Virus record (IMG/VR): IMGVR_UViG_3300021964_000012
Coordinates: 248,001 to 312,000 of that record
Reading direction: 5' to 3' (one strand)
Length of the DNA stretch: 64,000 nt
This document shows, piece after piece, positions 1 through 64,000 of the stretch (the stretch's first letter is position 1; every line of letters begins with the position of its first letter). Both the position numbers and the translations under genes were made by a program. A model generated the notes under the pieces. That model did not search any database. It was not told the origin of the DNA and worked only from the letters and a program-made list of their open reading frames with translations.

Positions 1-121
1 TGGTACCGTCAATATCAAAAATCCAAGTATGTCCTAGGTTTTTGCTTAGTTCAAACGGAAACACCTCTGCTACCTTACTAGTAGGATAGTTTGCTCTGTC
101 GTAATCAAAATCTTCTATCAT
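1..121 (-). CDS. HAD-family phosphatase, 5' part only (runs off the window edge)
   Basis: Not in the ORF track. Manual translation from ATG at 121 gives MIEDFDYDRANYPTSKVAEVFPFELSKNLGHTWIFDIDGT, ending in HAD motif I (DxDGT). ATGA overlap with the stop of the 506-aa gene. Confidence 0.75.
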   Translation of the reverse strand, partial: MIEDFDYDRANYPTSKVAEVFPFELSKNLGHTWIFDIDGT

Positions 122-1638
122 AATATTTTTTTTATTCCTCTATTAAGCCAAAAAAGTCCATTATAAAAACTGCCAATAATACTGTCAATATCATCTTTGG
201 CATATCCACTTAGTGAAAGCCATATCAGTCCATGTAGTAAATCTATACTAGGCATATCAGACATCAATTCTTCAAATACGTCTTGAGCAATTCTAGCAGT
301 ATCTGGTTCACCCATGAGTATTTCGCAAGTGTCATTGTCAATATGCAATTTGAATTTTCGCTGATTGAATGTATCATAGCCACCAACTGCACTGTAGTAT
401 ACTTTTGCAAAATCGTATAGTGGATCACCGTATATTCCAGGTTTATAAAAACTTCCGCGAGGATCAATAAACCATGCTTTGAGATTCTTATCAATTATGG
501 TATTGCTAAATGTAGGGTCACCATGTATAGGTGTGAATGTATCTGTTTGAAGAGCTGCATCAATTTTATCCCACCATGTATTGTAGCGAGGATGAAATAA
601 GTTGTAACATTTTACACCGTTGACTGTGAAACTTTCTCGGTCAAAATTTGGAATAATCTGTTGAACACTCTTTACTCTGTTTTGTGTTTTTGATATATAC
701 ACGTTTGTAATTGCTTGCTCATTTGCAACTCGCTCACTTCTACTGTGTAAATCATCTAGAGTATAAATGATATCACTTAAAATACTGCGTTGTTCTCTCG
801 GTGTCAGGTCGTCCAGTTCCCAAATGTGTTTGCCATTGATACGTTGCATGGTAAAAGGATCTGTGCTAACTACGTCGGGTATGCGAATAAATCCAAGGTC
901 CTGTGCATCTTTGTACCAAATAATTTCATGTTCAATTAAATGTTTATAGTTTGGATCAATTGCTTGTTTCACTACTGTTTTGTCGAGTATATCAACTTGA
1001 TTGAAAAATCTGCTAAGTCCAATTCGACTGTTGTTTTCTTCTATACTGGCGAAATCACCAAGTTCTTCAAGTTCAGTTGCAACCACTGTGTCGTATTCAA
1101 GAATATTCTTACTAAACCATTTCACAAATTCACCACTTGCTGGAGGAATGGTAAACTGTCTGCGTTGAAAAAAGTAGAATATTCCTGGAACTCCAGTTAC
1201 TTCACTAGTGATTTCTTGTAAACCAGTTTCTTGGTAACTCCACCTACAGGTAAAAGCATCTGTAAGATACACAAGAGGTCGATCCGCATGGTCTGGAAAC
1301 GCAGGAAGTTCTTTGATAATAAGATCACTCCACGTAAGAAGTACAGGATCATCTTCAGGTACAAGTTTAAGTGCAATATCAATGCCACTACAAGTTCCTT
1401 TTTGATCTGTTTTAATCAGTTTATACTCGACTTGTGGAGTGTCAACTTGCAAGTAGTTTTCCAATTGGTCATATAGGTAGTCACCAATAATAATAAACCT
1501 TGCAGACGGAAATTTATCAAACAGATGATATAACAACGGTTTACCATGCACACTGACCAAGCACTTGGGTTTGTTCCATGTATGATGTCTTAATCGGCTG
1601 CCTCTGCCGCCAGCTTGTACTATTACTGTTAGTGTCAT
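118..1638 (-). CDS. Nucleotidyltransferase (GlmU/LicC-like) fused to an APH/choline-kinase-like domain
   Basis: N-terminal VIVQAGGRGSRL...KPKCL NTP-transferase signature; C-terminal HGDPTFSN (Brenner motif) and WFIDPRG...GDPLYDFAK kinase motifs. Confidence 0.8.
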   Translation of the reverse strand: MTLTVIVQAGGRGSRLRHHTWNKPKCLVSVHGKPLLYHLFDKFPSARFIIIGDYLYDQLENYLQVDTPQVEYKLIKTDQKGTCSGIDIALKLVPEDDPVLLTWSDLIIKELPAFPDHADRPLVYLTDAFTCRWSYQETGLQEITSEVTGVPGIFYFFQRRQFTIPPASGEFVKWFSKNILEYDTVVATELEELGDFASIEENNSRIGLSRFFNQVDILDKTVVKQAIDPNYKHLIEHEIIWYKDAQDLGFIRIPDVVSTDPFTMQRINGKHIWELDDLTPREQRSILSDIIYTLDDLHSRSERVANEQAITNVYISKTQNRVKSVQQIIPNFDRESFTVNGVKCYNLFHPRYNTWWDKIDAALQTDTFTPIHGDPTFSNTIIDKNLKAWFIDPRGSFYKPGIYGDPLYDFAKVYYSAVGGYDTFNQRKFKLHIDNDTCEILMGEPDTARIAQDVFEELMSDMPSIDLLHGLIWLSLSGYAKDDIDSIIGSFYNGLFWLNRGIKKIL

Positions 1639-2372
1639 AGTTGAACAATTCTATCTGGTAATGGTATATCCCATAGCTTTCTTTTACGCCAGTAGTATAA
1701 GCCATTTGGCATAGCAGGATAATTGTTATACACGTGTTGAAAACTAAGATCACTAAACACAAAACTCTCCAGTTTCCATTTGCGTCTTGCTCTCATACAG
1801 TGAAACACACTGTCAATATTACGTGCAAAAAGATATTGTTCCATTTCATCTGATGTAACTTCTACAAGTTCACGCCAGTTAAGATTGGCTCTAAATAATG
1901 CTACTCCAAAGGTCCATGCATCACATGGTTTGCTATCACCTTTACGTACTTGAGTGCTATAAAAATCTAAACTAAAACCATCTAGATTGTTCTCAACCAA
2001 GTACTGCTCTGCACGGTGTAATTTTTCATTGACAATCTCAAAGTTGTGTGTTAGAAACAGAGTATCATCAGCATCGATCATCCAAAACAAATCTGCATCT
2101 TTGCTCTGCTCAAATCCAGTTAAATTTGCAGTTGCCATGTTGCGTTTTGAACTTTTAAGTTGTTGCACATAAGTTACTAAACTTCTGTCGCTTTCAATTA
2201 GCTCAGCAGCTGGATAATCATAAGCAAAACAATTGTGTAGTTTTTCTGAGAGTGCTTTGTTGTCGCATAAAACAAAAGTTTTGTAGTTTTTAAATGTTTC
2301 CAACCAGAATCTTAAACACAAAAGTGTATGAGGAACATCTCTATCAATTTTTAAAAAAACATTTGTTTTCAT
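1635..2372 (-). CDS. Putative GT-A-fold glycosyltransferase-like protein
   Basis: Hydrophobic strand followed by DxD (FWMIDADD); coupled to neighbours in a sugar-modification-like operon. Confidence 0.45.
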   Translation of the reverse strand: MKTNVFLKIDRDVPHTLLCLRFWLETFKNYKTFVLCDNKALSEKLHNCFAYDYPAAELIESDRSLVTYVQQLKSSKRNMATANLTGFEQSKDADLFWMIDADDTLFLTHNFEIVNEKLHRAEQYLVENNLDGFSLDFYSTQVRKGDSKPCDAWTFGVALFRANLNWRELVEVTSDEMEQYLFARNIDSVFHCMRARRKWKLESFVFSDLSFQHVYNNYPAMPNGLYYWRKRKLWDIPLPDRIVQL

Positions 2373-2725
2373 TAGGATTTAGATCCAATGGTCCTTCTTT
2401 GTATATCATCATGATTAAACTCGGCCCAGTATAATTCAAATGCAACACCATCTTCTATACCTTCGAACTGATGTATCTTGCCTGGCTTAACTTGTGTAAA
2501 ATCTCCAGGACCTAGTATTGTTTCATCAACCAACCCTTGTTGTTCACCATCTTGCCATACTCTTACAATCATTTTTCCAGACTCAACAAAAAAACCATTC
2601 CATTTAAATCTGTGTTCATGCTCACTGCATTTAAAACCTGCTTTGTATTCAATGCGATGAAACTCTAATACTCCGTTTGCGTGTATCAATTCTGTAGAAC
2701 CCCATATTTTGCCTGCTTTCATCAA
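2372..2725 (-). CDS. Cupin-domain protein (mannose-6-phosphate isomerase-like fold)
   Basis: CSEHEHRFKWNGFFVESG and PGDFTQVKPGKIHQF cupin motifs. Confidence 0.75.
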   Translation of the reverse strand: MMKAGKIWGSTELIHANGVLEFHRIEYKAGFKCSEHEHRFKWNGFFVESGKMIVRVWQDGEQQGLVDETILGPGDFTQVKPGKIHQFEGIEDGVAFELYWAEFNHDDIQRRTIGSKS

Positions 2726-3483
2726 TGATTCTCCATTATTGTAAGATTTTTATCTATCCATGGTAGTACTAAATCTCTTTGTCGTAGATGACCAAATTTG
2801 GTAATACTTTGAACTACACATTCAGGAAGTAATTGTGTATCTTCTGCAATGCTATATAAGTTTGTTTTGTCTGGATCCATTGGTTCAATATTGCTTCGAT
2901 ACACGAGTATGTGTATCCAAGGATCGTTGATTTCCTTTCTGAAAAATCCAGATCTACAATCCCAACCGTTTACACTCAACATATAGATCAACATAGGCAA
3001 TGTAAAATTATATTTGTGATCCATTCTGGCATGGAACTCTTGCTTGTTGTATTCTATATTGGTTGTTTGCGGTACTGATAAAACCAACATCGAATCTGTA
3101 GTTGCAATGTGCCACCAATTTTTTAATGTCATGTATGGATTGGTTTGATACTGTAGTACATCATATGCCCATAAAATATCAAAATTTTTTTTTGGTCGTG
3201 TGATAGAGTTCACATTTTCTCTTTGAAAAGCAATATTATTGTGCTTGACGTTTAGTTTGTCGAGGTCATTTACAATTGTACACTTGATATTAAGTGGCAA
3301 CTTTTGCTTATCTCTAGTGACTGCGTTTGCCCACCATTGTATATCCAGTGCTTCTGGATCACTTCCAATGCCAACAACAGTTCCAACACTTTCCATGAAG
3401 TCGTCGTATTCATATAGATATTTGATAATATTTTCATAGCAGTGATTAAATTTTTCTTCGGAACTTGAAAAACTACTGTTCAT
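2722..3483 (-). CDS. Class I SAM-dependent methyltransferase-like protein
   Basis: VVGIGS (degenerate motif I), FDILWAYDVLQY..NPY..L..W...LVLSVP pattern typical of type-11 methyltransferases. Confidence 0.55.
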   Translation of the reverse strand: MNSSFSSSEEKFNHCYENIIKYLYEYDDFMESVGTVVGIGSDPEALDIQWWANAVTRDKQKLPLNIKCTIVNDLDKLNVKHNNIAFQRENVNSITRPKKNFDILWAYDVLQYQTNPYMTLKNWWHIATTDSMLVLSVPQTTNIEYNKQEFHARMDHKYNFTLPMLIYMLSVNGWDCRSGFFRKEINDPWIHILVYRSNIEPMDPDKTNLYSIAEDTQLLPECVVQSITKFGHLRQRDLVLPWIDKNLTIMENH

Positions 3484-3485
3484 TG

Positions 3486-3944
3486 TTATACCTGTACATC
3501 TTCCATTCCGGCAGTTCTAAGACGTACAATATGCCCTAGTTGCCATTGTTTAGTATCTAAGCCTTTCATTATGCCAAGATACTTATTACGCAGTAGAGCA
3601 ACCTCGTTAATTAATGTTTCGAAGTCAATTACTTCGTCTTCGCCATCAACGTATTTTTCTGCATCACGACTGGTAAGTGCTCTTGCATATCCTTCCAAAT
3701 ATTTTTGAAAGTGTTTGCGTCTTATCTGCCTAAGTTTAATGTTTAGAAAGTTTAGTACTGCTTCAATTTCTTGCAGTTGATTGAACCGATGTTCAGTGAG
3801 TCCTGGCAATGCTTTAATATTTTTTTCAACAAGTCCGCCTACTCTACATTCACTCTTGGCTATTTCCAACTCATGCTCATAATAAGTGAGAAACCCAGGA
3901 ATCTCTGAAAGGTTGTTTACAATTTTATTATAATATTGGCTCAC
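3486..3944 (-). CDS. uvsY: UvsY-like recombination mediator
   Basis: Helical 152-aa protein with LTSRDAEKYVDGE and C-terminal KGLDTKQWQLGHIVRLR; near uvsX. Confidence 0.75.
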   Translation of the reverse strand: MSQYYNKIVNNLSEIPGFLTYYEHELEIAKSECRVGGLVEKNIKALPGLTEHRFNQLQEIEAVLNFLNIKLRQIRRKHFQKYLEGYARALTSRDAEKYVDGEDEVIDFETLINEVALLRNKYLGIMKGLDTKQWQLGHIVRLRTAGMEDVQV

Positions 3945-4480
3945 TTAGTGGCATCCATTAACCATTGATTATAAAGTATTGTAGCACAATCATCTAACTG
4001 TGTCAACTCCTTTAACTTTTCTAAAACATTTCCTTCAACTATATCAGCCAATTCAATAATTTTATACGCAGATGGTTTGATCATGTTACTAAAATCCATT
4101 ATTAGTTGAGCATATTCTTCAATGGTTTTTGCGCCACATGCTTTACTCATTCTCTCCCAAACTGTATCACTGTGTAGTTTGCGAAACCTTGTTGCTGCCC
4201 ACATTGAAGTTTTCAAATCACTGCACACAATACCTAAATAAGAATGCTTATTTTGTATGTGGTAATCAGCGTCATGACTAGGCAAACTAAGCCAATACCT
4301 GCTTGCATTAGCAATATAAGCATCTTTTTCTGCATCATTGTCAAATACAAAACTACGTTTTAGTTTTGCTCTTTCCTTAAGGATAACACATCTGTTTGAT
4401 TTTATACTAACACCTTTTGAATCAATCAGTCCGGTAACAATGTCTCCACAACATCCTCCCATGTACAGTACAATGTCCAT
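3941..4480 (-). CDS. Hypothetical protein
   Basis: 179-aa ORF coupled to both neighbours; N-terminal strand plus YMGGCCGD loop, family not recognised. Confidence 0.6.
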   Translation of the reverse strand: MDIVLYMGGCCGDIVTGLIDSKGVSIKSNRCVILKERAKLKRSFVFDNDAEKDAYIANASRYWLSLPSHDADYHIQNKHSYLGIVCSDLKTSMWAATRFRKLHSDTVWERMSKACGAKTIEEYAQLIMDFSNMIKPSAYKIIELADIVEGNVLEKLKELTQLDDCATILYNQWLMDATK

Positions 4481-5187
4481 TAAAATTTCTTTTCGAACAT
4501 AAATTTTATGTTTCCATTGGTTGTGTCTGGATTTTCTAATATATCATATGAACCGTCGGGTTGTTTGTTTTTTTCTACAAATTGAATATCATGCCATAAT
4601 AAATCTAAACCAATTTTTTTACAAGCAAATCCAAAGTCATAAAAATAATCATAGTGATTAACACTTAGTCTATTCCAACAAGGTATTTGTGTATCTCTAA
4701 AGCTATAGAAAAATTTACAGCCTGGTTTCATTGCTCGTTTGTATTCAATAAAGTAAGACTGTAAACAAGGTATGTCTAAATCGTTTGGATACAAAGTTGC
4801 CCATAAGTCTGATCTATTGTTCATCACAACAAAATTGTTAAATTTGTCAGGATAAAGGTTACCAATATCACTTCTATCATTTACAATAACAGCATTAGGA
4901 TAAAATGTTTTTACCACTGGATGTGTTTCTATTACAGTTAGGTCTGATACAATGTCTTCAACATAATAGCCTGCACTTCCAAAATAACATGTAGGTCCAG
5001 GTTGCAGGTTTTCAATTATGTGTTTGTCATACTCGTCGATATAAACTTTTGTTGAACTTTTACGACTTTTAAGCCAAAATTCATGCTTCAATCGACCGAT
5101 TCGGTAACGTATATAATTGTGTTTGTTACTTAATGTGTTATCAGTATGGGCCATTTCATAATCAGAAAAATTTTCAATCAACTTCAT
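4480..5187 (-). CDS. Hypothetical protein, possibly a degenerate methyltransferase fold
   Basis: 235 aa; CYFGSAG and AMKPGCKFFYSF resemble class I methyltransferase motifs I and III. Confidence 0.5.
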   Translation of the reverse strand: MKLIENFSDYEMAHTDNTLSNKHNYIRYRIGRLKHEFWLKSRKSSTKVYIDEYDKHIIENLQPGPTCYFGSAGYYVEDIVSDLTVIETHPVVKTFYPNAVIVNDRSDIGNLYPDKFNNFVVMNNRSDLWATLYPNDLDIPCLQSYFIEYKRAMKPGCKFFYSFRDTQIPCWNRLSVNHYDYFYDFGFACKKIGLDLLWHDIQFVEKNKQPDGSYDILENPDTTNGNIKFMFEKKF

Positions 5188-5708
5188 TTAATCTTCCTAA
5201 TGTAAAAATGTCGGTCTGGACAACTCCAGGTAAAGTGTTTACCAAGATCTATATAATCTCGACTCATATCAACTATTACACAATTTTGTAACTCATGTTG
5301 TAACCAATATGTAATTGCTTGTTGAAAATCTTCAGGTACATTATAATGTAGTCTTTGATTGTTGATGTTTAAATAATGCCTGTTTAAACAAAAATATAGA
5401 TGGCTGCAATTATTCAGCCAATTTTGTATTTGTTCAATGATACCTGTTAAAGGGTATCTTCCATATCCTTGATGAGTAACTAATATCAAATCACTGTCAG
5501 TGATATTATCAACTGTTGGAATATCTAAATCAAGTAAAACTTCTTCTATATGATATACTCTACAAAAACCATTAAGTTTTACAAAATCTTCTATTTGTTG
5601 TAATCGACGCAATTTGTATTTGCCATCATAAAATCTATCTTGAATTCGTTTAAAATTTTTAGCCCATTTATAAAGATTATTAGAATTTACTATCTCAATA
5701 TTCTTCAT
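5184..5708 (-). CDS. Hypothetical protein
   Basis: 174-aa AT-rich ORF, ATGA-type overlap with the next gene. Confidence 0.6.
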   Translation of the reverse strand: MKNIEIVNSNNLYKWAKNFKRIQDRFYDGKYKLRRLQQIEDFVKLNGFCRVYHIEEVLLDLDIPTVDNITDSDLILVTHQGYGRYPLTGIIEQIQNWLNNCSHLYFCLNRHYLNINNQRLHYNVPEDFQQAITYWLQHELQNCVIVDMSRDYIDLGKHFTWSCPDRHFYIRKIK

Positions 5709-5717
5709 CTTACTGTC

Positions 5718-5996
5718 TTAATAATCATCATAGTTAAATTCGCCATCGTCGTTATACTGATTTAACAGTTCATCTTCTTCCTCTTCTTCAAAATCATCTT
5801 CTTCTGCTTCTCCAAGATAATTAGCAACAGCAAGTTTTATCGCACCATCAAATTTAAATGCTTCTCTTAATTCTTCAGCACTATGTTGTCCTATTAAAGC
5901 TTCAACAACATGATCAGCAGCTTCTCTAATGTCATCTGTATCGTGAATAAATTGGCGTGTTTGTTTCCATACCAAAGCGGCTATTTCTAATGACAA
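5718..5996 (-). CDS. Small acidic hypothetical protein (TTG start)
   Basis: 92 aa, D/E-rich C-terminus; TAGGAG Shine-Dalgarno upstream of TTG. Confidence 0.7.
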   Translation of the reverse strand: MSLEIAALVWKQTRQFIHDTDDIREAADHVVEALIGQHSAEELREAFKFDGAIKLAVANYLGEAEEDDFEEEEEDELLNQYNDDGEFNYDDY

Positions 5997-6028
5997 TTTT
6001 TGTCTCCTATTCTGTTTGTTCAGTCTAC

Positions 6029-7468
6029 TTATAATATACTAGTTAGCTCTTTATACGTCTGTTTGAAATCTTGTTGTCTTATTTTATCAGTGACAGTCAA
6101 AAAGTTAATCATATCTGTAGTATCTATTGGCATACTTGAACTATTCATTAATGCTATAATTGGTTCTATTATCTTTTGAAATTCATTATCCTGAATGTTC
6201 AATAATTTATCAGTTATATATTGCTTTTGCGTTTTGTTAAACAATAAAATGTTTAGACGTTTAGGATAATGCAACACGTTAAACAATACTGGTAGTCCTT
6301 GGTCTCTACAGAACTTAAATAATGTGTATGTGTCGAGTATATTAAGTGTTGTTATTGTACTCCATACATTCAAATTTAGAACTGTGTCTGTTGATTTTTT
6401 ATATTTTTCAATTGTATCTACTATTGTTTTCCAACTCACTCCATATCTTTCATACTCAAACTTTTTCCCTGTGTTATCTATGCTAAAACTTAACTCAACT
6501 TCTTTGAAATGACTCCATAACGGCATTAAATTTGATGCAAATGTTGTAGCATTGGTATTGTAATGTAGCGATATATAACTGCTTCTTTGTTTGTTTACAA
6601 AGTATTGTAGCAGGGTAGAGTGTGTCTTGTCAAGTAAAGGTTCGCCTCCTGAAAAATTTAGGTGCAATAAATCACTAGTAATGTGTTCAAGATCTTTCCA
6701 AATTTTTGAACCGTTGACATCAGTCCATTCATTCTTCAGCAGTTCTACCGATGAAAACTGCGGATAGGATTCTTTATGTTGAGAGACTTCATTTGCCCAT
6801 TTACTACTAAGGGCAGGTCCACACATTCGACATTTTAGATTGCATGTTTTGTTAATTTTAATATCTAAACCAATTAGGTTACGACTTTTTGTATTGTTGT
6901 AGTCTATATCAAAAATTTTATCTCTGTAAACAAATGCATCATTCTGTCTCTGACTTTTAGCACCGTGTTCTTCATTTTTCCAACAACTTGCACAAGCTGT
7001 TGGTTTCTTGCCTTCTAAGAACTGTTGTCTCAAATCAGTAAAATCTATATCCTTAACCGATACTGTTTTAACATTTGGATAGTTATCTTCTTTATACCTA
7101 CAACAAGGAGCTAAATTACCTTCATTTCTAATTTCTAGCATTATCCATGGATTTACACAGATGGTTTCTGGAATATCAAAATTTGTAGGATTTACAACAG
7201 TTTCATTGCCTTCATATTCAATATGCACAAAACATTCATCAATATCAAGATGATTTAAGATACGGTTAAGATAGTTATAAAACGGCTTTGTGTTGATGGC
7301 AGGGACCGAATCCACAAACACTATGCGTTGGTTAGGTTCGTAGTATTCTCTCTTGTATTTTACAAGTTCGCGGTACAGTTGATTTATGGGTTGTTCTAGA
7401 AAATATTTTACTTTTTCTATATATAAAACGTCAAACTGAGATAAATTGTCATTCTGTTGGTTGCTCAT
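6029..7468 (-). CDS. Radical SAM protein with N-terminal SPASM/Twitch-like Fe-S region
   Basis: CNLKCRMC (CxxxCxxC) and FSGGEPLL; upstream CVNPW...GNLAPCC...CASCW. Confidence 0.85.
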   Translation of the reverse strand: MSNQQNDNLSQFDVLYIEKVKYFLEQPINQLYRELVKYKREYYEPNQRIVFVDSVPAINTKPFYNYLNRILNHLDIDECFVHIEYEGNETVVNPTNFDIPETICVNPWIMLEIRNEGNLAPCCRYKEDNYPNVKTVSVKDIDFTDLRQQFLEGKKPTACASCWKNEEHGAKSQRQNDAFVYRDKIFDIDYNNTKSRNLIGLDIKINKTCNLKCRMCGPALSSKWANEVSQHKESYPQFSSVELLKNEWTDVNGSKIWKDLEHITSDLLHLNFSGGEPLLDKTHSTLLQYFVNKQRSSYISLHYNTNATTFASNLMPLWSHFKEVELSFSIDNTGKKFEYERYGVSWKTIVDTIEKYKKSTDTVLNLNVWSTITTLNILDTYTLFKFCRDQGLPVLFNVLHYPKRLNILLFNKTQKQYITDKLLNIQDNEFQKIIEPIIALMNSSSMPIDTTDMINFLTVTDKIRQQDFKQTYKELTSIL

Positions 7469-8531
7469 CTAATTCTTCTACTACTACTTCTTCAGGAATA
7501 CTTAGCTCTTGTTCCATTTTGTTGAAGTCTAGCATAACCTTGTCTAAGCAACCATCTTCGTTGCGTTCCCAAGCCTTACGGAACTGTAGTATCTCTTGAT
7601 TGTCGCTAGTTAGGAAACGTAATCTGTTTCCTTGCTTGGTTAACAAGCCTGTTGCTTCTGCTAAATCTACAAGTCCGCTATATGGATTCATACCTGTTTC
7701 ATATGGAATCTTAACTTGTACTGATTCAAATGGTTTTGCATATCTAGTTTTCATAACCTTACATGCGGCACGTATACCTTTAACTTGTGATATCTTGTTG
7801 CCATCTTCGTCTTCTTTTAGTTTTAGTTTACGCATTGCAACAACAATACTTGATGCATAGATAAAGCCCTGCCCACCACTAATTTTATCATCAGGGTCAA
7901 ACATATCCTGTGATGCATAGGTATGATTGGTACATACCATACCAACGTTGTAACTACCAAACATGTTTACAGTATTTCTTACGAGTGCAGTTAGTGCTTT
8001 TGGTTTTCTACCCAAGTCACCTTTTAAATCTCCACTATCAAACTGGTTAATATCTGTTGGTGTTAGCAACATACCTAAACTGTCAATCACAAACAATACC
8101 TTAGGACGTTCTCCATCTGGCAATGCCTTATAGTCTTTCATAAATGTACTAACTGTTTTTGCTACATCGTCGATCATGCTCATGCTAAGTTTTAATAACT
8201 TGCTTTCATCTGTGTCTACACCAAGTGCATGTAACCACGATTCATCAAGTGCATTCTCACTATCAATTAAAACAACAAAAATACCTTGAGCTTGTGCGGC
8301 TTTGACAATATTTCCACTTGCAAAATAACTTTTACCTGCACCAGACTCTCCTGCAAATACTGTAACTTTTCCTAGTGGAACACCTTTGTGGAAATCGCCA
8401 CTTATCAAATAGTTAAGTGCATAGTTGCCTGTTGAAATCCAGTCTGTTGGGTCGTTAAAGCCAATAGACAATCCGTCAATGCTTTTTGTAATATCCTTAC
8501 GAAACTTGCTTACATCAAATGGTTTACCCAA
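7449..8531 (-). CDS. uvsX: UvsX RecA-like recombinase (TTG start)
   Basis: Walker A GESGAGKS, VIDSLG Walker B, SGGQGFIYASS; GGAGAAG Shine-Dalgarno. Confidence 0.93.
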   Translation of the reverse strand: MGKPFDVSKFRKDITKSIDGLSIGFNDPTDWISTGNYALNYLISGDFHKGVPLGKVTVFAGESGAGKSYFASGNIVKAAQAQGIFVVLIDSENALDESWLHALGVDTDESKLLKLSMSMIDDVAKTVSTFMKDYKALPDGERPKVLFVIDSLGMLLTPTDINQFDSGDLKGDLGRKPKALTALVRNTVNMFGSYNVGMVCTNHTYASQDMFDPDDKISGGQGFIYASSIVVAMRKLKLKEDEDGNKISQVKGIRAACKVMKTRYAKPFESVQVKIPYETGMNPYSGLVDLAEATGLLTKQGNRLRFLTSDNQEILQFRKAWERNEDGCLDKVMLDFNKMEQELSIPEEVVVEELDEQPTE

Positions 8532-8553
8532 TGTCTTCTCCTATCTAAAATTT

Positions 8554-8586
8554 TACTTATTGTAACATGAAAAAGAATGAGGGCAA
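8554..8586 (-). promoter_or_regulatory. Tandem sigma70-like and late promoters for uvsX
   Basis: TTGCCC-N16-TACAAT with extended TGn (8586..8559) overlapping ATAAGTA (8560..8554). Confidence 0.5.
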
Positions 8587-8611
8587 GGAGAAAGGAAAAA
8601 ACCTTGCCCTC
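8570..8611 (-). terminator. Probable intrinsic terminator after gp32
   Basis: 10-bp perfect stem GAGGGCAAGG/CCTTGCCCTC, 13-nt pyrimidine loop, followed by ATTCTTTTT. Confidence 0.6.
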
Positions 8612-8619
8612 CTTTGCCG

Positions 8620-9651
8620 TTAAGATGAAGACTGTCTGCTACGAATCATAGCAAGTATATCTTCGGCTTTCTGTCCACTACCAGAAGGGGAAGCTGGTGT
8701 TTGGACTGGTGCAGTTGGAGTTGCACCCATCTCTTCAGGTGTAGCAACCGGAGCAGGAGCCACTGTTTCTGCTACCGGGGTTGGTGCTGGTGCACTAACC
8801 TCTACAGGTTGTACTGTTGCTGATGCAGCCGCCGCCATTGCTGGAGCTGTTGCTGATCCTTCAGGCTTTTGCATACCTGCTGGACGAAAGTATGACCCCC
8901 AACGATCAATATCATATGCCTGGCCATCTACTGATGCTTCAAACATTTCTTTCATCACTTTTAGTTCTTCTTCACCTGGACGTTTAGGTAGGAAGTCACC
9001 TAAATTATATAAACCTTGTGAGTCAATAGCAGTGGCTTCTGCTTCAGTTAATGCAGTTTCTTTCCTTGCCCATTTACTTGTGCTATAGTCAGCATAACCA
9101 CCTTTAGAAGTTTTGCTTACTCTAAAGTCTAAACCTCTTGCATAATCTGTAGGTAGTTCCTCTAATTCAGGATCCATCAATGCACTTTTAATAATTTGGA
9201 ATATCTGTGGTCCAATTATGAAACGTCTGATAGACTTATCTGACTTGTCATCTGCTATAGGATTTTCTCTTACAAATCCTTGCATAATATAACTACGTTT
9301 CTTCCAGTACTTACGACCCATGTCTTCTAGTGATTTATCTTTAAACCAAGGACGTACTTCTGTTAGGATTGGACAAGTATCGCCCCACATTTCAACACAA
9401 GGAACCTGTACTTGAACACTCTTACTGTCCATCTGTCCTTTAATTCCATTGAATGGGAGTTTGATCATTGCACGTTCAATCCAAAAGAACGTGTTGGAAT
9501 TGTCTGCATCAGGAAGGAAACGTAGAGTTGCACTATCGCCTTCGTTCATATTCCAATGTGGGTAAATTGCGTTATCGCCGCCGCTTGTTTGGTTGCCTTG
9601 CTTGTTATCTGCCGCTGCAAGGCGAGCTCTTATTTCTGCTAATGAAGCCAT
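8620..9651 (-). CDS. gp32: Single-stranded DNA-binding protein, T4 gp32-like
   Basis: ATLRFLP, KYWKKRSY, GPQIFQII, DYARGLDFRVSKTSKGGYADYSTSKW core; Ala/Pro-rich linker and short C-terminal tail; next to uvsX. Confidence 0.9.
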   Translation of the reverse strand: MASLAEIRARLAAADNKQGNQTSGGDNAIYPHWNMNEGDSATLRFLPDADNSNTFFWIERAMIKLPFNGIKGQMDSKSVQVQVPCVEMWGDTCPILTEVRPWFKDKSLEDMGRKYWKKRSYIMQGFVRENPIADDKSDKSIRRFIIGPQIFQIIKSALMDPELEELPTDYARGLDFRVSKTSKGGYADYSTSKWARKETALTEAEATAIDSQGLYNLGDFLPKRPGEEELKVMKEMFEASVDGQAYDIDRWGSYFRPAGMQKPEGSATAPAMAAAASATVQPVEVSAPAPTPVAETVAPAPVATPEEMGATPTAPVQTPASPSGSGQKAEDILAMIRSRQSSS

Positions 9652-9671
9652 TTTCTTCTCCTATTGCCTAC

Positions 9672-9753
9672 GAGTAGCAACTACTACTCTATCATTTGCC
9701 TGTTTATGTTTGTCAACAAATAATGCAACTACATTACTTGCACTTTTATTTAG
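9672..9753 (-). promoter_or_regulatory. gp32 leader: late promoter CTAAATA plus two hairpins with identical TAGTTG loops
   Basis: CTAAATA at 9753..9747; CAAGTAATG-TAGTTG-CATTATTTG (9740..9717) and GAGTAG-TAGTTG-CTACTC (9689..9672). Confidence 0.5.
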
Positions 9754-9806
9754 CACAGTAATATCTAAAGGTGAGTTTTTATCTGTGAAAAAGTTAAACA
9801 TGACTA

Positions 9807-9834
9807 ATAATAGCACATGCACAGGAATAGTCAA
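9807..9834 (-). promoter_or_regulatory. sigma70-like early promoter for gp32
   Basis: TTGACT-N16-TATTAT with extended TGn. Confidence 0.65.
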
Positions 9835-9852
9835 AGATTTTGGTTGAGTTTG

Positions 9853-11982
9853 TTAACCTTTTGCGAGGTAAAGAATTCTTTCAAGCATTGGATCACGTTC
9901 TGCTTTGAGTGCTTCTTTGCCAGTGTCGATATCTTGTATTTCTGTCGTCACATGCTTCTTTTCAACAACCTGTCCACTAAGCCTACGCATATCTGACATT
10001 TGAGCATCTTCTATTATACCACCTAATGCTTTGATTCCTTTTTCGGCGAATTGTATAACCTCAGCTGGTTCTGCGTCGACTAAATCTCTGGCCATTTTAT
10101 ACACGTCTAATGTTACATCGTCGGCATTTGCATGCATGTCCTTAAAGTAGTCGCCCATTTCATCTAAGATATGATCATTGTCGGTAAAGTCATTTGTAGA
10201 CGCTTGGTCGTATAAGTGATTAAGGTCGCTAATCAATTCTCTTTTAAGTTCATCTGCACTCATGTAGTCGGTATCGTCTTCAGTCATGTCTTCGGAATCC
10301 AAATCGTCCTGGGCCATCATGTCAACTGGTTTTTCGTTGTCAGTTCCATCTTGGTCGTTTGGATTGACAAAACTGTCCATGCCCTCATATTGAGGTGCAA
10401 CTCTATCCATATAGTCAATCCGTACCCATTCAGCCAGATCATATTCTTCATGTAGTGCATCATAGTCTTCTTCAGCAACTGGTGTACCGTCGGTATACTT
10501 TATGCCATCTTCAAGAACAAAAATTAAATCATCAAAGTCCTGCATATCATATTCGATAGTGTCTTGGTCTATTTCTTTGCCTTTGAAAATAATTTTATCG
10601 CTGTAGCCTTCTTCAATGTCTGAACCACCAGCAGTTTTCACTACATCTTGTCCGCCCATGCCCATTTCTAAACTGCGTTGCTTGCCTGCGGCTGCATTGG
10701 CCTGTCCTTGTTCATATCCACTTGCTGGTTCTTCTTGTGTAGGTGATTCACTTACGTTAACATCTATGTCAACACCAAGTTCCTGAGCACGTGCCTTTAC
10801 TAATTCTCTACAATCTGCATCTGGATCTTTGTCTGCTAGTTCACCAATGTCATCAAACAAACTGTCATCGCCAATCAAGTCATAAAGTTGTTCTGAAGCA
10901 TACTCGCCATCAGGTCCACATGGTAGAGGCTTTGACATAAGCTCTTGTAGCCTTGCCATGTCTTCTGCAGTTTCTGGCAATGCCCATGTACCTTCCATTA
11001 TTTGGTCGGTCCAGTTTTCAAATTGGTTTGCTTCTTTCATTGTGCTTTCCTTTATTTTTGCTAGTATAGGCAATGCTTCTTCGATACGGCTATCAACTGC
11101 ACTGTTTACAAATACTTCTCTTACACTTTCGATTGTTTCGTCTAATTCTGTTGCTACTGCTGGATCATATGTGGCAAATATTTCTTTGTATCCACGTTTG
11201 CCAATCATCTTCTTGGCTTTGCGTTTTAGATCTGCATAATGCTTTACTGCATCTTCTACTATGCCCAATGCTTGTTCGTTTTGTGCAAATGCATTACTGC
11301 GACTTGCTCTTACAAACTTTCCTAGTGTTTTTATTTCATTTATGGTTTCGCTAATGTACTGTCCAAATGCATCATATGGTGTACCGCCTTCGCTTACGTG
11401 ACGTGCCATTGCTTTAGCACCAGCAATACTTTCAAAAGGCATGCGAAATCTTTCACCTTGTGCATTTTCAACAAATAGTGCCGCAATGTTTCTGAAGCGT
11501 TGCTCACCTTCACCAATAGCTCGTGAATGTTGTATCACTACTTTTGCTTTGCCTGGCTGGTTGCTATAGCTCTTGCTTTTACCTTGAGCTTTCCATGCTT
11601 CCATAATAAGGCTTTCGCTTATGTCTGCCATGCTGGCCATTTGATACTTCAGTTTGTTCATGTTGTTCAAACTGAATGTAAGCAGGTTGCGTTTTGCAGT
11701 TTGTCTAAGCATTGCAAGAAAATCATACCAGTCACCTTTATCGCCAGGATCCATACCTTTGCCTAAGTTGTCACCATAGTAGACTTCTAAGTCATTGTCT
11801 CCATTTATTAATACTACAACTGTTCCGTATTCATTTCCGTTAACAGAAAAATTGAAACTAAACAAATCCGCTTCTCTCGGATTTACTGTAGGTTTACCCA
11901 TTGAATCCAAGCTCTTAGGATCTAAGTCTCTAGTAACTAACAAATCATAAATTTGTTGTGATGCTGTGTTTTCTTGTGCCAT
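9853..11982 (-). CDS. Large acidic protein, probable internal head/core protein
   Basis: 709 aa, D/E-rich C-terminal half, late motif 5 nt before ATG, directly downstream of terminase. Confidence 0.55.
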   Translation of the reverse strand: MAQENTASQQIYDLLVTRDLDPKSLDSMGKPTVNPREADLFSFNFSVNGNEYGTVVVLINGDNDLEVYYGDNLGKGMDPGDKGDWYDFLAMLRQTAKRNLLTFSLNNMNKLKYQMASMADISESLIMEAWKAQGKSKSYSNQPGKAKVVIQHSRAIGEGEQRFRNIAALFVENAQGERFRMPFESIAGAKAMARHVSEGGTPYDAFGQYISETINEIKTLGKFVRASRSNAFAQNEQALGIVEDAVKHYADLKRKAKKMIGKRGYKEIFATYDPAVATELDETIESVREVFVNSAVDSRIEEALPILAKIKESTMKEANQFENWTDQIMEGTWALPETAEDMARLQELMSKPLPCGPDGEYASEQLYDLIGDDSLFDDIGELADKDPDADCRELVKARAQELGVDIDVNVSESPTQEEPASGYEQGQANAAAGKQRSLEMGMGGQDVVKTAGGSDIEEGYSDKIIFKGKEIDQDTIEYDMQDFDDLIFVLEDGIKYTDGTPVAEEDYDALHEEYDLAEWVRIDYMDRVAPQYEGMDSFVNPNDQDGTDNEKPVDMMAQDDLDSEDMTEDDTDYMSADELKRELISDLNHLYDQASTNDFTDNDHILDEMGDYFKDMHANADDVTLDVYKMARDLVDAEPAEVIQFAEKGIKALGGIIEDAQMSDMRRLSGQVVEKKHVTTEIQDIDTGKEALKAERDPMLERILYLAKG

Positions 11983-11987
11983 GTACG

Positions 11988-11994
11988 TATTTAT
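11988..11994 (-). promoter_or_regulatory. Late promoter ATAAATA, 5 nt before ATG
   Basis: T4 gp55-type TATAAATA-like motif overlapping the terL stop codon. Confidence 0.6.
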
Positions 11995-13571
11995 TAAAAC
12001 ATTGCCACAAACGGCATAGGTTCTAATGTTTCCTCGCTAAAATCTGTAAGGTGTGAATCAAGTTCTTTGTGATAACTTGTAAGAACCTGGAGCATACGAA
12101 TCGCCAGAAGCGTACTCATCACTAAATCATCAGTCTCGCCAGGCTTGCCAGCATAACTTGTACCGTGAGCAACAAAGTTCTTCAATTCTCCAATCAAACT
12201 AGGAGAGCTTATTGTCATCTTGTTTGTTTCAACCAGTGTTTTTAACTTGGCACAGGCTGCAATTTTACTTTTGTTTGTGGTATTAAAACCTTTACGATAT
12301 CTTCTTCCGCTTGCACTTACTACACTGCTGTCGCTGAGAAAGTATCCTTCAATGTTTTGTTCTCCGTACTGTTCGATGCACAACAAAGCGGCCTCGCCTA
12401 TTGTATTGTTTTCAACACTATAATAAACGCTTTGTGGCTCTTGCACAGTAGAATTTATTTCTTTGACTATTTCAACCATAATTCTAATTTGTTCTGTGAT
12501 TGGCGTTCTGTTGTGTCTCCATTCTGCAACTTGTGTAGTTGAGTTTGCTTCGTAAACTTGTATAGCACTAGGGTCTCCGCCTGTACCAAGACTAGGATCT
12601 AGTGCAACTACATATATTTTACCTTTCTGCGGACGTTTATACCAACGTACCTGTCCAGTTTTGTATAATGGTTCAAGTAAACCTTCCAGATCAATTAATT
12701 TTGTCGGAGATATAAGTGTTTCGTCTGATATAATAAATTCACAGTCCATCTCTCGTCGAAAACGTTCAATCCCAAGTATGTTACGTTGTTCAGTTGCCCA
12801 ATCTTCGTCTCTGTCAGGATGCTCTCGCCAGTATGCTCTATATGCCTTAAAACCATTGATGCCAAGTTCTTTAGTATTTCCAAATTCGTCTTCAGTTTTA
12901 TTAGCACCTTTCCATATAAATGCAAATTGATCCTCATCACTGTTTGGAGTACTGGTAATAATCGCACCACCACCTGTTGACAATGTAGGCGATATACTAG
13001 TCCAAAATTCTCTGGCGATAGTTGGTCTTACAAATGCAAACTCATCGCAATATAACAAGGTTATACTCATACCTCGTCCTGTGTTTTCAGTTGTGGTTTG
13101 TGCTACTATTCTACTTCCATTATCAAATTCTATTGAGCCCTTGTTATAACTGGTTACACCTGCACGTATATGATCAGGACATGCTTCATAGCTGTATCTT
13201 ACACGTTGCATGATTTCTTGGGCACCTGCATATTTGTGTGCCGCAACCAATATTGTACTATCAGGTTTGAACATTGCATACCATAAGAGATATCCAGCCG
13301 CACTTGTGCTTTTACCAGTTTGTCTAGGCATCATTGATATGCTGAATCTATAGTTGTGATATGTGCTTATTAAACGTTCTTGAAACTCCCAGGGATCGTA
13401 CTGCAACTTTCCTTGTACAGGATGTTGAATAAAGAAAAAGTTACGCATAAAGTACTCTGGGCCAGTTTCTGGATCAGCACAACGCATAAACTCGTCTAGT
13501 TGTTGTTCAGTGAATTCTTGTTTTTTATAAGGAGTTTTTACTAATACCCCATCTTCTTGTCTTGCTACCAT
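11994..13571 (-). CDS. gp17: Terminase large subunit, T4 gp17-like
   Basis: MPRQTGKS Walker A, LLYCDEFAFV Walker B, ITSTPN motif, nuclease acidic residues ALDPSLG and TDDLVMS. Confidence 0.95.
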   Translation of the reverse strand: MVARQEDGVLVKTPYKKQEFTEQQLDEFMRCADPETGPEYFMRNFFFIQHPVQGKLQYDPWEFQERLISTYHNYRFSISMMPRQTGKSTSAAGYLLWYAMFKPDSTILVAAHKYAGAQEIMQRVRYSYEACPDHIRAGVTSYNKGSIEFDNGSRIVAQTTTENTGRGMSITLLYCDEFAFVRPTIAREFWTSISPTLSTGGGAIITSTPNSDEDQFAFIWKGANKTEDEFGNTKELGINGFKAYRAYWREHPDRDEDWATEQRNILGIERFRREMDCEFIISDETLISPTKLIDLEGLLEPLYKTGQVRWYKRPQKGKIYVVALDPSLGTGGDPSAIQVYEANSTTQVAEWRHNRTPITEQIRIMVEIVKEINSTVQEPQSVYYSVENNTIGEAALLCIEQYGEQNIEGYFLSDSSVVSASGRRYRKGFNTTNKSKIAACAKLKTLVETNKMTISSPSLIGELKNFVAHGTSYAGKPGETDDLVMSTLLAIRMLQVLTSYHKELDSHLTDFSEETLEPMPFVAMF

Positions 13572-13576
13572 ACTAG

Positions 13577-13583
13577 TACTTAT
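13577..13583 (-). promoter_or_regulatory. Late promoter ATAAGTA, 5 nt before the terL ATG
   Basis: Same 5-nt spacing as four other sites. Confidence 0.55.
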
Positions 13584-14782
13584 AGTGCTCGGGCAATCTC
13601 AGGCCACAGTTTTTCAAACTGTCCTTTTTGATCAGGATGCCATTCTGTTTCTAATTTTTCTGTAAATTCAATAAATTCTTTACTGCGTGTAAGATTATCT
13701 GGCGGCAAAAGTTCTTTTATACCATGAGAAGTAGCTTCACCTGTATTACCTTTTATAAGTTGTTGTTCGATTCCAGATAAAAAGTCCAATTCACGATTTG
13801 TAGAAGGTCTGTTTGATCCAACATGTAGTTTTCGGTATCTATGTATTTCGTCAATTGCCAATTGTCTTATTTGGTCGTTGTGTTGACTAGGGTCAAGGTG
13901 ATCGCCCCATACAACCTGCCAAGTAATAGATAAGTTATGTTTAAGTGCATATTCTTTTAGTTCGCAAACTTTTGTGCAGTTGTATATATTATAAACTGCA
14001 TGTATTCCTCCGCCATGTGAAGAGTTTTTTATTTTGTTTGCAACAGTGGTAATATTTTTGTCCATTTGTTTCCAAGAACTACCCCACCTGACGTATTCAA
14101 ATCTTTCTCCGATGTTATCGAAACTCATACTCCAACTGACATTATCTCTTGCAAGTAACTTTTTTGGTACTGGAAATCGATCAAAATCTACAGTGCAATT
14201 TGTTATTAGTGTCACTTGGACGTCTGAAGGCAAGATATCTAAAAGTCTATCATTTTCCTTCATCATTAACGGTTCACCGCCTACCATTGCGACTTCTCTT
14301 ACAAAATCTTTGTGTTTGCTGATATAATCAATTACTTGTTGCTCTTGCTTGTTGATTGTATGACTATTACCTTGTCCGATTATACTTGCCCATTTAGTAC
14401 TAAAAACTGAACTACAATAGGTACATGCTAAATTGCAAGTATTATTCCAGCGTACATCAATCAATGCGGGTTTGTGTTCATCAAGACTGGCATTTGCAAC
14501 ATCAAAATCTTCGCTTACATTGTTGTGCCAATGTCTTTCGCTTTCGCCTGTAATGTTTTCTCGGCGTATACAACCGTCGCAGTATTTTTCGTGCAATACT
14601 CCGTTACGTATTGACTTTTTTATTTCTTTAAGAGTATCGCTTTGTAAAATTGATTCAATTGATCCATCATCATGCTTTCCTAGCATGTTTGGATTAGCGG
14701 CACAACAGGTTTTTATTTGTCCTTCAAAATTTAAATGCAGACTACGCCATGGGGCTGCACAATACTTTTTCTCTTGTTCCAT
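13580..14782 (-). CDS. Radical SAM protein with N-terminal SPASM/Twitch-like region
   Basis: CNLACTYC and VGGEPLM; N-terminal CAAPW...GQIKTCC...CDGC. Confidence 0.85.
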   Translation of the reverse strand: MEQEKKYCAAPWRSLHLNFEGQIKTCCAANPNMLGKHDDGSIESILQSDTLKEIKKSIRNGVLHEKYCDGCIRRENITGESERHWHNNVSEDFDVANASLDEHKPALIDVRWNNTCNLACTYCSSVFSTKWASIIGQGNSHTINKQEQQVIDYISKHKDFVREVAMVGGEPLMMKENDRLLDILPSDVQVTLITNCTVDFDRFPVPKKLLARDNVSWSMSFDNIGERFEYVRWGSSWKQMDKNITTVANKIKNSSHGGGIHAVYNIYNCTKVCELKEYALKHNLSITWQVVWGDHLDPSQHNDQIRQLAIDEIHRYRKLHVGSNRPSTNRELDFLSGIEQQLIKGNTGEATSHGIKELLPPDNLTRSKEFIEFTEKLETEWHPDQKGQFEKLWPEIARAL

Positions 14783-14787
14783 ACCAT

Positions 14788-14794
14788 TACTTAT
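14788..14794 (-). promoter_or_regulatory. Late promoter ATAAGTA, 5 nt before ATG
   Basis: Overlaps the stop of the 45-aa ORF. Confidence 0.55.
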
Positions 14795-14928
14795 ATGGAC
14801 TTTGGAGAACGGTTTTTTATTTTGTTATTTGATTTTGGTTGTAGATACTCAGCTGGTAAAGGAGCAACCTTGGGTGTTGGCTTTGGTTTTGGTTTTTCAA
14901 GTCCGCCAAAATTTATGCCTGTAATCAT
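14791..14928 (-). CDS. Unannotated 45-aa Lys/Pro-rich peptide
   Basis: MITGINFGGLEKPKPKPTPKVAPLPAEYLQPKSNNKIKNRSPKSI; ATGA overlap with the SNase stop; fills the gap up to the radical SAM gene. Confidence 0.55.
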   Translation of the reverse strand: MITGINFGGLEKPKPKPTPKVAPLPAEYLQPKSNNKIKNRSPKSI

Positions 14929-15365
14929 GTTACTACGCCATCTTCAAGCAACTTAACTCGATTGGCTAGGTGTGCTTTTTGTACGTCTTCTTTGTTCTGT
15001 CCATGATAAGGTACTGCGTGTCCTTCGCTTACAAGAATTTCAGTAAGCATACGCCATGTATCTGTAGCACCGTCGTACACACTAAAGTCGCCTAAGATAC
15101 GTCCAAACTTGCCTTTCATATCTTCGCCGTTTTTGTTTATTTGTGTTTTGAGAACGCAGGTTTTCCCTAGTAGTTGTTTTACTCTTGCTTTGGCGGCAAG
15201 CCCAAACTTTTTTTCTTCTTTGTCTCTTGTTCTTGATTCTGGTGTGTCTATGCCCATTATACGAACACGCTCATCTGATAGCACTATGCCAAATCCTAAG
15301 TCGATATCTACATCAACTGTGTCACCATCTACAACTTTTATTACTGTTGCTCTATACTCATACAT
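14925..15365 (-). CDS. Staphylococcal nuclease (SNase/thermonuclease)-like protein
   Basis: VVDGDTV, RVRIMGIDTPE, GKFGRILG catalytic motifs; no signal peptide. Confidence 0.85.
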   Translation of the reverse strand: MYEYRATVIKVVDGDTVDVDIDLGFGIVLSDERVRIMGIDTPESRTRDKEEKKFGLAAKARVKQLLGKTCVLKTQINKNGEDMKGKFGRILGDFSVYDGATDTWRMLTEILVSEGHAVPYHGQNKEDVQKAHLANRVKLLEDGVVT

Positions 15366-15371
15366 ATTATG

Positions 15372-15393
15372 CTCCTGTTATAGGAGTATTTAT
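15372..15393 (-). promoter_or_regulatory. Late promoter with an SD-sequestering mini-hairpin
   Basis: ATAAATA-CTCCT-ATAAC-AGGAG-CATAAT-ATG; CTCCT can pair with the AGGAG Shine-Dalgarno. Confidence 0.5.
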
Positions 15394-15399
15394 TAAGTA

Positions 15400-16230
15400 T
15401 TATAAATCCCACTTGTTAGCAAAGTATGTTTCAAGACCAGATATTTCGCTTGCTGTCAGAGTTCTACTATAAAAAACCAGTTCAGCAACAAATCCTGTAA
15501 ACTGATTTCCAAGTTCTTCTTGATAATCACTGCCAACAATAAAACTGTTACAGATGCCGCCAAATGCAGAAGGTACTGGATCAGTATAGGTAAGTGGAAC
15601 ATCACTTTCATCTAGTCTAAATTTCAATCGGTCAGAATCAGTTGCGCCGGTGCCATCAAAAATGATTGATTGTATATGATAGCTGCTGTCTGTTCCAACA
15701 GGTGTAGTTGGTGTAGCACTCATTGCACCTACTTGGCCAGTCATCATGTACAATTCATATTCATTGGCTGCATTTTTACCGTAGCCCATATCACCACAGT
15801 CGGATTGTGCTTGTGTTTCAATAACTCCGCTACTACCGTTGCTAAATCTACTAACAATAAACATACTAGCACCAGTGAGATTTTGTAACCATGTTGCTGG
15901 ATTACTGCTACACGCATCCGAGCCATCAAATTCCAATGCACCAAGGCTGTTAAGTTGATTAGTTCTGTAGTTTGGTCTTCCTCCTGGGCCGCCAACAACA
16001 GGGTTCAAGTTGTGTGCATACGCCGAAAGGTCGTTCCATTGTGTTATACCGTCGCCATCACTGGGATTTGTAGGCTGAAAGTATTCATTGGTTGCAGCAT
16101 CATACCAAATTTCAAGCACCAATGGAGCGTCAGGAACAATATCTCCAGGATTTGGTTCAGCTGGTGCTCCAGGTGAGTATGAGTTGTTAAGCACTCCTAG
16201 GCCCCGGGACTTAAAGACCCGATTAACCAT
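15400..16230 (-). CDS. Putative virion protein with LamG/concanavalin-like beta-sandwich
   Basis: WYDA...WNDLS...LEFDG...GFVAELVFYSRTLT..E...L..KW pattern. Confidence 0.6.
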   Translation of the reverse strand: MVNRVFKSRGLGVLNNSYSPGAPAEPNPGDIVPDAPLVLEIWYDAATNEYFQPTNPSDGDGITQWNDLSAYAHNLNPVVGGPGGRPNYRTNQLNSLGALEFDGSDACSSNPATWLQNLTGASMFIVSRFSNGSSGVIETQAQSDCGDMGYGKNAANEYELYMMTGQVGAMSATPTTPVGTDSSYHIQSIIFDGTGATDSDRLKFRLDESDVPLTYTDPVPSAFGGICNSFIVGSDYQEELGNQFTGFVAELVFYSRTLTASEISGLETYFANKWDL

Positions 16231-16529
16231 TAGATTGCTCCAAGTTCTGTGATGCTTACTCTGCCTGCGGCTGTAACTTGTAAAAATGCTACAAGATATG
16301 TTGGTTCAACAACCAAAAATTCAACACTGCCTGCTGGCATCATTAGGCTGTTTGATGTAGCAGTTGGCGATGTGCCAATTTCAATATAGGTATCTTGATT
16401 GACTGCAATGCGTATAATGTTTGTTGTGGATTGTAATGCACCACTTTGTTGGCTGGCTCCACTGGATGTAAATCCTTGCGTGGTAGCTGGATAGTATGCG
16501 CCTTTTCTAAATGTAAGTGCTGATGCCAT
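16230..16529 (-). CDS. Small beta-rich putative virion protein
   Basis: 99 aa Ser/Thr-rich; ATAAATA at 16551..16545 upstream. Confidence 0.6.
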   Translation of the reverse strand: MASALTFRKGAYYPATTQGFTSSGASQQSGALQSTTNIIRIAVNQDTYIEIGTSPTATSNSLMMPAGSVEFLVVEPTYLVAFLQVTAAGRVSITELGAI

Positions 16530-16557
16530 TTTTTCCCCTCAACGTATTTATGGTGAA

Positions 16558-17427
16558 TTATGGATTGATGTAGGTGTTATCTATAATGATAAGATTGAAC
16601 GTACTACTACAATCGTTTCCTGAACTACTTGTGAAAGCACGAACTTCTATGTCAGTTTTTTCTGTAAACTTCAACGGTACAATATAGTTTTTGCTGTATT
16701 GACTTCCTGCACTGGTAACAATGTCTTTGCTGTTAAAAGCACCCCCAAATGGTCTACACACAAGTAAAGCAGTAGTATCAGCATTTTGTCCACCAGCGCC
16801 AATGGTCCATTGTGTAATATAGGCTGTATATCCTGCCGGTACTGTGTATATTGCCATGAAAGTCTGTCCAAGACTGGCTCCGCCACCTGTGCCTACTTTT
16901 AGTATCTGAGCAAGGAGTGTGCCGCCACCTCCGCTTGCACTACGCACACTGATAGTACCTGCGGCTTGTCCACCACTGCCTACACTGGTAACAATTACAC
17001 GGAACACTCTGATAAATGTTGTGTTGCTTGCACCATCATCAATGTCGATGGTTTCTGTGGCTAGTGCATAGTTTTCATCAAGTCCTTGTACTTCAACTTG
17101 TCTGGCGCCTGTGCCTGCAGGTGTATCGTTGCCGTCACTGCTGGTTACATAAACACTACTTGAACTTGTAAGGTAGGTGTATACATTGCTCCCATCCCAG
17201 ATGGTTTCGATATTGCCACTTAGTGTGTCGTTTCGTCCAAACTTTTCAATGTAGCTAACACCGTCTACAGCACCATTGGATATGTTTATACCCCAACTGT
17301 AGAGGTCTCCTGATGTACGCACAATGGGTTGTCCCGAAGCATTGTAGTCCATTGCCTTGACCAGGTTCTCGGTGTTTGGTTCGTAGCTGTGAACGTAGTT
17401 TGTGCTGTTTGGATTATAATTTGCCAT
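16558..17427 (-). CDS. Putative virion structural protein
   Basis: 289 aa Gly/Ser/Thr-rich beta protein within a late cluster. Confidence 0.55.
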   Translation of the reverse strand: MANYNPNSTNYVHSYEPNTENLVKAMDYNASGQPIVRTSGDLYSWGINISNGAVDGVSYIEKFGRNDTLSGNIETIWDGSNVYTYLTSSSSVYVTSSDGNDTPAGTGARQVEVQGLDENYALATETIDIDDGASNTTFIRVFRVIVTSVGSGGQAAGTISVRSASGGGGTLLAQILKVGTGGGASLGQTFMAIYTVPAGYTAYITQWTIGAGGQNADTTALLVCRPFGGAFNSKDIVTSAGSQYSKNYIVPLKFTEKTDIEVRAFTSSSGNDCSSTFNLIIIDNTYINP

Positions 17428-17433
17428 TATCTA

Positions 17434-18324
17434 TCAAAGTCCGTAGGCCGATTTGGTGCTGTTAAAGTTATTTGCAACTTCTTGTGCAGTTAGTGCATCA
17501 CTATATACTCTAATTTCGCCCATGTTGCCATTATAGTAAGTACCGTCGCCCATGTTAGTTATTGTACCAGCACCGAATAATAGATACTGTGTTGTTTCAC
17601 CATCATCGTGTGGAGAATCATATGTTACATTTGCACTTGCAACCTCTGCGCCATTGATATAACCTTTTAGTGTAGTACCATTATAGGTAATAACCATGTG
17701 ATACCATGTGTTATAATTCAATGCTGATCCGGTATCTTTTGTGATGCCTGTGCCATTCCAAAGTCCAAAGTTGGGCACAGGATTTACCGCACCAACAAAT
17801 TCTAAAGCACTGAAATGATAAGACACACCTGGTGTAGCGGTACTTGAGACTTGCATTACTACTCCAGCAGCAGTAGGATATACCCATACACCTGCACTGA
17901 ACGTGTCTGGATTTCCTATATCACTGTATAAGTTTGCTGATCGTATGTAATCGTTGACTCCATCAAGTGTAAATATTCCATTATCTACATCGACGGTTGC
18001 TCCTACAAGAGTACCATTATTTCCTTCGCCACTTTGATCAACTATAGCACCACCGCTAAGTTCTCTGTTAGGTTTATAATAAGTAACTAGTCCGCTCTCA
18101 GTATACTGTGGCGTCAACCATGGTCGTCCAAGCTCACTCTGATTTTGTTTTATTCTATCTGCTTGATTATTATTATCTACTGCATAGACTGCTGGTAGTA
18201 ATTCTAAATTATATTGATCTGATCTAGTAGGTTGTGTTGCGGCTCTGTTTATCACTGCAAGATCCAATTTGGCAATCTGTCTATCTCTTTTCCACTCCAG
18301 TGTAGATATACCATTAGCTGCCAT
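17434..18324 (-). CDS. LamG/concanavalin-A-like domain protein
   Basis: FTLDGVNDY, WYHMVITYNGTTLKGYING, GNMGEIRVYSDALTAQEV. Confidence 0.75.
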   Translation of the reverse strand: MAANGISTLEWKRDRQIAKLDLAVINRAATQPTRSDQYNLELLPAVYAVDNNNQADRIKQNQSELGRPWLTPQYTESGLVTYYKPNRELSGGAIVDQSGEGNNGTLVGATVDVDNGIFTLDGVNDYIRSANLYSDIGNPDTFSAGVWVYPTAAGVVMQVSSTATPGVSYHFSALEFVGAVNPVPNFGLWNGTGITKDTGSALNYNTWYHMVITYNGTTLKGYINGAEVASANVTYDSPHDDGETTQYLLFGAGTITNMGDGTYYNGNMGEIRVYSDALTAQEVANNFNSTKSAYGL

Positions 18325-18695
18325 TACCTAGGATAACCTTTAAATGCAACCACTGGACTTTTTGTATTCACTGCTGGAAGTTCACTGCTGCCTTTTTGTG
18401 CAGTTCTTTTTTTAGCTGTCAATCCAATTGATTTGAAAGCGTTCTGTGCTAGTTTTTCTTCTTCGTCTGTGTAGGTTCCTACATACCCATCACCAGCCAA
18501 CCATGAAGCGTTGTCCATTTCATGTTCAGCATTTCCGTCTTTGTCCATTGAAGCCATTGCAAGACTGGCACGATACAGATCGTAGTATCCGTTGTTTTTT
18601 AAACTTCCTGGGGAGGCTTTTTCAACATGATGAGGTATTTTTCCTTGTTTTAGGCTAGTTCCTCTGCGTTCAGTGATAAATTCGTAGCTACGCAT
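18324..18695 (-). CDS. Hypothetical protein with capsid-targeting-like N-terminus
   Basis: Starts MRSYEFITE (compare T4 IPIII MKTYQEFIAE). Confidence 0.55.
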   Translation of the reverse strand: MRSYEFITERRGTSLKQGKIPHHVEKASPGSLKNNGYYDLYRASLAMASMDKDGNAEHEMDNASWLAGDGYVGTYTDEEEKLAQNAFKSIGLTAKKRTAQKGSSELPAVNTKSPVVAFKGYPR

Positions 18696-18702
18696 AATTT
18701 CA

Positions 18703-19923
18703 TTACCATTTGCGACAGGACCAATAACGTGCTTTCGTCTTTGGTCCTGGATTATCGCAGTTGTGCCTAGCTCTAAAACTCTTACGTGCTTTAGGATTGT
18801 TTTTTCTTATACGCATTGATTTGCCCTTGACGCTGGTTCCGCCGTGACCAAAGTTCACTTTTTTCACATTACCTGTTTTTGGATCTTTCACATATACTTT
18901 AAACTTTTTGACATCACCTTGCATAGGCTTATTAAGTTCAACTTTACGTCCTTGATATTCTGCTTCTGCTATATCTGCTTCAACTACACGCTTCAAACTT
19001 CTAATAGTGTCGTTAACCATTGCACTGATATCGCTTGATCCTATCTCGTCATCGTCATCGCCATGGAATTCAGCAGTATCTCTAATTGCTTGTGTAATTT
19101 GCTCGATACCATACTGTCTAACCATGTCTGAGAACTCAGGATGATTCATAATCCTGCGTGTAATCATTGCTTCTACATCTTCAACATCTTCGATGAGTTT
19201 TTCAGTTTGTTCAACTGCTTCTGTAAGTTTGCGTGTGTAATATTCAGCACTTGATGGTATGCCCATACGTTTGTAAAGATCTGCTTGCTCTTCGAACATT
19301 TTTATATCGCTTGCAAGTTTTTGTATTTGTTTACAATTACAATGTGGACACTTCGCACCACAAGTACAGTCCATTACCTTAACACCACAACAAGCATCAG
19401 GACAGTATATTTTACCATCTTTAATACGTTCTAGTAGTGTGCCTTCATTTGTAATAGCACGATACTGGCTTTTACTGCTTTCCTTTACTCTAGCTTCTGC
19501 AATTCTAAAACCATCATGTGTAATGCCAGTTTTATTTGTTAGATAGTCTGCAATAAATTCTTCTGTATCTTCATCGTCTAGTCCAACTGGAACAGGAACT
19601 GTCATAGTTGTACTTAAATCACTTACATCATCTTCAGCGTCCCATTTGATATTAGTTACTTTAACTATGCCTTCGTCTAGTTCTTCTGAAGGTGGATCAA
19701 TAACTCCATCTGTGTCGTCACCCACATAGTTACAGTCTTCTAGTATACCATACGCATATTCATCTAAATGTAGTGTAATACTATCATCACTGTGTTCAAC
19801 TACAGGAAAGTCTATAGCAATTTCGTCATCAAAATCTTCTCTAACAACAACTTCAAGCACATCACCTGTAATAGGAAATGCAACTGCTCTTTCACTTTCT
19901 GGTATGTACTTTTTTAAACTCAT
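18703..19923 (-). CDS. Acidic multidomain protein with Cys-rich insert and basic C-terminal domain (DUF6321-like, from memory)
   Basis: CPDACCGVKVMDCTCGAKCPHCNC; C-terminal KKFKVYVKDPKTGNVKKVNFG...SFRARHNC...YWSCRKW. Confidence 0.6.
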   Translation of the reverse strand: MSLKKYIPESERAVAFPITGDVLEVVVREDFDDEIAIDFPVVEHSDDSITLHLDEYAYGILEDCNYVGDDTDGVIDPPSEELDEGIVKVTNIKWDAEDDVSDLSTTMTVPVPVGLDDEDTEEFIADYLTNKTGITHDGFRIAEARVKESSKSQYRAITNEGTLLERIKDGKIYCPDACCGVKVMDCTCGAKCPHCNCKQIQKLASDIKMFEEQADLYKRMGIPSSAEYYTRKLTEAVEQTEKLIEDVEDVEAMITRRIMNHPEFSDMVRQYGIEQITQAIRDTAEFHGDDDDEIGSSDISAMVNDTIRSLKRVVEADIAEAEYQGRKVELNKPMQGDVKKFKVYVKDPKTGNVKKVNFGHGGTSVKGKSMRIRKNNPKARKSFRARHNCDNPGPKTKARYWSCRKW

Positions 19924-21341
19924 TACTTTGCCTTGTATTCTTGATATAGTTTCATTAGATGATCTTCGCTGACTTCATTAAGCTCTGACTCACCAAGCAC
20001 TGACATTGGGTTGTCTCCACCAGCAACTTTTGGATATGCCATTTTCTTTGGTCCGTTAAGTCCACCAGCAATGTCCTGTGTCATATACTCAGTATCCATT
20101 GTGTTTTCATCATCTGCACCATTGGCAAATTCTTGATCTTCTGCTACGTCAACTTGCACTTCACCGTATCCTGGTTGTGCCATGCCCATTCCTGCTAATT
20201 TAAGCAATTGAGCTAGTTTGGCTGCTTCTTCGCCGCTTGCATTAATATTAATACTTGGCTCTGCGTTTGTTCCAGCATTTACGCTTATGCTCATGTCTTC
20301 ATTCAATTGTGTTGCACGTTTTACAATCTCGTTGCTTTCGTATACACTTGCGTTTTGATATAAAGGCTTACCTGCGCCTTCTGAAGTTGCAACTGAACCA
20401 GATGAAGTGGTTTCTTCTACTTTTTCTTCTGATTCTTTTTTGAGATCTGGATATCCAGTTCCGCCGCACTCAGAACATTCTTTACCGTCTTCGTCCTTGC
20501 CGTCTTCGCATTGATCACATACTTTACTTCCAGTGCCTTCATCCATTTTACTGCACTTTGAAGCCATAAGTTTAATTTTATCCTGATCGCAGTCACTGTA
20601 CTTTTCACAAATTTCAGCTTCTGTCATGCCTTTGTCAACACACGCTTTCATTTCTTTCATAGATGGCATACCATCATGTTCTGCTTCTTCGATGGCTTCG
20701 TTTTTCTTGTCACCTTTAACAGGATAGGTTTTGCCATCAACTTCAAAACTGTCTTTGCCAGCTTTTATTGCTTTGTCTCTTTCACCTGAAAATTCATTGC
20801 CTTCTTCTACGTCTGCTTCATCAAGTGGATTTTCTGCCATTATCTTTGCGGCTACGTCTTGTGGTGTGCCTAAGGCTTCTTCAATCTCTTGTACAGGAAG
20901 ACCAGCTAGTTCTGCTAAACGTGCCATTACACCTTGTCTGGCTGCATCTTTCAGTGTACCCGAGTTTTCGTGCATTCCATCTTTGTCATGCTTCTCATCA
21001 TACTCGATATCTTTGGTAACGTCTTTACCATCTTTACCAGCATGCTTCATACCATCGTACTTTGCATCATGTGCAACTTCACGTCCGGCTTTTTCGGCAC
21101 GATCATCTCTTTCAACATCAGACTCTTTTTCAAACATCTTGTTGTCTTTTTTCTTCTCTGGTAAACCATCAGGACTTTGTTTGTCGCTAAATGGAGTATA
21201 GTCTGCTTGTTTGTTAAGTTTTGTTTTCTTCATAAGGTCCTCTAGACCTTTTTTCATCATAGCCTGATTGTCTTCTTTATATATCTCAGGTGCATTTGCT
21301 ACCTTGTTTAGTTTGGCTAGTGTGTCGTAAATATTGTCCAT
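19923..21341 (-). CDS. Highly acidic putative internal head protein (start revised to ATG 21341, 472 aa)
   Basis: AAGGA SD before MDNIY; many LxE/IxE sites; CxxC..CxxCGGTG motif; RLAELAGL and LLKLAGM motifs. Confidence 0.6.
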   Translation of the reverse strand: MDNIYDTLAKLNKVANAPEIYKEDNQAMMKKGLEDLMKKTKLNKQADYTPFSDKQSPDGLPEKKKDNKMFEKESDVERDDRAEKAGREVAHDAKYDGMKHAGKDGKDVTKDIEYDEKHDKDGMHENSGTLKDAARQGVMARLAELAGLPVQEIEEALGTPQDVAAKIMAENPLDEADVEEGNEFSGERDKAIKAGKDSFEVDGKTYPVKGDKKNEAIEEAEHDGMPSMKEMKACVDKGMTEAEICEKYSDCDQDKIKLMASKCSKMDEGTGSKVCDQCEDGKDEDGKECSECGGTGYPDLKKESEEKVEETTSSGSVATSEGAGKPLYQNASVYESNEIVKRATQLNEDMSISVNAGTNAEPSININASGEEAAKLAQLLKLAGMGMAQPGYGEVQVDVAEDQEFANGADDENTMDTEYMTQDIAGGLNGPKKMAYPKVAGGDNPMSVLGESELNEVSEDHLMKLYQEYKAK

Positions 21342-21354
21342 TATAGGTTCCTTT

Positions 21355-22008
21355 TTATTTTTTGTTTTTACCCGGAGGGCCGTCTTTGCGATTCTCCGGA
21401 GCCGAACTACCATTGGAGGCTTTTACGACCGGAATCTTGTTAGTACCCATAATAGGACTATCTACACTATTAGGAGTATCTGTGTTGAATTTTGCTGGAG
21501 GAGTTGTACCACCTGCTATTGTAAAATCACTTGAGTATTCGTTGCCAACTACTTCTCTTTTATACGGATCAGCGGCATAGTATTCACTTGCTTTTTTGCT
21601 CTCTGAACTTTCTGGTTGTTCACCTTCTTCAGTACCAAGCACTGGATCAGGTTGCTCTTCATAACCTTTACGCTCTTCTTCTACACTATCAGCATACGCT
21701 TGTGATTGTATGATGATATGATTTGGATTCATTCCGAGAAGTTCAGCCATCTGTGTTATCTGTGGCGGTGTTGCTGGATAGTTAAAAGTCACATCCATAA
21801 ATGTAATACTATCATTTTCAGCTTCTGGAAAGTCTGGTAAGGTTTTTTGTATTGGAGTACTCTTTGGTTCTGTCATACTTACAACATCAAACTGTTGGAG
21901 TTTTTCTTCCAAAGCATTAATTAGTTCTGCATCAACATCACCAAGTATTTTGATTCTATAATCAAATGTTTGACGTGTTTCTACAAGGTATTGTGCAAAT
22001 GATTTCAT
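21355..22008 (-). CDS. Hypothetical head-associated protein
   Basis: Starts MKSFAQYLVE (capsid-targeting-like); CTAAATA at 22035..22029 and AAGGA SD. Confidence 0.6.
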   Translation of the reverse strand: MKSFAQYLVETRQTFDYRIKILGDVDAELINALEEKLQQFDVVSMTEPKSTPIQKTLPDFPEAENDSITFMDVTFNYPATPPQITQMAELLGMNPNHIIIQSQAYADSVEEERKGYEEQPDPVLGTEEGEQPESSESKKASEYYAADPYKREVVGNEYSSDFTIAGGTTPPAKFNTDTPNSVDSPIMGTNKIPVVKASNGSSAPENRKDGPPGKNKK

Positions 22009-22046
22009 CTTATTTTCCTTCTATGCAGTATTTAGCAGAATAGAGC

Positions 22047-22541
22047 TTATTTCTCTTCTTTGTCTTTGTTTAACAACCTATCTAGTAGTGCATTCCTATC
22101 TAATACAACACCAGTTCCTGTGGCAATCTCTTCATTGTTAGATATTGCTTTTTGGTCCAGGTTTGCTTTTTTAAGTTGTAAATCCACCATTTTTAGTTTT
22201 TTGTTTAATTTAGCAGTTTTAGCAGTTATAGCGTGTCCGAGCATGGTACTTGCTACTCCAAAAATATCACTTGCCCATCTGCTGTCGACGTTCATTCCAA
22301 GATCCATGAGATCATCAAAACCTTTGGTTGCTTTGTCTGCAAGTTCGTCCATTTCTGTATCGCTTGCTTCCAATCCACGCACTTGAGGAAGTGCCGCTTG
22401 CACTTTATCAAGCTCACTGAGTGTATTTTGCATGATTGGGTTATTTTCTGGAGTTGGTTCAGGCACGTTGTCTGGCACTACTTCTTCAGTAAGCCCTTCA
22501 TCAGTCGGCAAATCAAATAGTTCTTCTAGTTTCTTGGTCAT
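22047..22541 (-). CDS. Possible terminase small subunit (gp16-like)
   Basis: 164-aa helical coiled-coil protein with acidic N-terminus and C-terminal VLDRNALLDRLL, resembling T4-like gp16 architecture; weak. Confidence 0.4.
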   Translation of the reverse strand: MTKKLEELFDLPTDEGLTEEVVPDNVPEPTPENNPIMQNTLSELDKVQAALPQVRGLEASDTEMDELADKATKGFDDLMDLGMNVDSRWASDIFGVASTMLGHAITAKTAKLNKKLKMVDLQLKKANLDQKAISNNEEIATGTGVVLDRNALLDRLLNKDKEEK

Positions 22542-22677
22542 GTGCTTCCTTCAAACATTCTGGACATACGCAATCATGTAACTCTGTGCTAATTGGTACC
22601 AACGGTTCGATCATACACCAACAGGTGTAGTTTGGATCGCAAGTAAATCTAGTGTTACACAGTTCGCAAGTCTTCAT
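22513..22677 (-). CDS. Unannotated 54-aa cysteine-rich CWC-family protein
   Basis: MKTCELCNTRFTCDPNYTCWCMIEPLVPISTELHDCVCPECLKEAHDQETRRTI: CxxC, C, CWC, CxCPxC pattern of Cys_rich_CWC. Confidence 0.7.
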   Translation of the reverse strand: MKTCELCNTRFTCDPNYTCWCMIEPLVPISTELHDCVCPECLKEAHDQETRRTI

Positions 22678-22682
22678 TTTAC

Positions 22683-23123
22683 TTATTTTCGTTTTCCACC
22701 TTGACGGAAAATGTCATCCTCTGTAATCACTCTAAATATCAAACCGTTACGCTGACACCATTTCTGTGCGGCTGCCCACTTTGCATAATTTATGGCCACA
22801 ATTGCACGATCTCGATTGCTTGCTTTACTTTCTAGCACGCTTTGTTTTTTTGGTTTTATTTCGATTAGTTCAGTAACAACCTTATTATGTTTGTTTCTGT
22901 ATTGTATTAAAAAGTCAGGAATATATCTTGTTTTTTTTCCAGTCAATGGATTTATATAAGGAATTACTAGACTTTCACTAGACCATGATATAATATGATC
23001 GTTACTATCACAAAAACGCATAAACGCAAGTTCCCATCCACTTCTATACTTGGGCACACCTTTTCCTGCATATTTTTGAGGATTTAGAACTACGTAAGGT
23101 CCTTGTTGGAACTTGTTAGCCAT
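22683..23123 (-). CDS. gp4: Head completion nuclease, T4 gp4-like (TnsA-like PD-(D/E)xK)
   Basis: YRSGWE..FM..CD, WSSE, RYIPDF, IEIKPKKQ, KWAAA.KWC. Confidence 0.9.
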   Translation of the reverse strand: MANKFQQGPYVVLNPQKYAGKGVPKYRSGWELAFMRFCDSNDHIISWSSESLVIPYINPLTGKKTRYIPDFLIQYRNKHNKVVTELIEIKPKKQSVLESKASNRDRAIVAINYAKWAAAQKWCQRNGLIFRVITEDDIFRQGGKRK

Positions 23124-23130
23124 AGTTCAC

Positions 23131-23490
23131 CTATATTAAGATATTGCGTGCAGTATACTGATTTGGAGTAGAAATTGAAGTTATACCAAGTAAAGTAGTG
23201 TTACTGCGTTGGTTATTTAGATAATAGGCAAGAGTAGCAGTAATTTGTATAGTATTTTGGTTACGGAGCTGATTTAGGATATTTTCAACTGACTCACCAT
23301 TATCTTCACTGATTTGAAATACACTGAGTGTAAAATTTTCTGCTTGATCTTTACTTGCAAAAATACTTGCAAAAAAACTATACACAGTATCATATTGATT
23401 TTGATCAATTACAAGTTCACGCTGGTAAAAATCATCAAATGCTCTAACAGTTGGATCAGTTCCTGGATTTGGATAGTTGATTGTTGCCAT
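23131..23490 (-). CDS. Hypothetical structural protein (start revised to ATG 23490)
   Basis: GAGG SD before MATINYP; removes the overlap with the 412-aa gene. Confidence 0.6.
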   Translation of the reverse strand: MATINYPNPGTDPTVRAFDDFYQRELVIDQNQYDTVYSFFASIFASKDQAENFTLSVFQISEDNGESVENILNQLRNQNTIQITATLAYYLNNQRSNTTLLGITSISTPNQYTARNILI

Positions 23491-23491
23491 A

Positions 23492-24730
23492 CTAGCCTCT
23501 TTGATTTGGATTTTTACCAACTTGATTAGGAACTGTTATTGGTCCGTTTAAGTTGGTAGGATTCTGATTTGTCCCAGTATTAGCAGGTTTAAGTGTTGCG
23601 GCTTGTTCATTAACGGGTGTGAACCTAGCCTGTTTTGGAAAGAACCCACTGCCTCTAGCTGCACCTGGTAAATCTTCTTTTATAACATTTCTAGCGATAT
23701 TTGTCGATTCAGTTTTGAACATTTCATTGAGATCTCTGCCTTTGAAGGTTTGATAAGCAGTGCCACCTTTTTGAATTGCTCCAACAACACCTGCAAGATT
23801 TCCGGCACTTAAATCTGTAATAATTCCTGCACCTGCATCAATTAGTCCACTTTGTCCAAATATTGTAGCAGTAGCACCAGGACGAGCCAATGGTGATTTT
23901 GTTGTATCATAGTTTGCATTATTGCCAAAACTTGGAATAGCATCATCTGGTGAACTACCATTGATTGCGCCATGATAGTATTTGACTGTTTCATATTCAA
24001 AAGTGAACGTATTTTGCATGATGCCGCCACCCTCGGTGTAGTTGTAGGTATCATGTTCAAATGCACTGATAATAGGATTTACAAGCACATAGGCTGCAAA
24101 CTGATGATCGTTAAATCCAAATATTGTTATATCTCGAAAGAATGCTGGCTTACCACCTCTAGTATCAGTAGGACCATCCATATAACTTTCGCCAATATAG
24201 CCCCAATCGTTTATTTCTCTATCCTGAGTATAAATGTCTCTGAATCCATATGGGTATGCGGCTCCTGGATCTACACCACTGGCATTTTGTCCTAAACTGC
24301 CATTTGTCACTGCCGCATCAAGGTATTTTTGACTTGCATCCTTGTAATAGTATGCGTAATAATTGTACCATAGCTCTCTTGCAAGATCGCTGGTATCGTC
24401 ATGCATGACACATGTAATTGGGTCGTACTCTATTTGTGTTTGGACTTTACGTTTTCTATTGTACTGATTCATAGTGTCAACAGAAAATTTATAAGCAGGA
24501 AGTTTTACTTCTTTTACCAGTAAACTGAGATTTGCAACATCTTGTGCTTGAAACACTGCCTGTAGTTGCGGAATTAAAAATGAATTTATGTTGAAGACTA
24601 CATGAAATAAAAACTTTCGACGTGGAGAAAGCGCCGAGTTATTACTGCGAAATGTTTTACTCGCATGTGTATAATCTCTTAAAAAGTCGTTTCCAAAAAA
24701 TCCTTTGAGTACATCGTCACCAAAAGCCAT
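23492..24730 (-). CDS. Tail-tube-fold protein (gp19/gp48/gp54-like tube initiator)
   Basis: VKEVKLPAYKFSVDTMNQYNRKR..QTQIEYDPITCVMHDD tube-like motif; directly after the tube gene. Confidence 0.6.
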   Translation of the reverse strand: MAFGDDVLKGFFGNDFLRDYTHASKTFRSNNSALSPRRKFLFHVVFNINSFLIPQLQAVFQAQDVANLSLLVKEVKLPAYKFSVDTMNQYNRKRKVQTQIEYDPITCVMHDDTSDLARELWYNYYAYYYKDASQKYLDAAVTNGSLGQNASGVDPGAAYPYGFRDIYTQDREINDWGYIGESYMDGPTDTRGGKPAFFRDITIFGFNDHQFAAYVLVNPIISAFEHDTYNYTEGGGIMQNTFTFEYETVKYYHGAINGSSPDDAIPSFGNNANYDTTKSPLARPGATATIFGQSGLIDAGAGIITDLSAGNLAGVVGAIQKGGTAYQTFKGRDLNEMFKTESTNIARNVIKEDLPGAARGSGFFPKQARFTPVNEQAATLKPANTGTNQNPTNLNGPITVPNQVGKNPNQRG

Positions 24731-24750
24731 AAGTTACTCCTCTAACTTAA

Positions 24751-25368
24751 TTAGCCAGTTACAACGTCACCCAGTGTTCTTCCTACTGTAGATCCAATTC
24801 CTGTTCCAAGTGGTGTCTGTACTGCGTTGTCATAACGTAATGAGCATTCAATTGTTACAGGATCGTTTGATGCATAGTCTAAGTCACCATAGTTAGCACT
24901 TACTAAAAAGCAACCATATAGTTCCCATGTTTCAAGTACGTTAGGTGTGCTTGTTCCGTTACCACCATCTAGTACTTCACAACGTGTAACAAACTTATAG
25001 TCAATACCTGAACTTGCACTTGCTTGTTCTAGTGTATCCATTTGCTTTTGAATTTGCTCACCAACTAATCTACTAACATTTCCACCAGCATCATCTCTGA
25101 ATGTTGCTGATACAGCGTCCCATGTTTGACGTCCAGCAAGATAAATTCTACTGTTGTAAATTGGTACTTCAATTTCTTCAAAGTTTATAGTAGGTCTAGT
25201 AAAAGTCATTACCTGTTTGGTAAGTTCTGTTCTAGGTGTAGACACTCCCATGTTTTCAAATACCACCCGGTAGCGATATTTTAGTTTTGGCATTAACAGT
25301 CCTTGAGTTGGACTGGATTGGTCTGACGCCAATGGTACTGTCATTCTTGTTAGCGATGATACGGCCAT
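24751..25368 (-). CDS. gp19: Tail tube protein, gp19-like
   Basis: RPTINFEEIEVP..YLAGRQTW, WELYGCFL..YGDLDY..VTIECSLRYD; follows the sheath. Confidence 0.85.
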   Translation of the reverse strand: MAVSSLTRMTVPLASDQSSPTQGLLMPKLKYRYRVVFENMGVSTPRTELTKQVMTFTRPTINFEEIEVPIYNSRIYLAGRQTWDAVSATFRDDAGGNVSRLVGEQIQKQMDTLEQASASSGIDYKFVTRCEVLDGGNGTSTPNVLETWELYGCFLVSANYGDLDYASNDPVTIECSLRYDNAVQTPLGTGIGSTVGRTLGDVVTG

Positions 25369-25393
25369 TTTATAATTCTCCTTATTATAATTT

Positions 25394-25400
25394 TATTTAT
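25394..25400 (-). promoter_or_regulatory. Late promoter ATAAATA for tail tube
   Basis: Lies between the terminator and the AAGGAG SD. Confidence 0.6.
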
Positions 25401-25414
25401 CTATTTTTGACCAC

Positions 25415-25441
25415 AAAAAAATGGAGCCGAAGCTCCATTTT
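25415..25441 (-). terminator. Intrinsic terminator after tail sheath
   Basis: AAAATGGAGC-TTCG-GCTCCATTTTTTT; C(UUCG)G tetraloop as in T4 terminators. Confidence 0.85.
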
Positions 25442-25457
25442 GTATTTTTTCTTGTTC

Positions 25458-28400
25458 TTACGTTACCGCAGCCGAGCTTGCTACGTTACCAGCTGCAATT
25501 TCGCCTGTGTTCTTAATTCTTACAGGTATGAAGATAAATTCAACTGCTTTAACTGGCTCGATAGCAACATCAACATATAATTCGTTGGCGTCTATTCTAG
25601 CTGGTGTGTTGTTAGAAGTATCACAAACTACCAAATAGTCATATATACCACGTTTTGCTACTAAATCAATCATCAAGCTCTCAATTGCATTTTTGATTTC
25701 ATCTCTTGTGGTGGTATCGTTTGGCTCAAAAACAAAGTTCTTACCAATTGTTTCTAGTCTACCTCTGATAAATGCTACAAGTCTTGCAACGTTTATTCTA
25801 TCAAGTGAACTACCAGTAAATGTTGTTTTGTTACCATAGTTAAGTATACCTGATCCAGGAATAAAAGTAATTGGATTTATACTGTTTTCATATAGTGTAT
25901 CTCTCAAACCTTGTCTTACCGCAGTTTGAACAAACTCACCTGTTTGAGCATTTACATATCCAATTTGACTTGCATTATCAACAGTACCACGTCGTGTACC
26001 TGCAGGTGCTAACCAAGGAAATGCTACATCGTCTGAACGTATCACAGTTCTCAGTATCATGTGTGTTGCTGGTGCAACAACTGTTTGTCCAGATAAGTCT
26101 GTAGTTTGACAACTTGGATAAAACACACCAAAATATGGATCAGCAGTAGTCAGTCCATCACCATTGGCATTTGTTGCCCAATTAGTGATAGCAGTTCCTG
26201 TGTCTTCTAAACGCATAGGTGTATCACTTAGAACAAATCCAGTATTGTTACGCTCATTGTTTAGTGCTACAAGGTTGTTTGCTAATTCTTCATAGTTTGG
26301 AGCACATAATAGATTAAAGATCTTTTGCTCTTCACGTAATTCTTGTGCGCCATCAACACTTGCTTTTAATGCTTGTACAACAAGTGCTCTCACTGCTTTT
26401 CTACCTGCAAACATAGCACCATTTGATTGTAAGCCACTTGCTGTTACCCAAGCGTCTTTCACAGTTGGTAATGCACCATATGTAGAAAATGGAAAGTCCG
26501 AAGAATTAAAATAATCTACTTGAAAGCTCTTAACATTAAATCCACTACGTCTTGTGTTGTATAACAACATGCCAGTTGGATAAAGTGTAGGATTTGGTTT
26601 ATCAAGATCTACATAGTTACTGGTTAGTAGAGATTCAATTGTTGGAAGATCATCTGTTATAGGATCTGTAGTGCCATTTCCAGCCCAACGTGCATCTGCA
26701 AAAAGCACACCATTTTGTCCAGTTTGATCTGAGTTATCAATTAATACCCATTGATCAACTGAATCAACACTTTGCCATCTATAAATTAAAGGCCAGTTAT
26801 CGAGATCAGCCGTTGAAATCCATAAGTCACCATATACCAATGCAGTATCGTCACTTTGTTTTGTTGGAGCAGTTGAACTTATAATTGGACCAGCTGGTGA
26901 AGTTGTACTTAGGTCAAAACCTCTAGCATCGCTAGTAACATTTTGATAGCCTTTCCAAGTTCCACCATCCTGTATCATTATATCTACTGGATTAGTATCA
27001 CTGTAATACCAATATGTTCCATCTGCTGGATCAATGCTTGGTGCAGTTGAACTAGCAGTATATCTTGGTGTAAGTCCAAATCCTAATGGAATCCAGTTAC
27101 TTAGGATTACATTATTATCGCTACCTGTTCTAACTTGACCTGTGGTAACCGATGTGCTGATTCCTGCATCTGCAACTGGTGTACCACTTATGTCTTTAAG
27201 CACAATTACACCACCTTCGGTGTGTTCAATTTGAACTGCACCTGTGGACAACACTCTTGCAGTTGTGTTTGCTACATCAGCGGCAGTAAATGCAGTAACA
27301 AAGTCGGTTGCACTTGTTCCACCTAATGTTGCAGTAACCGCAGTAGTAAGAGTATCACTATTTTTAGCACTTGCTTGAATTGTAAATGTTTCAAGATTGG
27401 TAAATGTCGGAGTTGTTGTTGTTCCAGTAACAAGAGTTGCTCCTGTAGTGTAACGACTAAAAAACTTTGCCTCAAATATATCTTGTTCAGCTCTGTCATA
27501 CTGTGTATATAAAGAACCTGTTACAATATTTGTTCCACCGCCTGCTGGATCTAATGCTTTTAATGCACTCTGATCATTTGCATAAATTGGGTTGTTAATT
27601 GTTGTGAATGAGTCTGTTGCTGCTGCATACTCTTTAATAACATAGTTTGCACCAAGATTCACATTGTTTGTTTTAAACCAAATTGAACCTGTTGGATGAG
27701 GCTCTGTGTCAAAGCTCTGCCATTGCGGGTTGCTGTAGTTTGGTCCAAAATGCACAACTGGTGCATAATAAGGCTTATCACCTCTTGAAGTACTTGTTGC
27801 AATTCCAACTTCAGTCAACAATGTTGAGTTGTTTCCATCGTCTATCATTGCAATACCATTGCCATCGTCAGTAGAACCATCATTGGCTGCAGTACTGTCT
27901 GCATATATTTCTAATTTGTTATCAGAACTTACAATAGCAGATATACCTGTTATTGAAGCAGTGTTTATGTCACTTGCAAGTGATGTTAATGTTGTTCCTG
28001 ATGCAGTAATAGTTGTATCATTGATTACCATGCTATTACCAGCAGTTATTGTTGGATTAGTAGCAGTACCAATTACTGTTGGCCAGGAATTTTTCCAACT
28101 ATCACTTCCAACAAGCACCCATGAATTAGCAGTAACACTAGCGGCACTATTTCCTGGAGACTTAAAGTACAATGGATTGTTTGAATTTGTTGTGTTTATT
28201 GCATAATCACCGATACTACCAATTGAATCAAGTGGTACACCAGCTGATGTACCGCCGACTAAATCTGCTACATTTGTTATTACAGTTGGCACTTTGTTTG
28301 TAAAAACATTTGTAGTTGACGACCATTCAAAAGCACCATATGCACTTACACCTGTATCAAACCAATATGCACCATCTGCTGGATCGCCAGTAGGTCTTGT

Positions 28401-28769
28401 TGTAGTAGCAGTAAGTTGACTTAGATCAATGTCTGCTCTTTGTACATAAGCTCTGTTGCTGATACCAAGTGCTGAATAAGCAGCCAATAAACCGTATTCG
28501 TTTAGTTCGTAGCCATTTATACTTGTTCCTGCGGCTGTGCTATAAAAGAATGGAGTACCAAATGTTGCTGATAAATCTCTTTGTGATGTAATCAAGTATG
28601 GTTTATTTGCATTTGCTGCGGTTGTTCCTGCAGCTACTCCTACGCCTGCTCCACTTACTTTATTTTGAGCAGTTGCTATCAAAATAAAAGGGACTGAATT
28701 CGTTGCGGCTGGTAGATAGTTACTTTCATCTATTATAGTGACTTCTACGCCTGGTGATGTTAGTGCCAT
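25458..28769 (-). CDS. gp18: Tail sheath protein, gp18-like, with a large central insertion (1103 aa)
   Basis: N-terminal LTSPGVEVTIIDES; C-terminal WLAPAG..RG, LYENSINPI, RINVARL, FVFEPND, IEPVKAVEFIFI. Confidence 0.92.
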   Translation of the reverse strand: MALTSPGVEVTIIDESNYLPAATNSVPFILIATAQNKVSGAGVGVAAGTTAANANKPYLITSQRDLSATFGTPFFYSTAAGTSINGYELNEYGLLAAYSALGISNRAYVQRADIDLSQLTATTTRPTGDPADGAYWFDTGVSAYGAFEWSSTTNVFTNKVPTVITNVADLVGGTSAGVPLDSIGSIGDYAINTTNSNNPLYFKSPGNSAASVTANSWVLVGSDSWKNSWPTVIGTATNPTITAGNSMVINDTTITASGTTLTSLASDINTASITGISAIVSSDNKLEIYADSTAANDGSTDDGNGIAMIDDGNNSTLLTEVGIATSTSRGDKPYYAPVVHFGPNYSNPQWQSFDTEPHPTGSIWFKTNNVNLGANYVIKEYAAATDSFTTINNPIYANDQSALKALDPAGGGTNIVTGSLYTQYDRAEQDIFEAKFFSRYTTGATLVTGTTTTPTFTNLETFTIQASAKNSDTLTTAVTATLGGTSATDFVTAFTAADVANTTARVLSTGAVQIEHTEGGVIVLKDISGTPVADAGISTSVTTGQVRTGSDNNVILSNWIPLGFGLTPRYTASSTAPSIDPADGTYWYYSDTNPVDIMIQDGGTWKGYQNVTSDARGFDLSTTSPAGPIISSTAPTKQSDDTALVYGDLWISTADLDNWPLIYRWQSVDSVDQWVLIDNSDQTGQNGVLFADARWAGNGTTDPITDDLPTIESLLTSNYVDLDKPNPTLYPTGMLLYNTRRSGFNVKSFQVDYFNSSDFPFSTYGALPTVKDAWVTASGLQSNGAMFAGRKAVRALVVQALKASVDGAQELREEQKIFNLLCAPNYEELANNLVALNNERNNTGFVLSDTPMRLEDTGTAITNWATNANGDGLTTADPYFGVFYPSCQTTDLSGQTVVAPATHMILRTVIRSDDVAFPWLAPAGTRRGTVDNASQIGYVNAQTGEFVQTAVRQGLRDTLYENSINPITFIPGSGILNYGNKTTFTGSSLDRINVARLVAFIRGRLETIGKNFVFEPNDTTTRDEIKNAIESLMIDLVAKRGIYDYLVVCDTSNNTPARIDANELYVDVAIEPVKAVEFIFIPVRIKNTGEIAAGNVASSAAVT

Positions 28770-28805
28770 GTTTTCACTTCCTCTGTGTTAAAATCTTCTT
28801 ACTGA

Positions 28806-28872
28806 TATTTATAAGAATATCAATTTTCTTGCCTGATATACTGCCCTTTGCAAAGGTTTACATTGCTAAATA
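28806..28872. promoter_or_regulatory. Divergent late promoters with a central 12-bp palindrome
   Basis: ATAAATA on minus (28812..28806) for the sheath; CTAAATA on plus (28866..28872) 5 nt before ATG 28878; CCTTTGCAAAGG at 28845..28856. Confidence 0.55.
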
Positions 28873-28877
28873 CCCGT

Positions 28878-29222
28878 ATGAATAGACCTATTTGTAGTGC
28901 TTGTAACCGTCGATTAGTCGCAGTTAACTATATCAAAGAAAACAAAACGCACTATCGCACAAGATGTGACAGTTGTATTAGACGAAAAAGAAAGGCTCAG
29001 CCAATAACTCCTCGTTGGATGAGAAATGGTTTTAAGAAAAAAACAAATTGCGATAGATGTGGCTTCTATGCAAAAAGCGGAGCACAGATTTTGGTATTTC
29101 ATATGGATGGAGATTTGAATAACTGTGACTTAACAAATCTAAGGAATGTCTGTTTAAACTGTAGTGTTGAGATTACAAAACTAGAACTACCTTGGCGTAT
29201 TGGAGATTTGGTCGAGGACTAG
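28878..29222 (+). CDS. Zn-binding HNH-like protein (start revised to ATG 28878)
   Basis: CSAC...CDSC; CDRCGF...FHMDGDLNN...NL..VCLNC; last His of HNH replaced. Confidence 0.65.
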   Translation: MNRPICSACNRRLVAVNYIKENKTHYRTRCDSCIRRKRKAQPITPRWMRNGFKKKTNCDRCGFYAKSGAQILVFHMDGDLNNCDLTNLRNVCLNCSVEITKLELPWRIGDLVED

Positions 29223-29810
29223 ACTTTTTAAATCATCTACGGTACTATCATTGTGTAAGATAGTATCAAATCTAGTATTCACATCAATCCATTTGTACTC
29301 ACTTTCGTGTACATCAATACCACTCATTAGATTGCTTGTTTTAGGATTATTATTATCAAAAATAGCTCTGGCAAACCACTCAGGATCTTTGCCTCTTTTT
29401 ACTTGCCAAATTTTGCCGCCAAGTTTGCGTATCATATTTTGCTCGTTACGAAAACGCACATCAGGCACTATATAATCTCCTGGATGGTCTATCAAATATT
29501 TTTTTAAAAGACTTACCCATACGCCATTGTAAAACCCGTCTCGCATACATTCAGTACCAAATTCTTGTAGCACTATACGAGGTGTAATTGTTCTGCCTGT
29601 TTCAGCAGTCCAAAATTCGTCTGCTTGTTCACGCCACTGACGACTTTCTTCGGTATCGCCTTCCAGCATTGCTCTATCCCAGCCAAAGATAGTGGCTACA
29701 CCATCTTTTAGTTTATCAGCAAAACTAATTTTTTTGTATCCTTGCTCTACCAGTATATCAGCAACTGTTCCTTTGCCAGAACCAATTAATCCGCATATTC
29801 CTATTATCAT
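29187..29810 (-). CDS. gp1: Deoxynucleoside monophosphate kinase, T4 gp1-like
   Basis: GICGLIGSGKGTVA P-loop, SFADKLK, PRIVLQEFGTE, VPDVRFRNE, HESE. Confidence 0.9.
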   Translation of the reverse strand: MIIGICGLIGSGKGTVADILVEQGYKKISFADKLKDGVATIFGWDRAMLEGDTEESRQWREQADEFWTAETGRTITPRIVLQEFGTECMRDGFYNGVWVSLLKKYLIDHPGDYIVPDVRFRNEQNMIRKLGGKIWQVKRGKDPEWFARAIFDNNNPKTSNLMSGIDVHESEYKWIDVNTRFDTILHNDSTVDDLKSLVLDQISNTPR

Positions 29811-30328
29811 TTAAGTCCAGTAACTTTTAGATGTTTTATTGTTTGTTGTAGCAAATCTATTTGTCTTCTACAATCTTCGAGTGCATGATGACTTGCACGT
29901 GGCTTCGGCAAATCTGGGTACAAACTATATACAGTTCGTGCATCTCTGACATTCCAAAATTGCCACGGTATAGGCAAGCCTAATTGTTTCATTGCGTTTT
30001 CTAGTATAACCATATCAAATGTTGTACCATTTGCCCATGTGAGATTGCAGTGAAAACATATCTTGCTTAGTTCTTCTAATGCCTGTTTTAGTGGTATTCT
30101 ACCTTCTTCTGAGAATGCTTCATTTTGTGCTTCTTGTGGCTGAGTTGCCCACCATTCTACTGTGGCATCATCAACTTCTCTGTCAGGTTGACTGTCAACA
30201 TCAACTCTTGCATAGTAATCTTGTTTATGGTAACCTATACTGAAAGGATCAAAGGTTTGTGCGGCTATTGTAAGAATACAAGCATCTGGACCTGTACCTA
30301 CAGTTTCTATATCAATCATAATATCCAT
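29807..30328 (-). CDS. DEDDh 3'-5' exonuclease (Rv2179c-like)
   Basis: IMIDIETVG, WANGTTFDMVIL, RDART, HHALEDC. Confidence 0.85.
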   Translation of the reverse strand: MDIMIDIETVGTGPDACILTIAAQTFDPFSIGYHKQDYYARVDVDSQPDREVDDATVEWWATQPQEAQNEAFSEEGRIPLKQALEELSKICFHCNLTWANGTTFDMVILENAMKQLGLPIPWQFWNVRDARTVYSLYPDLPKPRASHHALEDCRRQIDLLQQTIKHLKVTGLK

Positions 30329-30334
30329 ACTATC

Positions 30335-30362
30335 ATTATAACAGTGAATGAAACTATGTCAA
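30335..30362 (-). promoter_or_regulatory. Consensus sigma70 promoter giving a leaderless mRNA
   Basis: TTGACA-N16-TATAAT with extended TGn; 6 nt to ATG 30328, no SD. Confidence 0.75.
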
Positions 30363-30363
30363 C

Positions 30364-30759
30364 CTATTTTCTTGGTTTTACTGTTTTCTTTGTACCTACT
30401 GTGCCTTTAAGACTCGTTTTTGGCGGTTTGTATGCTTTTTGTACTTTTCCACCTGATGATACTGTTTGCTTACGTATTTTATTAAGCATACCTAACAGTT
30501 TACTTGCTGGATTTACACGTTTTGTTTTTTTGGCTTTGCGAGCAGCCTGTTTGCTTTTGGTTTTACGAGTCACTTTCATTTGTGCTCGGCGCTTTTGATC
30601 TATTGGTGCATCGCAATCTTTGGCATTGCCAACAACCCGTCCACGTCTTGCACCACTGGTACAACGCCATTTGGTTTTGAGCTTGTTGCCTTTTCGTGAG
30701 AACACCATTTCGTGCTCATTGACAATCTCAGGTTTGGAAACAAACTCCTCAACACGCAT
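30364..30759 (-). CDS. Basic hypothetical protein (start revised to ATG 30759)
   Basis: TAATG overlap with the gp13 stop; starts MRVEEFVSK; K/R-rich. Confidence 0.6.
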   Translation of the reverse strand: MRVEEFVSKPEIVNEHEMVFSRKGNKLKTKWRCTSGARRGRVVGNAKDCDAPIDQKRRAQMKVTRKTKSKQAARKAKKTKRVNPASKLLGMLNKIRKQTVSSGGKVQKAYKPPKTSLKGTVGTKKTVKPRK

Positions 30760-31532
30760 TAGCCAATTACCCAAGTAAGTGGTTGCGATCCATCAACATA
30801 GTTTTTAAGTTCTTCAATCTTGGCATCCATAATAGCAGAACCTTCTGCTTTCATCTGTGCACCGTTCAAAGCAGTACCACCTTGCGGGCCTGCAATAGTA
30901 GCAAACTTTTCTCTAGCTTCTCCAATAATCAGTTTACAGTTTCCAATCATGTAGTCTTTTATCCACTGTGATGTAGAAAAGTCAGTTAATAGTTGTACCT
31001 CAGGACGTAGATTATAGCACCAAAGCAGAACTGTTTCTCCTGAACCTTTTATGTCACGCATTAGTGTAATTTGTTTTGTTGCACTATTGAAATTGTAATT
31101 TAAAAAACCACCAAACATTTTTGCAGTTAGTTCTACATACTGACTATAAAAATCATAGGTAGCAAGACCACCCATCTGATTGCCATTAAGTAAATAGGTG
31201 TTTAGTGCCGCCGAACTAAAAGGTTCAAATGCTGATCCTTCTCCGCCATTGCTAAATCCAATTGTACGTCGAAACACCTGCCTAACGGTCATGATTTCGC
31301 TTGGCAATGTGTATATGTTTGTGTCTTCTCTAAGAGTGAGAAAATTATAACTTTCTTCAAATGCATTTTCTGCCCTTTGTCGATAGACACCAATAGCTCT
31401 TTGATAAGCACTTTCATAATGACTTGCATCAAGTTCAGTATCAATTATGCCTTCGCCTAATTGTAACTTGATGTAATCAAATACTTCTTGCTTTTTTGTT
31501 TCTAATGTTTGATCAAGTGTTTCAGTTGCCAT
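30759..31532 (-). CDS. gp13: Neck protein, gp13-like
   Basis: YIKLQLG..IDTELD, WIKDYMIG..K..GEAREKF, GPQGGTALNG..MKAEG. Confidence 0.8.
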   Translation of the reverse strand: MATETLDQTLETKKQEVFDYIKLQLGEGIIDTELDASHYESAYQRAIGVYRQRAENAFEESYNFLTLREDTNIYTLPSEIMTVRQVFRRTIGFSNGGEGSAFEPFSSAALNTYLLNGNQMGGLATYDFYSQYVELTAKMFGGFLNYNFNSATKQITLMRDIKGSGETVLLWCYNLRPEVQLLTDFSTSQWIKDYMIGNCKLIIGEAREKFATIAGPQGGTALNGAQMKAEGSAIMDAKIEELKNYVDGSQPLTWVIG

Positions 31533-31557
31533 AATACCATCCTATGACAGTATTTAT
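31533..31557 (-). promoter_or_regulatory. Late promoter overlapping an RBS-sequestering hairpin (gp13)
   Basis: ATAAATA overlaps the 5' arm of AATACTGTC-ATAG-GATGGTATT, which ends next to the ATG. Confidence 0.6.
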
Positions 31558-31562
31558 GCGGA

Positions 31563-32825
31563 TCACCAGGCCTTTAGTATAACCACATGCTCGTTGCCTC
31601 TACCATTGTATTTTATTTCAGTGGCTTTTATATTGGCAAATTGTTTTCTGTTGTTAGGTTTTCCAGCATTCATAAGTTCTTTTAATTGTTCTGCTGGTTT
31701 ACGCAGTGTTTTTTGTACACTTTTGTTTGGATCAAAACCAATCACACTATTGCTTTTAATGCTGTAGGTCTTGATTGTTTCGTCAGCAATGACATATATT
31801 AGTTTACGTGTTTTAGTATTGTAAAGCCATGCTTCAGAACCGTGAACTAATTTTTCTGGCGAAACACTAGTCAGTTCAAGCTCATCAAAACGTCTAAGAT
31901 ACTTGAACTTACGTACTAATTGTGCAGGTGTTTTTTGTTTGGCAACTCTAGGAGCTCTATCTGCTTTTTTAACCTGTACATAACTTGCACAGTCAGCAAC
32001 TGCACGTTCTAAAAACTTTTGCATTGCACGTATCTGTAACTTGCCTAAATGGCTATATCCTTCTTCTAGTTGTGCTATCATATCAAGTTCTTGTTCTGAC
32101 ATTTTAGCCTGTTCTTTTTTACTAGGCGGGTTCATAAGTTCATTGATTTCACTAAGTTGTGCTTTGAGTGGATCAGCAATAATATCTATTGTTTGCGGCG
32201 GACATCCTTCATCACGTAACAATTTCATAAGACTGTACTTATCAGGATCCTTACAGTCGTTTGCCATAAACTGATCAACCAGTTCATGCACTGCACCTTC
32301 GATATCCATTGTTTTATCACGCATGTTTTCTTGTATGGTTTTGCGTTCGACTTTTGGTTTTGTATTATCTACAACAAGTTTTGGTACAGGTGGTGTACGT
32401 TCTAGGGCTTGTGCAATAGTTTTTTTAACATAATCGCTAGTAGGATGTACATCACCAATTGTGCCTGGCAGTGTTTGCCAGTATGAGTCGTGCTCAGGAT
32501 GTACGTCTGGCATACCTTGACGTAAACATCTTGCATAGATACTTGCATATACCATTCCATTGTGTCCATGACGTTTCATAGTAGCAATATCTTCTTTGCT
32601 GTAGTTGTTTTCTTTCATCCATGCTAACAGGTCTGGAAACAGTTCAACAGGCTTACGTTCTTGGTAATACCAATCAACTGAAACCATCTTGTGCTTATGG
32701 TAGGCTTGTCCGCTCATTTGCAATGCAGTTGACCAATCAGGGTCTAATGCTTTACTTCGTTGTTTTCTTACTACCGGCTTTTTCTTACGAGTGCCTGGCT
32801 TCATTAAACTTTTGCCTTTTGCCAT
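31563..32825 (-). CDS. Early hypothetical protein (420 aa)
   Basis: Basic N-terminus; C-terminal WLYNTKTRKL...GFD..S.QKTLRKP; sigma70-like promoter and GGAG SD upstream. Confidence 0.7.
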   Translation of the reverse strand: MAKGKSLMKPGTRKKKPVVRKQRSKALDPDWSTALQMSGQAYHKHKMVSVDWYYQERKPVELFPDLLAWMKENNYSKEDIATMKRHGHNGMVYASIYARCLRQGMPDVHPEHDSYWQTLPGTIGDVHPTSDYVKKTIAQALERTPPVPKLVVDNTKPKVERKTIQENMRDKTMDIEGAVHELVDQFMANDCKDPDKYSLMKLLRDEGCPPQTIDIIADPLKAQLSEINELMNPPSKKEQAKMSEQELDMIAQLEEGYSHLGKLQIRAMQKFLERAVADCASYVQVKKADRAPRVAKQKTPAQLVRKFKYLRRFDELELTSVSPEKLVHGSEAWLYNTKTRKLIYVIADETIKTYSIKSNSVIGFDPNKSVQKTLRKPAEQLKELMNAGKPNNRKQFANIKATEIKYNGRGNEHVVILKAW

Positions 32826-32856
32826 CGAATTCTCCTAAAGTTCTAACTGTTTACAG

Positions 32857-32884
32857 AGTATAACATGTATGTAGTTAGTGTCAA
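32857..32884 (-). promoter_or_regulatory. sigma70-like early promoter (leftward)
   Basis: TTGACA-N16-TATACT with extended TGn. Confidence 0.7.
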
Positions 32885-32917
32885 CCACGATTATTTTATT
32901 CTTTTCAAATAAAAAGG

Positions 32918-32945
32918 TTGACTTATACTGTGACTGTGTTATTAT
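32918..32945 (+). promoter_or_regulatory. sigma70-like early promoter (rightward)
   Basis: TTGACT-N16-TATTAT with extended TGn and an upstream A-tract. Confidence 0.7.
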
Positions 32946-32975
32946 GTATGTACAGTTAGAAAAAAGGAACAGTAT

Positions 32976-33203
32976 ATGAAGAAGAAAATACAAATTATTG
33001 GAATAGTAAAAGAAGATAGTGTTAATGTAGAATACGAAACTGGCAAGCACGATAGTATTAGTAGTGCAGAAGCTGAATTGCTTACTATGATGGACTACAC
33101 AAAATCAGGTCCGTTTCCGGTTAATAATATCAAACTGGTAAAAACTATATACAACTTTGTAGAATGCTATGAAGATGAATTTAAGGATTGGAAGTATGCT
33201 TAA
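32976..33203 (+). CDS. Small early hypothetical protein
   Basis: 75 aa, AAGGA SD. Confidence 0.65.
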   Translation: MKKKIQIIGIVKEDSVNVEYETGKHDSISSAEAELLTMMDYTKSGPFPVNNIKLVKTIYNFVECYEDEFKDWKYA

Positions 33204-33357
33204 TGAAACATTACAACTATACGAACGTCGTATAGACAACTGCTGGCAAGCCGCAGAATTTTGTGCTGATGGCACATGGGGTAGAGAATATTGGACTCAG
33301 AATGCAATGTATCTTCTTCGACAACTAAACCGTGAACTTAATGGAGAAAACAAATGA
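33196..33357 (+). CDS. Small early hypothetical protein (start probably ATG 33196)
   Basis: MLNETLQLYERRIDNCWQAAEFC...; overlaps both neighbours by a few nt. Confidence 0.55.
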   Translation: MLNETLQLYERRIDNCWQAAEFCADGTWGREYWTQNAMYLLRQLNRELNGENK

Positions 33358-33575
33358 AATTTATGTTGATTTCAATGATGTTAGCAAACCCAATGGTATA
33401 TGCTAACGAAAAAACCTGTAATGTTGCCGCTGATGCACTAAAAAATGTCGATATAGAAGCAGTGTGTATTCCAGCAGGAGAACAAGCAAAAAATCCAGGC
33501 GATGCAATGCTAGAAGGTTTTATGAAGCTTATTGATCAAATGGAAAAAATGCATAATCAAAGTATGTCAAAATGA
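33354..33575 (+). CDS. Small protein with signal-peptide-like N-terminus
   Basis: MKFMLISMMLANPMVYA then two Cys; GGAG SD; ATGA overlap. Confidence 0.6.
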   Translation: MKFMLISMMLANPMVYANEKTCNVAADALKNVDIEAVCIPAGEQAKNPGDAMLEGFMKLIDQMEKMHNQSMSK

Positions 33576-33868
33576 ATGCTACTTTACTAGGATTACAATT
33601 TGATACCAGCAAGTATCATAAAGGCATACAACTTGTATTAGACTTTAAGGATTATGAGTTGAGTGTTGTACAACATGACGGAAGTTATGGTGGCACTCAA
33701 GGTTTGTTTGAAATTATGGTAAGTGATGAAAATGGAGGAGTTGAACTTCCTGGTATCACAGAGCCAGGCGATACTGTTAAAGGCTGGTTGACTTTAGAAG
33801 ATGTTAGTTCTATATGCAAGAAGATGACTTCAATCACTGGCAACGATCCAGTGAAGGTTGCTATCTAG
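33572..33868 (+). CDS. Small early phage hypothetical protein
   Basis: YELSVV..SYGG..GLFEIMV...VKGWLT..DV motif common in lytic phage early genes. Confidence 0.65.
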   Translation: MNATLLGLQFDTSKYHKGIQLVLDFKDYELSVVQHDGSYGGTQGLFEIMVSDENGGVELPGITEPGDTVKGWLTLEDVSSICKKMTSITGNDPVKVAI

Positions 33869-33872
33869 GACC

Positions 33873-33900
33873 ATAAATACAGTAATAAGGATTACTGTAT
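33873..33900 (+). promoter_or_regulatory. Late promoter overlapping an RBS-sequestering hairpin (gp14)
   Basis: ATAAATA 33873..33879; perfect 10-bp stem ATACAGTAAT-AAGG-ATTACTGTAT covering the SD and the AT of ATG. Confidence 0.7.
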
Positions 33901-35257
33901 GCCCAGATTAAGTTTATATCGCCCAAATCGACAAAACGATTACAAGTTTATTGACCGCACTGTTATGGAAATGTATCAAGTTGGCGGTGTTGACATGTTT
34001 GTACACAAGTATCTCGGTCCTCAAGTTACTGGTGATGACAGTTCAAGTGTCAGCGGTGGCACACAGGATGCAACACAACCAGCCTATAGTACCGAATCAC
34101 CTTTGTTCATTGAAGATTTATTTTTGCTGGAAAACAGAGATCGCAAGTACGATGACGATGTTTATCAAATGCGAGGTGTTTACAATTCACAGGACATAGA
34201 TTTTGATCTAAGTCAATTTGGATTGTTTTTAAACAACGATACACTGTTTATTACTTTCCATTATAACTTTATGATAGATACAATTGGTCGTAAACTTATG
34301 AGTGGAGATGTACTTGAATTACCAAATCTTAAAGACTATAACCCTCTTGATAGTAGTATTGCTCGAGCTATACCTAAATACTATGTAATACAAGACGCGG
34401 CGTTTGCAAGTGAAGGATTTTCGCAAACATGGTTGCCGCATTTATGGCGTGTCAAAGCTACACCACTGGTAAGTGCTCAAGAATACAACGACATACTTAA
34501 AAAACCATTTGCAGAAAAAAATATTTGGGATAATGGAAATTATTATCCAAAAGGCAGTACTGTTTTAAGTGGTGATACCTATTACAAAGCAATCAAAGAC
34601 GTAGACCCTGGTGTTGAAATCACCGATACTACGCATTGGGAAGAATTTGAACCCACAAGCGAACGTGACACATTTGGCACAGTACAAAAAGACCTAGAGC
34701 TTAATGATGCTATTTTACAACAGGCAGAATATGAGGTTCCACTCAGTGGTTACGACTCTGTAAAATTTTACATTGTTCCAACAAACGAAGACGGTTCACC
34801 AGCAGATCCAAACAGTTACACTGTTGATAATAATGGTATTACAGTTGATACAACAAATGTAGATGTTGATGGACAACCACAATCTCCAAGAGCAAACGGT
34901 TACACACTGGGTTATCTAACCGGCGATGGCTTAGCACCAAATGGATTACCAGTTACACCAGGTATTAGTTTTCCAAGCAACCCACAAGAAGGCGACTTTG
35001 CACTACGATTAGACTATTATCCAAACAGACTTTTTCGCTATAGTGGTACACGATGGATTAAGTACGAGGACGATGTGAGAACCAACTTGACACCAGGCGA
35101 TATTACAAAGACAGTTACAGGATACGGAAACGTAACTTCACAAACACAAAGAAGTAGTTTTGTAAACAACACAAACCAAACTGCTACTGAAGATCGTGGT
35201 AATATTCCAGAGCGTCAACCATTGAGTAAGTTGCTTAAACCACAGGCTGATAACTAA
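33899..35257 (+). CDS. gp14: Neck protein, gp14-like, with insertions
   Basis: MPRLSLY...YQVGG..MFVHKY, FLENRDRKYD, DLSQFGLFL, GRKLMSGDVLELP; precedes gp15. Confidence 0.7.
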   Translation: MPRLSLYRPNRQNDYKFIDRTVMEMYQVGGVDMFVHKYLGPQVTGDDSSSVSGGTQDATQPAYSTESPLFIEDLFLLENRDRKYDDDVYQMRGVYNSQDIDFDLSQFGLFLNNDTLFITFHYNFMIDTIGRKLMSGDVLELPNLKDYNPLDSSIARAIPKYYVIQDAAFASEGFSQTWLPHLWRVKATPLVSAQEYNDILKKPFAEKNIWDNGNYYPKGSTVLSGDTYYKAIKDVDPGVEITDTTHWEEFEPTSERDTFGTVQKDLELNDAILQQAEYEVPLSGYDSVKFYIVPTNEDGSPADPNSYTVDNNGITVDTTNVDVDGQPQSPRANGYTLGYLTGDGLAPNGLPVTPGISFPSNPQEGDFALRLDYYPNRLFRYSGTRWIKYEDDVRTNLTPGDITKTVTGYGNVTSQTQRSSFVNNTNQTATEDRGNIPERQPLSKLLKPQADN

Positions 35258-36663
35258 TGCAACAATTTTTTTATGACGAACAGATACGTCGATTTCTACT
35301 GCAAGTTACCAGGGTATTTTCAAACTTTCAAGTAGAATACGGTTATGAAACCGACAATCCTCAAAAGAAAGCTCTGTATAGAGTTCCGGTTCGTTACGGT
35401 GATGCAACAAGACAAGCTCAAACAATCATACAACAGAACAGTGCCAACAGTTTACCCAGCACACCTCTTATGACATTCCATGTAACAAACCTAAATTATG
35501 CAAGAGATAGAATACAGGAACCATATTTTGTTGAAAAACAAAATGTAAGACAACGTTATTGGGATACAGAAAGTGAATCCTATGAAACAACACAAGGAAC
35601 AGCTTTTACAATAGAAAAGCTGATGCCGGTTCCTTATGATTTGGAAATCAATGTTGATATATGGACATCAAATACCAATCAAAAATTACAAATACTTGAA
35701 CAAATATTAACACTTTTTAATCCAGGGTTAGAAATTCAAAGCACAGATAACTTTATAGACTGGACAAGTTTAAGTGTTATGTATCTCGAACAGGTTACAT
35801 GGAGTTCAAGAAATATACCTCAAGGAACTGACGATCCAATTGATATTGCAACATTGCGTTTTGTGATGCCTATATGGATAAGTCCGCCGGCAAAAGTTAA
35901 AAAACTTGGAGTTGTTGAAAAGATTATTGCTAGTGTATACGACGGTTCTGGTGATATGAATGAAGCAATATATGATAGTGATTTATTGCTAGGCACAAGA
36001 CAAAAATTTACACCTTTTAATTATCAAACTCTTTTGCTTGGAAACAAACTACAGGTACTTGAACCCCAAGCAGTTGTGACTAACAATAGCGGAGTGCAAG
36101 TGCCAAGTGCTCCTCCAAGCAATCTACTTTGGCATACTGTAATTGATCTATATGGAAGCCTAAGAGCTGGTATAAGTCAAATTAGATTAGACAATCCATA
36201 TGATGATACACAGATTATTGGTACAGTAGCATATGATCCTAGTGATGATAGATTTTTATTGTTTACTGTGGATACAGACACTATTCCACAAAACACACTT
36301 GATCCTATAAATGCCATAGTAAACCCACAGGCAAAAGGCCCTGATACAACAAACGGTCTACCAGCGGCATCAGAAGGACAAAGGTATTTGTTTATAAATG
36401 ATACTGGAAGCGATAGTGCAGAAGATCCTGGTTTTGCCGAAGCATGGCGTGGTACTGATGGATCAACTTTGATTGCAAATACAAACGATATTGTAGAATA
36501 TGATGGCGTACGTTGGAATATTGCATTTGACTCAAGCAACGAAAGCAATTTACAATATGTAACAAACCTTACAACCAGTGTGCAATACAGATGGGCAGAC
36601 AATCAGTGGCTAAAAAGCTATGAAGGACTTTATCCTGAAGGCGAATGGAGCATTGTGCTTTGA
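35257..36663 (+). CDS. gp15: Tail terminator/sheath stabiliser, gp15-like, with C-terminal extension
   Basis: FFYDEQIRRF, VPVRYG, MPVPYDL, QILEQILTLFNP. Confidence 0.8.
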   Translation: MQQFFYDEQIRRFLLQVTRVFSNFQVEYGYETDNPQKKALYRVPVRYGDATRQAQTIIQQNSANSLPSTPLMTFHVTNLNYARDRIQEPYFVEKQNVRQRYWDTESESYETTQGTAFTIEKLMPVPYDLEINVDIWTSNTNQKLQILEQILTLFNPGLEIQSTDNFIDWTSLSVMYLEQVTWSSRNIPQGTDDPIDIATLRFVMPIWISPPAKVKKLGVVEKIIASVYDGSGDMNEAIYDSDLLLGTRQKFTPFNYQTLLLGNKLQVLEPQAVVTNNSGVQVPSAPPSNLLWHTVIDLYGSLRAGISQIRLDNPYDDTQIIGTVAYDPSDDRFLLFTVDTDTIPQNTLDPINAIVNPQAKGPDTTNGLPAASEGQRYLFINDTGSDSAEDPGFAEAWRGTDGSTLIANTNDIVEYDGVRWNIAFDSSNESNLQYVTNLTTSVQYRWADNQWLKSYEGLYPEGEWSIVL

Positions 36664-37103
36664 TAAACGCAGTCGGAGTTTGGTTTTACAGTATTAAAAC
36701 AAATCGATATCTTTATCTACTAAGAAATGACAGTAAGAATCCTGGTTGCTGGGGCCTTCCAGGTGGTAAGGTCGATAACGGAGAGAATTTGCAAGAAGCA
36801 ATGACACGTGAATGCACAGAAGAAATTGGACTATGGCCTGATACAATTAAACTGGTTCCAATTGAAAAATTTACCAGCATTGACAATAAATTTTCTTACC
36901 ATACATTTCTTTGTTTAATAAAAGAAGAATTTACCCCAATATTAAACAGTGAACATCATGGATATTCCTGGATTAAATCAGGAGTTTATCCTAAACCGTT
37001 ACATCCTGGTCTATGGACTACAATTAACTTTCAAGAAATACTTGATAAAATTGAGAGCATTAAACAGTTTCAAATATCACAAAATGAAACAAATTCTCCG
37101 TAG
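36645..37103 (+). CDS. Nudix hydrolase
   Basis: WGLPGGKVDNGENLQEAMTRECTEEIG Nudix box; LNSEHHGYSW. Confidence 0.9.
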   Translation: MEHCALINAVGVWFYSIKTNRYLYLLRNDSKNPGCWGLPGGKVDNGENLQEAMTRECTEEIGLWPDTIKLVPIEKFTSIDNKFSYHTFLCLIKEEFTPILNSEHHGYSWIKSGVYPKPLHPGLWTTINFQEILDKIESIKQFQISQNETNSP

Positions 37104-37759
37104 GTCCAGGTATCAAAATTAATATTTTGTTTCCACACATTGCTCGGTGGAATGTTGTCTGAAACAAATACAAATTTTACATCACGGTACTGACTCATAA
37201 CTTGATTCATCTGGTTAACCAATTGTTCATCAAATTCACCAACACTATTACGTGCATCAGCACCTAATAGAAAAACTTCTTTGTGTCCGTCAAAACACGC
37301 TAGCCACGTAGCAACTGTGAGACTACGTCCTCTTGTTCCATATGGAACTAGATAGAACTCACCAGCGTTAGAAATACAATTTCTTGCATTGCTATACACA
37401 CTTACTTTTTTTTGATAACCTGTTTCTAATAACTCATTGAGTTTTTCTTGATCAAATTCTACATAAAAATCGCATTGCATTTCTTGCCAACAACCTTGAG
37501 AACCATAACTTTGTAATCTCTTACGACCAAGGTGCCATCCGGCATGTCGTTCAATGTTGTTTTTTAAATTAAACTTCCCGTGAAGTTTTGTTGTATATCG
37601 GCTGTCTCCGTTGCCGATTACTGCGGCTCTTCCAGAAATATGTTGATTTTCAATTGGATTATCAATCCATTCACGTTCTTGATGTTTTTTACCATTTTTA
37701 ATAGTGTTACTAACAATAACAAATTCGCCATCATAGTCAGTACGATATCTTTGTAACAT
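37070..37759 (-). CDS. CstII/Maf (DUF115)-fold glycosyltransferase-like protein, divergent copy
   Basis: AAVIGNGDSR; ATWLACFDGHKEVFLLGAD; paralog of 52664..53251. Confidence 0.55.
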   Translation of the reverse strand: MLQRYRTDYDGEFVIVSNTIKNGKKHQEREWIDNPIENQHISGRAAVIGNGDSRYTTKLHGKFNLKNNIERHAGWHLGRKRLQSYGSQGCWQEMQCDFYVEFDQEKLNELLETGYQKKVSVYSNARNCISNAGEFYLVPYGTRGRSLTVATWLACFDGHKEVFLLGADARNSVGEFDEQLVNQMNQVMSQYRDVKFVFVSDNIPPSNVWKQNINFDTWTYGEFVSFCDI

Positions 37760-40497
37760 TATAATCTTCCTACTAGAACTTCTATCACACCTGGACCATC
37801 ATTGTCTTTGTTTTCAATTGCTTTACCGATTACACTACCAGTTGGTGGATTATGAATATCTTTGTATGCTTGTGCATGTCCAGGTTCGTCACTGCTGATC
37901 AACATATCGCCTTTGCGTACGGTTCCAACAACCTTGCATGGTACTCGTCCAATAAGTGCTACACTGATACCATCTAAATCATTGTTCATCAAGTAGGCAG
38001 GATCAGTTGAAACTACACCTGCAATTGCAGTGCTTCTAGACCTACGAGTTTGTGTTACTTCGTATTCGCCTCCAAGTTCAACAACAGTTCCAGGCTCATA
38101 ATCTTGATCACTGGTATATTTTTCTGCCAGGTCAGCATACCTTGCTTGTGTGGCGGTTGCAGTTATCACGCCAGCACTAAAATTGCCCGAACTATCTCTA
38201 GCAACAATGGTGCTAGCTGTATTAGCACTAGTGGCATTACTGGTAATGGTAACACTACCACTAGCACCACCACCTGAAAGTCCTGTTCCACTTACCGCAA
38301 CGTTGGTAATATCACCTACATTAGTGGTATAACCAGCACCATTAGTTAGCTGATTGTTGTTTGTTGGTATATCACTGGTAAGTGCAATAGTACCAGTAGA
38401 GGTTGGTAGTGTTAGTGTTCCGGTATTACTGATTGTGCTAATAACTGGACTGGTAAGTGTTTTATTTGTAAGTGTTTGTGAACCAGTTAGCGTTGCAACT
38501 GTACTGTCAATTGACAAGGTATGTGCAACACCTTCACCTGTGGTTGCTCCACTTGATGATATACCAGTACCGCCAGTAATTGTTCCAACATAGTTGCCTG
38601 TTGTATCTGTACCTAGTGCAACTGAGTTTGCAGCAATAGTAGTTGTAATGCTCGCAGTATCACCTGCACTAGTAAAGGTAGCACTACCAGTAACATCACC
38701 GCTTAGTTGTACGGTCACTGCACTGCTTAATCCACCAGCAGTGCCTGTGGTGTTTTGATTGAGTGTTGCTACACGTGCCGCCGCTACAGTGCCTGTTGAA
38801 ATATTTGATCCATTTAAGGCTGTTAAACTTGCACCACTACCACTAAATGCCGCTGATGTTAACAAACCAGTGCTTGGATTGTACGTTAATCCACTGTCTT
38901 GTTTTACCGCAGTTAAATCACCAGTTGTGGTACTTGCAAAATATAATAAGAAATTGGTATTTGTACTGGTATCTGAACTTACTGTTGCACCGCCTCCGCT
39001 TGCATCAGCAAAACTAAGAGTTCCTGCACCATCAGTAACAAGAACTTGATCAGCAGTACCGTCTGAGGTTGGAAACTTATAGGCATTGTTAAATGTGATA
39101 GCACCACTGTCGTTGCCGTCAATCTTAAACTGTCCGTTATTGCCTGCAGGATCTGCACCTGTGCCATCAGTATCAACAGCAACCGAAAACTGTGTTCTAG
39201 CAGCATTATTTGTATTATCAAAAGCAAACGATCCACCTGTAACCAGTGATGTACCATTGTAATATTCGTGGTTACTTCTAAATAGATAATCACCCGAGTT
39301 GACTGCAAGTGGTGATGCTACTGTGCCTCTGTATCTTCTTGTTCTTATATCTGGAGCGTCAGCACTGTTGTTGTACTGTTCCATACGAATCTGTGCTGTT
39401 TGAGCATCCTCACCTGTCATGTGTAGTGTTACTTCAGGAGATGTTTGATTGATACCAACATAATTACTTGCTGTATCAATGGTTAAAATATCGGTTCCTT
39501 CGATACTTGTATTGTCTGATCCTACAATGAGAATTTCGTTGGCAGTACCAAGTGTAAGCCCAGTAACACCATCCAGCAGGTTAAGTTCAGTGGCTGTTGC
39601 TGTAACTGCCGTACCGCCGATGTAAAGATTCCCAGCATCAACACGCAAATCGTTTGTGACTGTAACATCTTGATTGGTTGCGTCAACAGTAATAGCGGTA
39701 CCATTTTGACCATTAGCAGCAATTTTCAAATCATTTGTAGAAAAAATACGGAAGTTGTCACTGCCATCATTATCAAATGCACCTACATTTGTCATACGCA
39801 AACCAGTGCCACTTTGATCAATTCTTAGTTCGTCAACGCCAGATATGTTACCGCTGGTAAATGATACTGTACCGTCTGTCATAGTACCAAATGTACCAAT
39901 CCCAGCAGTGGTTATGTTGCCGCCTGTGACGTTCCCTGTAGCAGTTACACTCGTAAGTGATGGAGTTAAACTTGGTGTAATTGTAAGTGTGTCTGTTGAT
40001 GCGTTGGTTGTTAGGGCAAGATTTGTACCAGCTACAATAGTAATTGTATCGCCTATAGCATCAGCAACAATACTATCTTCACCGCTTACTGCAACTGTGC
40101 CATAGGCTGCATTACCATTGCGAACAAAAGTCAGTGCAGTTGTGCCAATTGTGATTGGATCATCTGTGGTTAGTTTCCATTGAGTATCAGCATAGGTAGT
40201 ACCTTCGGTGATCATAATGATCATCCCTGCACTAACTTCTCCAGTGGTATCAGCATCCAATGATCGTGCCCAAGTTCCGTTTGATCCTGCACCAACTGTG
40301 GTTACATAGTATATTCCGTTTTCGCTTCCTGTGGATTGACCTGTGACTAGTATTCTATCACGCAGTGCAAGACTTACACCATCTACTGTAGCAGGTGCAC
40401 CTCCACTCAATGTAATGTTTGAAGTGGTTACTGCTCTAGCGGTTTGCTTGTAGTCTATGTCTTGAAGCTGGTGAGCTCTAGGCCGAGTTAATCCCAT
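37759..40497 (-). CDS. Tail fibre/appendage protein with C-terminal intramolecular chaperone (Peptidase G2-like)
   Basis: N-terminal DGV...DRILV.GQ..ENGIY..W.R module; Thr/Gly-rich; C-terminal YADLAEKY...GVVSTDPAYLMN...GRVPCKV...GKAIE. Confidence 0.8.
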   Translation of the reverse strand: MGLTRPRAHQLQDIDYKQTARAVTTSNITLSGGAPATVDGVSLALRDRILVTGQSTGSENGIYYVTTVGAGSNGTWARSLDADTTGEVSAGMIIMITEGTTYADTQWKLTTDDPITIGTTALTFVRNGNAAYGTVAVSGEDSIVADAIGDTITIVAGTNLALTTNASTDTLTITPSLTPSLTSVTATGNVTGGNITTAGIGTFGTMTDGTVSFTSGNISGVDELRIDQSGTGLRMTNVGAFDNDGSDNFRIFSTNDLKIAANGQNGTAITVDATNQDVTVTNDLRVDAGNLYIGGTAVTATATELNLLDGVTGLTLGTANEILIVGSDNTSIEGTDILTIDTASNYVGINQTSPEVTLHMTGEDAQTAQIRMEQYNNSADAPDIRTRRYRGTVASPLAVNSGDYLFRSNHEYYNGTSLVTGGSFAFDNTNNAARTQFSVAVDTDGTGADPAGNNGQFKIDGNDSGAITFNNAYKFPTSDGTADQVLVTDGAGTLSFADASGGGATVSSDTSTNTNFLLYFASTTTGDLTAVKQDSGLTYNPSTGLLTSAAFSGSGASLTALNGSNISTGTVAAARVATLNQNTTGTAGGLSSAVTVQLSGDVTGSATFTSAGDTASITTTIAANSVALGTDTTGNYVGTITGGTGISSSGATTGEGVAHTLSIDSTVATLTGSQTLTNKTLTSPVISTISNTGTLTLPTSTGTIALTSDIPTNNNQLTNGAGYTTNVGDITNVAVSGTGLSGGGASGSVTITSNATSANTASTIVARDSSGNFSAGVITATATQARYADLAEKYTSDQDYEPGTVVELGGEYEVTQTRRSRSTAIAGVVSTDPAYLMNNDLDGISVALIGRVPCKVVGTVRKGDMLISSDEPGHAQAYKDIHNPPTGSVIGKAIENKDNDGPGVIEVLVGRL

Positions 40498-40518
40498 GGT
40501 CTGTCCTTATCTTTGCAG

Positions 40519-40567
40519 TATTTATCTGGATTTTTGATCAAAAAAATAGCACCCAAAGGTGCTATTT
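40519..40567 (-). terminator. Terminator plus late promoter cassette, copy 1
   Basis: AAATAGCACC-TTTG-GGTGCTATTTTTTT (40567..40540) then ATAAATA (40525..40519). Confidence 0.8.
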
Positions 40568-40586
40568 CTAATTTGTTGTTTATGAA

Positions 40587-43500
40587 TTACATCATCATTG
40601 CTAGTACTTCAATAACTGCTTCTCCGCCTGCGTTGGATTCGATTGCTTTACCAATTACTGTACCAATTGCTGGACTGTTGTTAGCCATTGCTCGACCGTT
40701 ACCTGCACTTACCATTAAGTCACCTGCGTTAACAACACCTGTTACTTTACATGGTACTCTACCAGATATTGCTAGTGCAACACCTTCTTGATCCTTATTC
40801 ATCAAGTAGGCTGGATCTGTAGAAACAATACCTGCTACTGCATGATGGTTTGCTTGATTGCATGCGGCAAGTTTACCTTCACCTGCAAAGTGTACAACTG
40901 TGCCTGCTTCAATGTCGCCGTCTGCGGCATACATCTCAGCCAAGTCAGCGTATCGTGCTTGTGTAGCTGTTGCAGTTATTACACCAGCACTGAAATTTCC
41001 ACTACCATCTCTAAACACAATAGTTGAACCAGTGTTTGCGTTTGTAGCATTTGATGTTACAGTAAATGTTCCACCTTCACTGTTTACGCTACCACTTATA
41101 CCACTACCACTTGTAGCACCTTGTTGTACATAGTTTCCAGTTGTATCAGTGCTTAGAGCAACTGAGTTGGCTGCAATAGTTGCTGTTAATGTGGCATCGC
41201 CTAAGTTAGTAAGTGTTGCACTACCTGTCAAGTCTCCAGCTAATGTGATTGTTGGATCTGATGTTGCAGTAGTAGTAATACTTGCTGTATCACCTGCACT
41301 TGTAAATGTTGCACTTCCTGTAACTGCACCAGTCAACGATACTGTTACTGCACTTGATAAACCACCAGCAGTACCTGTTGTGTTTTGGTTAAGTGTTGCC
41401 ACTCTAGCCGCTGCAATTGTTCCTGAGCTTATGTTTGATCCATTAAGTGAGGTTAAACTTGCACCACTACCACTAAACGTTGTGGCTGCTAATACACCTG
41501 TACTACTATTAAAGGTTAAGTTGGAACCTGACTTAGCTCCAAGATCTCCAGTGGCTGCAGTTGCAAATAATGGAAAACAAGTTGTATCACTGCTTTCATC
41601 TGCTACTGTTATTGTTGTTGCAATTGTGGCTGTACCAGTTGTGTCTTGGTTCAGTGTTGCAACTCTAGCTGCTGCAATTGTTCCTGTTGTGACTTGCGAT
41701 CCATTAAGTGCTGTTAATGCAGATCCATCTCCACTAAAGGCTGCACTTGTAAGCGTTCCACTACTTGGATTGTATATCAATCCACTGTCTTGTTTAACAG
41801 CAGTCAATGCACCAGTTGTGGTACTTGCAAAGTATAACAAGAAGTCAGTATCTGTGCTTGTATCTGCACTTACAGTTGCTCCTGCAGCCGCAAAGCTCAA
41901 TGTTCCTGCACCGTCACTTACTAGAGCGTATCCACTTACACCAGCATCTGCTGACGGAAGTGTCCAAACTAGATCACTTGAGACTGTTGTTGGAGCCTGG
42001 AAACCTACATAGTTACTTGCGTCGCCGTCTAGGAATCTTACATCGCCTGTTGTGGCAAAATCACCTGCTACGTTAGCACCAGTTGATATTACAGTTAATG
42101 ACTGTGTACCACCCGAAGTAAGTCTTACATCACCATTGGTTCCTGAAAAGTCTACCGAACTGGTTCCGTTAACAATACTGTCACCAGCAATTTCAACGTT
42201 GGCGTCGATCACACCTGGTGTAGTACCGTCTGGACCAAAAAATCCAACTGCATTTCCGCCTGTGTTTTTAATAACAACGTTACCAAGTGTAATTGTGCTA
42301 CCTGTAAGGTAGAGATCGTTCCAACGCTCTGTTGAACTTCCCAAGTCATAGGTTGCGTTAGCAGTTGGTATAATGTTACCTTTTATTGCAACATCACCGC
42401 CATCTTGAGTGGTCACACTTGAAGTAGTATCATCTGATTCAAGTGCTAAGATTGTTGAAGTGGTTGTGATTTCTCTTACTTCAATTGTATCACCTGCAAG
42501 AGGTGCTTCAGTAAATGTTAGTGTTGTTCCACTTACAGCATATGCAGTTGTTGGTTCTTGTACCACACCGTTTATGCTTACAATACAACTTGCAGTTGTT
42601 TGAGTACTACCTAGTGTAAATGCTGTTGTGCTGTTATCACCTGAGAATGTTTCACTTGCAATAACTGTAAAGTCACTACCAGCAGTTGTCCAACTATCTG
42701 AATCATAGAATTCAAATTGATCAAGTGTGGAATTGAAACGTATCATACCAGTAACACCTGTTGGACGTTGTGCAGTTGTACCAACTGGAATCATCTGTGA
42801 ATCAGTTGAGTCAACTTTAAATGTTACACCTGTCGTAGTAGTTGCACTACCAACAACAATTGTGTCTGTACCAGCATCAATTGTTAGTAGGTTTGCATTT
42901 GAACTACCTTCAACAATAAAGTCTACATCTTGTGCATCTTGGTTAACAGTTATTGCAGTACCTGCTGATGTAATATCATCTGTTGCAATTGTTATGTTAC
43001 CAGTTTTAAGATTTGCACCAGTTACATCGCCTGTGGCATCTACTGCACCAGCTGTAGTAATGTTACCGCCTGCAACATTACCTGTAGCAGTAATAGTTGT
43101 ACCAGCTGTAATCCCATTTGTTATATCAGCATTGTCTGCAGCTACTTGACCAGCAGTGGTTAGATTGCCACCTGCAACATTACCTGTTGCAGTTATTGTT
43201 GAGCCTGAACTAATAAGTCCAGTAGCTTCCATTGCACCACCTGTTGTGATGTTTCCACCACTTACGTTACCAGTTGCAGTTATTGTTGTACTTGCCGTAA
43301 TAGCACCTGTAACAGCCGCAGTTGATCCGTCAAATGTAAAGTTTCCACTATCTTCAATTGCACCAGCAGTACCTGCTAATACAACACGACCACTTGTCAG
43401 ATCACTTACAACAGCACTTGCTAATGTAGCTTCGCCTGTGGTATTAATAGTGGCACTGTCCATAGCGTTTGCAGTTGTTAAGTTACCACCACTTACATTA

Positions 43501-46469
43501 CCTGTTGCAGTAATAGTTGTACCAGCTGTAATGCCATTTGTTATATCAGCATTGTCTGCGGCTACTTGTCCAGCAGTTGTTAAGTTACCACCTACAACAT
43601 TACCTGTTGCAGTAATAGTTGTACCAGCTGTAATGCCATTTGTTATATCAGCATTGTCTGCAGCCACTTGTCCAGCAGTGGTTAAGTTACCACCAGCTAC
43701 GTTTCCTGTTGCAGTAATAGTTGTACTTGCAGTTATTGCACCTGTGACCGCGGCAGTTGAACCGTCAAATGTAAAGTTTCCACTGTCTTCGATAGCACCA
43801 CTTGTCCCTGCTAGTACAACACGACCTGCGGTCAAGTCACTTACTATTGCACTTGCTAGAGTTGCTTCACCAGTGGTGTTGATAGTAGCACTGTCCATAG
43901 CATTAGCAGTGGTTAGGTTGCCACCAGTTACGTTACCAGTTGCAGTGATAGTTGATCCTGAACTAATTAATCCAGTTGCAACTACTGCACCACCTGTGTT
44001 TAGGTTACCGCCGGTTACATTACCAGTTACAACTGCAACACCCGAAAAGTTTGAACTTACACCGTCTACGTTTCCTGTGACTGTTAAGCTATCACCGTTG
44101 GCAACACCAATATTTGGTGTGGTTAGGTTAGCACTTGTCTTCACAACAACTGCATCACCAACTATAGCAGTGGTTACATCATCAACGTTAACACTTAATG
44201 TGTCACCAGTTTTGGTTAAACCATCACCAGCAGTAATACCTCCAGCACCTGAGAACTGTGTAAAGTTAATTTCAGTTGTGCCCATAGTTACCGGAGCATT
44301 TGTTGTACAAACAAAACCTGCATCAGCGTTAGTAGAACCTTCTTCAATAAATGTGAAACCTCCTGGAATTTCTCCACTTGGTGAACCTTGATCAAAATCA
44401 GTTGCTCTTGTTAATACGAAAGGATTTGAACCATCACCTACTGTGGTTACAACATAGATACCATTTTGTAAAGCAGCAGCTTGGTTTTGAACAAGCACTC
44501 TTTCGTCAGCAACAAGTGTTACGCCATCTATTGCGGCCAATGCTCCATTTGCGTCAGCAGTTAATGTAGCACCAACACCTGATGTACCATTATCGTATGT
44601 CACTGCCGGTAATGCACCTGTTGTTGCAGCCACACATGATCCTTTAATATCAAGACCTTCAGCAACTGAATCAACATATGATTTATTGGCAGCATCGCCA
44701 TCAGCAGTTGGAGTAGCAAGTTGAATAATTTTTGCGTTACTTGCATCAATAGAACCAGTTCCGTTTGGATCAAGTATAATATTTTGATTTGTACCTGTTG
44801 ATTGTATTGTTGGGTTAGCACCTTGGAATGTTGCTGAAGTAATGGTTAAACCTGAGATGTCACCGCTTGCATCAATGTCGCCACCAGTGGTTAAGTTGCC
44901 ACCTGATACATTTCCAGTTGCAGTTACAATACCACCTGTGTTTATGTTTCCACCAGTTACGTTACCAGTTGCAGTTAGTGTTGTACTAAATGAACCTGAT
45001 GTAGCACCTGTAATTGCACCTGAGTTGATACTTGCAGTACCATCTGTTAGAGTTCCACCTGTAACAGTTCCACTAAACGTTCCTGATGTAGCACCAGTAA
45101 TAGCACCTGAGTTAATACTTGCAGTACCATCAGTTAATGTACCGCCTGTAATTGTGCCTGACCCTGTGATATTGGTTGCACCTGTGATTGCTCCACTGCT
45201 TATACTTGCAGTGCCATCAGTAAGTGTGCCACCAGTAACTGTTCCACTGAATGTTCCTGATGTAGCACCAGTAATAGCACCAGAACTGATTGTAGCAGTT
45301 CCGTCTGTTAACGATCCACCTTCTACTGCACCACTGAATGTAGCGGCAACACCACTTGTTATTGAACCATCATCAATTGTTAATACGCCATCAGTGATTG
45401 CACCAGCAGTAACTATGTTTCCACCTGTAATATTTCCTGTAGCAGTAATACTTGCGGCTTGAAATGTACCTGCGGTGATTAAGTTACCACCTGTAATATT
45501 TCCTGTTGCCACAACCTGGCCAGCTGTAGTTAAGTTGCCACCACTTACGTTACCTGTTGCAACAATAGTAGTTCCGGCTGTTATGCCATTTGTAGCGTCT
45601 AGGTTATCTGCCTGTACTTGACCGCTAGTTGTTACATTACCACCACTTACGTTTCCAGTAGCAGTTATAGTTGTTCCGGCAGTAATGCCATTTGTAGCAT
45701 CTACGTTATCAGCTTGTACCTGTCCAGCAGTTGTAACATTGCCTCCTGAAACATTACCTGTTGCAACAATAGTGGTTCCGGCTGTAATTCCGTTAGTAGC
45801 ATCAACATTGTCTGCTTGTACCTGGCCAGCAGTGGTTACATTTCCACCAGCTACGTTTCCAGTTGCAGTGATTGTAGTTCCGGCTGTTATGCCATTTGTT
45901 ATATCAGCATTGTCACCAGCAACTTGACCTGCAGTAGTCAAGTTCCCACCACTTACGTTACCAGTTGCAGTTACAGTTGTACCAGCAGTGATTGATGTGC
46001 CAGCTTCAATTGTGCTTGAAGCATTCAATGCTGTTGTTACGTTACCTGATGGTGCTAAGTCGACCATTGTGATATCAGCAACTCTTGCATCTGCATAACT
46101 TGATAGTGTGATAGTGTTGGCACTGCCATCTGCTGATGTAAATCCAGCAGCAAATTGGTCGTTTGCCTCATCCCATATCCATGCTATGTTTGTATCATCT
46201 CCACGTTCTCCTACAAATCCTATGTCAACTGCTGCAGAGCCAGTTTGATCTTTTGCTAGTAGAAGTATTGGATCTTCAATGATTGTGTTGACTGTATCAA
46301 GTGTTGTACTTGTACCGTTAACTGTTAAGTTTCCTGTGATAGTAAGGTTACTACCATAGTTTAAGTTATTTGCTAACTTGCCAGCTGAAATACTATTATC
46401 TTGTAATTTCGAACTAGCTACAATGGTAGCGTCTGTAATTTGGTTGTTTGCAATTCTGGTTAATGCCAT
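40587..46469 (-). CDS. Very long tail fibre protein (1960 aa) with C-terminal intramolecular chaperone
   Basis: TATGNV.GGNL repeats; DGV...ERVLV.NQ...NGIYVV module; GTTAQRP..GMIRFN module; YADLAEMY C-terminal domain. Confidence 0.85.
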   Translation of the reverse strand: MALTRIANNQITDATIVASSKLQDNSISAGKLANNLNYGSNLTITGNLTVNGTSTTLDTVNTIIEDPILLLAKDQTGSAAVDIGFVGERGDDTNIAWIWDEANDQFAAGFTSADGSANTITLSSYADARVADITMVDLAPSGNVTTALNASSTIEAGTSITAGTTVTATGNVSGGNLTTAGQVAGDNADITNGITAGTTITATGNVAGGNVTTAGQVQADNVDATNGITAGTTIVATGNVSGGNVTTAGQVQADNVDATNGITAGTTITATGNVSGGNVTTSGQVQADNLDATNGITAGTTIVATGNVSGGNLTTAGQVVATGNITGGNLITAGTFQAASITATGNITGGNIVTAGAITDGVLTIDDGSITSGVAATFSGAVEGGSLTDGTATISSGAITGATSGTFSGTVTGGTLTDGTASISSGAITGATNITGSGTITGGTLTDGTASINSGAITGATSGTFSGTVTGGTLTDGTASINSGAITGATSGSFSTTLTATGNVTGGNINTGGIVTATGNVSGGNLTTGGDIDASGDISGLTITSATFQGANPTIQSTGTNQNIILDPNGTGSIDASNAKIIQLATPTADGDAANKSYVDSVAEGLDIKGSCVAATTGALPAVTYDNGTSGVGATLTADANGALAAIDGVTLVADERVLVQNQAAALQNGIYVVTTVGDGSNPFVLTRATDFDQGSPSGEIPGGFTFIEEGSTNADAGFVCTTNAPVTMGTTEINFTQFSGAGGITAGDGLTKTGDTLSVNVDDVTTAIVGDAVVVKTSANLTTPNIGVANGDSLTVTGNVDGVSSNFSGVAVVTGNVTGGNLNTGGAVVATGLISSGSTITATGNVTGGNLTTANAMDSATINTTGEATLASAIVSDLTAGRVVLAGTSGAIEDSGNFTFDGSTAAVTGAITASTTITATGNVAGGNLTTAGQVAADNADITNGITAGTTITATGNVVGGNLTTAGQVAADNADITNGITAGTTITATGNVSGGNLTTANAMDSATINTTGEATLASAVVSDLTSGRVVLAGTAGAIEDSGNFTFDGSTAAVTGAITASTTITATGNVSGGNITTGGAMEATGLISSGSTITATGNVAGGNLTTAGQVAADNADITNGITAGTTITATGNVAGGNITTAGAVDATGDVTGANLKTGNITIATDDITSAGTAITVNQDAQDVDFIVEGSSNANLLTIDAGTDTIVVGSATTTTGVTFKVDSTDSQMIPVGTTAQRPTGVTGMIRFNSTLDQFEFYDSDSWTTAGSDFTVIASETFSGDNSTTAFTLGSTQTTASCIVSINGVVQEPTTAYAVSGTTLTFTEAPLAGDTIEVREITTTSTILALESDDTTSSVTTQDGGDVAIKGNIIPTANATYDLGSSTERWNDLYLTGSTITLGNVVIKNTGGNAVGFFGPDGTTPGVIDANVEIAGDSIVNGTSSVDFSGTNGDVRLTSGGTQSLTVISTGANVAGDFATTGDVRFLDGDASNYVGFQAPTTVSSDLVWTLPSADAGVSGYALVSDGAGTLSFAAAGATVSADTSTDTDFLLYFASTTTGALTAVKQDSGLIYNPSSGTLTSAAFSGDGSALTALNGSQVTTGTIAAARVATLNQDTTGTATIATTITVADESSDTTCFPLFATAATGDLGAKSGSNLTFNSSTGVLAATTFSGSGASLTSLNGSNISSGTIAAARVATLNQNTTGTAGGLSSAVTVSLTGAVTGSATFTSAGDTASITTTATSDPTITLAGDLTGSATLTNLGDATLTATIAANSVALSTDTTGNYVQQGATSGSGISGSVNSEGGTFTVTSNATNANTGSTIVFRDGSGNFSAGVITATATQARYADLAEMYAADGDIEAGTVVHFAGEGKLAACNQANHHAVAGIVSTDPAYLMNKDQEGVALAISGRVPCKVTGVVNAGDLMVSAGNGRAMANNSPAIGTVIGKAIESNAGGEAVIEVLAMMM
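43030..43945 (-). repeat. In-frame coding repeats in the long fibre (approx. 34-aa units and a duplicated approx. 110-aa block)
   Basis: TATGNV.GGNLTTAGQVAADNADITNGITAGTTI repeated; NAMDSATINTTGEATLASA..SDLT.GRVVLAGT.GAIEDSGNFTFDG twice. Boundaries approximate. Confidence 0.85.
44990..45330 (-). repeat. In-frame DGTASI.SGAITGATSG.FSGTVTGGTLT repeats
   Basis: Four to five imperfect copies in the protein; boundaries approximate. Confidence 0.8.
45540..45975 (-). repeat. In-frame tandem approx. 34-aa (102-nt) repeats
   Basis: ATGNV.GGN.TT.GQV..DN.D.TNGITAGTTI about four times; boundaries approximate. Confidence 0.8.
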
Positions 46470-46530
46470 TTTGTACTGTATCCTTTACTTCAGAAACCCG
46501 TTAGAAGTTTTAATCAATCTCTTATGATAA

Positions 46531-46537
46531 TATTTAT
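46531..46537 (-). promoter_or_regulatory. Late promoter ATAAATA for the long fibre
   Basis: Intergenic motif upstream of an AAGGA SD. Confidence 0.55.
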
Positions 46538-46589
46538 CTAGGGGTGCGATTTTCAACAACCGTGGTTTACAGTGCTTTTATAATAGATT

Positions 46590-47861
46590 TTAGGTGGCAG
46601 AAATTGTACCATCAAAGCGTACTTGTTGCCAGTTTGAACCGTTGTATACGGCCAAACAAGGTGCCCCTCCATTACCATTACTAACATAAATTATCTGTCC
46701 AGCAGACGTATTTGTAAGTGCATTTGCTTCAGTTACAGTGTACGTTGGTAGTTGTAGACTATGAATAGTTGAGAACTGTGCAATTCCGTTGGTGTCTACT
46801 GTAATAGAATTACCCGTTCCGTTTGTAATAGAAGTCACAGTTGTGGTTGCAGTAATCTGCCTTACTTCAATAGCATCTCCACTTGCCGGTGCTTCAGTAA
46901 AAGTAAGTGTTGTACCACTTACAGAATAAGCAGTTGTAGGTGCTTGAACTGTACCATTTATGCTTACAATAACACTTGCAGTGGTTGCACTGGTGCTTAA
47001 TGTAAATGCAACAGTGCTATTGTCTCCTGAGAAGGTCTGACTAGTAATTGTTGTTGTATCTTGGCCAACAGTTTCCCATCCTGTGCCATTGTAGACTTCA
47101 ACAGCAGTTTCTGAGGTGTTAAAACGTAAATCACCAGTAGATGGAGATACAGGACGTTGTGCAGTATTACCAACTGCAATCTGCAGTGCAGTTGTTGTGT
47201 CAATGTTAACAGTTCCGTTTCCGGTGACTTCTAATACTATATCGCTTCCTGCATTACTAGTACCAACTGTTGTATCTGTAACAGTCAAATTTCCAATTGT
47301 TGATCCACCACCTACACCAAAAGGCCCAATGTATCTTGCTCCAACAATGTAAATTGACTTGCCTGTAACACCTGTTCCTATTTGACTAGGAATATTATCG
47401 CCATTAAAGTTTAGTACACCTGCTTGATAATCAAAAAACCATCCATCTTCATTTCCACTACCTGCTTGGAATAACTGTGTACCTGTGCTCTGTGGGCTGG
47501 CTGCACCAGCATCATCTACATAAACTTTAACCAAATAGGTTGATCCAAATTCAGTCGGAATCCAATCTGTTAAATTGGTTTTCCAGGTTTGGTTATCCGG
47601 AGCAGTTAGATCCTCGGTGGTTTCCACTGTAGCACTACCTCCAGCGGCATCTTGGTATATTTCAACAATACTGCTAGAAGAACTTGGTTTAACACCTGGT
47701 ATTGATGCTGAGCTCTGCCATACTTTGTCTGCCCGCATTAATAATGGAGATGCAATACTCTCGTTGAATGCTTCCTTGTTGGCAGGAGGTGCAGTTTTTG
47801 CAACTCCAAAACCAAGTTTTTTCCATAAAAAGTCTACTTTAGTGCTATCTGCTAGTGCCAT
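46590..47861 (-). CDS. Putative tail/baseplate-associated structural protein
   Basis: 423 aa; shares GNTAQRP..GDLRFN and FSGDNST.AFTL...QAPTTAY.VSGTTLTFTEAP modules with the long fibre. Confidence 0.7.
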   Translation of the reverse strand: MALADSTKVDFLWKKLGFGVAKTAPPANKEAFNESIASPLLMRADKVWQSSASIPGVKPSSSSSIVEIYQDAAGGSATVETTEDLTAPDNQTWKTNLTDWIPTEFGSTYLVKVYVDDAGAASPQSTGTQLFQAGSGNEDGWFFDYQAGVLNFNGDNIPSQIGTGVTGKSIYIVGARYIGPFGVGGGSTIGNLTVTDTTVGTSNAGSDIVLEVTGNGTVNIDTTTALQIAVGNTAQRPVSPSTGDLRFNTSETAVEVYNGTGWETVGQDTTTITSQTFSGDNSTVAFTLSTSATTASVIVSINGTVQAPTTAYSVSGTTLTFTEAPASGDAIEVRQITATTTVTSITNGTGNSITVDTNGIAQFSTIHSLQLPTYTVTEANALTNTSAGQIIYVSNGNGGAPCLAVYNGSNWQQVRFDGTISAT

Positions 47862-50800
47862 TAGCTTGCTACTCCTACACTAACACTGGTTAGTGTTTCG
47901 CCACTTGCTAGTGCTATACGCACAAGTATGTTGTTTCCTGTAGCGTTTGAACTGTTTGCACTTCCTAGTGTCATGGTATAGGCTGCATTTATACTTGTGC
48001 CTGTTGGAATTACATCAGCACCAGTTAAGGCACATCCGTTACTGCCATTACCACCGTTGCCTGTATCAGCACCAGGCACACCAGAACCAGCATATTGAAT
48101 TGTTCCATCAACCCATCCATTTATTGTACTAGCACTATCAATTGCAGTGCCTGGAGAGGCAATCCACAATCCAGTTATTCCAGTACTACTGTTCAAACTG
48201 ATGTCAAAGTTAGCAACAGTTGCCCTTCTAAAGGCAAAAGTAAAATATTGTGTTCCAGATCTACCTGTGTTCAAATCAGGACCTGCTGGCAGATAACCAC
48301 TGCTTAAATCAGTAGTAAAATGACTAAGAGTACCCCAACGCACAACTGCTTCACTTGTACCAGCAATGGTTTCCGCTCCAGTCCACACATTTCCTGTATA
48401 CCAATCTTGATCTGCAAAGGTTGGATTGTCGGCAGCACTTCCTAATCCTTCAATTCTCAAACCATCGTCATCGTACACACTTCCAAGAGAATCACTGACT
48501 GGTATGTTTCCTTCGTCAAATCCTGACAAACTAGCACTATAAATCTGTATGTACTTGTCTGTCACATTAACAATTGAACTAGATCCATTAACATTAAACA
48601 TCTGACTGTCTAGATAGCCGACTGCTCTTGCACTGCCATTTATACTAAGTGTGATGTTTCCTAATTGTTGCGGAGATGCTACTCCAACATCAGCATCAAC
48701 TATGCCAGCAGTAACAAAACTTGGAGTACCGTCGATATCACCATAGGTTTTGGTTTGAGTTCCAATAATACTACCAGTGGTGCTTTCTGCTAAGGTACCA
48801 GTTGTAAATTGTATTGGTTGAGTTGTGTTTCTATATGTTTGTCCTGTGAGATTCGATACTTCTAAACCTGTAATAGTAACTGCCGGAGAGCCTGTATTGT
48901 AATATGGAACTCCTGAAATATATCTATAGGTTCCTGCAGTTTGTTCTGCAATAGTTGCGTTTCCTTGCACAACTGTCGGAACGTCTGTCATGTCATCTTT
49001 AACAAAGTCTACTAGATTAGTATCACCAGCAGTTGTATGACTAAGTTTTGCATCGTTATAACCTACACTTATACCGCTTAGAGCACGTTGCCAACGTGCA
49101 TCAAAAACTTTTGCAAATCCTGTTGGATAGGTACTTGCACTTATTTCATCGTGTGCATCACCATCGTTTACAACTATAAGATCTGTATAGGTACCTGCAG
49201 CATCTCCGTCTGGAGTAAAAGTTACATTACCAGCTTCACTGCCGTTGAACACTGCTGATAAATTTCCTGAAATAGCAGTATTAGCATCAGTAATATTGTT
49301 TGTGTTGATTGTTGTAGTTGTGGTATATCTAGTGACACTACTACCTGCGGAAACTATGTTTCCGCCACTGTTATCAGTTGCATTAGCTGCCAATAATGGA
49401 CTTGTGCCTTGGCTTGCGTCTTGCAAACTAAGAGTCTTTCCGCTTAGTGCAGTTGGTGCAGTCGGGTTTGCATTAATTGTAATATAATTTGTTTTTGTTT
49501 CTGTATCTGTTTGTGCAATACTTACAGGAGTTCCTGATGATGTAAGAACAACTGTAAAACTACTAACAGTTCCATAACTGTTTGTAATATTTGCGGCTCC
49601 TGGTGTTCCTGCACCACTTGTGATGTTTCCTGTGGTATTACCATCACCAAATGTAAAATTTGTTGTTGTAACGTTCTGACTTGTATTTTGAAATGTAACT
49701 AGACCTCTGTCAGTTGTGGACAAGCCTGTTCTATAATCTGTGAACAAATATCCATCTTGTGCAGTATCACCTGTTTTATCACTGGTAATCACTGTTGTTC
49801 CAGTAAAAATACTGCGTATATCTGGTTCAACTGTAATTGTTATATTTCCAGCATTAAAAGGACTGTTGGTGCTTCCGTTTTCTGTGGCTAGTTGTACTTC
49901 AAAAGTTTGTGCAGTTCCGCTTGATTGGTTTCCGCTGTCTAATGCAAAAGTATGATTGATTGGTGTACCAGGGTTACCCGCAACACCAGTTTGAATATTT
50001 ACAGCATTAACGTTTCCGTCACCCCAGGTCCAACGATATTTTTGTTGTGAGCCAAATACTGCGGTTGTTCCCGGATCTGTTGCAGTACTGTTTGTAAATT
50101 GTACTACACCACCTGATGTAGCTTCTTCATTAACCACTGTTGTTACGTTAGCACTTGACAATGAAGTATGATCACTGAAAACGTCTACAACACCTGGCGA
50201 GCTATACACAGTAACTGGACTAGGCCCAGCAGTATTTGATGTTCCTGCTAACACAATTGAATACTGTGCATCTCCACCTGCGTTGGTATAGGTATTGGTA
50301 AGTGTTGTCCACCCAAGACTTGGATTAACATTTGCGGCACCGTCACCCCAATCCAGTTCGTAACTAGAAGTAACATTGGTAGATGTGTTGGTAATTTCAG
50401 CGGCAGTTCCGCTATCTATAGTGCTATCAGTTATTGTAAAACTTGGTGCAGGCGTAGGTGTGTAAAGTGTTATATAATTTGTACGAGTCTTTGAATCAAC
50501 AGATCCTTTTGCACCTAAACTTACATTGCCTTCGTAGGTTCCATCTGGATTGAAAGCAGTAAAAGTTACAGTAAATTGTCCACCATCTGTGTTAGCATAG
50601 GTATTTGTTGGATTTTGTGATGTACTGGTGTTGCCGTCTCCAAAATCCCAAAGATATGAGGTCGCATTTCCAATAAATGTTCCAGTGAAATCAACGTCCA
50701 TTGGACTAGGACCAGCCAATGGTGTTCCTGTGAAATCTGCTTGTCCAACAAAGGTGCCGTTAGCAATATTTAAACTAACTTGATTTAGATCATCTAATCC

Positions 50801-51247
50801 ATCAGTGACAACTGTGTTTGCTGTCCAGCCATCGTAGGCAACATTTGATGTTAGGTCACCATCTGTTGGCGTACCAATTTGTATAGTATTACCAAGCAGA
50901 GCATCTACGTTTGCACTATCAACCCAACTTAATGATCCTGAACCATCTGTTGATAGTATTTGTCCTGATGTGCCTCCAGTTAATATAACTGCACTGTTTG
51001 CACCAAGATTAACATTACTTCCACTGAGATCTAGATTACCTTCAGCACTGATAGCATTTCCTGCAATCGAAATATTTGCAATATTACTGCTTCCAGCTAC
51101 GTCTAGTGTAACTGTTGGTGTATTACTACCTATACCAACTCGATTGTTAGTAACATCCACAAAGAAAGTGTTTGTGTCAATGGCTAGGTTAGCAGTTCTT
51201 TCTAAATTATCTGCGAGTGCTTTACCAGAGACTCTTGCAATTGCCAT
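47861..51247 (-). CDS. PKD/Ig-like repeat structural protein (1128 aa)
   Basis: WDFGDGN, LDWGDGA, WTWGDGN, FTFGDGN: four PKD-type signatures; ATAAATA at 51279..51273. Confidence 0.8.
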   Translation of the reverse strand: MAIARVSGKALADNLERTANLAIDTNTFFVDVTNNRVGIGSNTPTVTLDVAGSSNIANISIAGNAISAEGNLDLSGSNVNLGANSAVILTGGTSGQILSTDGSGSLSWVDSANVDALLGNTIQIGTPTDGDLTSNVAYDGWTANTVVTDGLDDLNQVSLNIANGTFVGQADFTGTPLAGPSPMDVDFTGTFIGNATSYLWDFGDGNTSTSQNPTNTYANTDGGQFTVTFTAFNPDGTYEGNVSLGAKGSVDSKTRTNYITLYTPTPAPSFTITDSTIDSGTAAEITNTSTNVTSSYELDWGDGAANVNPSLGWTTLTNTYTNAGGDAQYSIVLAGTSNTAGPSPVTVYSSPGVVDVFSDHTSLSSANVTTVVNEEATSGGVVQFTNSTATDPGTTAVFGSQQKYRWTWGDGNVNAVNIQTGVAGNPGTPINHTFALDSGNQSSGTAQTFEVQLATENGSTNSPFNAGNITITVEPDIRSIFTGTTVITSDKTGDTAQDGYLFTDYRTGLSTTDRGLVTFQNTSQNVTTTNFTFGDGNTTGNITSGAGTPGAANITNSYGTVSSFTVVLTSSGTPVSIAQTDTETKTNYITINANPTAPTALSGKTLSLQDASQGTSPLLAANATDNSGGNIVSAGSSVTRYTTTTTINTNNITDANTAISGNLSAVFNGSEAGNVTFTPDGDAAGTYTDLIVVNDGDAHDEISASTYPTGFAKVFDARWQRALSGISVGYNDAKLSHTTAGDTNLVDFVKDDMTDVPTVVQGNATIAEQTAGTYRYISGVPYYNTGSPAVTITGLEVSNLTGQTYRNTTQPIQFTTGTLAESTTGSIIGTQTKTYGDIDGTPSFVTAGIVDADVGVASPQQLGNITLSINGSARAVGYLDSQMFNVNGSSSIVNVTDKYIQIYSASLSGFDEGNIPVSDSLGSVYDDDGLRIEGLGSAADNPTFADQDWYTGNVWTGAETIAGTSEAVVRWGTLSHFTTDLSSGYLPAGPDLNTGRSGTQYFTFAFRRATVANFDISLNSSTGITGLWIASPGTAIDSASTINGWVDGTIQYAGSGVPGADTGNGGNGSNGCALTGADVIPTGTSINAAYTMTLGSANSSNATGNNILVRIALASGETLTSVSVGVAS

Positions 51248-51286
51248 CTATTAATTTCCTTAAACTTTGCAGTATTTATCGCACTG

Positions 51287-51700
51287 TTAAGGTGTGTTGC
51301 CGAGTCCGTGAATTACGTTGATTGGTTCATTAAGTAAAGGAGCTTCTGTAAAAGTAATGTCATTTCCGCCACCGGTAATGCTGTAGGTAGATGGTTGTTG
51401 ATATATATTTGAAATGAACACAATAGCTTGATCAGCGGCACTTACACTTGTGCTGAGAGTAAATGAAAGTGTACTATTATCACCTGTAAAGTTATCAACA
51501 GTAATATCAGCTTCACCACTTTTTGCAACTTGTTGAAACACAGTGCCGTCAAAATATTCCATACTTCCTGTACTGGTATTATATCTAAATACTCCAAATA
51601 CAGGATCATTTGGTCGCTCGGCAGTAGCACCAAAAGGAATTCTGATGCTAGAGGAACCTGAAGGGATTTCTCTATTTTTTAGAAAAACTCCGGTTGCCAT
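51287..51700 (-). CDS. Small structural protein
   Basis: Consists almost entirely of the GATAERP..GVFRYN and FTGDNST..FTL..TFTEAP modules. Confidence 0.7.
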   Translation of the reverse strand: MATGVFLKNREIPSGSSSIRIPFGATAERPNDPVFGVFRYNTSTGSMEYFDGTVFQQVAKSGEADITVDNFTGDNSTLSFTLSTSVSAADQAIVFISNIYQQPSTYSITGGGNDITFTEAPLLNEPINVIHGLGNTP

Positions 51701-51701
51701 A

Positions 51702-52016
51702 TTAGATACTCGTAAATGAAGTTACAGAATTTACTCCACTTGCAACGTTTGCAGTAACTTGTACAGTATCTCCGTTTTCGAGTAAAAGTTTTTCTCCACC
51801 CGAGTACAATTGATAAGAATCAGTTGCTGCAATGTCTAGAGTCTTTGCTACTAAGTTTATGTTACCAACACTGTCGCCACTTGGAACGATGTGTATATCG
51901 ACGTTTACTGCGGCTGCGGTTGCATTTGTTAATGCAAGATAGGTAATTGCAGTATTATTGGTACTTGTATATACTGTTGTTGCACTGTTACTAACGTTTG
52001 CGGTTTGTATTGCCAT
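51702..52016 (-). CDS. Small beta-rich structural protein
   Basis: 104 aa; LLLENGDTVQV motif; AAGGA SD. Confidence 0.65.
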   Translation of the reverse strand: MAIQTANVSNSATTVYTSTNNTAITYLALTNATAAAVNVDIHIVPSGDSVGNINLVAKTLDIAATDSYQLYSGGEKLLLENGDTVQVTANVASGVNSVTSFTSI

Positions 52017-52025
52017 TTTAGTTCC

Positions 52026-52667
52026 TTAAAATATAATTCCAAAAACAATTGCTTTGCTTTTGCTTACTAGTTCATCTGCAGTTGATCCATCTACAAAATA
52101 AACACCTGTTCCGCCACTGCCTGCTACGTTTCCGTAAAGTACGGTAGTATTTGCAACTGAACCAGGAGTTGCAGTGTCTGCTAATTGTAAACCTGCAGTA
52201 AGATTAACGTTTCCTGCAATATTTAATTGATTGGTATCAGTAAATGTTAAATTTGCACTTGCACCAAAGTTTCCTTCATTGTTGAATTGTACTTGTGTGT
52301 TTGCTCCTGCAACACTTCCTGCTGCAGCAGTTCCAATTTCATCCCACGTACCTGTTTCACCAGTTTCGCTAGTGCTGGTACTTAATTCCCATTTGTTATC
52401 TGTTGTATTATATCTAATACCTGCAAAAGTTGATGCAGTTTTATGAGTAAGTAAACCTGCATTACTAGCATATGTTGCGGTATTACTACTATTAGTTACA
52501 ATAAACGGATCTTTAACATCAAGTACTTCAGTGTTAATATAGGTTATATTTCCACTTACAACTAGGTTTCCATCAACTTCCATCGTATTGGTATTGATGT
52601 ACACCCTATCTGCAGTGTTTATGGTTTCAATGTAGTAATCGCCGTCGATTCTTTTTTTAGTATTCAT
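52026..52667 (-). CDS. Putative fibre-associated structural protein
   Basis: 213 aa, beta-repeat composition, AGSVAGANTQVQFNNEG motif. Confidence 0.65.
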   Translation of the reverse strand: MNTKKRIDGDYYIETINTADRVYINTNTMEVDGNLVVSGNITYINTEVLDVKDPFIVTNSSNTATYASNAGLLTHKTASTFAGIRYNTTDNKWELSTSTSETGETGTWDEIGTAAAGSVAGANTQVQFNNEGNFGASANLTFTDTNQLNIAGNVNLTAGLQLADTATPGSVANTTVLYGNVAGSGGTGVYFVDGSTADELVSKSKAIVFGIIF

Positions 52668-53251
52668 AATGGACCTCTACGTGTATTTACCATTTCAAGA
52701 AACTTGTCCATTGACTGAATATTCATATTAGGCAAACTGTTAAATTGTTTTACAAAAGCACTTTCGGGTCCTTCAATTCTTGTAAAATTTACATTATCAA
52801 ATTCTTTTGCAAGTTCTAGCAGTTGCCTTACCCAGTTTCCCGAAAATGTAGGAGGCTCTAGTTGTTTTTTGTAAAATTCTGTGTCTACATACACATTGTT
52901 AAACATACCATTGGTTGTTCCAAGATCAAATCCTACTAGAAATATTTCAGTATGACCATCAAGACATGCAAGTGCAGTTGCATTTGGACCGCTACTATAT
53001 CCTTTGTATTTGTTTTGTAAAGGTTGAGCACCTAAACCTGGAATTGGTTTTCGTGTATGAAATCGATACTGTTTTGAATAACCACTGTTTTGTATTGCTT
53101 CAGCAATTGGTCTATCAGTGGCAACTAAACAATCAGGAACAAATGTACGGTACAATGCATTGCAACCATAGATTTTTCCTTGAGACTTCAAAACGTTAAG
53201 ATCAACAACAAGTCGACTTTTACCATTTCCAATTATAAATGCAGTACTCAT
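52664..53251 (-). CDS. CstII/Maf (DUF115)-fold glycosyltransferase-like protein
   Basis: AFIIGNGKSR..D...YGCNALY..PD.LVATD and SSG..A..LA...GH.EIFLVGFD align by eye with Campylobacter CstII IIAGNGPS...FRCNQFY and TSG...GYKEIYLSGID. Confidence 0.65.
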   Translation of the reverse strand: MSTAFIIGNGKSRLVVDLNVLKSQGKIYGCNALYRTFVPDCLVATDRPIAEAIQNSGYSKQYRFHTRKPIPGLGAQPLQNKYKGYSSGPNATALACLDGHTEIFLVGFDLGTTNGMFNNVYVDTEFYKKQLEPPTFSGNWVRQLLELAKEFDNVNFTRIEGPESAFVKQFNSLPNMNIQSMDKFLEMVNTRRGPL

Positions 53252-53288
53252 AAAAAACCCTCACTGTACTTAATACAGTAAGGGTTTT
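53252..53288 (-). terminator. Terminator-like hairpin containing a late promoter and the SD of the next gene
   Basis: 15-bp stem AAAACCCTTACTGTA-TTAAG-TACAGTGAGGGTTTT then TT-ATG; TAAGTA spans the loop. Confidence 0.65.
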
Positions 53289-53307
53289 GGTAGTTAAAAA
53301 GTATCTA

Positions 53308-54000
53308 TTAACCTAATGAGGCGTTCTCAACTTGTACTAGATCCATGGTTGCAGGAGAAGCAGAACTACCTGATCCACCAACAGCAACTGTGTCATCTAG
53401 AATGTTAAAAAAGTTAATCAATCTTACATTACCACTGAAGTCCACTGAACGTCTACCGCCCATTAGTCTTTCAATACGTACTGCACTTGAACCTTCGTCT
53501 GTGTATGTTATAGTCATACTACCTGTTGATAAAGCAGCATCAGCTTCGTTTGCAAGTGTACAAATTCCACACTCAGCAGCCGTACCTGAAGTACCGGCAC
53601 CAGCGGCTGCAGTTACAGTAAAAATATGTCCTGCGGCAATTGTTCCTTTACCTGCACCCATTGCTTCCCAGTCGGTATCACCAACTGAAACCACTCTTAG
53701 TACACTGCCAACCACTGCATTTGCAGGGTCAATAGCGGCAGCATCTAATCTTGATACTTGGTACTTTCTTGCACCTTTTTGCTTGATTATAAAACCATCA
53801 CCTTCGGTTGTTACACTTCCACCAGTTGGTCGAATACGACATGTCATTACTGGAAATGTGTAGTCACTGGTGTTAGGATTTCCACCTACTGCACCATAGA
53901 ATAATTCACCAGAAGGTGTTCTTGCGGCACTGTCGTCTCCTGGATTGTTAAAACCAGCATCCTGTGTATCAGATATTTTTATTTTAAGAGGTCTACCCAT
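53308..54000 (-). CDS. Putative capsid-associated (decoration/vertex) protein
   Basis: Directly downstream of gp23 with its own late promoter and AAGGAG SD; function inferred from position only. Confidence 0.5.
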   Translation of the reverse strand: MGRPLKIKISDTQDAGFNNPGDDSAARTPSGELFYGAVGGNPNTSDYTFPVMTCRIRPTGGSVTTEGDGFIIKQKGARKYQVSRLDAAAIDPANAVVGSVLRVVSVGDTDWEAMGAGKGTIAAGHIFTVTAAAGAGTSGTAAECGICTLANEADAALSTGSMTITYTDEGSSAVRIERLMGGRRSVDFSGNVRLINFFNILDDTVAVGGSGSSASPATMDLVQVENASLG

Positions 54001-54078
54001 TTGTTTTCTCCTTTCAAAAAGTTGGCGTTCTAGGCCTACGCGGTTTTGTCCGCATAAAACACTTAATTGTGTTAATAG

Positions 54079-54119
54079 TATTTATGGTCAAAAAAATAGC
54101 ACCCAAAGGTGCTATTTTT
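54079..54119 (-). terminator. Terminator plus late promoter cassette, copy 2 (after gp23)
   Basis: 30 nt (54088..54117) identical to 40538..40567; ATAAATA at 54085..54079. Confidence 0.85.
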
Positions 54120-54139
54120 AATAAAGTTTTCAGTGTATA

Positions 54140-55342
54140 TTATGAGAATGATAAGTTCTGAACTGCAATCTCACCTACATAGTCACCGGCATTTCCAAAT
54201 GAACTTGCAGTGTTTGATAACTCGATATATCCATATCTAGTCATAAAACTTACTACTGGCTCAAATGATGTCGGATCTAGTACAACACCTGAACTCATTA
54301 GCGGTACGTATGGGCAGTAGAAAGCTGGAGCGTCTGTTTCAGATGCACCTTTGTATCCTACTAATACTGCTTGAGTGTCAGCTGCATATGAATCACAGAA
54401 TACTCTCATTGTACCGTTTAATGTACCTACAAACTTTGTGTTTGTTGGTGCTTCAAAAGTACCTTCTGTAGTTCTAGCAAATGCTGAAGTTGTAGCTGAT
54501 TGTAACACTGTTAATGAAGCTGGAGAAACAACTGCATAGTTACCTGCACCACGTCTTGTACGTTGTGCAATTAAGTTAGCTGTTCTGTTGATCAATACTG
54601 CTAAAGCGGCATGCTCATCACCAACGAAAGTAGCAGTACCTGATACTGCAGCCTGGTTGTATGTGAACTCAGTTGCGGCTAATGTACGTAGAGATAATAG
54701 AATCTCTTGATCGATTTCTGCAGTAATCTCTTGAGCTAATGCTGCCATGATTTCTGCTTCTACGTCGATACCGTGCATTGCTTGTGCATCTTGAGCTGCT
54801 TCAAAAGTCCAACGTGCTTGTAACTTACGTGTCTTTGCTTCTACAGCTTGCTTTAAGATTTGAACAGAAATATTTCTTCCGCCTAATCCTTCCATAGCTG
54901 CTGTTGCACTTCCACCGTAACCAGTTGCGGCTGATGCTGCACCAGTTCCGTTAGCACCTGAATATGCAGTTGCAATTTTGAATGGTGATAATGCTTCATC
55001 GCCAGCTGCTGTTGGAGTAGCGGCTGCTGAAGTATCTGCCATTGCTGTTGCATAACGTACTCTTAGTGTATGGATTTGACCAACTGGTCCAGTCATAGGC
55101 TGAACACCAACTAATTCGTTGGCTATAACAGTTGGCATAACACGTCTGATAACAGGCAAAATAACTCTGTTAAGAGTTGCAATGTTACCTGATGCAGTTG
55201 AACCCGCAGTTGCGTTTTCATTTAAGTGTTTGCGAGTGTTTTCTAATATAACACCCATTGTTGAGCGACGAGCACCTTGTAATCCTTCTAGGAGGGCTTC
55301 TTTGGTCTCACCCCAACGGCTTTCTAGTAGTTCTTGTGACAT
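54140..55342 (-). CDS. gp23: Major capsid protein, T4 gp23-like
   Basis: GVQPMTGPVGQIHTLR, VEAKTRKLQARWTFEAAQD, EIDQEI, AFYCPYVPL, FMTRYG. Confidence 0.97.
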   Translation of the reverse strand: MSQELLESRWGETKEALLEGLQGARRSTMGVILENTRKHLNENATAGSTASGNIATLNRVILPVIRRVMPTVIANELVGVQPMTGPVGQIHTLRVRYATAMADTSAAATPTAAGDEALSPFKIATAYSGANGTGAASAATGYGGSATAAMEGLGGRNISVQILKQAVEAKTRKLQARWTFEAAQDAQAMHGIDVEAEIMAALAQEITAEIDQEILLSLRTLAATEFTYNQAAVSGTATFVGDEHAALAVLINRTANLIAQRTRRGAGNYAVVSPASLTVLQSATTSAFARTTEGTFEAPTNTKFVGTLNGTMRVFCDSYAADTQAVLVGYKGASETDAPAFYCPYVPLMSSGVVLDPTSFEPVVSFMTRYGYIELSNTASSFGNAGDYVGEIAVQNLSFS

Positions 55343-55361
55343 TAAATGTCTCCTTTTTTAG

Positions 55362-56444
55362 TTAAAGCCCTGCTAGGCGTTTCAAGGCAATGACGTTTGA
55401 ATCGTCATCTGCTTTATCGACAACCTTTGCAGTTTTATTACCAGTTTGTTCAGTTAAACTTGCAGCCTTTTTAGTTGCTTTGGTTTCGCTCAACACTGCT
55501 GGCAAATATTTTTCAAAAGCGTTCTTCAATCGAGATGTCTGAACGTTTTCAAGTAAGTTAGTCATAATTTCTCTCTTCTCATCATTGAGAGGAGATAGAA
55601 GCTCGTCCAATGTAGCATCACGCTCATTGGCTTCTTTTATAACTTTGATTTCGTTATTTTTGCTTTCAACAAGTGCTTTCGCCTTGTCTTTAACAGCAAT
55701 GGCTTCTGCCAACTGTTTATCTTTTTCTACAATAGTTGCATTAAGTTTACGTACTTCTTCATTTTCATTTAAATGTGTAGCACCAAACTCAGTTGCATAT
55801 GCTTCGAAGATTCGACGACCAAAATTGTTCTCACGAGCAATTTTAATGTCTTCTTTAAGTTGACCCATTTCAGCCTTAAGATGCGTAGATACAGTTGAAG
55901 CCATCTTCTTAGCAGATTCTTTTATGAACTTGCTCTTTAGATTATCAAGTTTATTGCGTGCTTGTGAAACAAGTCTTACTTTAGTTTCCACTAAGTCTTT
56001 CTTGTCAGCAGCAAATTCTTTGATTTCTTCAGCTAAAGCACCAACAACAAATTTTTCTAATTTTTCAAAACCTGTTTTTGATACCTTACGATCTGTGCGT
56101 AGTTCTTTTAACTCTTCTGAAAGTTGTTTAACTAAAAAGCCGTTAAACTTATCAGCATTTTCTTTCATCTTGTTATGAAACTTAACACGATCTTCAGCTA
56201 ATGCTTTCTTCTCTTCGTTAAGAGCTGATATTTCATTAGCTAAGCCTTCTGTAACCATTTTATCTAGGGCTTCTACCATCACAGTTTTGTCATGCTCATA
56301 GCGTTGTGCAAACTCCTCACGAAGTTCAGCACGCACTGTCTCTTTGGCCTCGACCATTTTTGCTTCCCATTGTTCAGCAATAGCAGTACGAGTGTCCTCA
56401 TTGACGAGATCGCTATCTAATAGTGGTTTAATAGCATCTAACAT
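55362..56444 (-). CDS. gp22: Prohead core scaffold, gp22-like
   Basis: Coiled-coil 360-aa protein between protease and capsid genes; ends ALKRLAGL. Confidence 0.85.
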   Translation of the reverse strand: MLDAIKPLLDSDLVNEDTRTAIAEQWEAKMVEAKETVRAELREEFAQRYEHDKTVMVEALDKMVTEGLANEISALNEEKKALAEDRVKFHNKMKENADKFNGFLVKQLSEELKELRTDRKVSKTGFEKLEKFVVGALAEEIKEFAADKKDLVETKVRLVSQARNKLDNLKSKFIKESAKKMASTVSTHLKAEMGQLKEDIKIARENNFGRRIFEAYATEFGATHLNENEEVRKLNATIVEKDKQLAEAIAVKDKAKALVESKNNEIKVIKEANERDATLDELLSPLNDEKREIMTNLLENVQTSRLKNAFEKYLPAVLSETKATKKAASLTEQTGNKTAKVVDKADDDSNVIALKRLAGL

Positions 56445-56453
56445 GCGATTCTC

Positions 56454-57080
56454 CTAAATTTTTAGGTCTCTGATAAGACGAGAAACTTCGTCTTTCAGGT
56501 ACTTTTGTATTTTGCCGTCTTTCCCAGACTCACGAGCCATTTCTAAAATGTGATGCCCATGTTTCATGTTCATCAGTCCTTCATAAATTGCTTTTGGATA
56601 AGCATTTGGAGCACTGGGTTGTGCGACCACGTCTACAGTGACTATTTCAAAGTCACTGACACGTCCGTTATGTGGATCAACGTTACCTGATCCACGACTC
56701 GAGACGCCCAATCTCACACCGGATTGCAACATTGTTTTAACTAGTTGCCCCATTGGAGTTGGGAGAATTTTTAGTTTTCCATAACCATTAGGTCCGTCCA
56801 TCCACATGCGTTCAATCATGTGACATACACGGTCTAAATTAATCTTAAGGTCATCTGGATGATCTACTTCGCCAAGAACGCTTGTTGTTTTAATTTGTTC
56901 ATTCAGTGTATCAACTGCTTCTGCAATTTGACTCACTGGATAGATACGTTCATTGGCATTTTTCACGTCACCTTGTATGCAGATGCCTTCCATATAGAGG
57001 TCCTTACCATCTTTGCCTTCAACAATGTTGATTTTTGCGGCTTCAAAAGTAAGTTCCTCTTTAAGGTATAGCTGTCCCAT
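56454..57080 (-). CDS. gp21: Prohead protease, gp21-like
   Basis: KNANERIYP, GEVDHP (catalytic His), GVSSRGSG (catalytic Ser). Confidence 0.93.
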   Translation of the reverse strand: MGQLYLKEELTFEAAKINIVEGKDGKDLYMEGICIQGDVKNANERIYPVSQIAEAVDTLNEQIKTTSVLGEVDHPDDLKINLDRVCHMIERMWMDGPNGYGKLKILPTPMGQLVKTMLQSGVRLGVSSRGSGNVDPHNGRVSDFEIVTVDVVAQPSAPNAYPKAIYEGLMNMKHGHHILEMARESGKDGKIQKYLKDEVSRLIRDLKI

Positions 57081-57101
57081 GTACGTGATTCCTAGTCTAG
57101 A

Positions 57102-58010
57102 TTAGTCTATAACACTTTTGGTGTTAACACCAGAAGCTTGTGATAATTCAGGCTTTGGAGCTGGTTTTACATCTGGCTTTGTAGTTCCATCCATGTCACC
57201 ATATTTTGGTGTTGAACGACCTGATGTGTTTCCATCTTTGATGTCGACTGGCTTTGCATCCATTCCTTTTTGACCTGAGTTAGCAGCTACTGGACTTTTA
57301 CTAGCTGGTGATGTTGTAACTGGCTTAGGAGCTGCAACTAATTCTACACCTTCTTCTAAACCTTCTACTTCAACATTAACATCGATTGGCTCGTCCATTT
57401 TGTCTTCCATGCCATCAATCTCGTCCTGCTCCATGTCAGTATCGCTATCAATGTCTGAAATCTCGTCTTGCTCGCCTTCAATGTCGTCTGTGTTATCGTC
57501 AACCTGTGCCATTAGCTCTTCGAATTCACCCATTAGTTCGTCTAATTTGTCTTCGATGTCTACTACACGGTCTTCTAATTCTTCTTCGCCGTCATCGTCA
57601 TCAACGTCTACGTCGATCATTTCGATTTCTTCTTCCTCATCTTCCATTCTGACGCCTTCTTCTTCGGCCTCAACTTCGTCAATGAGATCGTCAACCTGTG
57701 ATCCACCTAAATCTGTTTCATCAATCTTTTGATCGTTGTCATGTTCTGCGTCACGCTTGCCACGCTTTCCCATTTCGTCGTCTCTACGATCTTTCATTGA
57801 TTGTTTTTTGCCTGATTCAGCACCGTCTTTAGCACCTAAATGCTCATCTTCGCGGTCCTTGTAACCTTGCTTTTCTGTAATTTCTTCTTCTGACATAATG
57901 TCTTCGTATATGTCTTTTGACTTTTCCACAACAATCTCATGGAAAAGAGCTTTTGCATTTTTTTCATCATCGTTGATGACGAATTCAATAAGTTGCTCAA
58001 ATTTGTTCAT
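57102..58010 (-). CDS. Very acidic prohead core protein (gp67/gp68-like position)
   Basis: D/E-dominated; between portal and protease; GTAAGTA at 58052..58046. Confidence 0.65.
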   Translation of the reverse strand: MNKFEQLIEFVINDDEKNAKALFHEIVVEKSKDIYEDIMSEEEITEKQGYKDREDEHLGAKDGAESGKKQSMKDRRDDEMGKRGKRDAEHDNDQKIDETDLGGSQVDDLIDEVEAEEEGVRMEDEEEEIEMIDVDVDDDDGEEELEDRVVDIEDKLDELMGEFEELMAQVDDNTDDIEGEQDEISDIDSDTDMEQDEIDGMEDKMDEPIDVNVEVEGLEEGVELVAAPKPVTTSPASKSPVAANSGQKGMDAKPVDIKDGNTSGRSTPKYGDMDGTTKPDVKPAPKPELSQASGVNTKSVID

Positions 58011-58121
58011 TAAAATAATCCTTCTAAGTATTGGGCTCAGTATAGTACTTACAAGAAAATTAAAAAACTAGTAGTTTATAGGGGTAAAAGTGGTAGAAAA
58101 TGAATTATTTTCTGTGCTAAC

Positions 58122-58337
58122 CTACATCTGTGGTGGAGGTGGAGCAAATTGTGCTTGAATACGTTTGAGATCTTGCTTCTTCTCATAGTTTCTAAGATCG
58201 TACATTCTACGCAGTTTAGATATCTGCTTTAGTGTTAGTTTTGTTTTACGCAACTCGCCAAGTTCCGGAACAGAGTTATCGTCTTTCTGTTCTTGATATC
58301 CGTCTGCTGGTGCATCATAAAATTCAAATAGTTTCAT
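58122..58337 (-). CDS. Small head-associated protein
   Basis: 71 aa, starts MKLFEFY; ATAAATA (58349..58343) 5 nt before ATG. Confidence 0.65.
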   Translation of the reverse strand: MKLFEFYDAPADGYQEQKDDNSVPELGELRKTKLTLKQISKLRRMYDLRNYEKKQDLKRIQAQFAPPPPQM

Positions 58338-58345
58338 AATAGTAT

Positions 58346-60094
58346 TTATGCAGGAGGTTCTTCAGGAGCGGCTGGTGCAGCCATGTCAACATTTACATCA
58401 ACTTCTTCGCCACCTGCAGCTTCTTCACCAGCAACTGCATCTCCCATCTGTACATCACCTTCAAAGTCGCCAGGGCTTACACCTACTGTACGTAAATCAC
58501 TACCAGTTGGTTCAGTTTCAATTGGTTGTCCCGTTTCTTCTTCCCAATACTCAGTATTTTCTTGAAGTTCATCGTCGGTTAATCCAAGGTAGCGTTTCAG
58601 AAGAAAACGCTTGCTCATGTAGGGCAGTTGTTCCAATGCACTGAATGCTTGTATTCTAGTTGTGTCTAGTTCGGCCTGTCTATAGCTCGCAAAATTCTGT
58701 GGAGGTGCAAATGTAATGTTAAAAAGTCCACTGTCAATGTTGAACCCTCTCCAACGCATGAACATTTTGAATTCATCATCAAGTTTTTCAATTACCTGCT
58801 TTTGCAATCTTTCGCAGTATTGATTGAATCTGTATTCTTGTATGAGTGCAGTACCAACTCTACCGTCGTTCATTGGTCGATCTGAGTCATCTGGACCGGT
58901 TGGTAGATAACTGCTAGGAACACGCAAGCCTCTGCACATTTTGTTGTTAAAGTATTTTAAATCGTCAATCTGTCCAAGGTTTTCACCACCCGGCAGTGTT
59001 TCAACTTTTGATCCACGTCCTTCGGCAGTTTGAGGAAAGAAATAGTCTTCGTTTATGCTCAATGGATTGTAAGTTGTATCCATGGTTGTTGCTTGTTGAC
59101 CACCCTGTGGATTTGGGATACGTCTTTGATGTACTTCATTTTTCACACGTTCGACAAACTGCATGGCTAGATGTGATGGCATGTTTCCAACATCAATGTA
59201 AAATACACGTCTTTCAGGAGCACGTTGTACTCTGTATATAAGAATAGCATCTTCAAGCAATTCTTTTTGTTTGAACACTTTGAATATCATTTCCAGCACA
59301 CTCTGCGAGAAAGGCCAGAAAAAATCTAATCCTTCACTGAGTCCAAGATGCACTACATTTTTAGCATCAATTACGGTTTCATTTACTGTGTGTTCGAATC
59401 TGCTTTGTCCAGCAGGAGCATTTGGAATGGTATAGTTTGAACCACCCATGGCACTGCCACCAGTTCCAATTATTTCGCCTGAGTTTAATCCAGTGCCATA
59501 GTCGGTGGTTTTCTTTGGTGCAATACTGAGATTTTGAAAGTTTGGATTTATATCTCTAATCACATACTGCTCAGGACGTTTGCCTTCATTTTCATTAACA
59601 ATCACACGCACAACCTTGGTCATGTCAACCCAGTATAGTTCAAATGTTTCTGGATCACGCACAAACACTTGATCGCCGTACTTTATAGTGTTCCTAAAAA
59701 TACGAAACATACGCTGATCAAGTTTATTAAGTTTTGTCCACTGTTGTAGTTGTGTACGTATTATTTCAATTTCATTATTTGTTGGTTTATCAGTGTATTG
59801 CACTTCAAATGGAGTATTATTGCTTTCATTCTTTTGTGTTGCAAACTCTGCTATAATGTCCAAACAAGCATTGATTTCACTGTCAGTATCCATGTTTTCA
59901 TACTGATTGTAGCGTTCTATCCTGTTAGGATGACCAGAGTATACTTCTGGTAGATGACTTTGATAGTTTTTAAAACCAAACTGTCCGCCAGAACCACCAC
60001 TACCATAAGCAGGACCCCTTGCGTTTTGTCCACTTATAGGACTCAGTTGACCACCGGTGCTACCAACTGCTTTGAAGTATTTTTTCCAGGACAT
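58346..60094 (-). CDS. gp20: Portal protein, gp20-like
   Basis: LEDAILIYRVQRAPERRVFYIDVGNMP, EDYFFPQ..GRGSKVETLPGG, LRVPSSYL. Confidence 0.96.
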   Translation of the reverse strand: MSWKKYFKAVGSTGGQLSPISGQNARGPAYGSGGSGGQFGFKNYQSHLPEVYSGHPNRIERYNQYENMDTDSEINACLDIIAEFATQKNESNNTPFEVQYTDKPTNNEIEIIRTQLQQWTKLNKLDQRMFRIFRNTIKYGDQVFVRDPETFELYWVDMTKVVRVIVNENEGKRPEQYVIRDINPNFQNLSIAPKKTTDYGTGLNSGEIIGTGGSAMGGSNYTIPNAPAGQSRFEHTVNETVIDAKNVVHLGLSEGLDFFWPFSQSVLEMIFKVFKQKELLEDAILIYRVQRAPERRVFYIDVGNMPSHLAMQFVERVKNEVHQRRIPNPQGGQQATTMDTTYNPLSINEDYFFPQTAEGRGSKVETLPGGENLGQIDDLKYFNNKMCRGLRVPSSYLPTGPDDSDRPMNDGRVGTALIQEYRFNQYCERLQKQVIEKLDDEFKMFMRWRGFNIDSGLFNITFAPPQNFASYRQAELDTTRIQAFSALEQLPYMSKRFLLKRYLGLTDDELQENTEYWEEETGQPIETEPTGSDLRTVGVSPGDFEGDVQMGDAVAGEEAAGGEEVDVNVDMAAPAAPEEPPA

Positions 60095-60130
60095 ATAATT
60101 TCCATGTAAATCTTTGTTATGGAGTATTTA

Positions 60131-62653
60131 TCAGTTGTTGCGAGCGGCCTGTAATTGTTCGCCTTGTAATCTTGTGCCTTTGGTTGTTTGATCCAGCATG
60201 GCCTGTAGTACACCAAGAATTTTCTCGTTACTGCCGCCATCACCTTGCATCGTTTGCGTTTCTCCTGCAGCTGGACCACCTTCCATGTCTGTGAGTCCTT
60301 GGTTGCTAATAGATAATCCACCTGCGTCGCCGAGTTTTGGGCCAGCAACTGATCTAAGTTGACTTAGTGCATCAAATTGACCACCTGTAGCAGCACCTTG
60401 AGCACCAACTGTTACACCATCTCCCATGCCATAACTCATTGAAGAAACTCCGCCTTTGCTAGTGTAACTGCTTACATTTCCTTTGTCTATTCTTTGGCCA
60501 GCCATTTGACCATTTACATAATCTCTTTCGTAGTTTACACCGCCAACAGTTCCTTGCATGCTCATCGAAGTTGATGCATCTGCTGAACTGCTCATTTGCA
60601 CGCCGCCTATTCTTGGTCCTTTTCTATAGAGTTCGTTTCCTCTACTGTCCACTGTTACAACAGAACCATCGCCGAGTTTGACATCAAAGGTTCCTGGTAT
60701 TCTTCCTGGCACACCTGGACCAACCTGTCCTGGTATTACCACTCCACTGGTTTTTCCCATTTTCAGTAATTCTGGTCCTTGTTCACCAACCAAATAGGTT
60801 TTACCTGCTTCGGCTGCTCCACCTTCTGCAAAACTACCAGCAACTTTAGCTTTACTTTTATCACCGCCTGAAGAAAAGTATCCAGTTAACGCACCAATTA
60901 AAGCACCAATTCCTCCGCCAATTGCTGTTCCTATTCCAGGAGCTATCGCTGTACCTATAGCAGCACCGGCTAATCCCAGTGTGCCAGCGCCTTTTAATGC
61001 ATTTCCTGTACGATCAATAGTTTCGTCTTTTATTCCTGCGTCTTCTTGCATCTTTTTCATCAGACCAGGTATACCATCTTTAATCAGTGTATCCATGTAG
61101 CCAACCAGCGATGACATGGTTTTTAATTGTATTTCAGCAAACTTTTTCACTGCCTCACTGGCCAATGGTAAAGTTTTATCTAAGGCAAATTGATCAAGTG
61201 CAGTAGCGGTTTTAATCATGGCTTCTTGAGCACTTACAACGTTCTTGGTTAACGAGTCTTGTGTGTTTGCAAGTTTGTTTGTTTCGTCTGTTGCTTTTTT
61301 AGAAGCTGCACCAAGATCTTTTGTAAAGGTCAAGGCTTGAAGTGCTGGAATAAGATTTTCAAGTGAAGTTCCCATTTTACTAACTTGAGATGCAAATGCA
61401 TCGCCACCTAGTCCTTGGTAGAATGTTTTACCTTGTTCTTGTAGCATGCTCAGTGCAGTTGACGAATCAATGGCACCAGATTTTAACTGCGATATTACCT
61501 GTTGACCAACTGGTCCCATGACTTTTAAGAATTCTTGAGCAGCTGGTGTTCCGGCATTGCTTAGTGCATCAGCTAAACCATCACCAATTGCTTTTAAACC
61601 AGGTATACTGTTCAGTGTGGTAATTGTTTTAAGTGTAGCTTGAGCGGCATCTTTACCATTTTTACGCTCAATTTCACGTATTGATGCACCTTGTCTAGCA
61701 TCACGTTGGACTGCATCAATTTCTTTCTGAGATTCTTCAATGCTTTTTCCAGTAATCTTGGATAGCTCTTGTAGATTCTTCATGTACTCTCGAGAACCTT
61801 GAGCCAGTGCTTGTGTGTTCTGAACTTCGTTACGACCTTGTCTTTGTTGGAACTGAATATATTTTGCGGTTAGTTCGTTTTGTTGTTCAACACCTATACC
61901 GAGTGTGAGCAATTCTGACCTAAATGGTCTCATGGCTTTGGTTGTATCGCTTAATCCTTTAGCAGCTTCAGCACTTGTGCCAAATGCAAACGATAATGTT
62001 TCACCTTCTTTGGTTACTGTTTTTGCAAAACTATCAAAACTCAATCCAGCATTCACAGCCTGTTGACCAAGTCCACGCATTCCGTCAGCACCAAGAGCAC
62101 CAGTCTGTGCCGCAGTTCTAAAAGCACCAGTGATTCTATCTAGTTCAGCAGTAAATGTTTTACCAACTGCACTTACTATTTCACCAGCAGCTTCGCTTAG
62201 AGCCGCTATCATAGTACCTGCAGCCTTTCCTAGTCCTCCAATTAAAGGTATAGCTCCAATAGTTGCTGATACCAATCCGCCTGTGACTTTACCAGCCATT
62301 TTGATTGCACTACCAGCCATTTCAATAGACGGATTTAGACTGCGAAACGACTCTCTGTTGTCTCGCATAGCAGTTGAAGCAGCTTCTAGTGCTTGTGCAA
62401 CGCTTAAGGTTCCACCAATTGCTTTTGTTGTGGTACGCATCGCCTTAGTTGTTAGACTTTGGCGTTGTCCTTCTTGTTTCATGCCTTTGGCAGTTAAGCC
62501 TTGCTCTTCTTTGTCAAGTTTGTTGCCTGACTTTAAAAGTTTAGTATAGTCTTCGAGGCTTTTTTTAGCATCCTCCATGTCAGGGCCAGAGCGACCGCCA
62601 GCTCGTTGTAGCTGTTCTAATATTTGTTGCAGTAGCCGCTCTTGTTCGTCCAT
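60131..62653 (-). CDS. Tape measure protein
   Basis: 840 aa helical Ala/Gly/Gln-rich; Gly-rich hydrophobic segments; FAEGG...YLVGEQGPEL motif; divergent from the gp26-like gene. Confidence 0.8.
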   Translation of the reverse strand: MDEQERLLQQILEQLQRAGGRSGPDMEDAKKSLEDYTKLLKSGNKLDKEEQGLTAKGMKQEGQRQSLTTKAMRTTTKAIGGTLSVAQALEAASTAMRDNRESFRSLNPSIEMAGSAIKMAGKVTGGLVSATIGAIPLIGGLGKAAGTMIAALSEAAGEIVSAVGKTFTAELDRITGAFRTAAQTGALGADGMRGLGQQAVNAGLSFDSFAKTVTKEGETLSFAFGTSAEAAKGLSDTTKAMRPFRSELLTLGIGVEQQNELTAKYIQFQQRQGRNEVQNTQALAQGSREYMKNLQELSKITGKSIEESQKEIDAVQRDARQGASIREIERKNGKDAAQATLKTITTLNSIPGLKAIGDGLADALSNAGTPAAQEFLKVMGPVGQQVISQLKSGAIDSSTALSMLQEQGKTFYQGLGGDAFASQVSKMGTSLENLIPALQALTFTKDLGAASKKATDETNKLANTQDSLTKNVVSAQEAMIKTATALDQFALDKTLPLASEAVKKFAEIQLKTMSSLVGYMDTLIKDGIPGLMKKMQEDAGIKDETIDRTGNALKGAGTLGLAGAAIGTAIAPGIGTAIGGGIGALIGALTGYFSSGGDKSKAKVAGSFAEGGAAEAGKTYLVGEQGPELLKMGKTSGVVIPGQVGPGVPGRIPGTFDVKLGDGSVVTVDSRGNELYRKGPRIGGVQMSSSADASTSMSMQGTVGGVNYERDYVNGQMAGQRIDKGNVSSYTSKGGVSSMSYGMGDGVTVGAQGAATGGQFDALSQLRSVAGPKLGDAGGLSISNQGLTDMEGGPAAGETQTMQGDGGSNEKILGVLQAMLDQTTKGTRLQGEQLQAARNN

Positions 62654-62680
62654 TTAATTTTTTACCTGTTTTAAAGCCGT

Positions 62681-62706
62681 ATAAGTACACTTACAACTAT
62701 ATTTAT
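62681..62706. promoter_or_regulatory. Overlapping divergent late promoters (gp26-like and tape measure)
   Basis: ATAAGTA on plus at 62681..62687; ATAAATA on minus at 62706..62700. Confidence 0.55.
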
Positions 62707-62719
62707 GGTAGGAAAAAAC

Positions 62720-63622
62720 ATGGCAATACAACCAGGCGCCCCAATTCAACCAGTACAACCAGTGATACCAAAAACTGCACACGCACCATCAGGCAATCCA
62801 TTGGCTAAACACTTTAGACAACCATCGATCTATATAAAATTGCCCAGTGAAGGTGTATGGTATGATGAATCTATTATTACTATCCCCGAATCAGGCGAAG
62901 TACCTGTTTATCCAATGACTGCACTTGACGAAATCACTTATAGAACTGCTGATGCATTGTTCAATGGACAAGCAGTTACAGATGTTATCAAAAGTTGCAT
63001 ACCTGCATTTAAAGATCCCGCACGAATCAGCACGTTGGATCTTGATACTGTGCTTATAGCAATTAGATTGGCAACTTTTGGTCATGAAATGGAATTTACC
63101 AGCAAGTGTCCAGAATGCGAAGAATCAAATGATCTTGCACTTGATCTTAGACAAATTATGGAAAAGGTTAAAAAACCTGACTTTGGATCACCGCTGTCAT
63201 TTGGTGATATTGAAATACATTTCAAACCGTTGACCTACAAAGAACAAAACGACAACAACATGGCACAGTTTGAAGATCAAAAAACCATGGAAAGCCTTCC
63301 AAATATGGAAATGTCTGAAGAAGAAAAACTCAAGATACTGCAAAAAGCATTTGGAAACATCAGCAAACTTACACTTGTTGCACTTGCAGACAGTATCAGC
63401 ATGATACAATCAGGCGATGATGTTGTTGTTGATCGAACACACATAGCAGAATATTTGGAAAATTGTCCATCACAACAGTTTGAAAAGATTAGAGAGAAGA
63501 TTGCTTCAATCAGAGAAAGTGGAGAAATGGATCCACTGCACATAGTGTGCAACGATTGCAAACACGAATATACCACACCATTTACAATGAATGTTGCAAA
63601 TTTTTTCGCATCAGGCTCTTAA
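62720..63622 (+). CDS. gp26: Baseplate hub assembly chaperone, T4 gp26-like (300 aa from ATG 62720)
   Basis: IYIKLPSEG, VYPMTALDE, DLDTVLIAIRLATFG..M..CPEC; TAGGA SD before MAIQPG. Confidence 0.8.
   Translation: MAIQPGAPIQPVQPVIPKTAHAPSGNPLAKHFRQPSIYIKLPSEGVWYDESIITIPESGEVPVYPMTALDEITYRTADALFNGQAVTDVIKSCIPAFKDPARISTLDLDTVLIAIRLATFGHEMEFTSKCPECEESNDLALDLRQIMEKVKKPDFGSPLSFGDIEIHFKPLTYKEQNDNNMAQFEDQKTMESLPNMEMSEEEKLKILQKAFGNISKLTLVALADSISMIQSGDDVVVDRTHIAEYLENCPSQQFEKIREKIASIRESGEMDPLHIVCNDCKHEYTTPFTMNVANFFASGS
63601..63607 (+). other. Candidate -1 ribosomal frameshift slippery site T TTT TTC
   Basis: X XXY YYZ heptamer in the gp26 frame (AAT TTT TTC); the -1 frame stays open to 63837. Confidence 0.7.
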
Positions 63623-63837
63623 CGTCCACGTCTGAAGAGATTGAAAAAATCATTGACGACATGGACAAAGAAGTTAAGAGCCTTAAAGAAAGCATGCTTA
63701 GAAGCGTTTGGTACATGCGAGGTGGTGTTACATACACCGAAATCGTAAACATGAGCTACGATGAACGAGTATCAATCAACAAAATCATCGAAGACAACTT
63801 AGAAACTGCAAAGAAAACTGGAAGAGATTTTTGGTAA
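63607..63837 (+). CDS. gp51-like / tail assembly chaperone T-type domain, probably made as the -1 frameshift extension of gp26
   Basis: RIRLLTSTSEEIEK...VWYMRGGVTYTEIVNMSYDER...; no SD before in-frame ATG 63661. Confidence 0.65.
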   Translation, partial: RIRLLTSTSEEIEKIIDDMDKEVKSLKESMLRSVWYMRGGVTYTEIVNMSYDERVSINKIIEDNLETAKKTGRDFW

Positions 63838-64000
63838 TCGATCAAGTGAAGGCTGATATTGAAGATTGGTTGATCAACTTTGTAGAAGTTCCTCATCCAG
63901 CACTAGGAAACTGGCCACCATGTCCGTTTGCTAGGCAGTCAAGACTGAGAAACAAGTACGATGTAAGACCAGGCGCAGATGTTGAACGTGATTTATTTTT
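63831..64000 (+). CDS. Hypothetical protein, 5' part only (DUF1415-like CPFA motif)
   Basis: From TTG 63831 with upstream GGAAG: (M)VIDQVKADIEDWLINFVEVPHPALGNWPPCPFARQSR..., open to the window end. Confidence 0.6.
   Translation, partial: MVIDQVKADIEDWLINFVEVPHPALGNWPPCPFARQSRLRNKYDVRPGADVERDLF

What the first reader, a model, noticed from the sequence alone, without database searches (positions are those of the whole stretch)
1..3483. Kinase-nucleotidyltransferase fusion, HAD phosphatase, DxD protein, cupin and methyltransferase: a phage precursor-activation pathway
Seen: five translationally coupled genes, including a HAD gene missed by the ORF track at the window edge. Established: kinase plus HAD phosphatase plus nucleotidyltransferase is the logic of NDP-heptose synthesis (HddA/GmhB/HddC), and an APH-type kinase plus NTP transferase is that of LicA/LicC CDP-choline synthesis; such sets occur in capsule loci. 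Inference: the phage makes an activated sugar or polyol-phosphate for virion, DNA or host-surface modification, possibly supplying the transferases near the fibres. The substrate cannot be read from the sequence.
Basis: partly seen in the sequence, partly recalled or inferred. Interest (0 to 1): 0.65.

Follow-up and report, generated by a model that had tools for sequence, protein, structure and literature searches.

The report
Phage sugar-activation module in glycan island
A 328-kb estuarine jumbo phage carries a bacterial-type three-step pathway that probably makes activated arabinose, but it sits in a large, variable sugar-building gene island and apparently does not serve DNA modification as it does in coliphage RB69.

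Summary
Five abutting or overlapping minus-strand genes lie at 2-3483, and the HAD gene cut by the window edge is a complete 134-codon gene in the 328,292-bp phage genome.

The nucleotidyltransferase-kinase fusion and the HAD phosphatase are homologues of AfhE and AfhF. In RB69-like phages these make UDP-D-arabinofuranose: arabinose-5-P to arabinose-1,5-bisP to arabinose-1-P to the NDP-sugar.

The "DxD protein" is a GT-A glycosyltransferase that travels with this pair.

All five genes form the right end of an ~11.4-kb, 15-gene island. The island also holds:
- a GT8 transferase;
- three Kdo-transferase-like proteins;
- a second nucleotidyltransferase fused to a PMI-type cupin;
- an FkbM methyltransferase.

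The complete genome has no ThyA-family base hydroxylase, no arabinose-5-P isomerase and no TET/JBP enzyme. None of the island proteins has a predicted membrane segment. The acceptor is therefore probably not DNA but a protein or other soluble target.

Eighty bacterial loci carry the same fusion, and 65 have the HAD beside it. Thirty-two have an arabinose-5-P isomerase nearby, and in one it is fused to the enzyme, so the pentose substrate is the best guess.

Verdict: a new variant of a recently described kind, of moderate to high interest.

The parts
2..121 (-). First 40 codons of the AfhF-like HAD sugar-bisphosphate phosphatase. The full gene is 134 codons at G000 247717-248121 (L002:13717-14121).
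   Evidence: DxDGT motif (D36, D38, G39, T40) plus T75 and R77 are invariant in alignment A3. Pfam HAD_PNKP 1e-4 and PHROG 1238/505. phmmer against the S-SRM01 HAD gives 6e-29. A homologue lies next to the fusion gene in 65 of 80 bacterial loci.
118..1638 (-). AfhE-like bifunctional enzyme: an N-terminal sugar-1-phosphate nucleotidyltransferase and a C-terminal APH-type anomeric sugar kinase.
   Evidence: Pfam NTP_transf_3 3e-8 and APH 5e-6. phrog_4098 2.6e-60 over the full length. Full-length tblastn matches to RB69 ORF052c-type genes in 375 phage records, with S-SRM01 best at 37%. Invariant G10-G-R-G-S-R-L16, K23-P-K25, H372-G-D374...N379 and D392. Bacterial homologues reach 33-57% identity.
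1635..2372 (-). GT-A fold glycosyltransferase with a DxD motif (D100-A-D102-D103). It is the likely user of the NDP-sugar.
   Evidence: AF2 pLDDT 91.6. Top structural matches are mannosylglycerate synthase (Z 15.2, rmsd 3.1, 185 aligned) and the LARGE1 GT8 domain (Z 13.9) (Foldseek). D100, D102 and T104 are invariant in 27 sequences. Present in 48 ORFs of the 50 viral loci. A homologue sits directly after the HAD gene in 5 bacterial loci.
2372..2725 (-). Small metal-site cupin. It is a variable accessory and possibly an aldose-ketose sugar-phosphate isomerase.
   Evidence: Pfam Cupin_2 2e-7; phrog_7851 2.8e-12. It aligns end to end with the PMI-type cupin domain of the neighbouring 264-aa protein (hhalign E 8e-4, 106 columns). 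Present in about half of the related loci, and unusually conserved where present.
2722..3483 (-). Class I SAM-dependent methyltransferase-like protein, a variable accessory.
   Evidence: Weak Pfam Methyltransf_11/31/23 hits (E 0.015-0.07). Homologues at 45-53% identity carry Methyltransf_11/12/23/25/31. Absent from many related loci.
160..188 (-). Perfect sigma-70 consensus (TTGACA, 17 nt, TATAAT) inside the 3' end of the fusion gene, 39 nt upstream of the HAD start. It may be an internal early promoter.
   Evidence: The only 12-of-12 match in the 12.5-kb scan. The overall count of promoter-like sites was no higher than in shuffles. Function was not tested.

Best explanation
The five genes are the right-hand end of an ~11.4-kb, 15-gene glycan island (G000 about 240,071-251,483). 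The island lies between a helicase gene and uvsY in a complete 328-kb estuarine jumbo myovirus.

The conserved core is the HAD phosphatase, the nucleotidyltransferase-kinase fusion and a GT-A glycosyltransferase. By homology to AfhE/AfhF the pathway would run as follows:
1. The kinase domain phosphorylates C1 of a sugar that already carries a terminal phosphate.
2. The HAD enzyme removes the terminal phosphate.
3. The N-terminal domain joins the sugar-1-phosphate to an NTP.

The most likely substrate is D-arabinose-5-phosphate taken from the host's Kdo pathway, which would give NDP-D-arabinofuranose. The adjacent GT-A enzyme would transfer that sugar.

The rest of the island would build and decorate a glycan with soluble enzymes. 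It contains a cupin, two methyltransferases, a GT8 fused to a Kdo-transferase-like domain, two further Kdo-transferase-like proteins, another glycosyltransferase, and an RfaE-domain-II-type nucleotidyltransferase fused to a PMI-type cupin.

The acceptor is most probably a phage (virion) protein or another cytoplasmic target, not DNA.

Shown here: the gene set, the homologies, the folds, the co-conservation, and the absence of base-hydroxylating enzymes. Inferred: the sugar's identity, the nucleotide used and the acceptor.
For: **Homology to AfhE/AfhF**
- Full-length matches to RB69 ORF052c-type proteins and to PHROG 4098.
- Biochemistry of AfhE/AfhF as summarised in PMC13326640, section 27.
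- Catalytic motifs of both domains are intact.

**HAD partner**
- Present beside the fusion in the viral relatives.
- Present in 65 of 80 bacterial loci.

**Arabinose-5-P link**
- An API-type SIS gene lies directly upstream in viral contig L038, whose enzyme is 56% identical to ours. The same is true in cyanophage S-SRM01 and in RB69-like phages.
- 32 of 80 bacterial loci hold one.
- Schwartzia encodes an NTase-kinase-SIS triple fusion whose SIS part matches solved arabinose-5-P isomerases.

**GT-A assignment and linkage**.

**Evidence against DNA as acceptor**
- No PF00303, PF01380, PF13580 or PF12851 anywhere in the complete genome.
- S-SRM01 and the relatives' large contigs also lack a ThyA family member.

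**Glycan-island character**
- GT8, FkbM, PHROG glycosyltransferase and RfaE-II+PMI.
- Three paralogous domains fold like the WbbB/KpsC/KrkA Kdo transferases, Z 13.0-14.4 against 10.9 for the next fold.
- Relatives swap in sulfotransferase, acetyltransferase, other methyltransferases, GT2 and a 2OG oxygenase.
- No hydrophobic segment typical of membrane proteins in any island protein.

**Expression hint**: contigs from RNA libraries of three runs lie on all five genes.
Against: - Identity to the biochemically studied AfhE type is only about 27%, and no activity was measured here.
- The phage and its whole clade lack an arabinose-5-P isomerase. They carry PMI-type cupins instead, which would fit mannose or heptose as well.
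- The bacterial partner protein looks GT9-like, the heptosyltransferase family, by language-model and structure look-alikes only.
- API adjacency does not follow cell-envelope type cleanly: Negativicutes, which make LPS, have it in 5 of 6 loci.
- The island lies among replication and recombination genes (uvsY, uvsX, gp32, helicase), where DNA-modification genes of T4-like phages often sit.
- The protein acceptor is inferred only from negative evidence.
- RNA-library contigs cannot exclude carried-over DNA.
Confidence: 0.55

Rival explanations
1. Same three-step chemistry but a different sugar. A PMI-type cupin (the free 117-aa protein and/or the C-terminal domain of the 264-aa protein) would isomerise fructose-6-P or sedoheptulose-7-P to mannose-6-P or D-glycero-D-manno-heptose-7-P. 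The kinase, HAD and nucleotidyltransferase would then make NDP-mannose or NDP-heptose.
For: - Almost every jumbo-clade locus with enough flank has one or both cupins and none has a SIS isomerase.
- The 264-aa protein combines RfaE domain II (heptose-1-P adenylyltransferase, 5e-21) with the PMI domain of GMP-PMI (7e-17).
- The best PDB sequence hits of the nucleotidyltransferase domain include HddC-type 6-deoxy-manno-heptose pathway proteins.
- The HAD hits GmhB-like PHROGs.
- The bacterial partner is GT9-like.
Against: - Isomerases adjacent or fused to this enzyme family elsewhere are all of the arabinose-5-P type, not GmhA (SIS_2) or PMI.
- No cupin lies near the bacterial homologues.
- L023 and L041 have neither a cupin nor a SIS gene.
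- The similarity between the two cupins is weak (hhalign probability 24%).
Confidence: 0.2
2. The activated sugar and the island's transferases remodel a host envelope glycan (LPS core, O-antigen or capsule) during infection, for example to block superinfection, rather than glycosylating phage proteins.
For: - Kdo-transferase-like folds (KpsC and WbbB act on capsule and O-antigen lipid-linked acceptors at the cytoplasmic face).
- GT8 and GT25 families are typical LPS-core enzymes.
- The variable decorating enzymes resemble O-antigen locus diversity.
Against: - The phage shows a T4-like lytic gene set.
- The island has no flippase, polymerase, polyprenyl-phosphate transferase or any protein with a membrane-type hydrophobic segment.
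- No direct evidence exists for either kind of acceptor.
Confidence: 0.15
3. The module serves DNA hypermodification as in RB69, DLP3 and HY126, that is, arabinosylation of a hydroxylated cytosine.
For: Homology to AfhE/AfhF. The island lies among replication and recombination genes. One GT1/GT4-type GT-B gene lies about 8 kb from the DNA polymerase gene.
Against: - The complete genome has no thymidylate-synthase-family protein, so it cannot make 5hoC, 5hmC or 5hmU by that route. It also has no TET/JBP.
- tblastn with the phiR1-RT 5hodCMP synthase, arabinosyltransferase, nucleotide kinase and isomerase finds nothing.
- The enzyme clusters with proteobacterial homologues, far from the RB69 type.
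- Relatives' islands hold sulfo-, acetyl- and methyltransferases, which fit a surface glycan better than DNA.
Confidence: 0.07
4. LicA/LicC-type synthesis of CDP-choline or another phospho-alcohol.
For: The APH-type kinase plus a LicC-like nucleotidyltransferase domain (1jyk at E 0.002).
Against: That route needs no phosphatase, yet the HAD is the most constant partner. Sugar-phosphate isomerases are adjacent or fused in relatives. The neighbouring genes are glycosyltransferases.
Confidence: 0.03

Closest known systems
AfhE/AfhF UDP-D-arabinofuranose pathway of arabinosyl-5-hydroxycytosine phages (HY126; RB69 gp52:53 and gp51; DLP3 gp82 and gp81)
   Same: The same two-protein architecture: an NTP_transferase-APH kinase fusion followed by a small HAD phosphatase. 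Homology runs over the full length, and the kinase, phosphatase, nucleotidyltransferase logic is the same.
   Different: Only about 27% identity. The genome has no arabinose-5-P isomerase, no ThyA-type 5hodCMP synthase and no homologue of the DNA arabinosyltransferases. The genes are embedded in a GT-A, GT8 and Kdo-transferase-like glycan island instead of a nucleotide-metabolism cluster.
Cyanophage S-SRM01 cluster (SIS protein, 'NDP-sugar synthase', '3' phosphatase' amid GDP-fucose and fucosyltransferase genes)
   Same: The closest isolate homologue (37% identity), with the HAD directly downstream and FkbM methyltransferase and many glycosyltransferases around it. That genome also has no ThyA-family gene.
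   Different: S-SRM01 keeps the arabinose-5-P isomerase and has no cupin, no o312-type GT-A and no Kdo-transferase-like genes in the stretch examined. Its paper does not discuss the cluster.
Bacterial AfhE-like, HAD and about-310-aa GT9-like gene trios (Betaproteobacteria, Alphaproteobacteria, Akkermansia, Clostridia, Negativicutes)
   Same: 33-57% identity, closer than any isolated phage. The HAD is adjacent in 65 of 80 loci, and o312-type GT-A genes follow the HAD in 5 loci.
   Different: The usual third partner is a GT9-like protein that is absent from the phage. The bacterial loci are small modules, one of them inside a flagellar gene cluster, not 11-kb islands. Their function is uncharacterised as far as I could find.
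NDP-heptose pathways (GmhA, HldE or HddA, GmhB, HddC)
   Same: The identical reaction logic: isomerase, anomeric kinase, terminal-phosphate HAD phosphatase, nucleotidyltransferase. The nucleotidyltransferase domain shows weak HddC similarity.
   Different: The kinase is APH-type, not GHMP or ribokinase-type. There is no GmhA (SIS_2) gene.
Retaining beta-Kdo transferases WbbB (GT99), KpsC (GT107) and KrkA
   Same: The fold of the 347-aa protein, and by profile comparison of the 291-aa protein and the C-terminal half of the GT8 protein. The His-Pro motif is invariant.
   Different: No Pfam Capsule_synth hit. The QxxxD nucleophile motif is present only in some paralogues of relatives, not in this phage's copies. 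The donor is unknown, and the phage encodes no KdsA or KdsB.
Virus-encoded glycosylation of virions: chlorovirus and mimivirus glycan machinery, mycobacteriophage capsid and tail O-glycosylation (from my own knowledge, not tested here)
   Same: Soluble virus-encoded sugar-nucleotide enzymes, several glycosyltransferases and methyltransferases in one genome.
   Different: No virion data exist for this uncultured phage, so the analogy is only a working model.

Membership tests
AfhE/AfhF NDP-arabinofuranose synthesis module | A single polypeptide with an N-terminal sugar-1-P nucleotidyltransferase and a C-terminal APH-type kinase, homologous over the full length | tested here: met
   Pfam domains. 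phrog_4098 5-504 of 506, E 2.6e-60. 365 phage records cover at least 80% of the query. Catalytic motifs are invariant.
AfhE/AfhF NDP-arabinofuranose synthesis module | A small HAD phosphatase encoded next to the fusion gene | tested here: met
   The 134-aa HAD overlaps the fusion's stop by 4 nt. It is conserved in the relatives and in 65 of 80 bacterial loci.
AfhE/AfhF NDP-arabinofuranose synthesis module | A phage-encoded arabinose-5-phosphate isomerase (SIS) that supplies the substrate | tested here: not met
   No PF01380 or PF13580 match in the complete genome, and none in 49 of 50 related viral loci. The host enzyme could substitute.
AfhE/AfhF NDP-arabinofuranose synthesis module | Arabinose-5-P 1-kinase and UDP-arabinose pyrophosphorylase activities | not testable with these tools
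   Needs enzyme assays. The only support here is comparative: API adjacency and fusion.
Arabinosyl-5-hydroxycytosine DNA hypermodification system | A ThyA-homologue 5hodCMP synthase (Asn at the E. coli ThyA D169 position) | tested here: not met
   No PF00303 match in the complete genome. tblastn with the phiR1-RT homologue is negative.
Arabinosyl-5-hydroxycytosine DNA hypermodification system | GT-B DNA arabinosyltransferases syntenic with the sugar genes | tested here: not met
   tblastn with phiR1-RT ORF047 is negative. The island's transferases are GT-A, GT8 and Kdo-transferase-like. The single GT1-type gene lies about 150 kb away.
NDP-heptose pathway (GmhA/HldE or HddA/GmhB/HddC) | A GmhA-type sedoheptulose-7-P isomerase and a GHMP or ribokinase-type heptose kinase | tested here: not met
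   No SIS_2 or SIS match. The kinase is APH-type. An RfaE-domain-II-like nucleotidyltransferase is present in the island, so a heptose product is not excluded.
LicA/LicC CDP-choline pathway | A choline kinase plus a cytidylyltransferase acting without a phosphatase step, in a phosphocholine-decoration context | tested here: inconclusive
   The domain types are compatible. The obligatory HAD partner, the sugar isomerase fusions and the glycosyltransferase neighbours argue against it.
GT-A glycosyltransferases (245-aa DxD protein) | A GT-A Rossmann-like fold with a DxD metal/nucleotide-sugar motif after the fourth strand | tested here: met
   AF2 pLDDT 91.6 with strand 95-100 followed by D100-A-D102-D103. 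Z 15.2 to mannosylglycerate synthase and 13.9 to LARGE1. Nucleotidyltransferases of the same fold score 12-13, so the fold alone does not separate the two. The DxD motif and the lack of a GxGxR motif favour a transferase.
GT99/GT107 retaining beta-Kdo transferases (347-aa protein and its paralogues) | The two-domain fold, the HP motif and a QxxxD catalytic nucleophile | tested here: inconclusive
   Fold met (Z 13.0-14.4 for the top 15 entries). H225-P226 and Q189 are invariant. The Asp four residues after the Gln is missing in this phage's copies.

The most novel reading that the evidence does not exclude
The Afh-type sugar-activation module is at root a widespread bacterial glycan module, not a DNA-modification device. 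In this estuarine jumbo-phage clade it would feed a self-encoded, hypervariable glycan containing arabinofuranose, perhaps Kdo-like sugars and O-methyl sugars, placed on virion proteins by soluble enzymes. That would be a bacteriophage counterpart of giant-virus capsid glycosylation. In addition, a PMI-type cupin may have displaced the usual SIS-type arabinose-5-P isomerase.
Probability: 0.22. Interest if true: 0.78.

Novelty: new variant of a known kind. Interest (0 to 1): 0.6.

Why it matters
AfhE/AfhF were described only in 2025-2026, as the sugar-supply arm of arabinosyl-5-hydroxycytosine DNA hypermodification.

This locus shows the same module in a phage that cannot make the modified base, wired instead to a large set of glycosyltransferases and decorating enzymes. 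Closer homologues are common in bacteria. This has three consequences:
- It changes how the pathway's origin should be read: the bacterial glycan module came first, and the DNA use is an offshoot.
- It warns against predicting arabinosylated DNA from these two genes alone.
- It points to self-encoded glycosylation in abundant estuarine jumbo phages, which could affect adsorption, stability or recognition.

The claim is directly testable with recombinant enzymes.

Tried and rejected
- **Megablast against phage isolates.** The first 6 kb found nothing. tblastn of the DxD protein also found nothing. The clade is known only from metagenomes.
- **tblastn with phiR1-RT cluster proteins.** Isomerase, HAD, ORF050, 5hodCMP synthase, arabinosyltransferase and nucleotide kinase were run against the genome. 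Only the fusion and the DNA polymerase matched.
- **Weak Pfam hit of the DxD protein to HAD subfamily IIIB** (E 0.018). Rejected, because the model is a GT-A fold.
- **Promoter and terminator scan, and the T4 late-promoter word TATAAATA.** Counts were no higher than chance, so no timing could be inferred.
- **Kdo supply.** No KdsA or KdsB in the genome, so if Kdo is used it would be host CMP-Kdo.
- **My HAD family HMM hit the GT8 protein**. This is an artefact of the HAD-GT8 fusion proteins of L023 and L030 in the seed alignment.
- **The 200-aa ORFs between fusion and HAD in L027, L042 and L038.** They are unrelated to each other: a 2OG oxygenase, a methyltransferase and an unknown.
- **Tree building.** The careful maximum-likelihood tree did not finish, so a quick IQ-TREE tree and a FastTree tree were used. 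Deep branches are therefore not firm.
- **Literature.** The Nat Chem Biol paper on HY126 AfhE/AfhF is not held. Its results are cited second-hand from PMC13326640.

**Limits and compliance**
- Only two structure predictions were allowed. The cupin, the methyltransferase and the fusion itself were not folded.
- The large representative protein search and complex prediction were not used.
- No alternative genetic code was used.

Full report
**1. Observation**

The stretch 1-3483 holds five minus-strand ORFs that overlap or abut:
- 2-121: the first 40 codons of a protein with the HAD motif DIDGT;
- 118-1638: 506 aa;
- 1635-2372: 245 aa;
- 2372-2725: 117 aa;
- 2722-3483: 253 aa.

The next gene upstream in the direction of transcription, at 3486-3944, is a UvsY-like recombination mediator (phrog_231, 3.8e-15).

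The window is bases 248,001-312,000 of a 328,292-bp viral record with direct terminal repeats, rated complete. I fetched the sequence to the left of the window (L002). There the HAD gene is a complete 134-codon ORF.

**2. What the five genes are**

*The 506-aa protein.* It has an N-terminal sugar-1-phosphate nucleotidyltransferase domain (NTP_transf_3/NTP_transferase, residues 5-110) and a C-terminal APH-type kinase domain (221-416). Across ten diverse relatives the following are invariant:
- the nucleotidyltransferase signature G10-G-R-G-S-R-L16 and K23-P-K25;
- the kinase motifs H372-G-D374...N379 and D392.

It matches PHROG 4098 end to end (2.6e-60). By tblastn it matches the RB69 ORF052c-type gene in 375 phage records, 365 of them covering at least 80% of the query. 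Identity to Mosigvirus, Tegunavirus, Acinetobacter, Serratia and Klebsiella T4-like phages is 23-29%. The best hit is cyanophage S-SRM01 at 37%.

A 2026 paper (PMC13326640, section 27) describes this protein family. [quoted passage not shown] The neighbouring HAD protein AfhF (RB69 gp51) removes the 5-phosphate of arabinose-1,5-bisphosphate. Together with a phage arabinose-5-P isomerase they supply UDP-arabinofuranose for arabinosylation of 5-hydroxycytosine in DNA. In phiR1-RT the gene order is isomerase, fusion, HAD.

*The HAD protein.* It has the catalytic D36-x-D38-G-T, T75 and R77. It matches the S-SRM01 "3' phosphatase" at 6e-29.

*The 245-aa "DxD protein".* It has no Pfam or NCBIfam family, and its only homologues are metagenomic or viral. 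A model built from 27 sequences is confident (pLDDT 91.6) and has a GT-A fold. The best matches are mannosylglycerate synthase (Z 15.2, rmsd 3.1, 185 residues) and the GT8 domain of LARGE1 (Z 13.9). Nucleotidyltransferases of the same fold class score 12-13. The invariant D100-A-D102 follows the fourth strand, and there is no GxGxR motif. On that basis I read it as a glycosyltransferase.

*The 117-aa protein.* It is a metal-site cupin (Cupin_2, 2e-7).

*The 253-aa protein.* It gives only weak methyltransferase hits itself, but it belongs to a family whose members at 45-53% identity carry class I SAM methyltransferase domains.

**3. The genes belong to a larger island**

Downstream of the HAD gene, to the left of the window, the same strand continues with:
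- a 75-codon ORF;
- a 264-aa protein that joins an RfaE-domain-II-like HIGH-motif nucleotidyltransferase (TIGR02199, 5e-21) to the PMI cupin domain of GMP-PMI enzymes (TIGR01479 C-terminus, 7e-17);
- a 560-aa protein with an N-terminal GT8 domain;
- a 347-aa protein of unknown family.

Then come three plus-strand genes: a 276-aa unknown, a 109-aa protein and an FkbM methyltransferase. After them, back on the minus strand, come a 291-aa unknown, a PHROG-1962 glycosyltransferase and a 194-aa unknown. Two terminator-like hairpins follow.

Profile comparison shows that the 291-aa protein, the 347-aa protein and the C-terminal half of the GT8 protein are one family (hhalign E 4e-32 to 3e-17). A model of the 347-aa member (pLDDT 84.8) matches the retaining beta-Kdo transferases WbbB, KpsC and KrkA in its top 15 entries (Z 13.0-14.4). 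The next fold scores 10.9.

The His-Pro motif and a Gln are invariant in this family. The Asp nucleophile of the QxxxD motif is present only in some paralogues of related phages, so the donor sugar is open. The phage has no KdsA or KdsB.

No island protein has a hydrophobic 19-residue window above 1.6 on the Kyte-Doolittle scale. So there is no sign of a flippase, a polymerase or a polyprenyl-phosphate transferase.

The flanks are replication and recombination genes. On one side lie UvsY, a radical SAM/SPASM protein, UvsX and gp32. On the other lie a helicase and an AAA protein.

**4. Conservation**

Fifty related loci were found in IMG/VR, with 48-100% identity for the fusion protein. The co-occurrence table and the HMM searches show the following:
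- The HAD, the fusion and the GT-A gene are kept together in essentially every locus that reaches far enough.
- The GT8 protein, the Kdo-transferase-like proteins, the FkbM methyltransferase and the 276-aa protein are frequent.
- The free cupin and the 253-aa methyltransferase come and go.

Relatives carry other decorating enzymes in the same place: Methyltransf_24 and Methyltransf_23, FkbM, a sulfotransferase, a hexapeptide acyltransferase, a 2OG-Fe oxygenase and a GT2. The picture is a conserved activation-and-transfer core inside a hypervariable glycan island.

**5. DNA is an unlikely acceptor**

The complete genome has no thymidylate-synthase-family gene (PF00303), so it cannot make 5-hydroxy- or 5-hydroxymethyl-pyrimidines by the known route. 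It has no Tet_JBP match either (that control rang nowhere, so this absence carries less weight). It also has no SIS or SIS_2 isomerase.

tblastn with the other phiR1-RT cluster proteins is negative. S-SRM01, which is a complete genome, and the 300-kb and 199-kb contigs of relatives also lack a ThyA family member.

S-SRM01 keeps isomerase, fusion and HAD in the middle of GDP-fucose synthesis genes, fucosyltransferases, GT2, GT25 and FkbM. It is a second case of the module in a glycan rather than a DNA context.

**6. Which sugar?**

Evidence for arabinose-5-phosphate:
- Viral contig L038, whose enzyme is 56% identical to ours, has an isomerase directly upstream. That isomerase matches E. coli KdsD at 1e-47.
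- The S-SRM01 isomerase is of the same type.
- A scan of one genome per prokaryotic species returned 80 bacterial loci at 33-57% identity. The HAD is adjacent in 65, an API-type SIS gene lies within the locus in 32, and an o312-type GT-A follows the HAD in 5.
- In Schwartzia succinivorans the three activities are one 705-aa protein, NTase-kinase-SIS. Its SIS part matches solved arabinose-5-P isomerases.

Isomerase adjacency by group is as follows:

| Group | Loci with isomerase |
|---|---|
| Monoderm loci | 11 of 16 |
| Pseudomonadota/Campylobacterota | 10 of 37 |
| Verrucomicrobiota | 0 of 13 |
| Negativicutes | 5 of 6 |

This partly fits the idea that organisms with a housekeeping KdsD need no dedicated copy. 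The Negativicutes do not fit it.

Trees place the jumbo-phage enzymes next to proteobacterial ones, L038 among Betaproteobacteria, S-SRM01 in another bacterial group, and the RB69 type on a very long branch (both are quick methods). The simplest reading is that the phage enzyme does what the bacterial subfamily does, using host arabinose-5-P.

Evidence against a firm call:
- The jumbo clade consistently carries PMI-type cupins, which might make mannose-6-P or heptose-7-P. They might equally perform the stereochemically analogous ribulose-5-P to arabinose-5-P isomerisation.
- The usual bacterial third partner, an about-310-aa protein present in 47 of 80 loci, looks GT9-like.

I therefore give the pentose reading about even odds within a well-supported mechanism.

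**7. Acceptor**

Three observations point to cytoplasmic glycosylation of a soluble acceptor:
- all the island enzymes are soluble;
- the decorating enzymes vary between relatives;
- the genome holds more sugar genes elsewhere: an NDP-sugar epimerase/dehydratase and a GT1-type GT-B at 94-97 kb, a GT8-like and a GT25 gene at 112-114 kb, and a second FkbM-like gene at 39 kb.

Phage structural proteins are the obvious candidates. In Polynucleobacter the bacterial module lies inside a flagellar gene cluster (MotA, MotB, FlgH, FlgI, FlgJ), a typical site for flagellin glycosylation genes. This is a hint that the bacterial module also serves protein glycosylation. All of this section is inference.

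**8. Occurrence and expression**

Near-identical DNA is present in estuary, marine, seawater and sediment runs of more than ten studies from 2018 to 2025. Contigs from three metatranscriptome libraries, from two studies, lie on pieces of all five genes and of uvsY. This is compatible with transcription but does not exclude DNA carry-over.

**9. Comparison and verdict**

The pair works like AfhE/AfhF and is homologous to them. The system fails the membership tests for the arabinosyl-5-hydroxycytosine DNA system, because it has no base hydroxylase, no isomerase and no GT-B arabinosyltransferase.

It is best called a new variant of a known kind: an Afh-type sugar-activation module with a dedicated GT-A transferase, at the core of a jumbo-phage glycan island. 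The LicA/LicC reading is rejected. The NDP-heptose analogy is right as logic but not as family membership.

- No alternative genetic code was used.
- Read laying received 4,000 bases.
- The large representative protein search was not used.

Noticed in passing
window 160-188 (minus strand): A perfect sigma-70 consensus (TTGACA, 17 nt, TATAAT) lies inside the 3' end of the fusion gene, 39 nt before the HAD start codon. It could drive host-polymerase transcription of the HAD gene and the genes downstream of it.
   Followed up: no
L002:7435-8310(-), L002:10114-11157(-), L002:11063-12745(-) (left of the window): Three paralogous domains fold like the retaining beta-Kdo transferases WbbB, KpsC and KrkA. 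One of them is fused behind a GT8 domain. The HP motif is kept but the QxxxD nucleophile is not. The phage has no KdsA or KdsB.
   Followed up: partly
L002:12736-13530(-): An unusual fusion of an RfaE-domain-II-like (HIGH-motif) nucleotidyltransferase with the PMI cupin domain that is normally found behind an NTP_transferase domain in GMP-PMI enzymes.
   Followed up: partly
window 2372-2725: The small cupin is far better conserved than its neighbours: 89% identical in L026, L027 and L049, where the fusion is 59% identical. A DNA run shows a depth spike at 2413-2546. This suggests the gene is shared among many co-occurring phages or moves between them.
   Followed up: no
window 3941-5708: Three ORFs of 179, 235 and 174 aa lie between uvsY and the next conserved gene. 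They have no family hits and are found only in this phage's near-identical contigs and in L051, so they are a lineage-specific insertion.
   Followed up: no
window 6029-7468 (minus strand): A 479-aa radical SAM protein with a SPASM domain sits between uvsY and uvsX. Relatives have only 24-26% identical counterparts.
   Followed up: no
G000 94014-96771, 112145-113612, 39386-40228 (L137, L138): Further sugar genes lie elsewhere in the genome: an NDP-sugar epimerase/dehydratase next to a GT1-type GT-B, a GT8-like gene next to a GT25 gene, and a second FkbM-like gene.
   Followed up: partly
L128:7989-10106 (Schwartzia succinivorans); L059 (Polynucleobacter): In Schwartzia the nucleotidyltransferase, kinase and arabinose-5-P-isomerase-type SIS domain are one 705-aa protein. 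In Polynucleobacter the isomerase-fusion-HAD module lies inside a flagellar gene cluster. An about-310-aa GT9-like protein follows the HAD in 47 of 80 bacterial loci.
   Followed up: partly
L023:9482-10951, L030: In two related viral contigs the HAD phosphatase is fused to a GT8-like protein. This is another sign that sugar activation and transfer are coupled.
   Followed up: no
L038:4743-6128: The isomerase-bearing viral contig also encodes an NTP_transferase fused to a HAD_2 (beta-phosphoglucomutase-like) domain, plus DUF5672 and DUF6165 proteins. This is a second, different sugar-activation design in the same island.
   Followed up: no

What the first reader, a model, noticed from the sequence alone, without database searches (positions are those of the whole stretch)
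11982..58349. Late promoter motif exactly 5 nt before ATG at five genes: systematic leaderless late mRNAs, including terminase
Seen: (A/C)TAA(A/G)TA-N5-ATG with no SD at 11988 (709-aa gene), 13577 (terL), 14788 (radical SAM), 28866 (HNH-like) and 58343 (71-aa gene). The sigma70 promoter at 30335..30362 is likewise 6 nt from its ATG. Four of the five motifs reuse the upstream gene's TAA stop. Established: T4 TATAAATA spans about -13 to -6, which puts +1 on the A of ATG. Inference: leaderless translation is routine here, unlike T4, hinting at a host that translates leaderless RNA well, or a way to keep these proteins at low level.
Basis: partly seen in the sequence, partly recalled or inferred. 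Interest (0 to 1): 0.6.

Follow-up and report, generated by a model that had tools for sequence, protein, structure and literature searches.

The report
Late promoters abutting start codons
In this uncultured 328-kb marine jumbo phage and its relatives, a T4-like late promoter box sits exactly 5 bases before the start codon of a fixed set of genes that lack a ribosome-binding site. This points to messenger RNAs that begin at their own AUG, which T4 and the cultured relatives checked here do not show.

Summary
All five motif-N5-ATG sites and the sigma-70 promoter 6 nt before an ATG are at the stated coordinates.

Evidence from the whole 328,292-bp phage genome:
- TAA(A/G)TA-N5-ATG marks 16 gene starts, against about 1.6 per other spacing. 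Fifteen of the 16 lack a Shine-Dalgarno (SD) sequence.
- Spacings of 9-14 nt are almost empty. Spacings of 15-36 nt hold the ordinary leadered late promoters with an SD.
- The base before the ATG is a pyrimidine in 16 of 16, as expected at a transcription start. It is a pyrimidine in 41% of other genes.
- The phage encodes a gp55-family late sigma factor.

Evidence from other genomes:
- Two distant relatives show the same short-spacing class. T4 and GAP32 do not, and PA5oct has at most three cases.
- The arrangement is conserved gene by gene. It is found at 52 of 65 distinct portal-to-small-gene junctions, at 24 of 51 terL starts, and at nearly every junction after terL.
- The five spacer bases vary freely while the box and the spacing stay fixed.

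Best reading: gp55-type late promoters placed so that +1 is the A of AUG, giving leaderless late mRNAs for about 6% of genes. No 5'-end data could be obtained, so the transcription start is inferred, not shown. The host and the low-expression idea remain untested. I rate this a new variant of a known kind.

The parts
11988..11994 (-). Late-promoter box ATAAATA, 5 nt (CGTAC) before the ATG at 11982 of the 709-aa virion protein gene. The terL stop lies directly 5' of it.
   Evidence: The same junction in nearly all terL relatives has TAAATA-N4..7-ATG without an SD.
9853..11982 (-). 709-aa gene (virion structural protein, phrog_13484) with no SD; predicted leaderless.
13577..13583 (-). Late-promoter box variant ATAAGTA, 5 nt (CTAGT) before the terL ATG at 13571. 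Its TAA is the radical SAM gene's stop.
   Evidence: 24 of 51 distinct terL upstream contexts in relatives keep TAARTA at N5, and 11 have an SD instead.
11994..13571 (-). Large terminase gene (525 aa), no SD; predicted leaderless.
14788..14794 (-). Late-promoter box variant ATAAGTA, 5 nt (ATGGT) before the radical SAM ATG at 14782. Its TAA ends a 45-aa ORF (14791..14928).
13580..14782 (-). Radical SAM/SPASM gene (400 aa), no SD; predicted leaderless.
28866..28872 (+). Box CTAAATA, 5 nt (CCCGT) before the ATG at 28878 of a lone + strand gene, in a region divergent from the tail-sheath gene.
   Evidence: Orthologues in two distant relatives also have the box at N5.
28878..29222 (+). 114-aa gene of unknown function. 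HNH is not supported. It is conserved in relatives (54-58% identity).
58343..58349 (-). Late-promoter box ATAAATA, 5 nt (CTATT) before the ATG at 58337 of the 71-aa gene. Its TAA is the portal gene's stop.
   Evidence: 52 of 65 distinct portal junctions in relatives have TAAATA-N5-ATG.
58122..58337 (-). 71-aa gene (phrog_13986, unknown function) directly after the portal gene; predicted leaderless.
30335..30362 (-). Consensus sigma-70-type promoter (TTGACA, 16 nt, TATAAT) whose -10 element ends 6 nt before the ATG at 30328 of a 3'-5' exonuclease gene (29807..30328). Predicted leaderless early or host-type transcript.
   Evidence: Three more such promoters lie elsewhere in the genome, and none has its -10 element 10-18 nt from a start.
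15387..15393 (-). Comparator: leadered late promoter ATAAATA, 21 nt before the ATG of the 146-aa endonuclease gene, with an AGGAG SD in the leader.
28806..28812 (-). Comparator: leadered late promoter ATAAATA, 36 nt before the tail-sheath ATG (28769), SD present.
60125..60131 (-). Comparator: leadered late promoter ATAAATA, 30 nt before the portal ATG (60094).
40519..40525 (-). Comparator: leadered late promoter ATAAATA, 21 nt before the ATG of the 912-aa gene, SD present. Further ones lie at 16545, 25394, 31551, 33873(+), 46531, 51273, 54079 and 62700.
19603..19616 (-). Sixth TAAGTA-N5-ATG match in the window. It lies inside the 406-aa gene (18703..19923), 318 nt below its longest start. Probably chance or an internal start; not counted.

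Best explanation
The motif is the phage's late promoter, a T4-type TATA box with core (A)TAA(A/G)TA. It is read by host RNA polymerase carrying the phage's gp55-family sigma factor.

The motif occurs in two architectures. In the common one it lies 15-36 nt before the ATG, and the leader carries an AGGAG Shine-Dalgarno sequence. In the second it lies exactly 5 nt before the ATG, occasionally 4-8 nt. With the T4 register (box at -13 to -6), that spacing puts +1 on the A of AUG. The transcript then has no leader and no SD, and must be translated through its 5'-terminal AUG.

The second class covers 16-26 genes in this genome. In the window they are terL, the virion protein gene after terL, a radical SAM gene, the small gene after portal and a 114-aa gene. 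A few sigma-70-type promoters are laid out the same way.

Shown: the motif, its spacing statistics, the missing SD, the pyrimidine at -1, the sigma gene, and conservation across relatives.
Inferred: that transcription starts on the A, that these RNAs are the translated species, and the late timing.
For: Motif identity:
- ATAAATA is the most enriched 7-mer upstream of ORFs (36 of 54 copies).
- All 14 copies in the window lie just upstream of called gene starts on the sense strand.
- The genome encodes a gp55-family late sigma (T4 gp55 match E 1.5e-5; phrog_12791, E 1.3e-73).

Spacing and sequence features:
- Gene-anchored spacing is bimodal. There are 16 starts at N5, 15 of them without an SD. 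N9-14 is nearly empty. About 50 starts lie at N15-36, mostly with an SD.
- The base at -1 is a pyrimidine in 16/16 (this genome), 13/13 and 8/9 (two relatives), against 41-52% in other genes. Fisher P is 1.6e-6 to 8e-4. That is the usual Y(-1)R(+1) start-site preference of bacterial RNA polymerase (my knowledge).
- In leadered promoters the 6th base after the box is A in 20/31 and 17/26. This is the same register.
- The T4 box spans -13 to -6 (PMC2988020).

Conservation:
- Box and spacing are fixed while the spacer varies. Portal junction: 52/65 at N5. terL start: columns -11, -10, -9, -7 and -6 are invariant and -8 is G in 83%, against 33-67% in the upstream flank. Nearly every junction after terL has the arrangement.
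- 8 of 10 short-spacing genes with an orthologue in a 316-kb relative are short-spacing there too.

Against translational coupling:
- Six of the 26 genes sit at strand switches. No other promoter-like element lies within 120 nt.
- In only about 5 of 16 is the motif's TAA the stop of an upstream gene.

Other promoters and other genomes:
- Sigma-70-type promoters show the same two-class layout: 4 at 5-6 nt, none at 10-18 nt.
- T4 and GAP32 have 1 and 0 gene starts at N5 under the same procedure. Their leadered peaks are recovered.
Against: - No transcript 5' end was observed. The only RNA data were assembled metatranscriptome contigs, which cannot show starts.
- One 100%-identical contig (13391-13652) runs across the terL start. 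So read-through RNA, or carried-over DNA, also exists.
- The short-spacing class uses a looser box than the leadered class. Half have G at -8, and -12 varies. TAAGTA is barely enriched at leadered distances. These could therefore be weaker promoters or a somewhat different signal.
- No homologue of T4 gp45 was found with the T4 query.
- Raw motif-N5-ATG counts are only about 2 sd above Markov-shuffled genomes.
- Gene calls are my own longest-ORF calls, not curated.
Confidence: 0.7

Rival explanations
1. The box is a real late promoter, but the leaderless transcript is not what gets translated. These genes would be translated from longer read-through polycistronic RNAs by termination-reinitiation. 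The promoter sits against the ATG only because the genome is tightly packed and the box supplies a TAA stop.
For: - In the window, 3-4 of the 5 boxes overlap or abut the upstream gene's stop.
- Most gene junctions in this genome are overlaps or gaps of 0-2 nt, so coupling is common.
- An RNA-library contig spans the terL start.
Against: - Packing alone does not predict an exact 5-nt spacing, an empty 9-14 nt zone, or a pyrimidine at -1 in 16/16.
- 10-11 of the 16 boxes do not carry an upstream gene's stop.
- Six of the 26 short-spacing genes have their upstream neighbour on the other strand.
- The spacing is held at 5 nt in 52 of 65 diverged portal junctions.
Confidence: 0.13
2. TAA(A/G)TA-N5-ATG is a translation signal rather than a promoter. 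It would be an AU-rich element at fixed distance that replaces the SD on ordinary leadered mRNAs, for example by binding ribosomal protein S1 or a phage factor.
For: - Fixed distance to the start codon and absence of an SD.
- The TAAGTA variant is enriched almost only at N5 and not at leadered distances.
- In some lineages the terL box is replaced by an SD at the same place.
Against: - The core equals the box found 15-36 nt upstream of SD-bearing genes, and matches the T4 late promoter.
- The enrichment of C and T at -1 is opposite to the A-rich context of other starts.
- Lone genes at strand switches need a promoter, and no other is seen.
- Sigma-70 -10 hexamers show the same abutting layout.
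Confidence: 0.08
3. The motif marks an RNA processing site. An endonuclease would cut AU-rich sequence there, creating 5' ends near the AUG after transcription, or the site serves some other RNA-level function.
For: The T4 review warns that some mapped late 5' ends could be processing products (PMC2988020). The motif is AU-rich.
Against: - A gp55-family sigma is encoded, and the motif matches its known target.
- Genes at strand switches still need a promoter.
- No data here point to cleavage.
Confidence: 0.05
4. Chance: AT-rich junctions with TAA stops happen to resemble the late box.
For: The window-only excess is modest (6 against 2.25). Raw genome counts are only about 2 sd above Markov expectation.
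Against: - Conditional and gene-anchored histograms give P 3e-7 and 2e-11.
- TAAGTA and TAAATA rank first and second among 75 letter permutations at N5.
- The pattern is replicated in two independent genomes and conserved in hundreds of relatives.
Confidence: 0.01

Closest known systems
T4 late promoters (TATAAATA, gp55/gp33/gp45-dependent)
   Same: The same AT-rich box with no -35 element. A gp55-family sigma is encoded. The box often overlaps the upstream gene's stop. It lies upstream of structural and packaging genes.
   Different: - In T4 the box lies about 21-29 nt before the ATG with an SD between them. Only 1 T4 gene start has it at N5.
- Here the first T of the 8-mer is not conserved, and G at -8 is accepted.
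- The sigma is 307 aa against 185 aa in T4.
- No gp45 match was found with the T4 query.
Predicted ATAAATA late promoters of RaK2-like jumbo phages (CBB, GAP32)
   Same: The same motif and a gp55-like sigma without recognisable gp33 or gp45 (PMC5259590). The terminases are related (42-43% identity).
   Different: GAP32 has no gene start with the box at 4-8 nt. All its cases are leadered, peaking at 28-36 nt. PA5oct, the closest cultured relative (53% terL identity), has at most 3.
Thermus phage phiYS40 leaderless middle and late transcripts
   Same: A large phage whose later genes are largely expressed from leaderless mRNAs, with a -10-like element just upstream of the start codon (as summarised in PMC3594737).
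   Different: - phiYS40 uses the host sigma-A holoenzyme in a host phylum where leaderless genes are common.
- Most of its middle and late genes are leaderless. Here it is roughly a third of late-box genes.
- A shift in host IF2 and IF3 levels was reported there. Nothing of that kind could be tested here, and no phage IF3 or S21 gene was found.
'-10 region adjacent to ORF' leaderless genes of Deinococcus-Thermus, and GeneMarkS-2-type leaderless classes
   Same: A promoter -10 element a few bp before the ORF drives leaderless expression, and its distance to the start codon matters (PMC12340547).
   Different: That is a cellular housekeeping sigma and a chromosome-wide habit. Here it is a phage-specific sigma and a conserved subset of phage genes.
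Other jumbo phages with mapped transcription starts (phiKZ, AR9)
   Same: Large genomes with their own promoter classes.
   Different: No leaderless transcripts were found in phiKZ (PMC8244752). AR9 5' UTRs are 26-491 nt long (PMC5312081).

Membership tests
T4-type (gp55-dependent) late promoter | Short AT-rich TATA box (TATAAATA-like) as the only conserved element, strongly enriched just upstream of genes | tested here: met
   ATAAATA is the top 7-mer, with 36 of 54 copies within 60 nt upstream on the sense strand. All 14 window copies lie just upstream of called gene starts. No conserved -35 element was seen by eye in the listed contexts.
T4-type (gp55-dependent) late promoter | Phage encodes a gp55-family sigma factor | tested here: met
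   Genome 319713-320639(-): T4 gp55 match E 1.5e-5; phrog_12791 'sigma factor for late transcription' E 1.3e-73 and phrog_234 E 1e-23.
T4-type (gp55-dependent) late promoter | Box lies at -13 to -6 of a mapped primary 5' end | not testable with these tools
   Only assembled metatranscriptome contigs were available. There is indirect support: A at the 6th base after the box in 65% of leadered cases and a pyrimidine at -1 in N5 cases.
T4-type (gp55-dependent) late promoter | Activation through a sliding clamp (gp45) and co-activator (gp33) | tested here: inconclusive
   The T4 gp45 query found nothing in the genome. gp33 was not searched. The same gap is reported for CBB (PMC5259590). A divergent clamp cannot be excluded.
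Leaderless mRNA gene | Promoter -10 element ends 5-7 nt before the start codon | tested here: met
   16 gene starts with the box at N5, plus 10 at N4, N7 or N8. Four sigma-70 -10 hexamers lie at 5-6 nt.
Leaderless mRNA gene | No Shine-Dalgarno sequence | tested here: met
   15 of 16 N5 genes lack even a 4-nt SD core at -18 to -4, while most leadered genes have one.
Leaderless mRNA gene | Primary transcript 5' end at, or within a few nt of, the start codon | not testable with these tools
   Read laying returned contigs only, and no start or end pile-ups are possible with them.
Leaderless mRNA gene | AUG start codon (GUG and UUG work poorly without a leader) | not tested
   The search pattern required ATG, so this holds by construction. 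GTG and TTG counts at N5 are at background without reference to genes.
Translational coupling / termination-reinitiation junction | Start codon within a few nt of the stop of an upstream gene on the same strand | tested here: not met
   This holds for about 5-6 of 16 N5 genes only. Six of 26 have the upstream neighbour on the opposite strand, and several have gaps of 78-206 nt.
phiYS40-like global leaderless late programme | Most middle and late genes leaderless, with a change in host initiation factors | tested here: not met
   Only about a third of late-box genes are in the short-spacing class. No phage IF3 or S21 gene was found. Host factor levels are not testable.

The most novel reading that the evidence does not exclude
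An uncultured clade of marine and estuarine jumbo phages runs a two-tier late programme. The same gp55-type promoter makes either SD-led or strictly leaderless mRNAs. Membership of the leaderless tier is fixed gene by gene (terL, the gene after terL, the gene after portal, a baseplate wedge protein and others) across genomes whose orthologous proteins are only 26-74% identical. That would imply a dedicated translational control layer late in infection, for example a shift of host ribosomes or initiation factors that tunes the two tiers differently. It would not be mere tolerance of leaderless RNA.
Probability: 0.25. Interest if true: 0.75.

Novelty: new variant of a known kind. Interest (0 to 1): 0.55.

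Why it matters
T4-type late transcription and leaderless translation are each well known. Their systematic, conserved combination has not been described in the papers I could search. T4, GAP32, phiKZ and AR9 show no leaderless class.

If confirmed, it would matter in four ways:
- It gives a simple sequence rule (box-N5-ATG, pyrimidine at -1, no SD) for correct start-codon calling in a large family of uncultured jumbo phages.
- It marks a defined gene set, including the terminase, whose dosage may be set at the translation step.
- It gives a clue to host biology for phages with no known host.
- It offers a natural system for asking how a phage balances SD-led and leaderless initiation.

Tried and rejected
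- **RNA evidence.** One run search found the phage in estuary, marine and salt-marsh samples, including five RNA libraries. Read laying returned only Logan contigs, so no 5' ends could be read. It shows that RNA-library contigs cover parts of the region and that one spans the terL start, nothing more.
- **Near-identical isolates.** megablast against the phage collection found none.
- **Host.** The terL scan of species genomes hit only MAG contigs labelled Lishizhenia, Haliscomenobacter, Rickettsiales and Gammaproteobacteria. I take these as mis-binned phage contigs. The phage's consensus TTGACA/TATAAT promoters and AGGAG SD argue against a Bacteroidota host (my knowledge), so the host stays unknown.
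- **Phage-encoded translation modifiers.** No S21 (PF01165) and no IF3_C (PF00707) were found.
- **Function of the short-spacing genes.** PHROGs gave mostly nothing. Hits were a baseplate wedge protein, a second radical SAM protein, a ParB-like protein, a phosphoesterase and virion proteins. No functional theme could be established.
- **'HNH-like' label.** It is not supported.
- **A preferred 8-nt gap as the explanation.** Rejected. Gaps of 8 nt are not favoured, and four of the six such junctions are TAGGA-type stop-plus-SD junctions.
- **T4's small bump at N5 in the annotation-free histogram** (15 of 311). It dissolves on inspection, because almost none of those are gene starts.
- **Not used.** The large protein searches, structure prediction and complex prediction, because the question did not need them.
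- **Not held.** The phiYS40 primary paper. I cite it through a review.

Full report
**What the window is.** The window is bases 248,001-312,000 of a 328,292-bp IMG/VR phage genome. The genome has 105-bp direct terminal repeats and 37.5% G+C, and most genes are on the minus strand. The large terminase is 53% identical to that of Pseudomonas phage PA5oct. It is 42-52% identical to those of Atu_ph07, a Vibrio jumbo phage and the RaK2-like phages GAP32 and CBB. The window carries terL, portal, tail sheath, a gp32-like ssDNA-binding protein, a radical SAM gene and nucleases. No near-identical isolate exists in the phage collection. The sequence recurs in estuary, marine and salt-marsh data sets.

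**The observation.** All five sites are exactly as described:
- ATAAATA-CGTAC-ATG at 11994..11980(-), the 709-aa virion protein gene.
- ATAAGTA-CTAGT-ATG at 13583..13569(-), terL.
- ATAAGTA-ATGGT-ATG at 14794..14780(-), radical SAM.
- CTAAATA-CCCGT-ATG at 28866..28880(+), 114 aa.
- ATAAATA-CTATT-ATG at 58349..58335(-), 71 aa.

None has an SD sequence. The sigma-70 promoter is a consensus TTGACA, 16 nt, TATAAT, ending 6 nt before the ATG at 30328 of a 3'-5' exonuclease gene.

The motif's TAA is the stop of the radical SAM gene and of the portal gene. It also ends a 45-aa ORF that overlaps the endonuclease stop by ATGA. At 11988 it follows the terL stop directly, as a tandem stop. So 'four of five' is roughly right. 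'HNH-like' is not supported.

**Is it more than chance?** In the window alone the excess is modest: 6 matches against 2.25 +/- 1.15, reached by 1 of 100 shuffles. The whole genome settles it.
- ATAAATA is the most enriched 7-mer in the 60 nt upstream of ORFs (36 of 54 copies). It is, if anything, depleted elsewhere: the window holds 14 copies against 19 expected, and all 14 lie just upstream of called gene starts on the sense strand.
- Without any annotation, 24 of 372 TAARTA copies are followed by ATG at exactly N5, against a mean of 6.9 at other spacings (P 3e-7). TAAGTA and TAAATA rank first and second of 75 letter permutations.
- Anchored on gene starts, 16 genes have the box at N5. Counts are 4, 0, 3 and 3 at N4, N6, N7 and N8. 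N9-14 is almost empty. About 50 genes lie at N15-36, and most of those have an SD, whereas 15 of the 16 N5 genes do not (P 2e-11).
- A caveat: raw counts against first-order Markov genomes are only about 2 sd high (24 against 15.9 +/- 3.8). The depletion of ATAAATA in the window suggests the real genome is poor in the motif itself, but the Markov expectation for TAARTA was not counted.

**Why I read it as a promoter that starts on the A of AUG.**
1. The genome encodes a gp55-family late sigma factor. It matches T4 gp55 at E 1.5e-5 and phrog_12791 at E 1.3e-73. In related phages (CBB, GAP32) the same ATAAATA box is already predicted as the late promoter (PMC5259590).
2. In T4 the first T of the box is at -13, so the box spans -13 to -6 (PMC2988020). 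A 5-nt spacer therefore puts +1 on the A of ATG.
3. The base before the ATG is a pyrimidine in 16 of 16 N5 genes here. In two relatives it is 13/13 and 8/9. In all other genes it is 41-52%, with A preferred (Fisher P 1.6e-6, 2.5e-5, 8e-4). Pyrimidine at -1 with purine at +1 is the usual start-site preference of bacterial RNA polymerase (my knowledge). It is the opposite of what an AU-rich translation enhancer would predict.
4. In leadered promoters the 6th base after the box is A in 20/31 and 17/26, which is the same register.
5. The empty zone at 9-14 nt is what one expects if a leader must either be absent or be long enough to hold an SD.
6. Six of the 26 short-spacing genes have their upstream neighbour on the opposite strand, some only 2-29 nt away. 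No other promoter-like element lies within 120 nt. These genes cannot be coupled to an upstream gene and need a promoter just there. The window's 114-aa gene is one of them.
7. Sigma-70-type promoters in the same genome show the same two classes. Four have the -10 hexamer 5-6 nt from the ATG, none has it at 10-18 nt, and the rest lie at 19-58 nt with an SD.

**Conservation.** More than 590 IMG/VR contigs encode a related terL, and as many a related portal.
- Among 51 distinct terL upstream contexts (terL identity 69-100%), 24 keep TAARTA at N5 and 3 at N4. Columns -11, -10, -9, -7 and -6 are invariant and -8 is G in 83%, while the upstream flank is 33-67% conserved. In 11 contexts an SD stands there instead.
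- The junction after terL has TAAATA 4-7 nt before the next ATG, without an SD, in nearly every relative.
- Of 65 distinct portal-to-small-gene junctions (portal identity down to 67%), 52 read TAAATA-N5-ATG, 4 have N4, 3 have N7 and 1 has N8. The five spacer bases differ freely, but the last one is C or T in all but one case. In most junctions the third base of the portal's last sense codon is A, completing ATAAATA (by eye).
- Two large relatives were analysed whole (316 kb at 47% G+C; 342 kb at 41% G+C; terL 72-74% identical). They show the same class: 13 genes at N5 in the first, and 7, 9, 5 and 5 genes at N4-N7 in the second, almost all without an SD.
- Of 10 short-spacing genes here with an orthologue in the first relative, 8 are short-spacing there too. 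Switches between the leadered and leaderless classes are rare.

**Contrast with cultured phages.** Under the same procedure T4 has 1 gene start at N5, and its known leadered late promoters are recovered at about 21-29 nt. GAP32 has none at N4-8, and its leadered peak is at 28-36 nt. PA5oct has at most 3. T4's small annotation-free bump at N5 consists of non-genes. phiKZ has no leaderless transcripts (PMC8244752), and AR9 5' UTRs are 26-491 nt (PMC5312081). The closest precedent for a phage with many leaderless later genes is Thermus phage phiYS40 (via PMC3594737). The closest cellular precedent is the '-10 adjacent to ORF' habit of Deinococcus-Thermus (PMC12340547).

**What is not shown.**
- No RNA 5' end was seen. 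The only RNA data were assembled contigs. One 100%-identical contig crosses the terL start, so read-through RNA, or DNA carry-over, also exists.
- The short-spacing boxes are looser than the leadered ones, which are mostly (C/G)ATAAATAC(T). Half have G at -8, and TAAGTA is hardly enriched at leadered distances. They may be weaker promoters, which would fit low-dosage products such as terminase, or a slightly different signal.
- The host is unknown.
- No phage S21 or IF3 gene was found.
- Most short-spacing genes have no annotated function.
The presence of leaderless-type sigma-70 promoters suggests that the unmodified host machinery can already use such RNAs (inference).

**Verdict.** The feature is real, statistically solid at genome and clade level, and best explained as gp55-type late promoters set to produce leaderless mRNAs for a conserved subset of genes (confidence about 0.7). 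It is a new variant of known things rather than a new kind of system. Its value lies in the clean sequence rule, the deep conservation and the contrast with T4.

Noticed in passing
window 32884(-) and 32918(+); also genome 51763, 54016, 156486, 159701, 175192, 179014, 239195: About ten sigma-70-type promoters are followed directly after the -10 element by a conserved leader element (roughly GTATATACAGTTAGAAA) and then an AGGAG SD. AGTTAGA is itself among the most enriched upstream 7-mers. It may be a regulatory or stability element of early transcripts, or part of a middle-promoter signal.
   Followed up: partly
genome-wide junctions; window examples at about 55350 and 8540: Many gene junctions use a TAG stop fused to the next gene's SD (TAGGAG or TAGGA, 8-9 nt before the ATG). 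Junctions overall are dominated by ATGA (-4) and TAATG-type (-1) overlaps.
   Followed up: partly
genome 319713-320639(-), outside the window: The gp55-family late sigma is 307 aa, against 185 aa in T4. The gp55-like part matches only residues 190-289. The N-terminal 190 residues are shared only with jumbo-phage homologues (phrog_12791). No match to T4 gp45 was found in the genome.
   Followed up: partly
window 14791-14928(-): A 45-aa proline- and lysine-rich ORF overlaps the endonuclease stop by ATGA and ends in the TAA of the radical SAM promoter box. It is probably a real small gene that longest-ORF calling misses.
   Followed up: partly
positions -2 and -1 of short-spacing genes, e.g. window 11983-11984 and 13572-13573: Besides the pyrimidine at -1, G at -2 is enriched in the short-spacing class: 10/26 against 12% in other genes. 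At terL starts of relatives it is 88%. This is unexplained and may reflect a start-site context preference of the late holoenzyme.
   Followed up: no
L162-L166 (species-genome contigs): terL relatives (58-76% identity) lie on contigs binned into MAGs labelled Lishizhenia, Haliscomenobacter (a 183-kb contig), Rickettsiales and Gammaproteobacteria. These are most likely phage contigs mis-binned into MAGs, so they are not reliable host evidence.
   Followed up: no
window 9800-15400 in RNA runs X15-X18: Metatranscriptome assemblies from salt-marsh and marine samples hold contigs 90-100% identical to parts of this region, deepest over the endonuclease gene (15036-15400). The phage or close relatives are present in RNA libraries, but the strand, the ends and DNA carry-over cannot be judged.
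   Followed up: partly
genome 60928-61884(-) and 61903-63340: A second radical SAM gene (318 aa) also has a late-type box (CTAAGTA) 4 nt before its ATG. Next to it lie the genome's only three tRNA genes (Thr-TGT, Trp-CCA, Arg-ACG).
   Followed up: no
terL starts in relatives (L043, L046, L048, L053, L065, L075): In some lineages the terL box-N5-ATG is replaced by an ordinary GGAG or AAGGA SD at the same place. This is a natural swap between leaderless-type and SD-led initiation at one orthologous gene.
   Followed up: partly

What the first reader, a model, noticed from the sequence alone, without database searches (positions are those of the whole stretch)
31533..33900. Both neck genes flanking the early cassette carry RBS-sequestering hairpins that late initiation removes
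Seen: divergent sigma70 promoters at 32857..32945 point toward gp13 (minus) and gp14 (plus) with no terminator visible in between. gp14 has a perfect 10-bp stem ATACAGTAAT-AAGG-ATTACTGTAT; gp13 has a 9-bp stem AATACTGTC-ATAG-GATGGTATT. In both, ATAAATA overlaps the 5' arm, and a start 6 nt downstream (33885 and 31545) drops nearly all or all of that arm. Established: T4 genes e, soc, 49 and I-TevI use this trick to block translation from early read-through RNA. Inference: a mirror-symmetric timing switch applied to core neck genes.
Basis: partly seen in the sequence, partly recalled or inferred. Interest (0 to 1): 0.7.

Follow-up and report, generated by a model that had tools for sequence, protein, structure and literature searches.

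The report
Promoter-embedded RBS hairpins gate neck genes
In this 328-kb marine jumbo phage, two virion genes at the head-tail junction each carry a conserved RNA hairpin that hides their ribosome-binding site on read-through RNA from neighbouring early genes; a T4-style late promoter built into the hairpin's first arm should make RNA without that arm, which is a known T4 trick found here in a distant lineage.

Summary
The window lies in a complete 328,292-bp jumbo-phage genome from an estuary metagenome, related only at protein level to Atu_ph07, PA5oct and Rak2-like phages.

Both hairpins fold far better than shuffles (-9.8 and -8.9 kcal/mol; 0 of 200 shuffles as good). RNA starting 6-8 nt after the motif is unstructured.

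TAAATA behaves as a gp55-type late promoter. The genome encodes a gp55-like sigma factor. ATAAATA is depleted 3.5-fold overall yet precedes tail tube, sheath and portal genes.

Both divergent sigma70-like promoters belong to a recurrent phage class and are conserved in relatives. No terminator-like site follows either one.

In 80 related contigs the gp13 hairpin persists with at least 12 different arm sequences. Its 5' arm never ends more than 8 nt after the motif.

The gp14 hairpin occurs only where co-directional small ORFs lie upstream. Elsewhere gp14 has TAAATA-N7-ATG, with no Shine-Dalgarno sequence and no hairpin. Outgroups with adjacent neck genes have no hairpin.

No start site, timing or translation data exist. 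"gp14" is named by position only. This is a new member of a known kind.

The parts
30759..31532 (-). gp13-like neck protein (head-tail adaptor Ad2), 257 aa
   Evidence: phrog_211, E 5e-29. Matches PDB 'Neck protein gp13', E 9e-4. The start is conserved in relatives.
31533..31554 (-). gp13 leader hairpin: 5' arm 31554-31546, loop ATAG 31545-31542, 3' arm 31541-31533. The Shine-Dalgarno AGGA (31543-31540) spans the loop and the 3' arm, and the stem ends at the base before the ATG.
   Evidence: The isolated hairpin gives -8.9 kcal/mol, z -3.4. It is kept in the minimum-energy and centroid folds of the 76-nt context. It is conserved, with covariation, in relatives.
31551..31558 (-). Late-promoter-like motif CATAAATA (core TAAATA) in the 30-nt spacer between the 420-aa gene and gp13. 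Predicted late start at 31545-31543.
   Evidence: TAAATA is invariant in 34 distinct leaders. The spacing was calibrated.
31563..32825 (-). Conserved 420-aa protein of unknown function (phrog_11903), transcribed from the sigma70-like promoter and lying directly upstream of gp13 on the same strand.
   Evidence: The AlphaFold2 model has pLDDT 84 and no PDB analogue.
32857..32884 (-). Sigma70-like promoter TTGACA-16-TATACT with a TG extension, 31 nt upstream of the 420-aa gene's ATG.
   Evidence: Conserved in relatives. Near-consensus TTGACC-17-TATAAT in distant relatives.
32918..32945 (+). Sigma70-like promoter TTGACT-16-TATTAT with a TG extension, 30 nt upstream of the first small ORF.
32976..33868 (+). 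Four small ORFs (75, 62, 73 and 98 aa; 32976-33203, 33169-33357, 33354-33575, 33572-33868). They match no family and vary among relatives.
33872..33879 (+). Late-promoter-like motif CATAAATA. Predicted late start at 33885-33887.
33877..33900 (+). gp14 leader hairpin: 5' arm 33877-33886, loop AAGG 33887-33890 (the Shine-Dalgarno sequence), 3' arm 33891-33900, which includes the A and U of the start codon.
   Evidence: It gives -9.8 kcal/mol, z -3.8. Variants in relatives are listed.
33899..35257 (+). 452-aa virion structural protein in the gp14 position (phrog_11591), followed by gp15.
   Evidence: No detectable similarity to T4 gp14. The structure model was unusable.
35257..36663 (+). gp15-like tail sheath stabiliser, 468 aa.
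   Evidence: PF16724, E 4e-25. phrog_11196 and phrog_227.

Best explanation
This is a translational timing gate of the T4 e/soc/49/I-TevI type, present twice around one divergent early promoter pair.

Host sigma70 RNA polymerase starts at 32857-32884 on the - strand and at 32918-32945 on the + strand. It transcribes the 420-aa gene leftward and four small ORFs rightward. With no terminator in the way, it runs on into gp13 and into the gp14-position gene.

On these long RNAs a 9-10-bp hairpin pairs the spacer and the start codon, leaving the Shine-Dalgarno sequence in a 4-nt loop. Initiation of translation is therefore poor.

Later, RNA polymerase carrying the phage's gp55-like sigma factor recognises TAAATA, which overlaps the 5' arm. 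It starts 5-8 nt downstream, at about 33885 and 31545. The late RNA lacks the 5' arm, has an open 14-nt leader with the Shine-Dalgarno sequence, and is translated.

Shown here: the anatomy, the fold statistics, the presence of the late sigma gene, the genome-wide distribution of the motif, conservation and covariation in relatives, and the match between hairpin presence and gene context.

Inferred: the temporal classes of the promoters, read-through, the start sites, and the effect on translation.
For: 1. Structure. The local hairpins give -9.8 and -8.9 kcal/mol, with 0 of 200 shuffles as good. RNAs starting at +6 or +8 after the motif fold at 0 to -1 kcal/mol, and 180-200 of 200 shuffles fold at least as well.

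2. Late promoter.
- A gp55-like sigma factor is encoded (phrog_12791, E 1e-73; T4 gp55 matches at E 1.5e-5).
- ATAAATA occurs 54 times against 191 expected. Most copies lie 15-30 nt upstream of the ATG of long ORFs.
- Motif-led genes in the window include tail tube, tail sheath and portal genes.
- The same motif and a gp55-like gene are reported in the jumbo phages CBB and GAP32, which appear among the window's protein-level relatives (PMC5259590).

3. Start-site calibration.
- In T4 the box spans -13 to -6 (PMC2988020).
- In this genome TAAATA-Nk-ATG peaks at k = 4-5 without a Shine-Dalgarno sequence, then shows a gap up to k = 14.
- In 17 related leader sequences gp14 has TAAATA-N6-8-ATG (N7 in 14), with no Shine-Dalgarno sequence.
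- Both patterns place the start 5-8 nt after the motif.

4. Early promoters. Both fit a recurrent class, TTGACA-16/17-(TGn)TAnnnT about 30 nt before an ATG, and both are conserved in relatives. No terminator-like site follows.

5. gp13 hairpin in relatives.
- Of 28 distinct leaders with the 420-aa gene directly upstream, 26 fold at -4 kcal/mol or better, and 20 reach p <= 0.05 against shuffles.
- At least 12 different arm sequences occur.
- The 5' arm always starts between -3 and +3 and ends by +8, even when the leader is 22-27 nt long.
- For the covariance-model alignment of one sub-family, 98.6% of cells pair and 3 of 6 pairs changed on both sides. The covariation score is 0.288 against 0.152 in shuffles (0 of 500 as high), and slid controls show none.
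- In L059 the motif sits in the loop of a 14-bp stem (-23.9 kcal/mol, z -5.9).

6. Natural contrast.
- The gp14 hairpin is present in all 21 architectures with co-directional small ORFs upstream. It is absent in the 17 architectures where gp14 abuts the divergent promoter; the one further case, L078, is an ORF-calling artefact.
- Atu_ph07 and Phosso have adjacent, divergent neck genes with back-to-back TAAATA motifs and no hairpin.

7. Strand. The two G-U pairs in the gp13 stem pair only in the sense-strand RNA.
Against: - No 5'-end, time-course or translation data exist.
- Metatranscriptome contigs are uninformative on start sites. They show only a step in depth, from 6 to 37, across 33876-33911 in one run, and a few contigs bridging the motif. 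These could be read-through RNA or DNA carry-over.
- Single-sequence significance is modest when only the upstream segment is shuffled (p 0.05 and 0.09), because AU-rich flanks often pair with AU-rich leaders.
- Stems of -9 to -10 kcal/mol are moderate, and the Shine-Dalgarno sequence sits in the loop rather than in the stem.
- The hairpin-bearing gp14 lineages form one clade, so that contrast amounts to few independent events.
- Genome-wide, ribosome-binding-site occlusion is only weakly higher when the nearest upstream promoter is sigma70-like (one-sided p 0.052).
- No gp45 homologue was found with the T4 query. This is uninformative either way, and gp33 was not searched.
Confidence: 0.7

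Rival explanations
1. The hairpins mainly serve the upstream early messages. They would act as 3' stabilisers or processing sites for the 420-aa-gene mRNA and the small-ORF mRNA. Covering the neck genes' ribosome-binding sites would be incidental.
For: Each hairpin begins 8 nt after the stop codon of the upstream ORF. Hairpin presence tracks the presence of an upstream co-directional gene, and this rival predicts that too.
Against: The 3' arm always reaches the start codon and the loop always holds the Shine-Dalgarno sequence. The 5' arm is always tied to the TAAATA motif, never starting beyond +3 or ending beyond +8 after it. A mere 3' stabiliser needs neither constraint. There is no U-tract. 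The two roles are not exclusive.
Confidence: 0.1
2. The inverted repeats act in DNA, as palindromic operators over the late promoters for a dimeric repressor. This would resemble I-TevI autorepression at its own late promoter.
For: The gp14 repeat is a perfect 10-bp palindrome with a 4-bp spacer over the -10 box and the start site. I-TevI binds an operator that overlaps its late promoter (PMC2988022).
Against: Arm sequences are replaced wholesale among relatives while pairing is kept. The gp13 stem needs two G-U pairs, which are mismatches in DNA. The two repeats share little beyond the promoter's own ATAC-N-GT extension.
Confidence: 0.06
3. The hairpins belong to the late mRNA itself, as 5'-terminal stem-loops that protect it from decay or present the Shine-Dalgarno sequence in a loop. 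The true late start would then lie upstream of the 5' arm.
For: 5'-terminal stem-loops stabilise bacterial and phage mRNAs (established knowledge). The Shine-Dalgarno sequence lies in the loop in most lineages.
Against: The 5' arm overlaps the invariant TAAATA box or begins at most 3 nt after it in every lineage. A start site cannot lie inside or upstream of its own -10 box. The leaderless-type spacings place starts 5-8 nt downstream. In L059 the whole 5' arm lies upstream of the box.
Confidence: 0.05
4. The stems are chance complementarity in AU-rich leaders and have no function.
For: The 76-nt contexts fold no better than shuffles (z -0.5 and -0.3). Shuffling the upstream flank often gives 5-6 kcal/mol of occlusion.
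Against: None of 200 shuffles matches either local hairpin. The structure persists through compensatory changes in lineages down to 64% gp13 identity. It is absent exactly where no upstream co-directional gene exists.
Confidence: 0.04

Closest known systems
T4 gene e (lysozyme) leader (PMC3014915)
   Same: Long early transcripts form a helix over the Shine-Dalgarno sequence and AUG. Late promoters (TATAAATA) lie in the DNA that encodes the 5' strand, so late RNA lacks that strand and is translated. The leader structure also recurs in close relatives.
   Different: Here the genes are head-tail junction proteins of a jumbo phage that is related to T4 only distantly. The conserved promoter core is TAAATA. 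The stems are shorter (9-10 bp), and the Shine-Dalgarno sequence lies in the loop. Nothing has been measured.
T4 soc, gene 49, I-TevI/II/III and segB; Aeh1 mobE (PMC3014915, PMC2988022)
   Same: They use the same promoter-in-hairpin logic for genes embedded in early or middle transcription units. soc is also a virion gene.
   Different: Most of those cases are nucleases or homing endonucleases whose early expression is harmful. Here two connector genes flank one divergent early promoter pair.
ATAAATA late-promoter motif and gp55-like sigma of the jumbo phages CBB and GAP32, which appear among the protein-level relatives (PMC5259590)
   Same: The same motif precedes structural genes, and a gp55-like sigma gene is present. 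No gp45 homologue was found in CBB or here; gp33 was reported missing in CBB and was not searched here.
   Different: That work reported promoters only, not leader hairpins or leaderless-type spacings.

Membership tests
T4-type translational occlusion hairpin with an embedded late promoter (e/soc/49/I-TevI class) | The Shine-Dalgarno sequence and/or AUG is held in a stable helix on transcripts that start upstream. | tested here: met
   Predicted folds give -9.8 and -8.9 kcal/mol. The stems are kept in the 76-nt contexts. Opening the ribosome-binding site costs 10.6 and 10.3 kcal/mol. All of this is in silico.
T4-type translational occlusion hairpin with an embedded late promoter (e/soc/49/I-TevI class) | A late promoter is placed so that late transcripts lack the 5' strand of the helix. 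| tested here: met
   TAAATA overlaps the 5' arm. A start 5-8 nt downstream leaves 0-3 nt of the arm. Short RNAs are unstructured. The start site itself is not mapped.
T4-type translational occlusion hairpin with an embedded late promoter (e/soc/49/I-TevI class) | Early or middle transcription reads through into the gene. | tested here: inconclusive
   Conserved sigma70-like promoters lie upstream and no terminator-like site intervenes. RNA-library contigs bridge 33842-34014 and 33870-33930, but DNA carry-over cannot be excluded.
T4-type translational occlusion hairpin with an embedded late promoter (e/soc/49/I-TevI class) | Translation is low from long RNA and high from late RNA. | not testable with these tools
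   This needs reporter fusions, toeprinting or ribosome profiling.
gp55-dependent T4-type late promoter | The phage encodes a gp55-family sigma factor. | tested here: met
   L082:1387-2313(-), 308 aa. It matches phrog_12791 (E 1e-73) and phrog_234 (E 1e-23). T4 gp55 matches it at E 1.5e-5.
gp55-dependent T4-type late promoter | A TATAAATA-like box without a -35 element lies upstream of late and structural genes. | tested here: met
   The core TAAATA is invariant in relatives. The first two bases of the T4 octamer are not conserved (C/G/T then A/C/G).
gp55-dependent T4-type late promoter | Transcription starts about 6 nt after the box. | tested here: inconclusive
   There is only indirect evidence: leaderless-type spacings of N4-5 in this genome and N7 in relatives.
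gp55-dependent T4-type late promoter | Co-activation by gp33 and the gp45 sliding clamp. | tested here: inconclusive
   The T4 gp45 query found nothing in the genome, and an empty answer is uninformative. gp33 was not searched.
T4 neck proteins gp13 and gp14 | Sequence homology to T4 gp13. | tested here: met
   phrog_211 (Ad2), E 5e-29. PDB 'Neck protein gp13', E 9e-4.
T4 neck proteins gp13 and gp14 | Sequence homology to T4 gp14 (head closure Hc2). | tested here: not met
   hhalign probability 0.4%. The PHROG families differ: 11591 here, against 679/460 for T4 gp14. The structure model had pLDDT 44 and was unusable. Only the position between gp13 and gp15 supports the name.
Intrinsic terminator | A GC-rich stem followed by a U-tract. 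| tested here: not met
   Neither hairpin is called by the scan, and no T-run follows either one.

The most novel reading that the evidence does not exclude
Late genes of this marine jumbo-phage clade may use two interchangeable ways to tie translation to the late start site.

1. Hairpins that sequester the ribosome-binding site and whose 5' arm is the late promoter.
2. Leaderless or near-leaderless late mRNAs (TAAATA-N4-8-ATG, with no Shine-Dalgarno sequence). These cannot be translated from read-through RNA at all.

gp14 switches between the two designs according to whether early ORFs were inserted upstream. The gene placed after the 420-aa gene in some lineages uses the leaderless design, and there the gp13 hairpin decays. 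Widespread leaderless translation of virion genes from gp55-type promoters has not, to my knowledge, been described.
Probability: 0.35. Interest if true: 0.6.

Novelty: new member of a known kind. Interest (0 to 1): 0.45.

Why it matters
If true, the T4 promoter-in-hairpin device is not a peculiarity of T-even lysis and nuclease genes. It would be an old, portable solution used wherever late genes sit downstream of early units in gp55-type phages, uncultured jumbo phages included.

It also gives an annotation rule. TAAATA followed by a stem whose loop holds the Shine-Dalgarno sequence marks a late gene that suffers early read-through.

The natural contrast among relatives supplies ready-made long, short and compensatory leader variants for reporter tests.

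The leaderless-type spacings offer a sequence-only estimate of late start sites in phages whose hosts are unknown.

Tried and rejected
- Near-identity DNA search of GenBank phages: no match. Only protein-level relatives were found.
- MAFFT plus RNAalifold on all 34 gp13 leaders: no consensus structure. The 3' arms were out of register. I replaced this with per-sequence folds and a covariance-model alignment of one sub-family. That alignment is fitted to the structure, so its counts lean towards it.
- Metatranscriptome contigs (two read-laying runs, 13 and 36): most are from relatives 90-95% alike. Contigs carry no direction and no 5' ends. No conclusion on start sites or timing is possible.
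- Genome-wide test that occlusion is stronger behind sigma70-like promoters: a trend only, p 0.052.
- Function of the 420-aa protein: no Pfam family. The model is confident (pLDDT 84). There is no PDB fold match, and the only matches are uncharacterised phage proteins.
- Identity of 'gp14': the profile comparison with T4 gp14 was negative and the structure model was too poor to search.
- T4 gp45 search in the genome: nothing found, which is uninformative.
- Tail-tube leader stem at 25368: not better than shuffles, so I do not count it as a case.
- L078, an apparent exception with co-directional ORFs upstream of gp14 but no hairpin: this is an ORF-calling artefact. The divergent sigma70 promoter abuts gp14 there as in the other distant relatives.
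Full report
WHAT IS THERE

The window is bases 248001-312000 of a single-contig 328,292-bp virus record with direct terminal repeats. Its GC content is 37.5%, and it was assembled from an estuary metagenome. No GenBank phage is similar at DNA level. At protein level the nearest isolates are the jumbo phages Atu_ph07, Phosso, PA5oct and the Rak2/CBB/GAP32 group, at 33-45% identity.

The locus reads as follows:
- gp13-like neck protein: 30759-31532, - strand. It matches phrog_211 and PDB 'Neck protein gp13'.
- A 420-aa protein of unknown function: 31563-32825, - strand.
- Two back-to-back sigma70-like promoters.
- Four small ORFs: 32976-33868, + strand.
- A 452-aa virion structural protein: 33899-35257, + strand.
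- gp15: 35257-36663, + strand, PF16724.

The 452-aa protein is 'gp14' by position only. A family profile does not align with T4 gp14, the PHROG families differ, and the structure model was too poor to use.

THE OBSERVATION

The gp14 stem has 10 Watson-Crick pairs. The Shine-Dalgarno AAGG lies in the loop, and the A and U of the start codon lie in the 3' arm.

The gp13 stem has 9 pairs, two of them G-U. AGGA spans the loop and the 3' arm.

CATAAATAC overlaps each 5' arm (5 copies in the window against 1.1 expected). The sixth base after each motif is an A, at 33885 and 31545.

Both sigma70-like promoters carry a 16-nt spacer and a TG extension. No terminator-like site lies between them and the neck genes.

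The hairpins alone fold at -9.8 and -8.9 kcal/mol, with z -3.8 and -3.4 and 0 of 200 shuffles as stable. RNAs that start at +6 or +8 fold at 0 to -1 kcal/mol, which is less than most shuffles.

IS TAAATA A LATE PROMOTER?

The genome encodes a 308-aa gp55-like sigma factor.

ATAAATA occurs 54 times where 191 are expected. Most copies lie 15-30 nt upstream of the ATG of a long ORF with a Shine-Dalgarno sequence. In the window these ORFs include tail tube, tail sheath and portal genes, a tail-fibre-like gene and other virion proteins.

The same motif and a gp55-like gene were described for CBB and GAP32 (PMC5259590).

In T4 the octamer spans -13 to -6 (PMC2988020).

Two internal calibrators agree with that spacing:
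- The histogram of TAAATA-Nk-ATG in this genome peaks at k = 4-5, at gene starts without a Shine-Dalgarno sequence. It then falls to near zero until k = 15.
- In 17 related leader sequences gp14 begins 6-8 nt after the motif (7 nt in 14 of them), with no Shine-Dalgarno sequence.

Starts therefore lie about 5-8 nt after the motif. That leaves 0-3 nt of the gp14 arm and 0-1 nt of the gp13 arm.

ARE THE UPSTREAM GENES EARLY?

This is inferred from promoters only.

TTGACA-16/17-(TGn)TAnnnT, about 30 nt before an ATG, recurs at least 20 times in the genome. Both promoters here fit that class. The divergent pair is conserved through the window's clade.

In distant relatives the 420-aa gene has a near-consensus TTGACC-17-TATAAT.

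COMPARATIVE EVIDENCE, gp13

Eighty IMG/VR contigs with gp13 identity of 64-100% keep the 420-aa gene directly upstream of gp13, and keep gp14 divergent. TAAATA is invariant in all 34 distinct gp13 leaders.

Of the 28 leaders with the 420-aa gene adjacent, 26 fold at -4 kcal/mol or better (median -6.8). Twenty beat 95% of shuffles.

The arms differ completely between lineages. Examples are ACTGTC/GATGGT, ACTGTAT/ACAGTAT, ACAAGAGCG/CGCTCTTGT, GGGGAC/GTCCCC, AGGGAC/GTCCCT, GGGAAC/GTTCCC, AGAGAAC/GTTCTCT and ATAGGAAC/GTTCCTAT.

The geometry is nevertheless constant:
- The 5' arm starts between -3 and +3 and ends by +8 after the motif, even in leaders of 22-27 nt.
- The loop holds GGA, AGGA or AAGG.
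- The 3' arm ends at or near the ATG.

A covariance-model alignment of the GGGAAC sub-family has 12 distinct sequences. In it 98.6% of cells pair, and 3 of 6 pairs changed on both sides. The covariation score is 0.288 against 0.152 in shuffles (0 of 500 as high), and slid controls show none. The alignment is fitted to the structure.

In L059 the motif lies in the loop of a 14-bp stem (-23.9 kcal/mol, z -5.9). This is the classical T4 gene e layout.

Where other genes were inserted between the 420-aa gene and gp13, the hairpin is absent or weak in L040, L062 and L069/70. The inserted gene there often has TAAATA-N5-ATG.

In Atu_ph07 and Phosso, gp13 and gp14 are adjacent and divergent with back-to-back TAAATA motifs. 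Neither leader folds better than chance.

COMPARATIVE EVIDENCE, gp14

All 21 architectures with co-directional small ORFs upstream (gp14 identity 72% or more) have a Shine-Dalgarno sequence, an 18-19-nt leader and a hairpin of -6.5 to -9.8 kcal/mol. The variants include a register shift (L024 and L031 types) and a compensated C/G insertion (L036: -11.5 kcal/mol, 1 of 200 shuffles as good).

In the 17 architectures where gp14 abuts the divergent sigma70 promoter there is no hairpin; L078, the one further case, is an ORF-calling artefact. These hairpin-bearing lineages form one clade, so the number of independent events is small.

MECHANISM AND RIVALS

The best explanation is the T4 e/soc/49/I-TevI device (PMC3014915; PMC2988022). 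Read-through RNA from the sigma70 units carries an occluded ribosome-binding site. The late promoter embedded in the 5' arm makes an open 14-nt leader.

- A role as a 5' stabiliser of the late mRNA is excluded by geometry, if TAAATA is the -10 box.
- A DNA operator is disfavoured by the wholesale replacement of arm sequences and by the G-U pairs.
- A role as a 3' stabiliser of the early messages cannot be excluded, and could coexist with the gate.
- Chance is excluded by conservation.

I put the main explanation at 0.7.

LIMITS

There are no start sites, no timing data and no translation data.

Metatranscriptome contigs show only a rise in depth from 6 to 37 across 33876-33911 in one run, and a few contigs crossing the motif.

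Within this genome the link between occlusion and an upstream sigma70-like promoter is a trend only (p 0.052). The four clearest cases do all lie behind such promoters: gp14, gp13, and the genes starting at genome positions 78238 and 174171.

NOVELTY

The mechanism is textbook for T4. New here are the lineage (uncultured marine jumbo phages), the target genes (head-tail junction proteins), the paired arrangement around one divergent promoter, and the comparative demonstration. The leaderless-type late genes are the more unusual lead.

Noticed in passing
window 11982 (709-aa virion protein, 9853-11982, -) and 58337 (71 aa, -); genome positions 1091, 18430, 203249, 60562, 242326, 313681, 122728: These are late genes with TAAATA-N4-5 (or N7)-ATG and no Shine-Dalgarno sequence. 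The spacing histogram is bimodal: a peak at 4-5, a gap at 6-14, then a broad range of 15-30. This suggests leaderless or near-leaderless late mRNAs. In 17 related leader sequences gp14 has the same design with N6-8 (N7 in 14).
   Followed up: partly
genome G000:C1 gene starts 78238 (-) and 174171 (-), outside the window: These are two further late genes with T4-e-type leaders. At 78238 the 5' arm lies upstream of TAAATA and the motif sits in the loop (-14.2 kcal/mol). At 174171 an arm upstream of the motif pairs with the start codon. Both lie behind sigma70-like promoters.
   Followed up: partly
window 14925-15365 (-), leader 15366-15393: An SNase-like nuclease (PF00565) is preceded by ATAAATA. 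The motif is followed at once by CTCCT, which pairs with the Shine-Dalgarno AGGAG (5 bp). The leader's minimum-energy fold, which also includes a second small stem, is -6 kcal/mol; 10 of 200 shuffles are as good. This is a weaker candidate for the same gate, on a nuclease as in T4.
   Followed up: partly
window 31563-32825 (-): The 420-aa protein has more than 3,500 metagenomic homologues and no Pfam family. Its AlphaFold2 model is confident (pLDDT 84): helical, with a C-terminal beta domain. It has no PDB fold match. It always sits between gp14 and gp13 under a near-consensus sigma70 promoter. Its function is unknown.
   Followed up: partly
window 30335-30362 (-): A perfect TTGACA-16-TATAAT promoter with a TG extension lies 6 nt before the exonuclease gene (29807-30328), directly after the gp13-o136 late unit. 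Early and late units therefore alternate on one strand, so read-through in both temporal directions is likely.
   Followed up: no
window 31474-31494 joined to 33934-33954 in a 6,534-nt contig of RNA run X16: A related phage in a marine metatranscriptome has the 5' ends of gp13 and gp14 only 99 letters apart. It therefore lacks the 420-aa gene and the small ORFs, as Atu_ph07 does.
   Followed up: no
L078, about 1079 (gp14 start): In this relative the conserved Met-Pro-Arg start of gp14 reads ATT-CCA-CGG, preceded by AGGAG at 7 nt. This is a possible ATT start codon or a sequencing error.
   Followed up: no
window 33886: Most relatives have G instead of T here. That opens the closing pair, giving a 9-bp stem with a 6-nt loop GAAGGA. 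The window and L007 have the 10-bp form.
   Followed up: yes
whole genome: ATAAATA is 3.5-fold under-represented (54 copies against 191 expected from base composition). This is consistent with selection against stray late promoters.
   Followed up: partly
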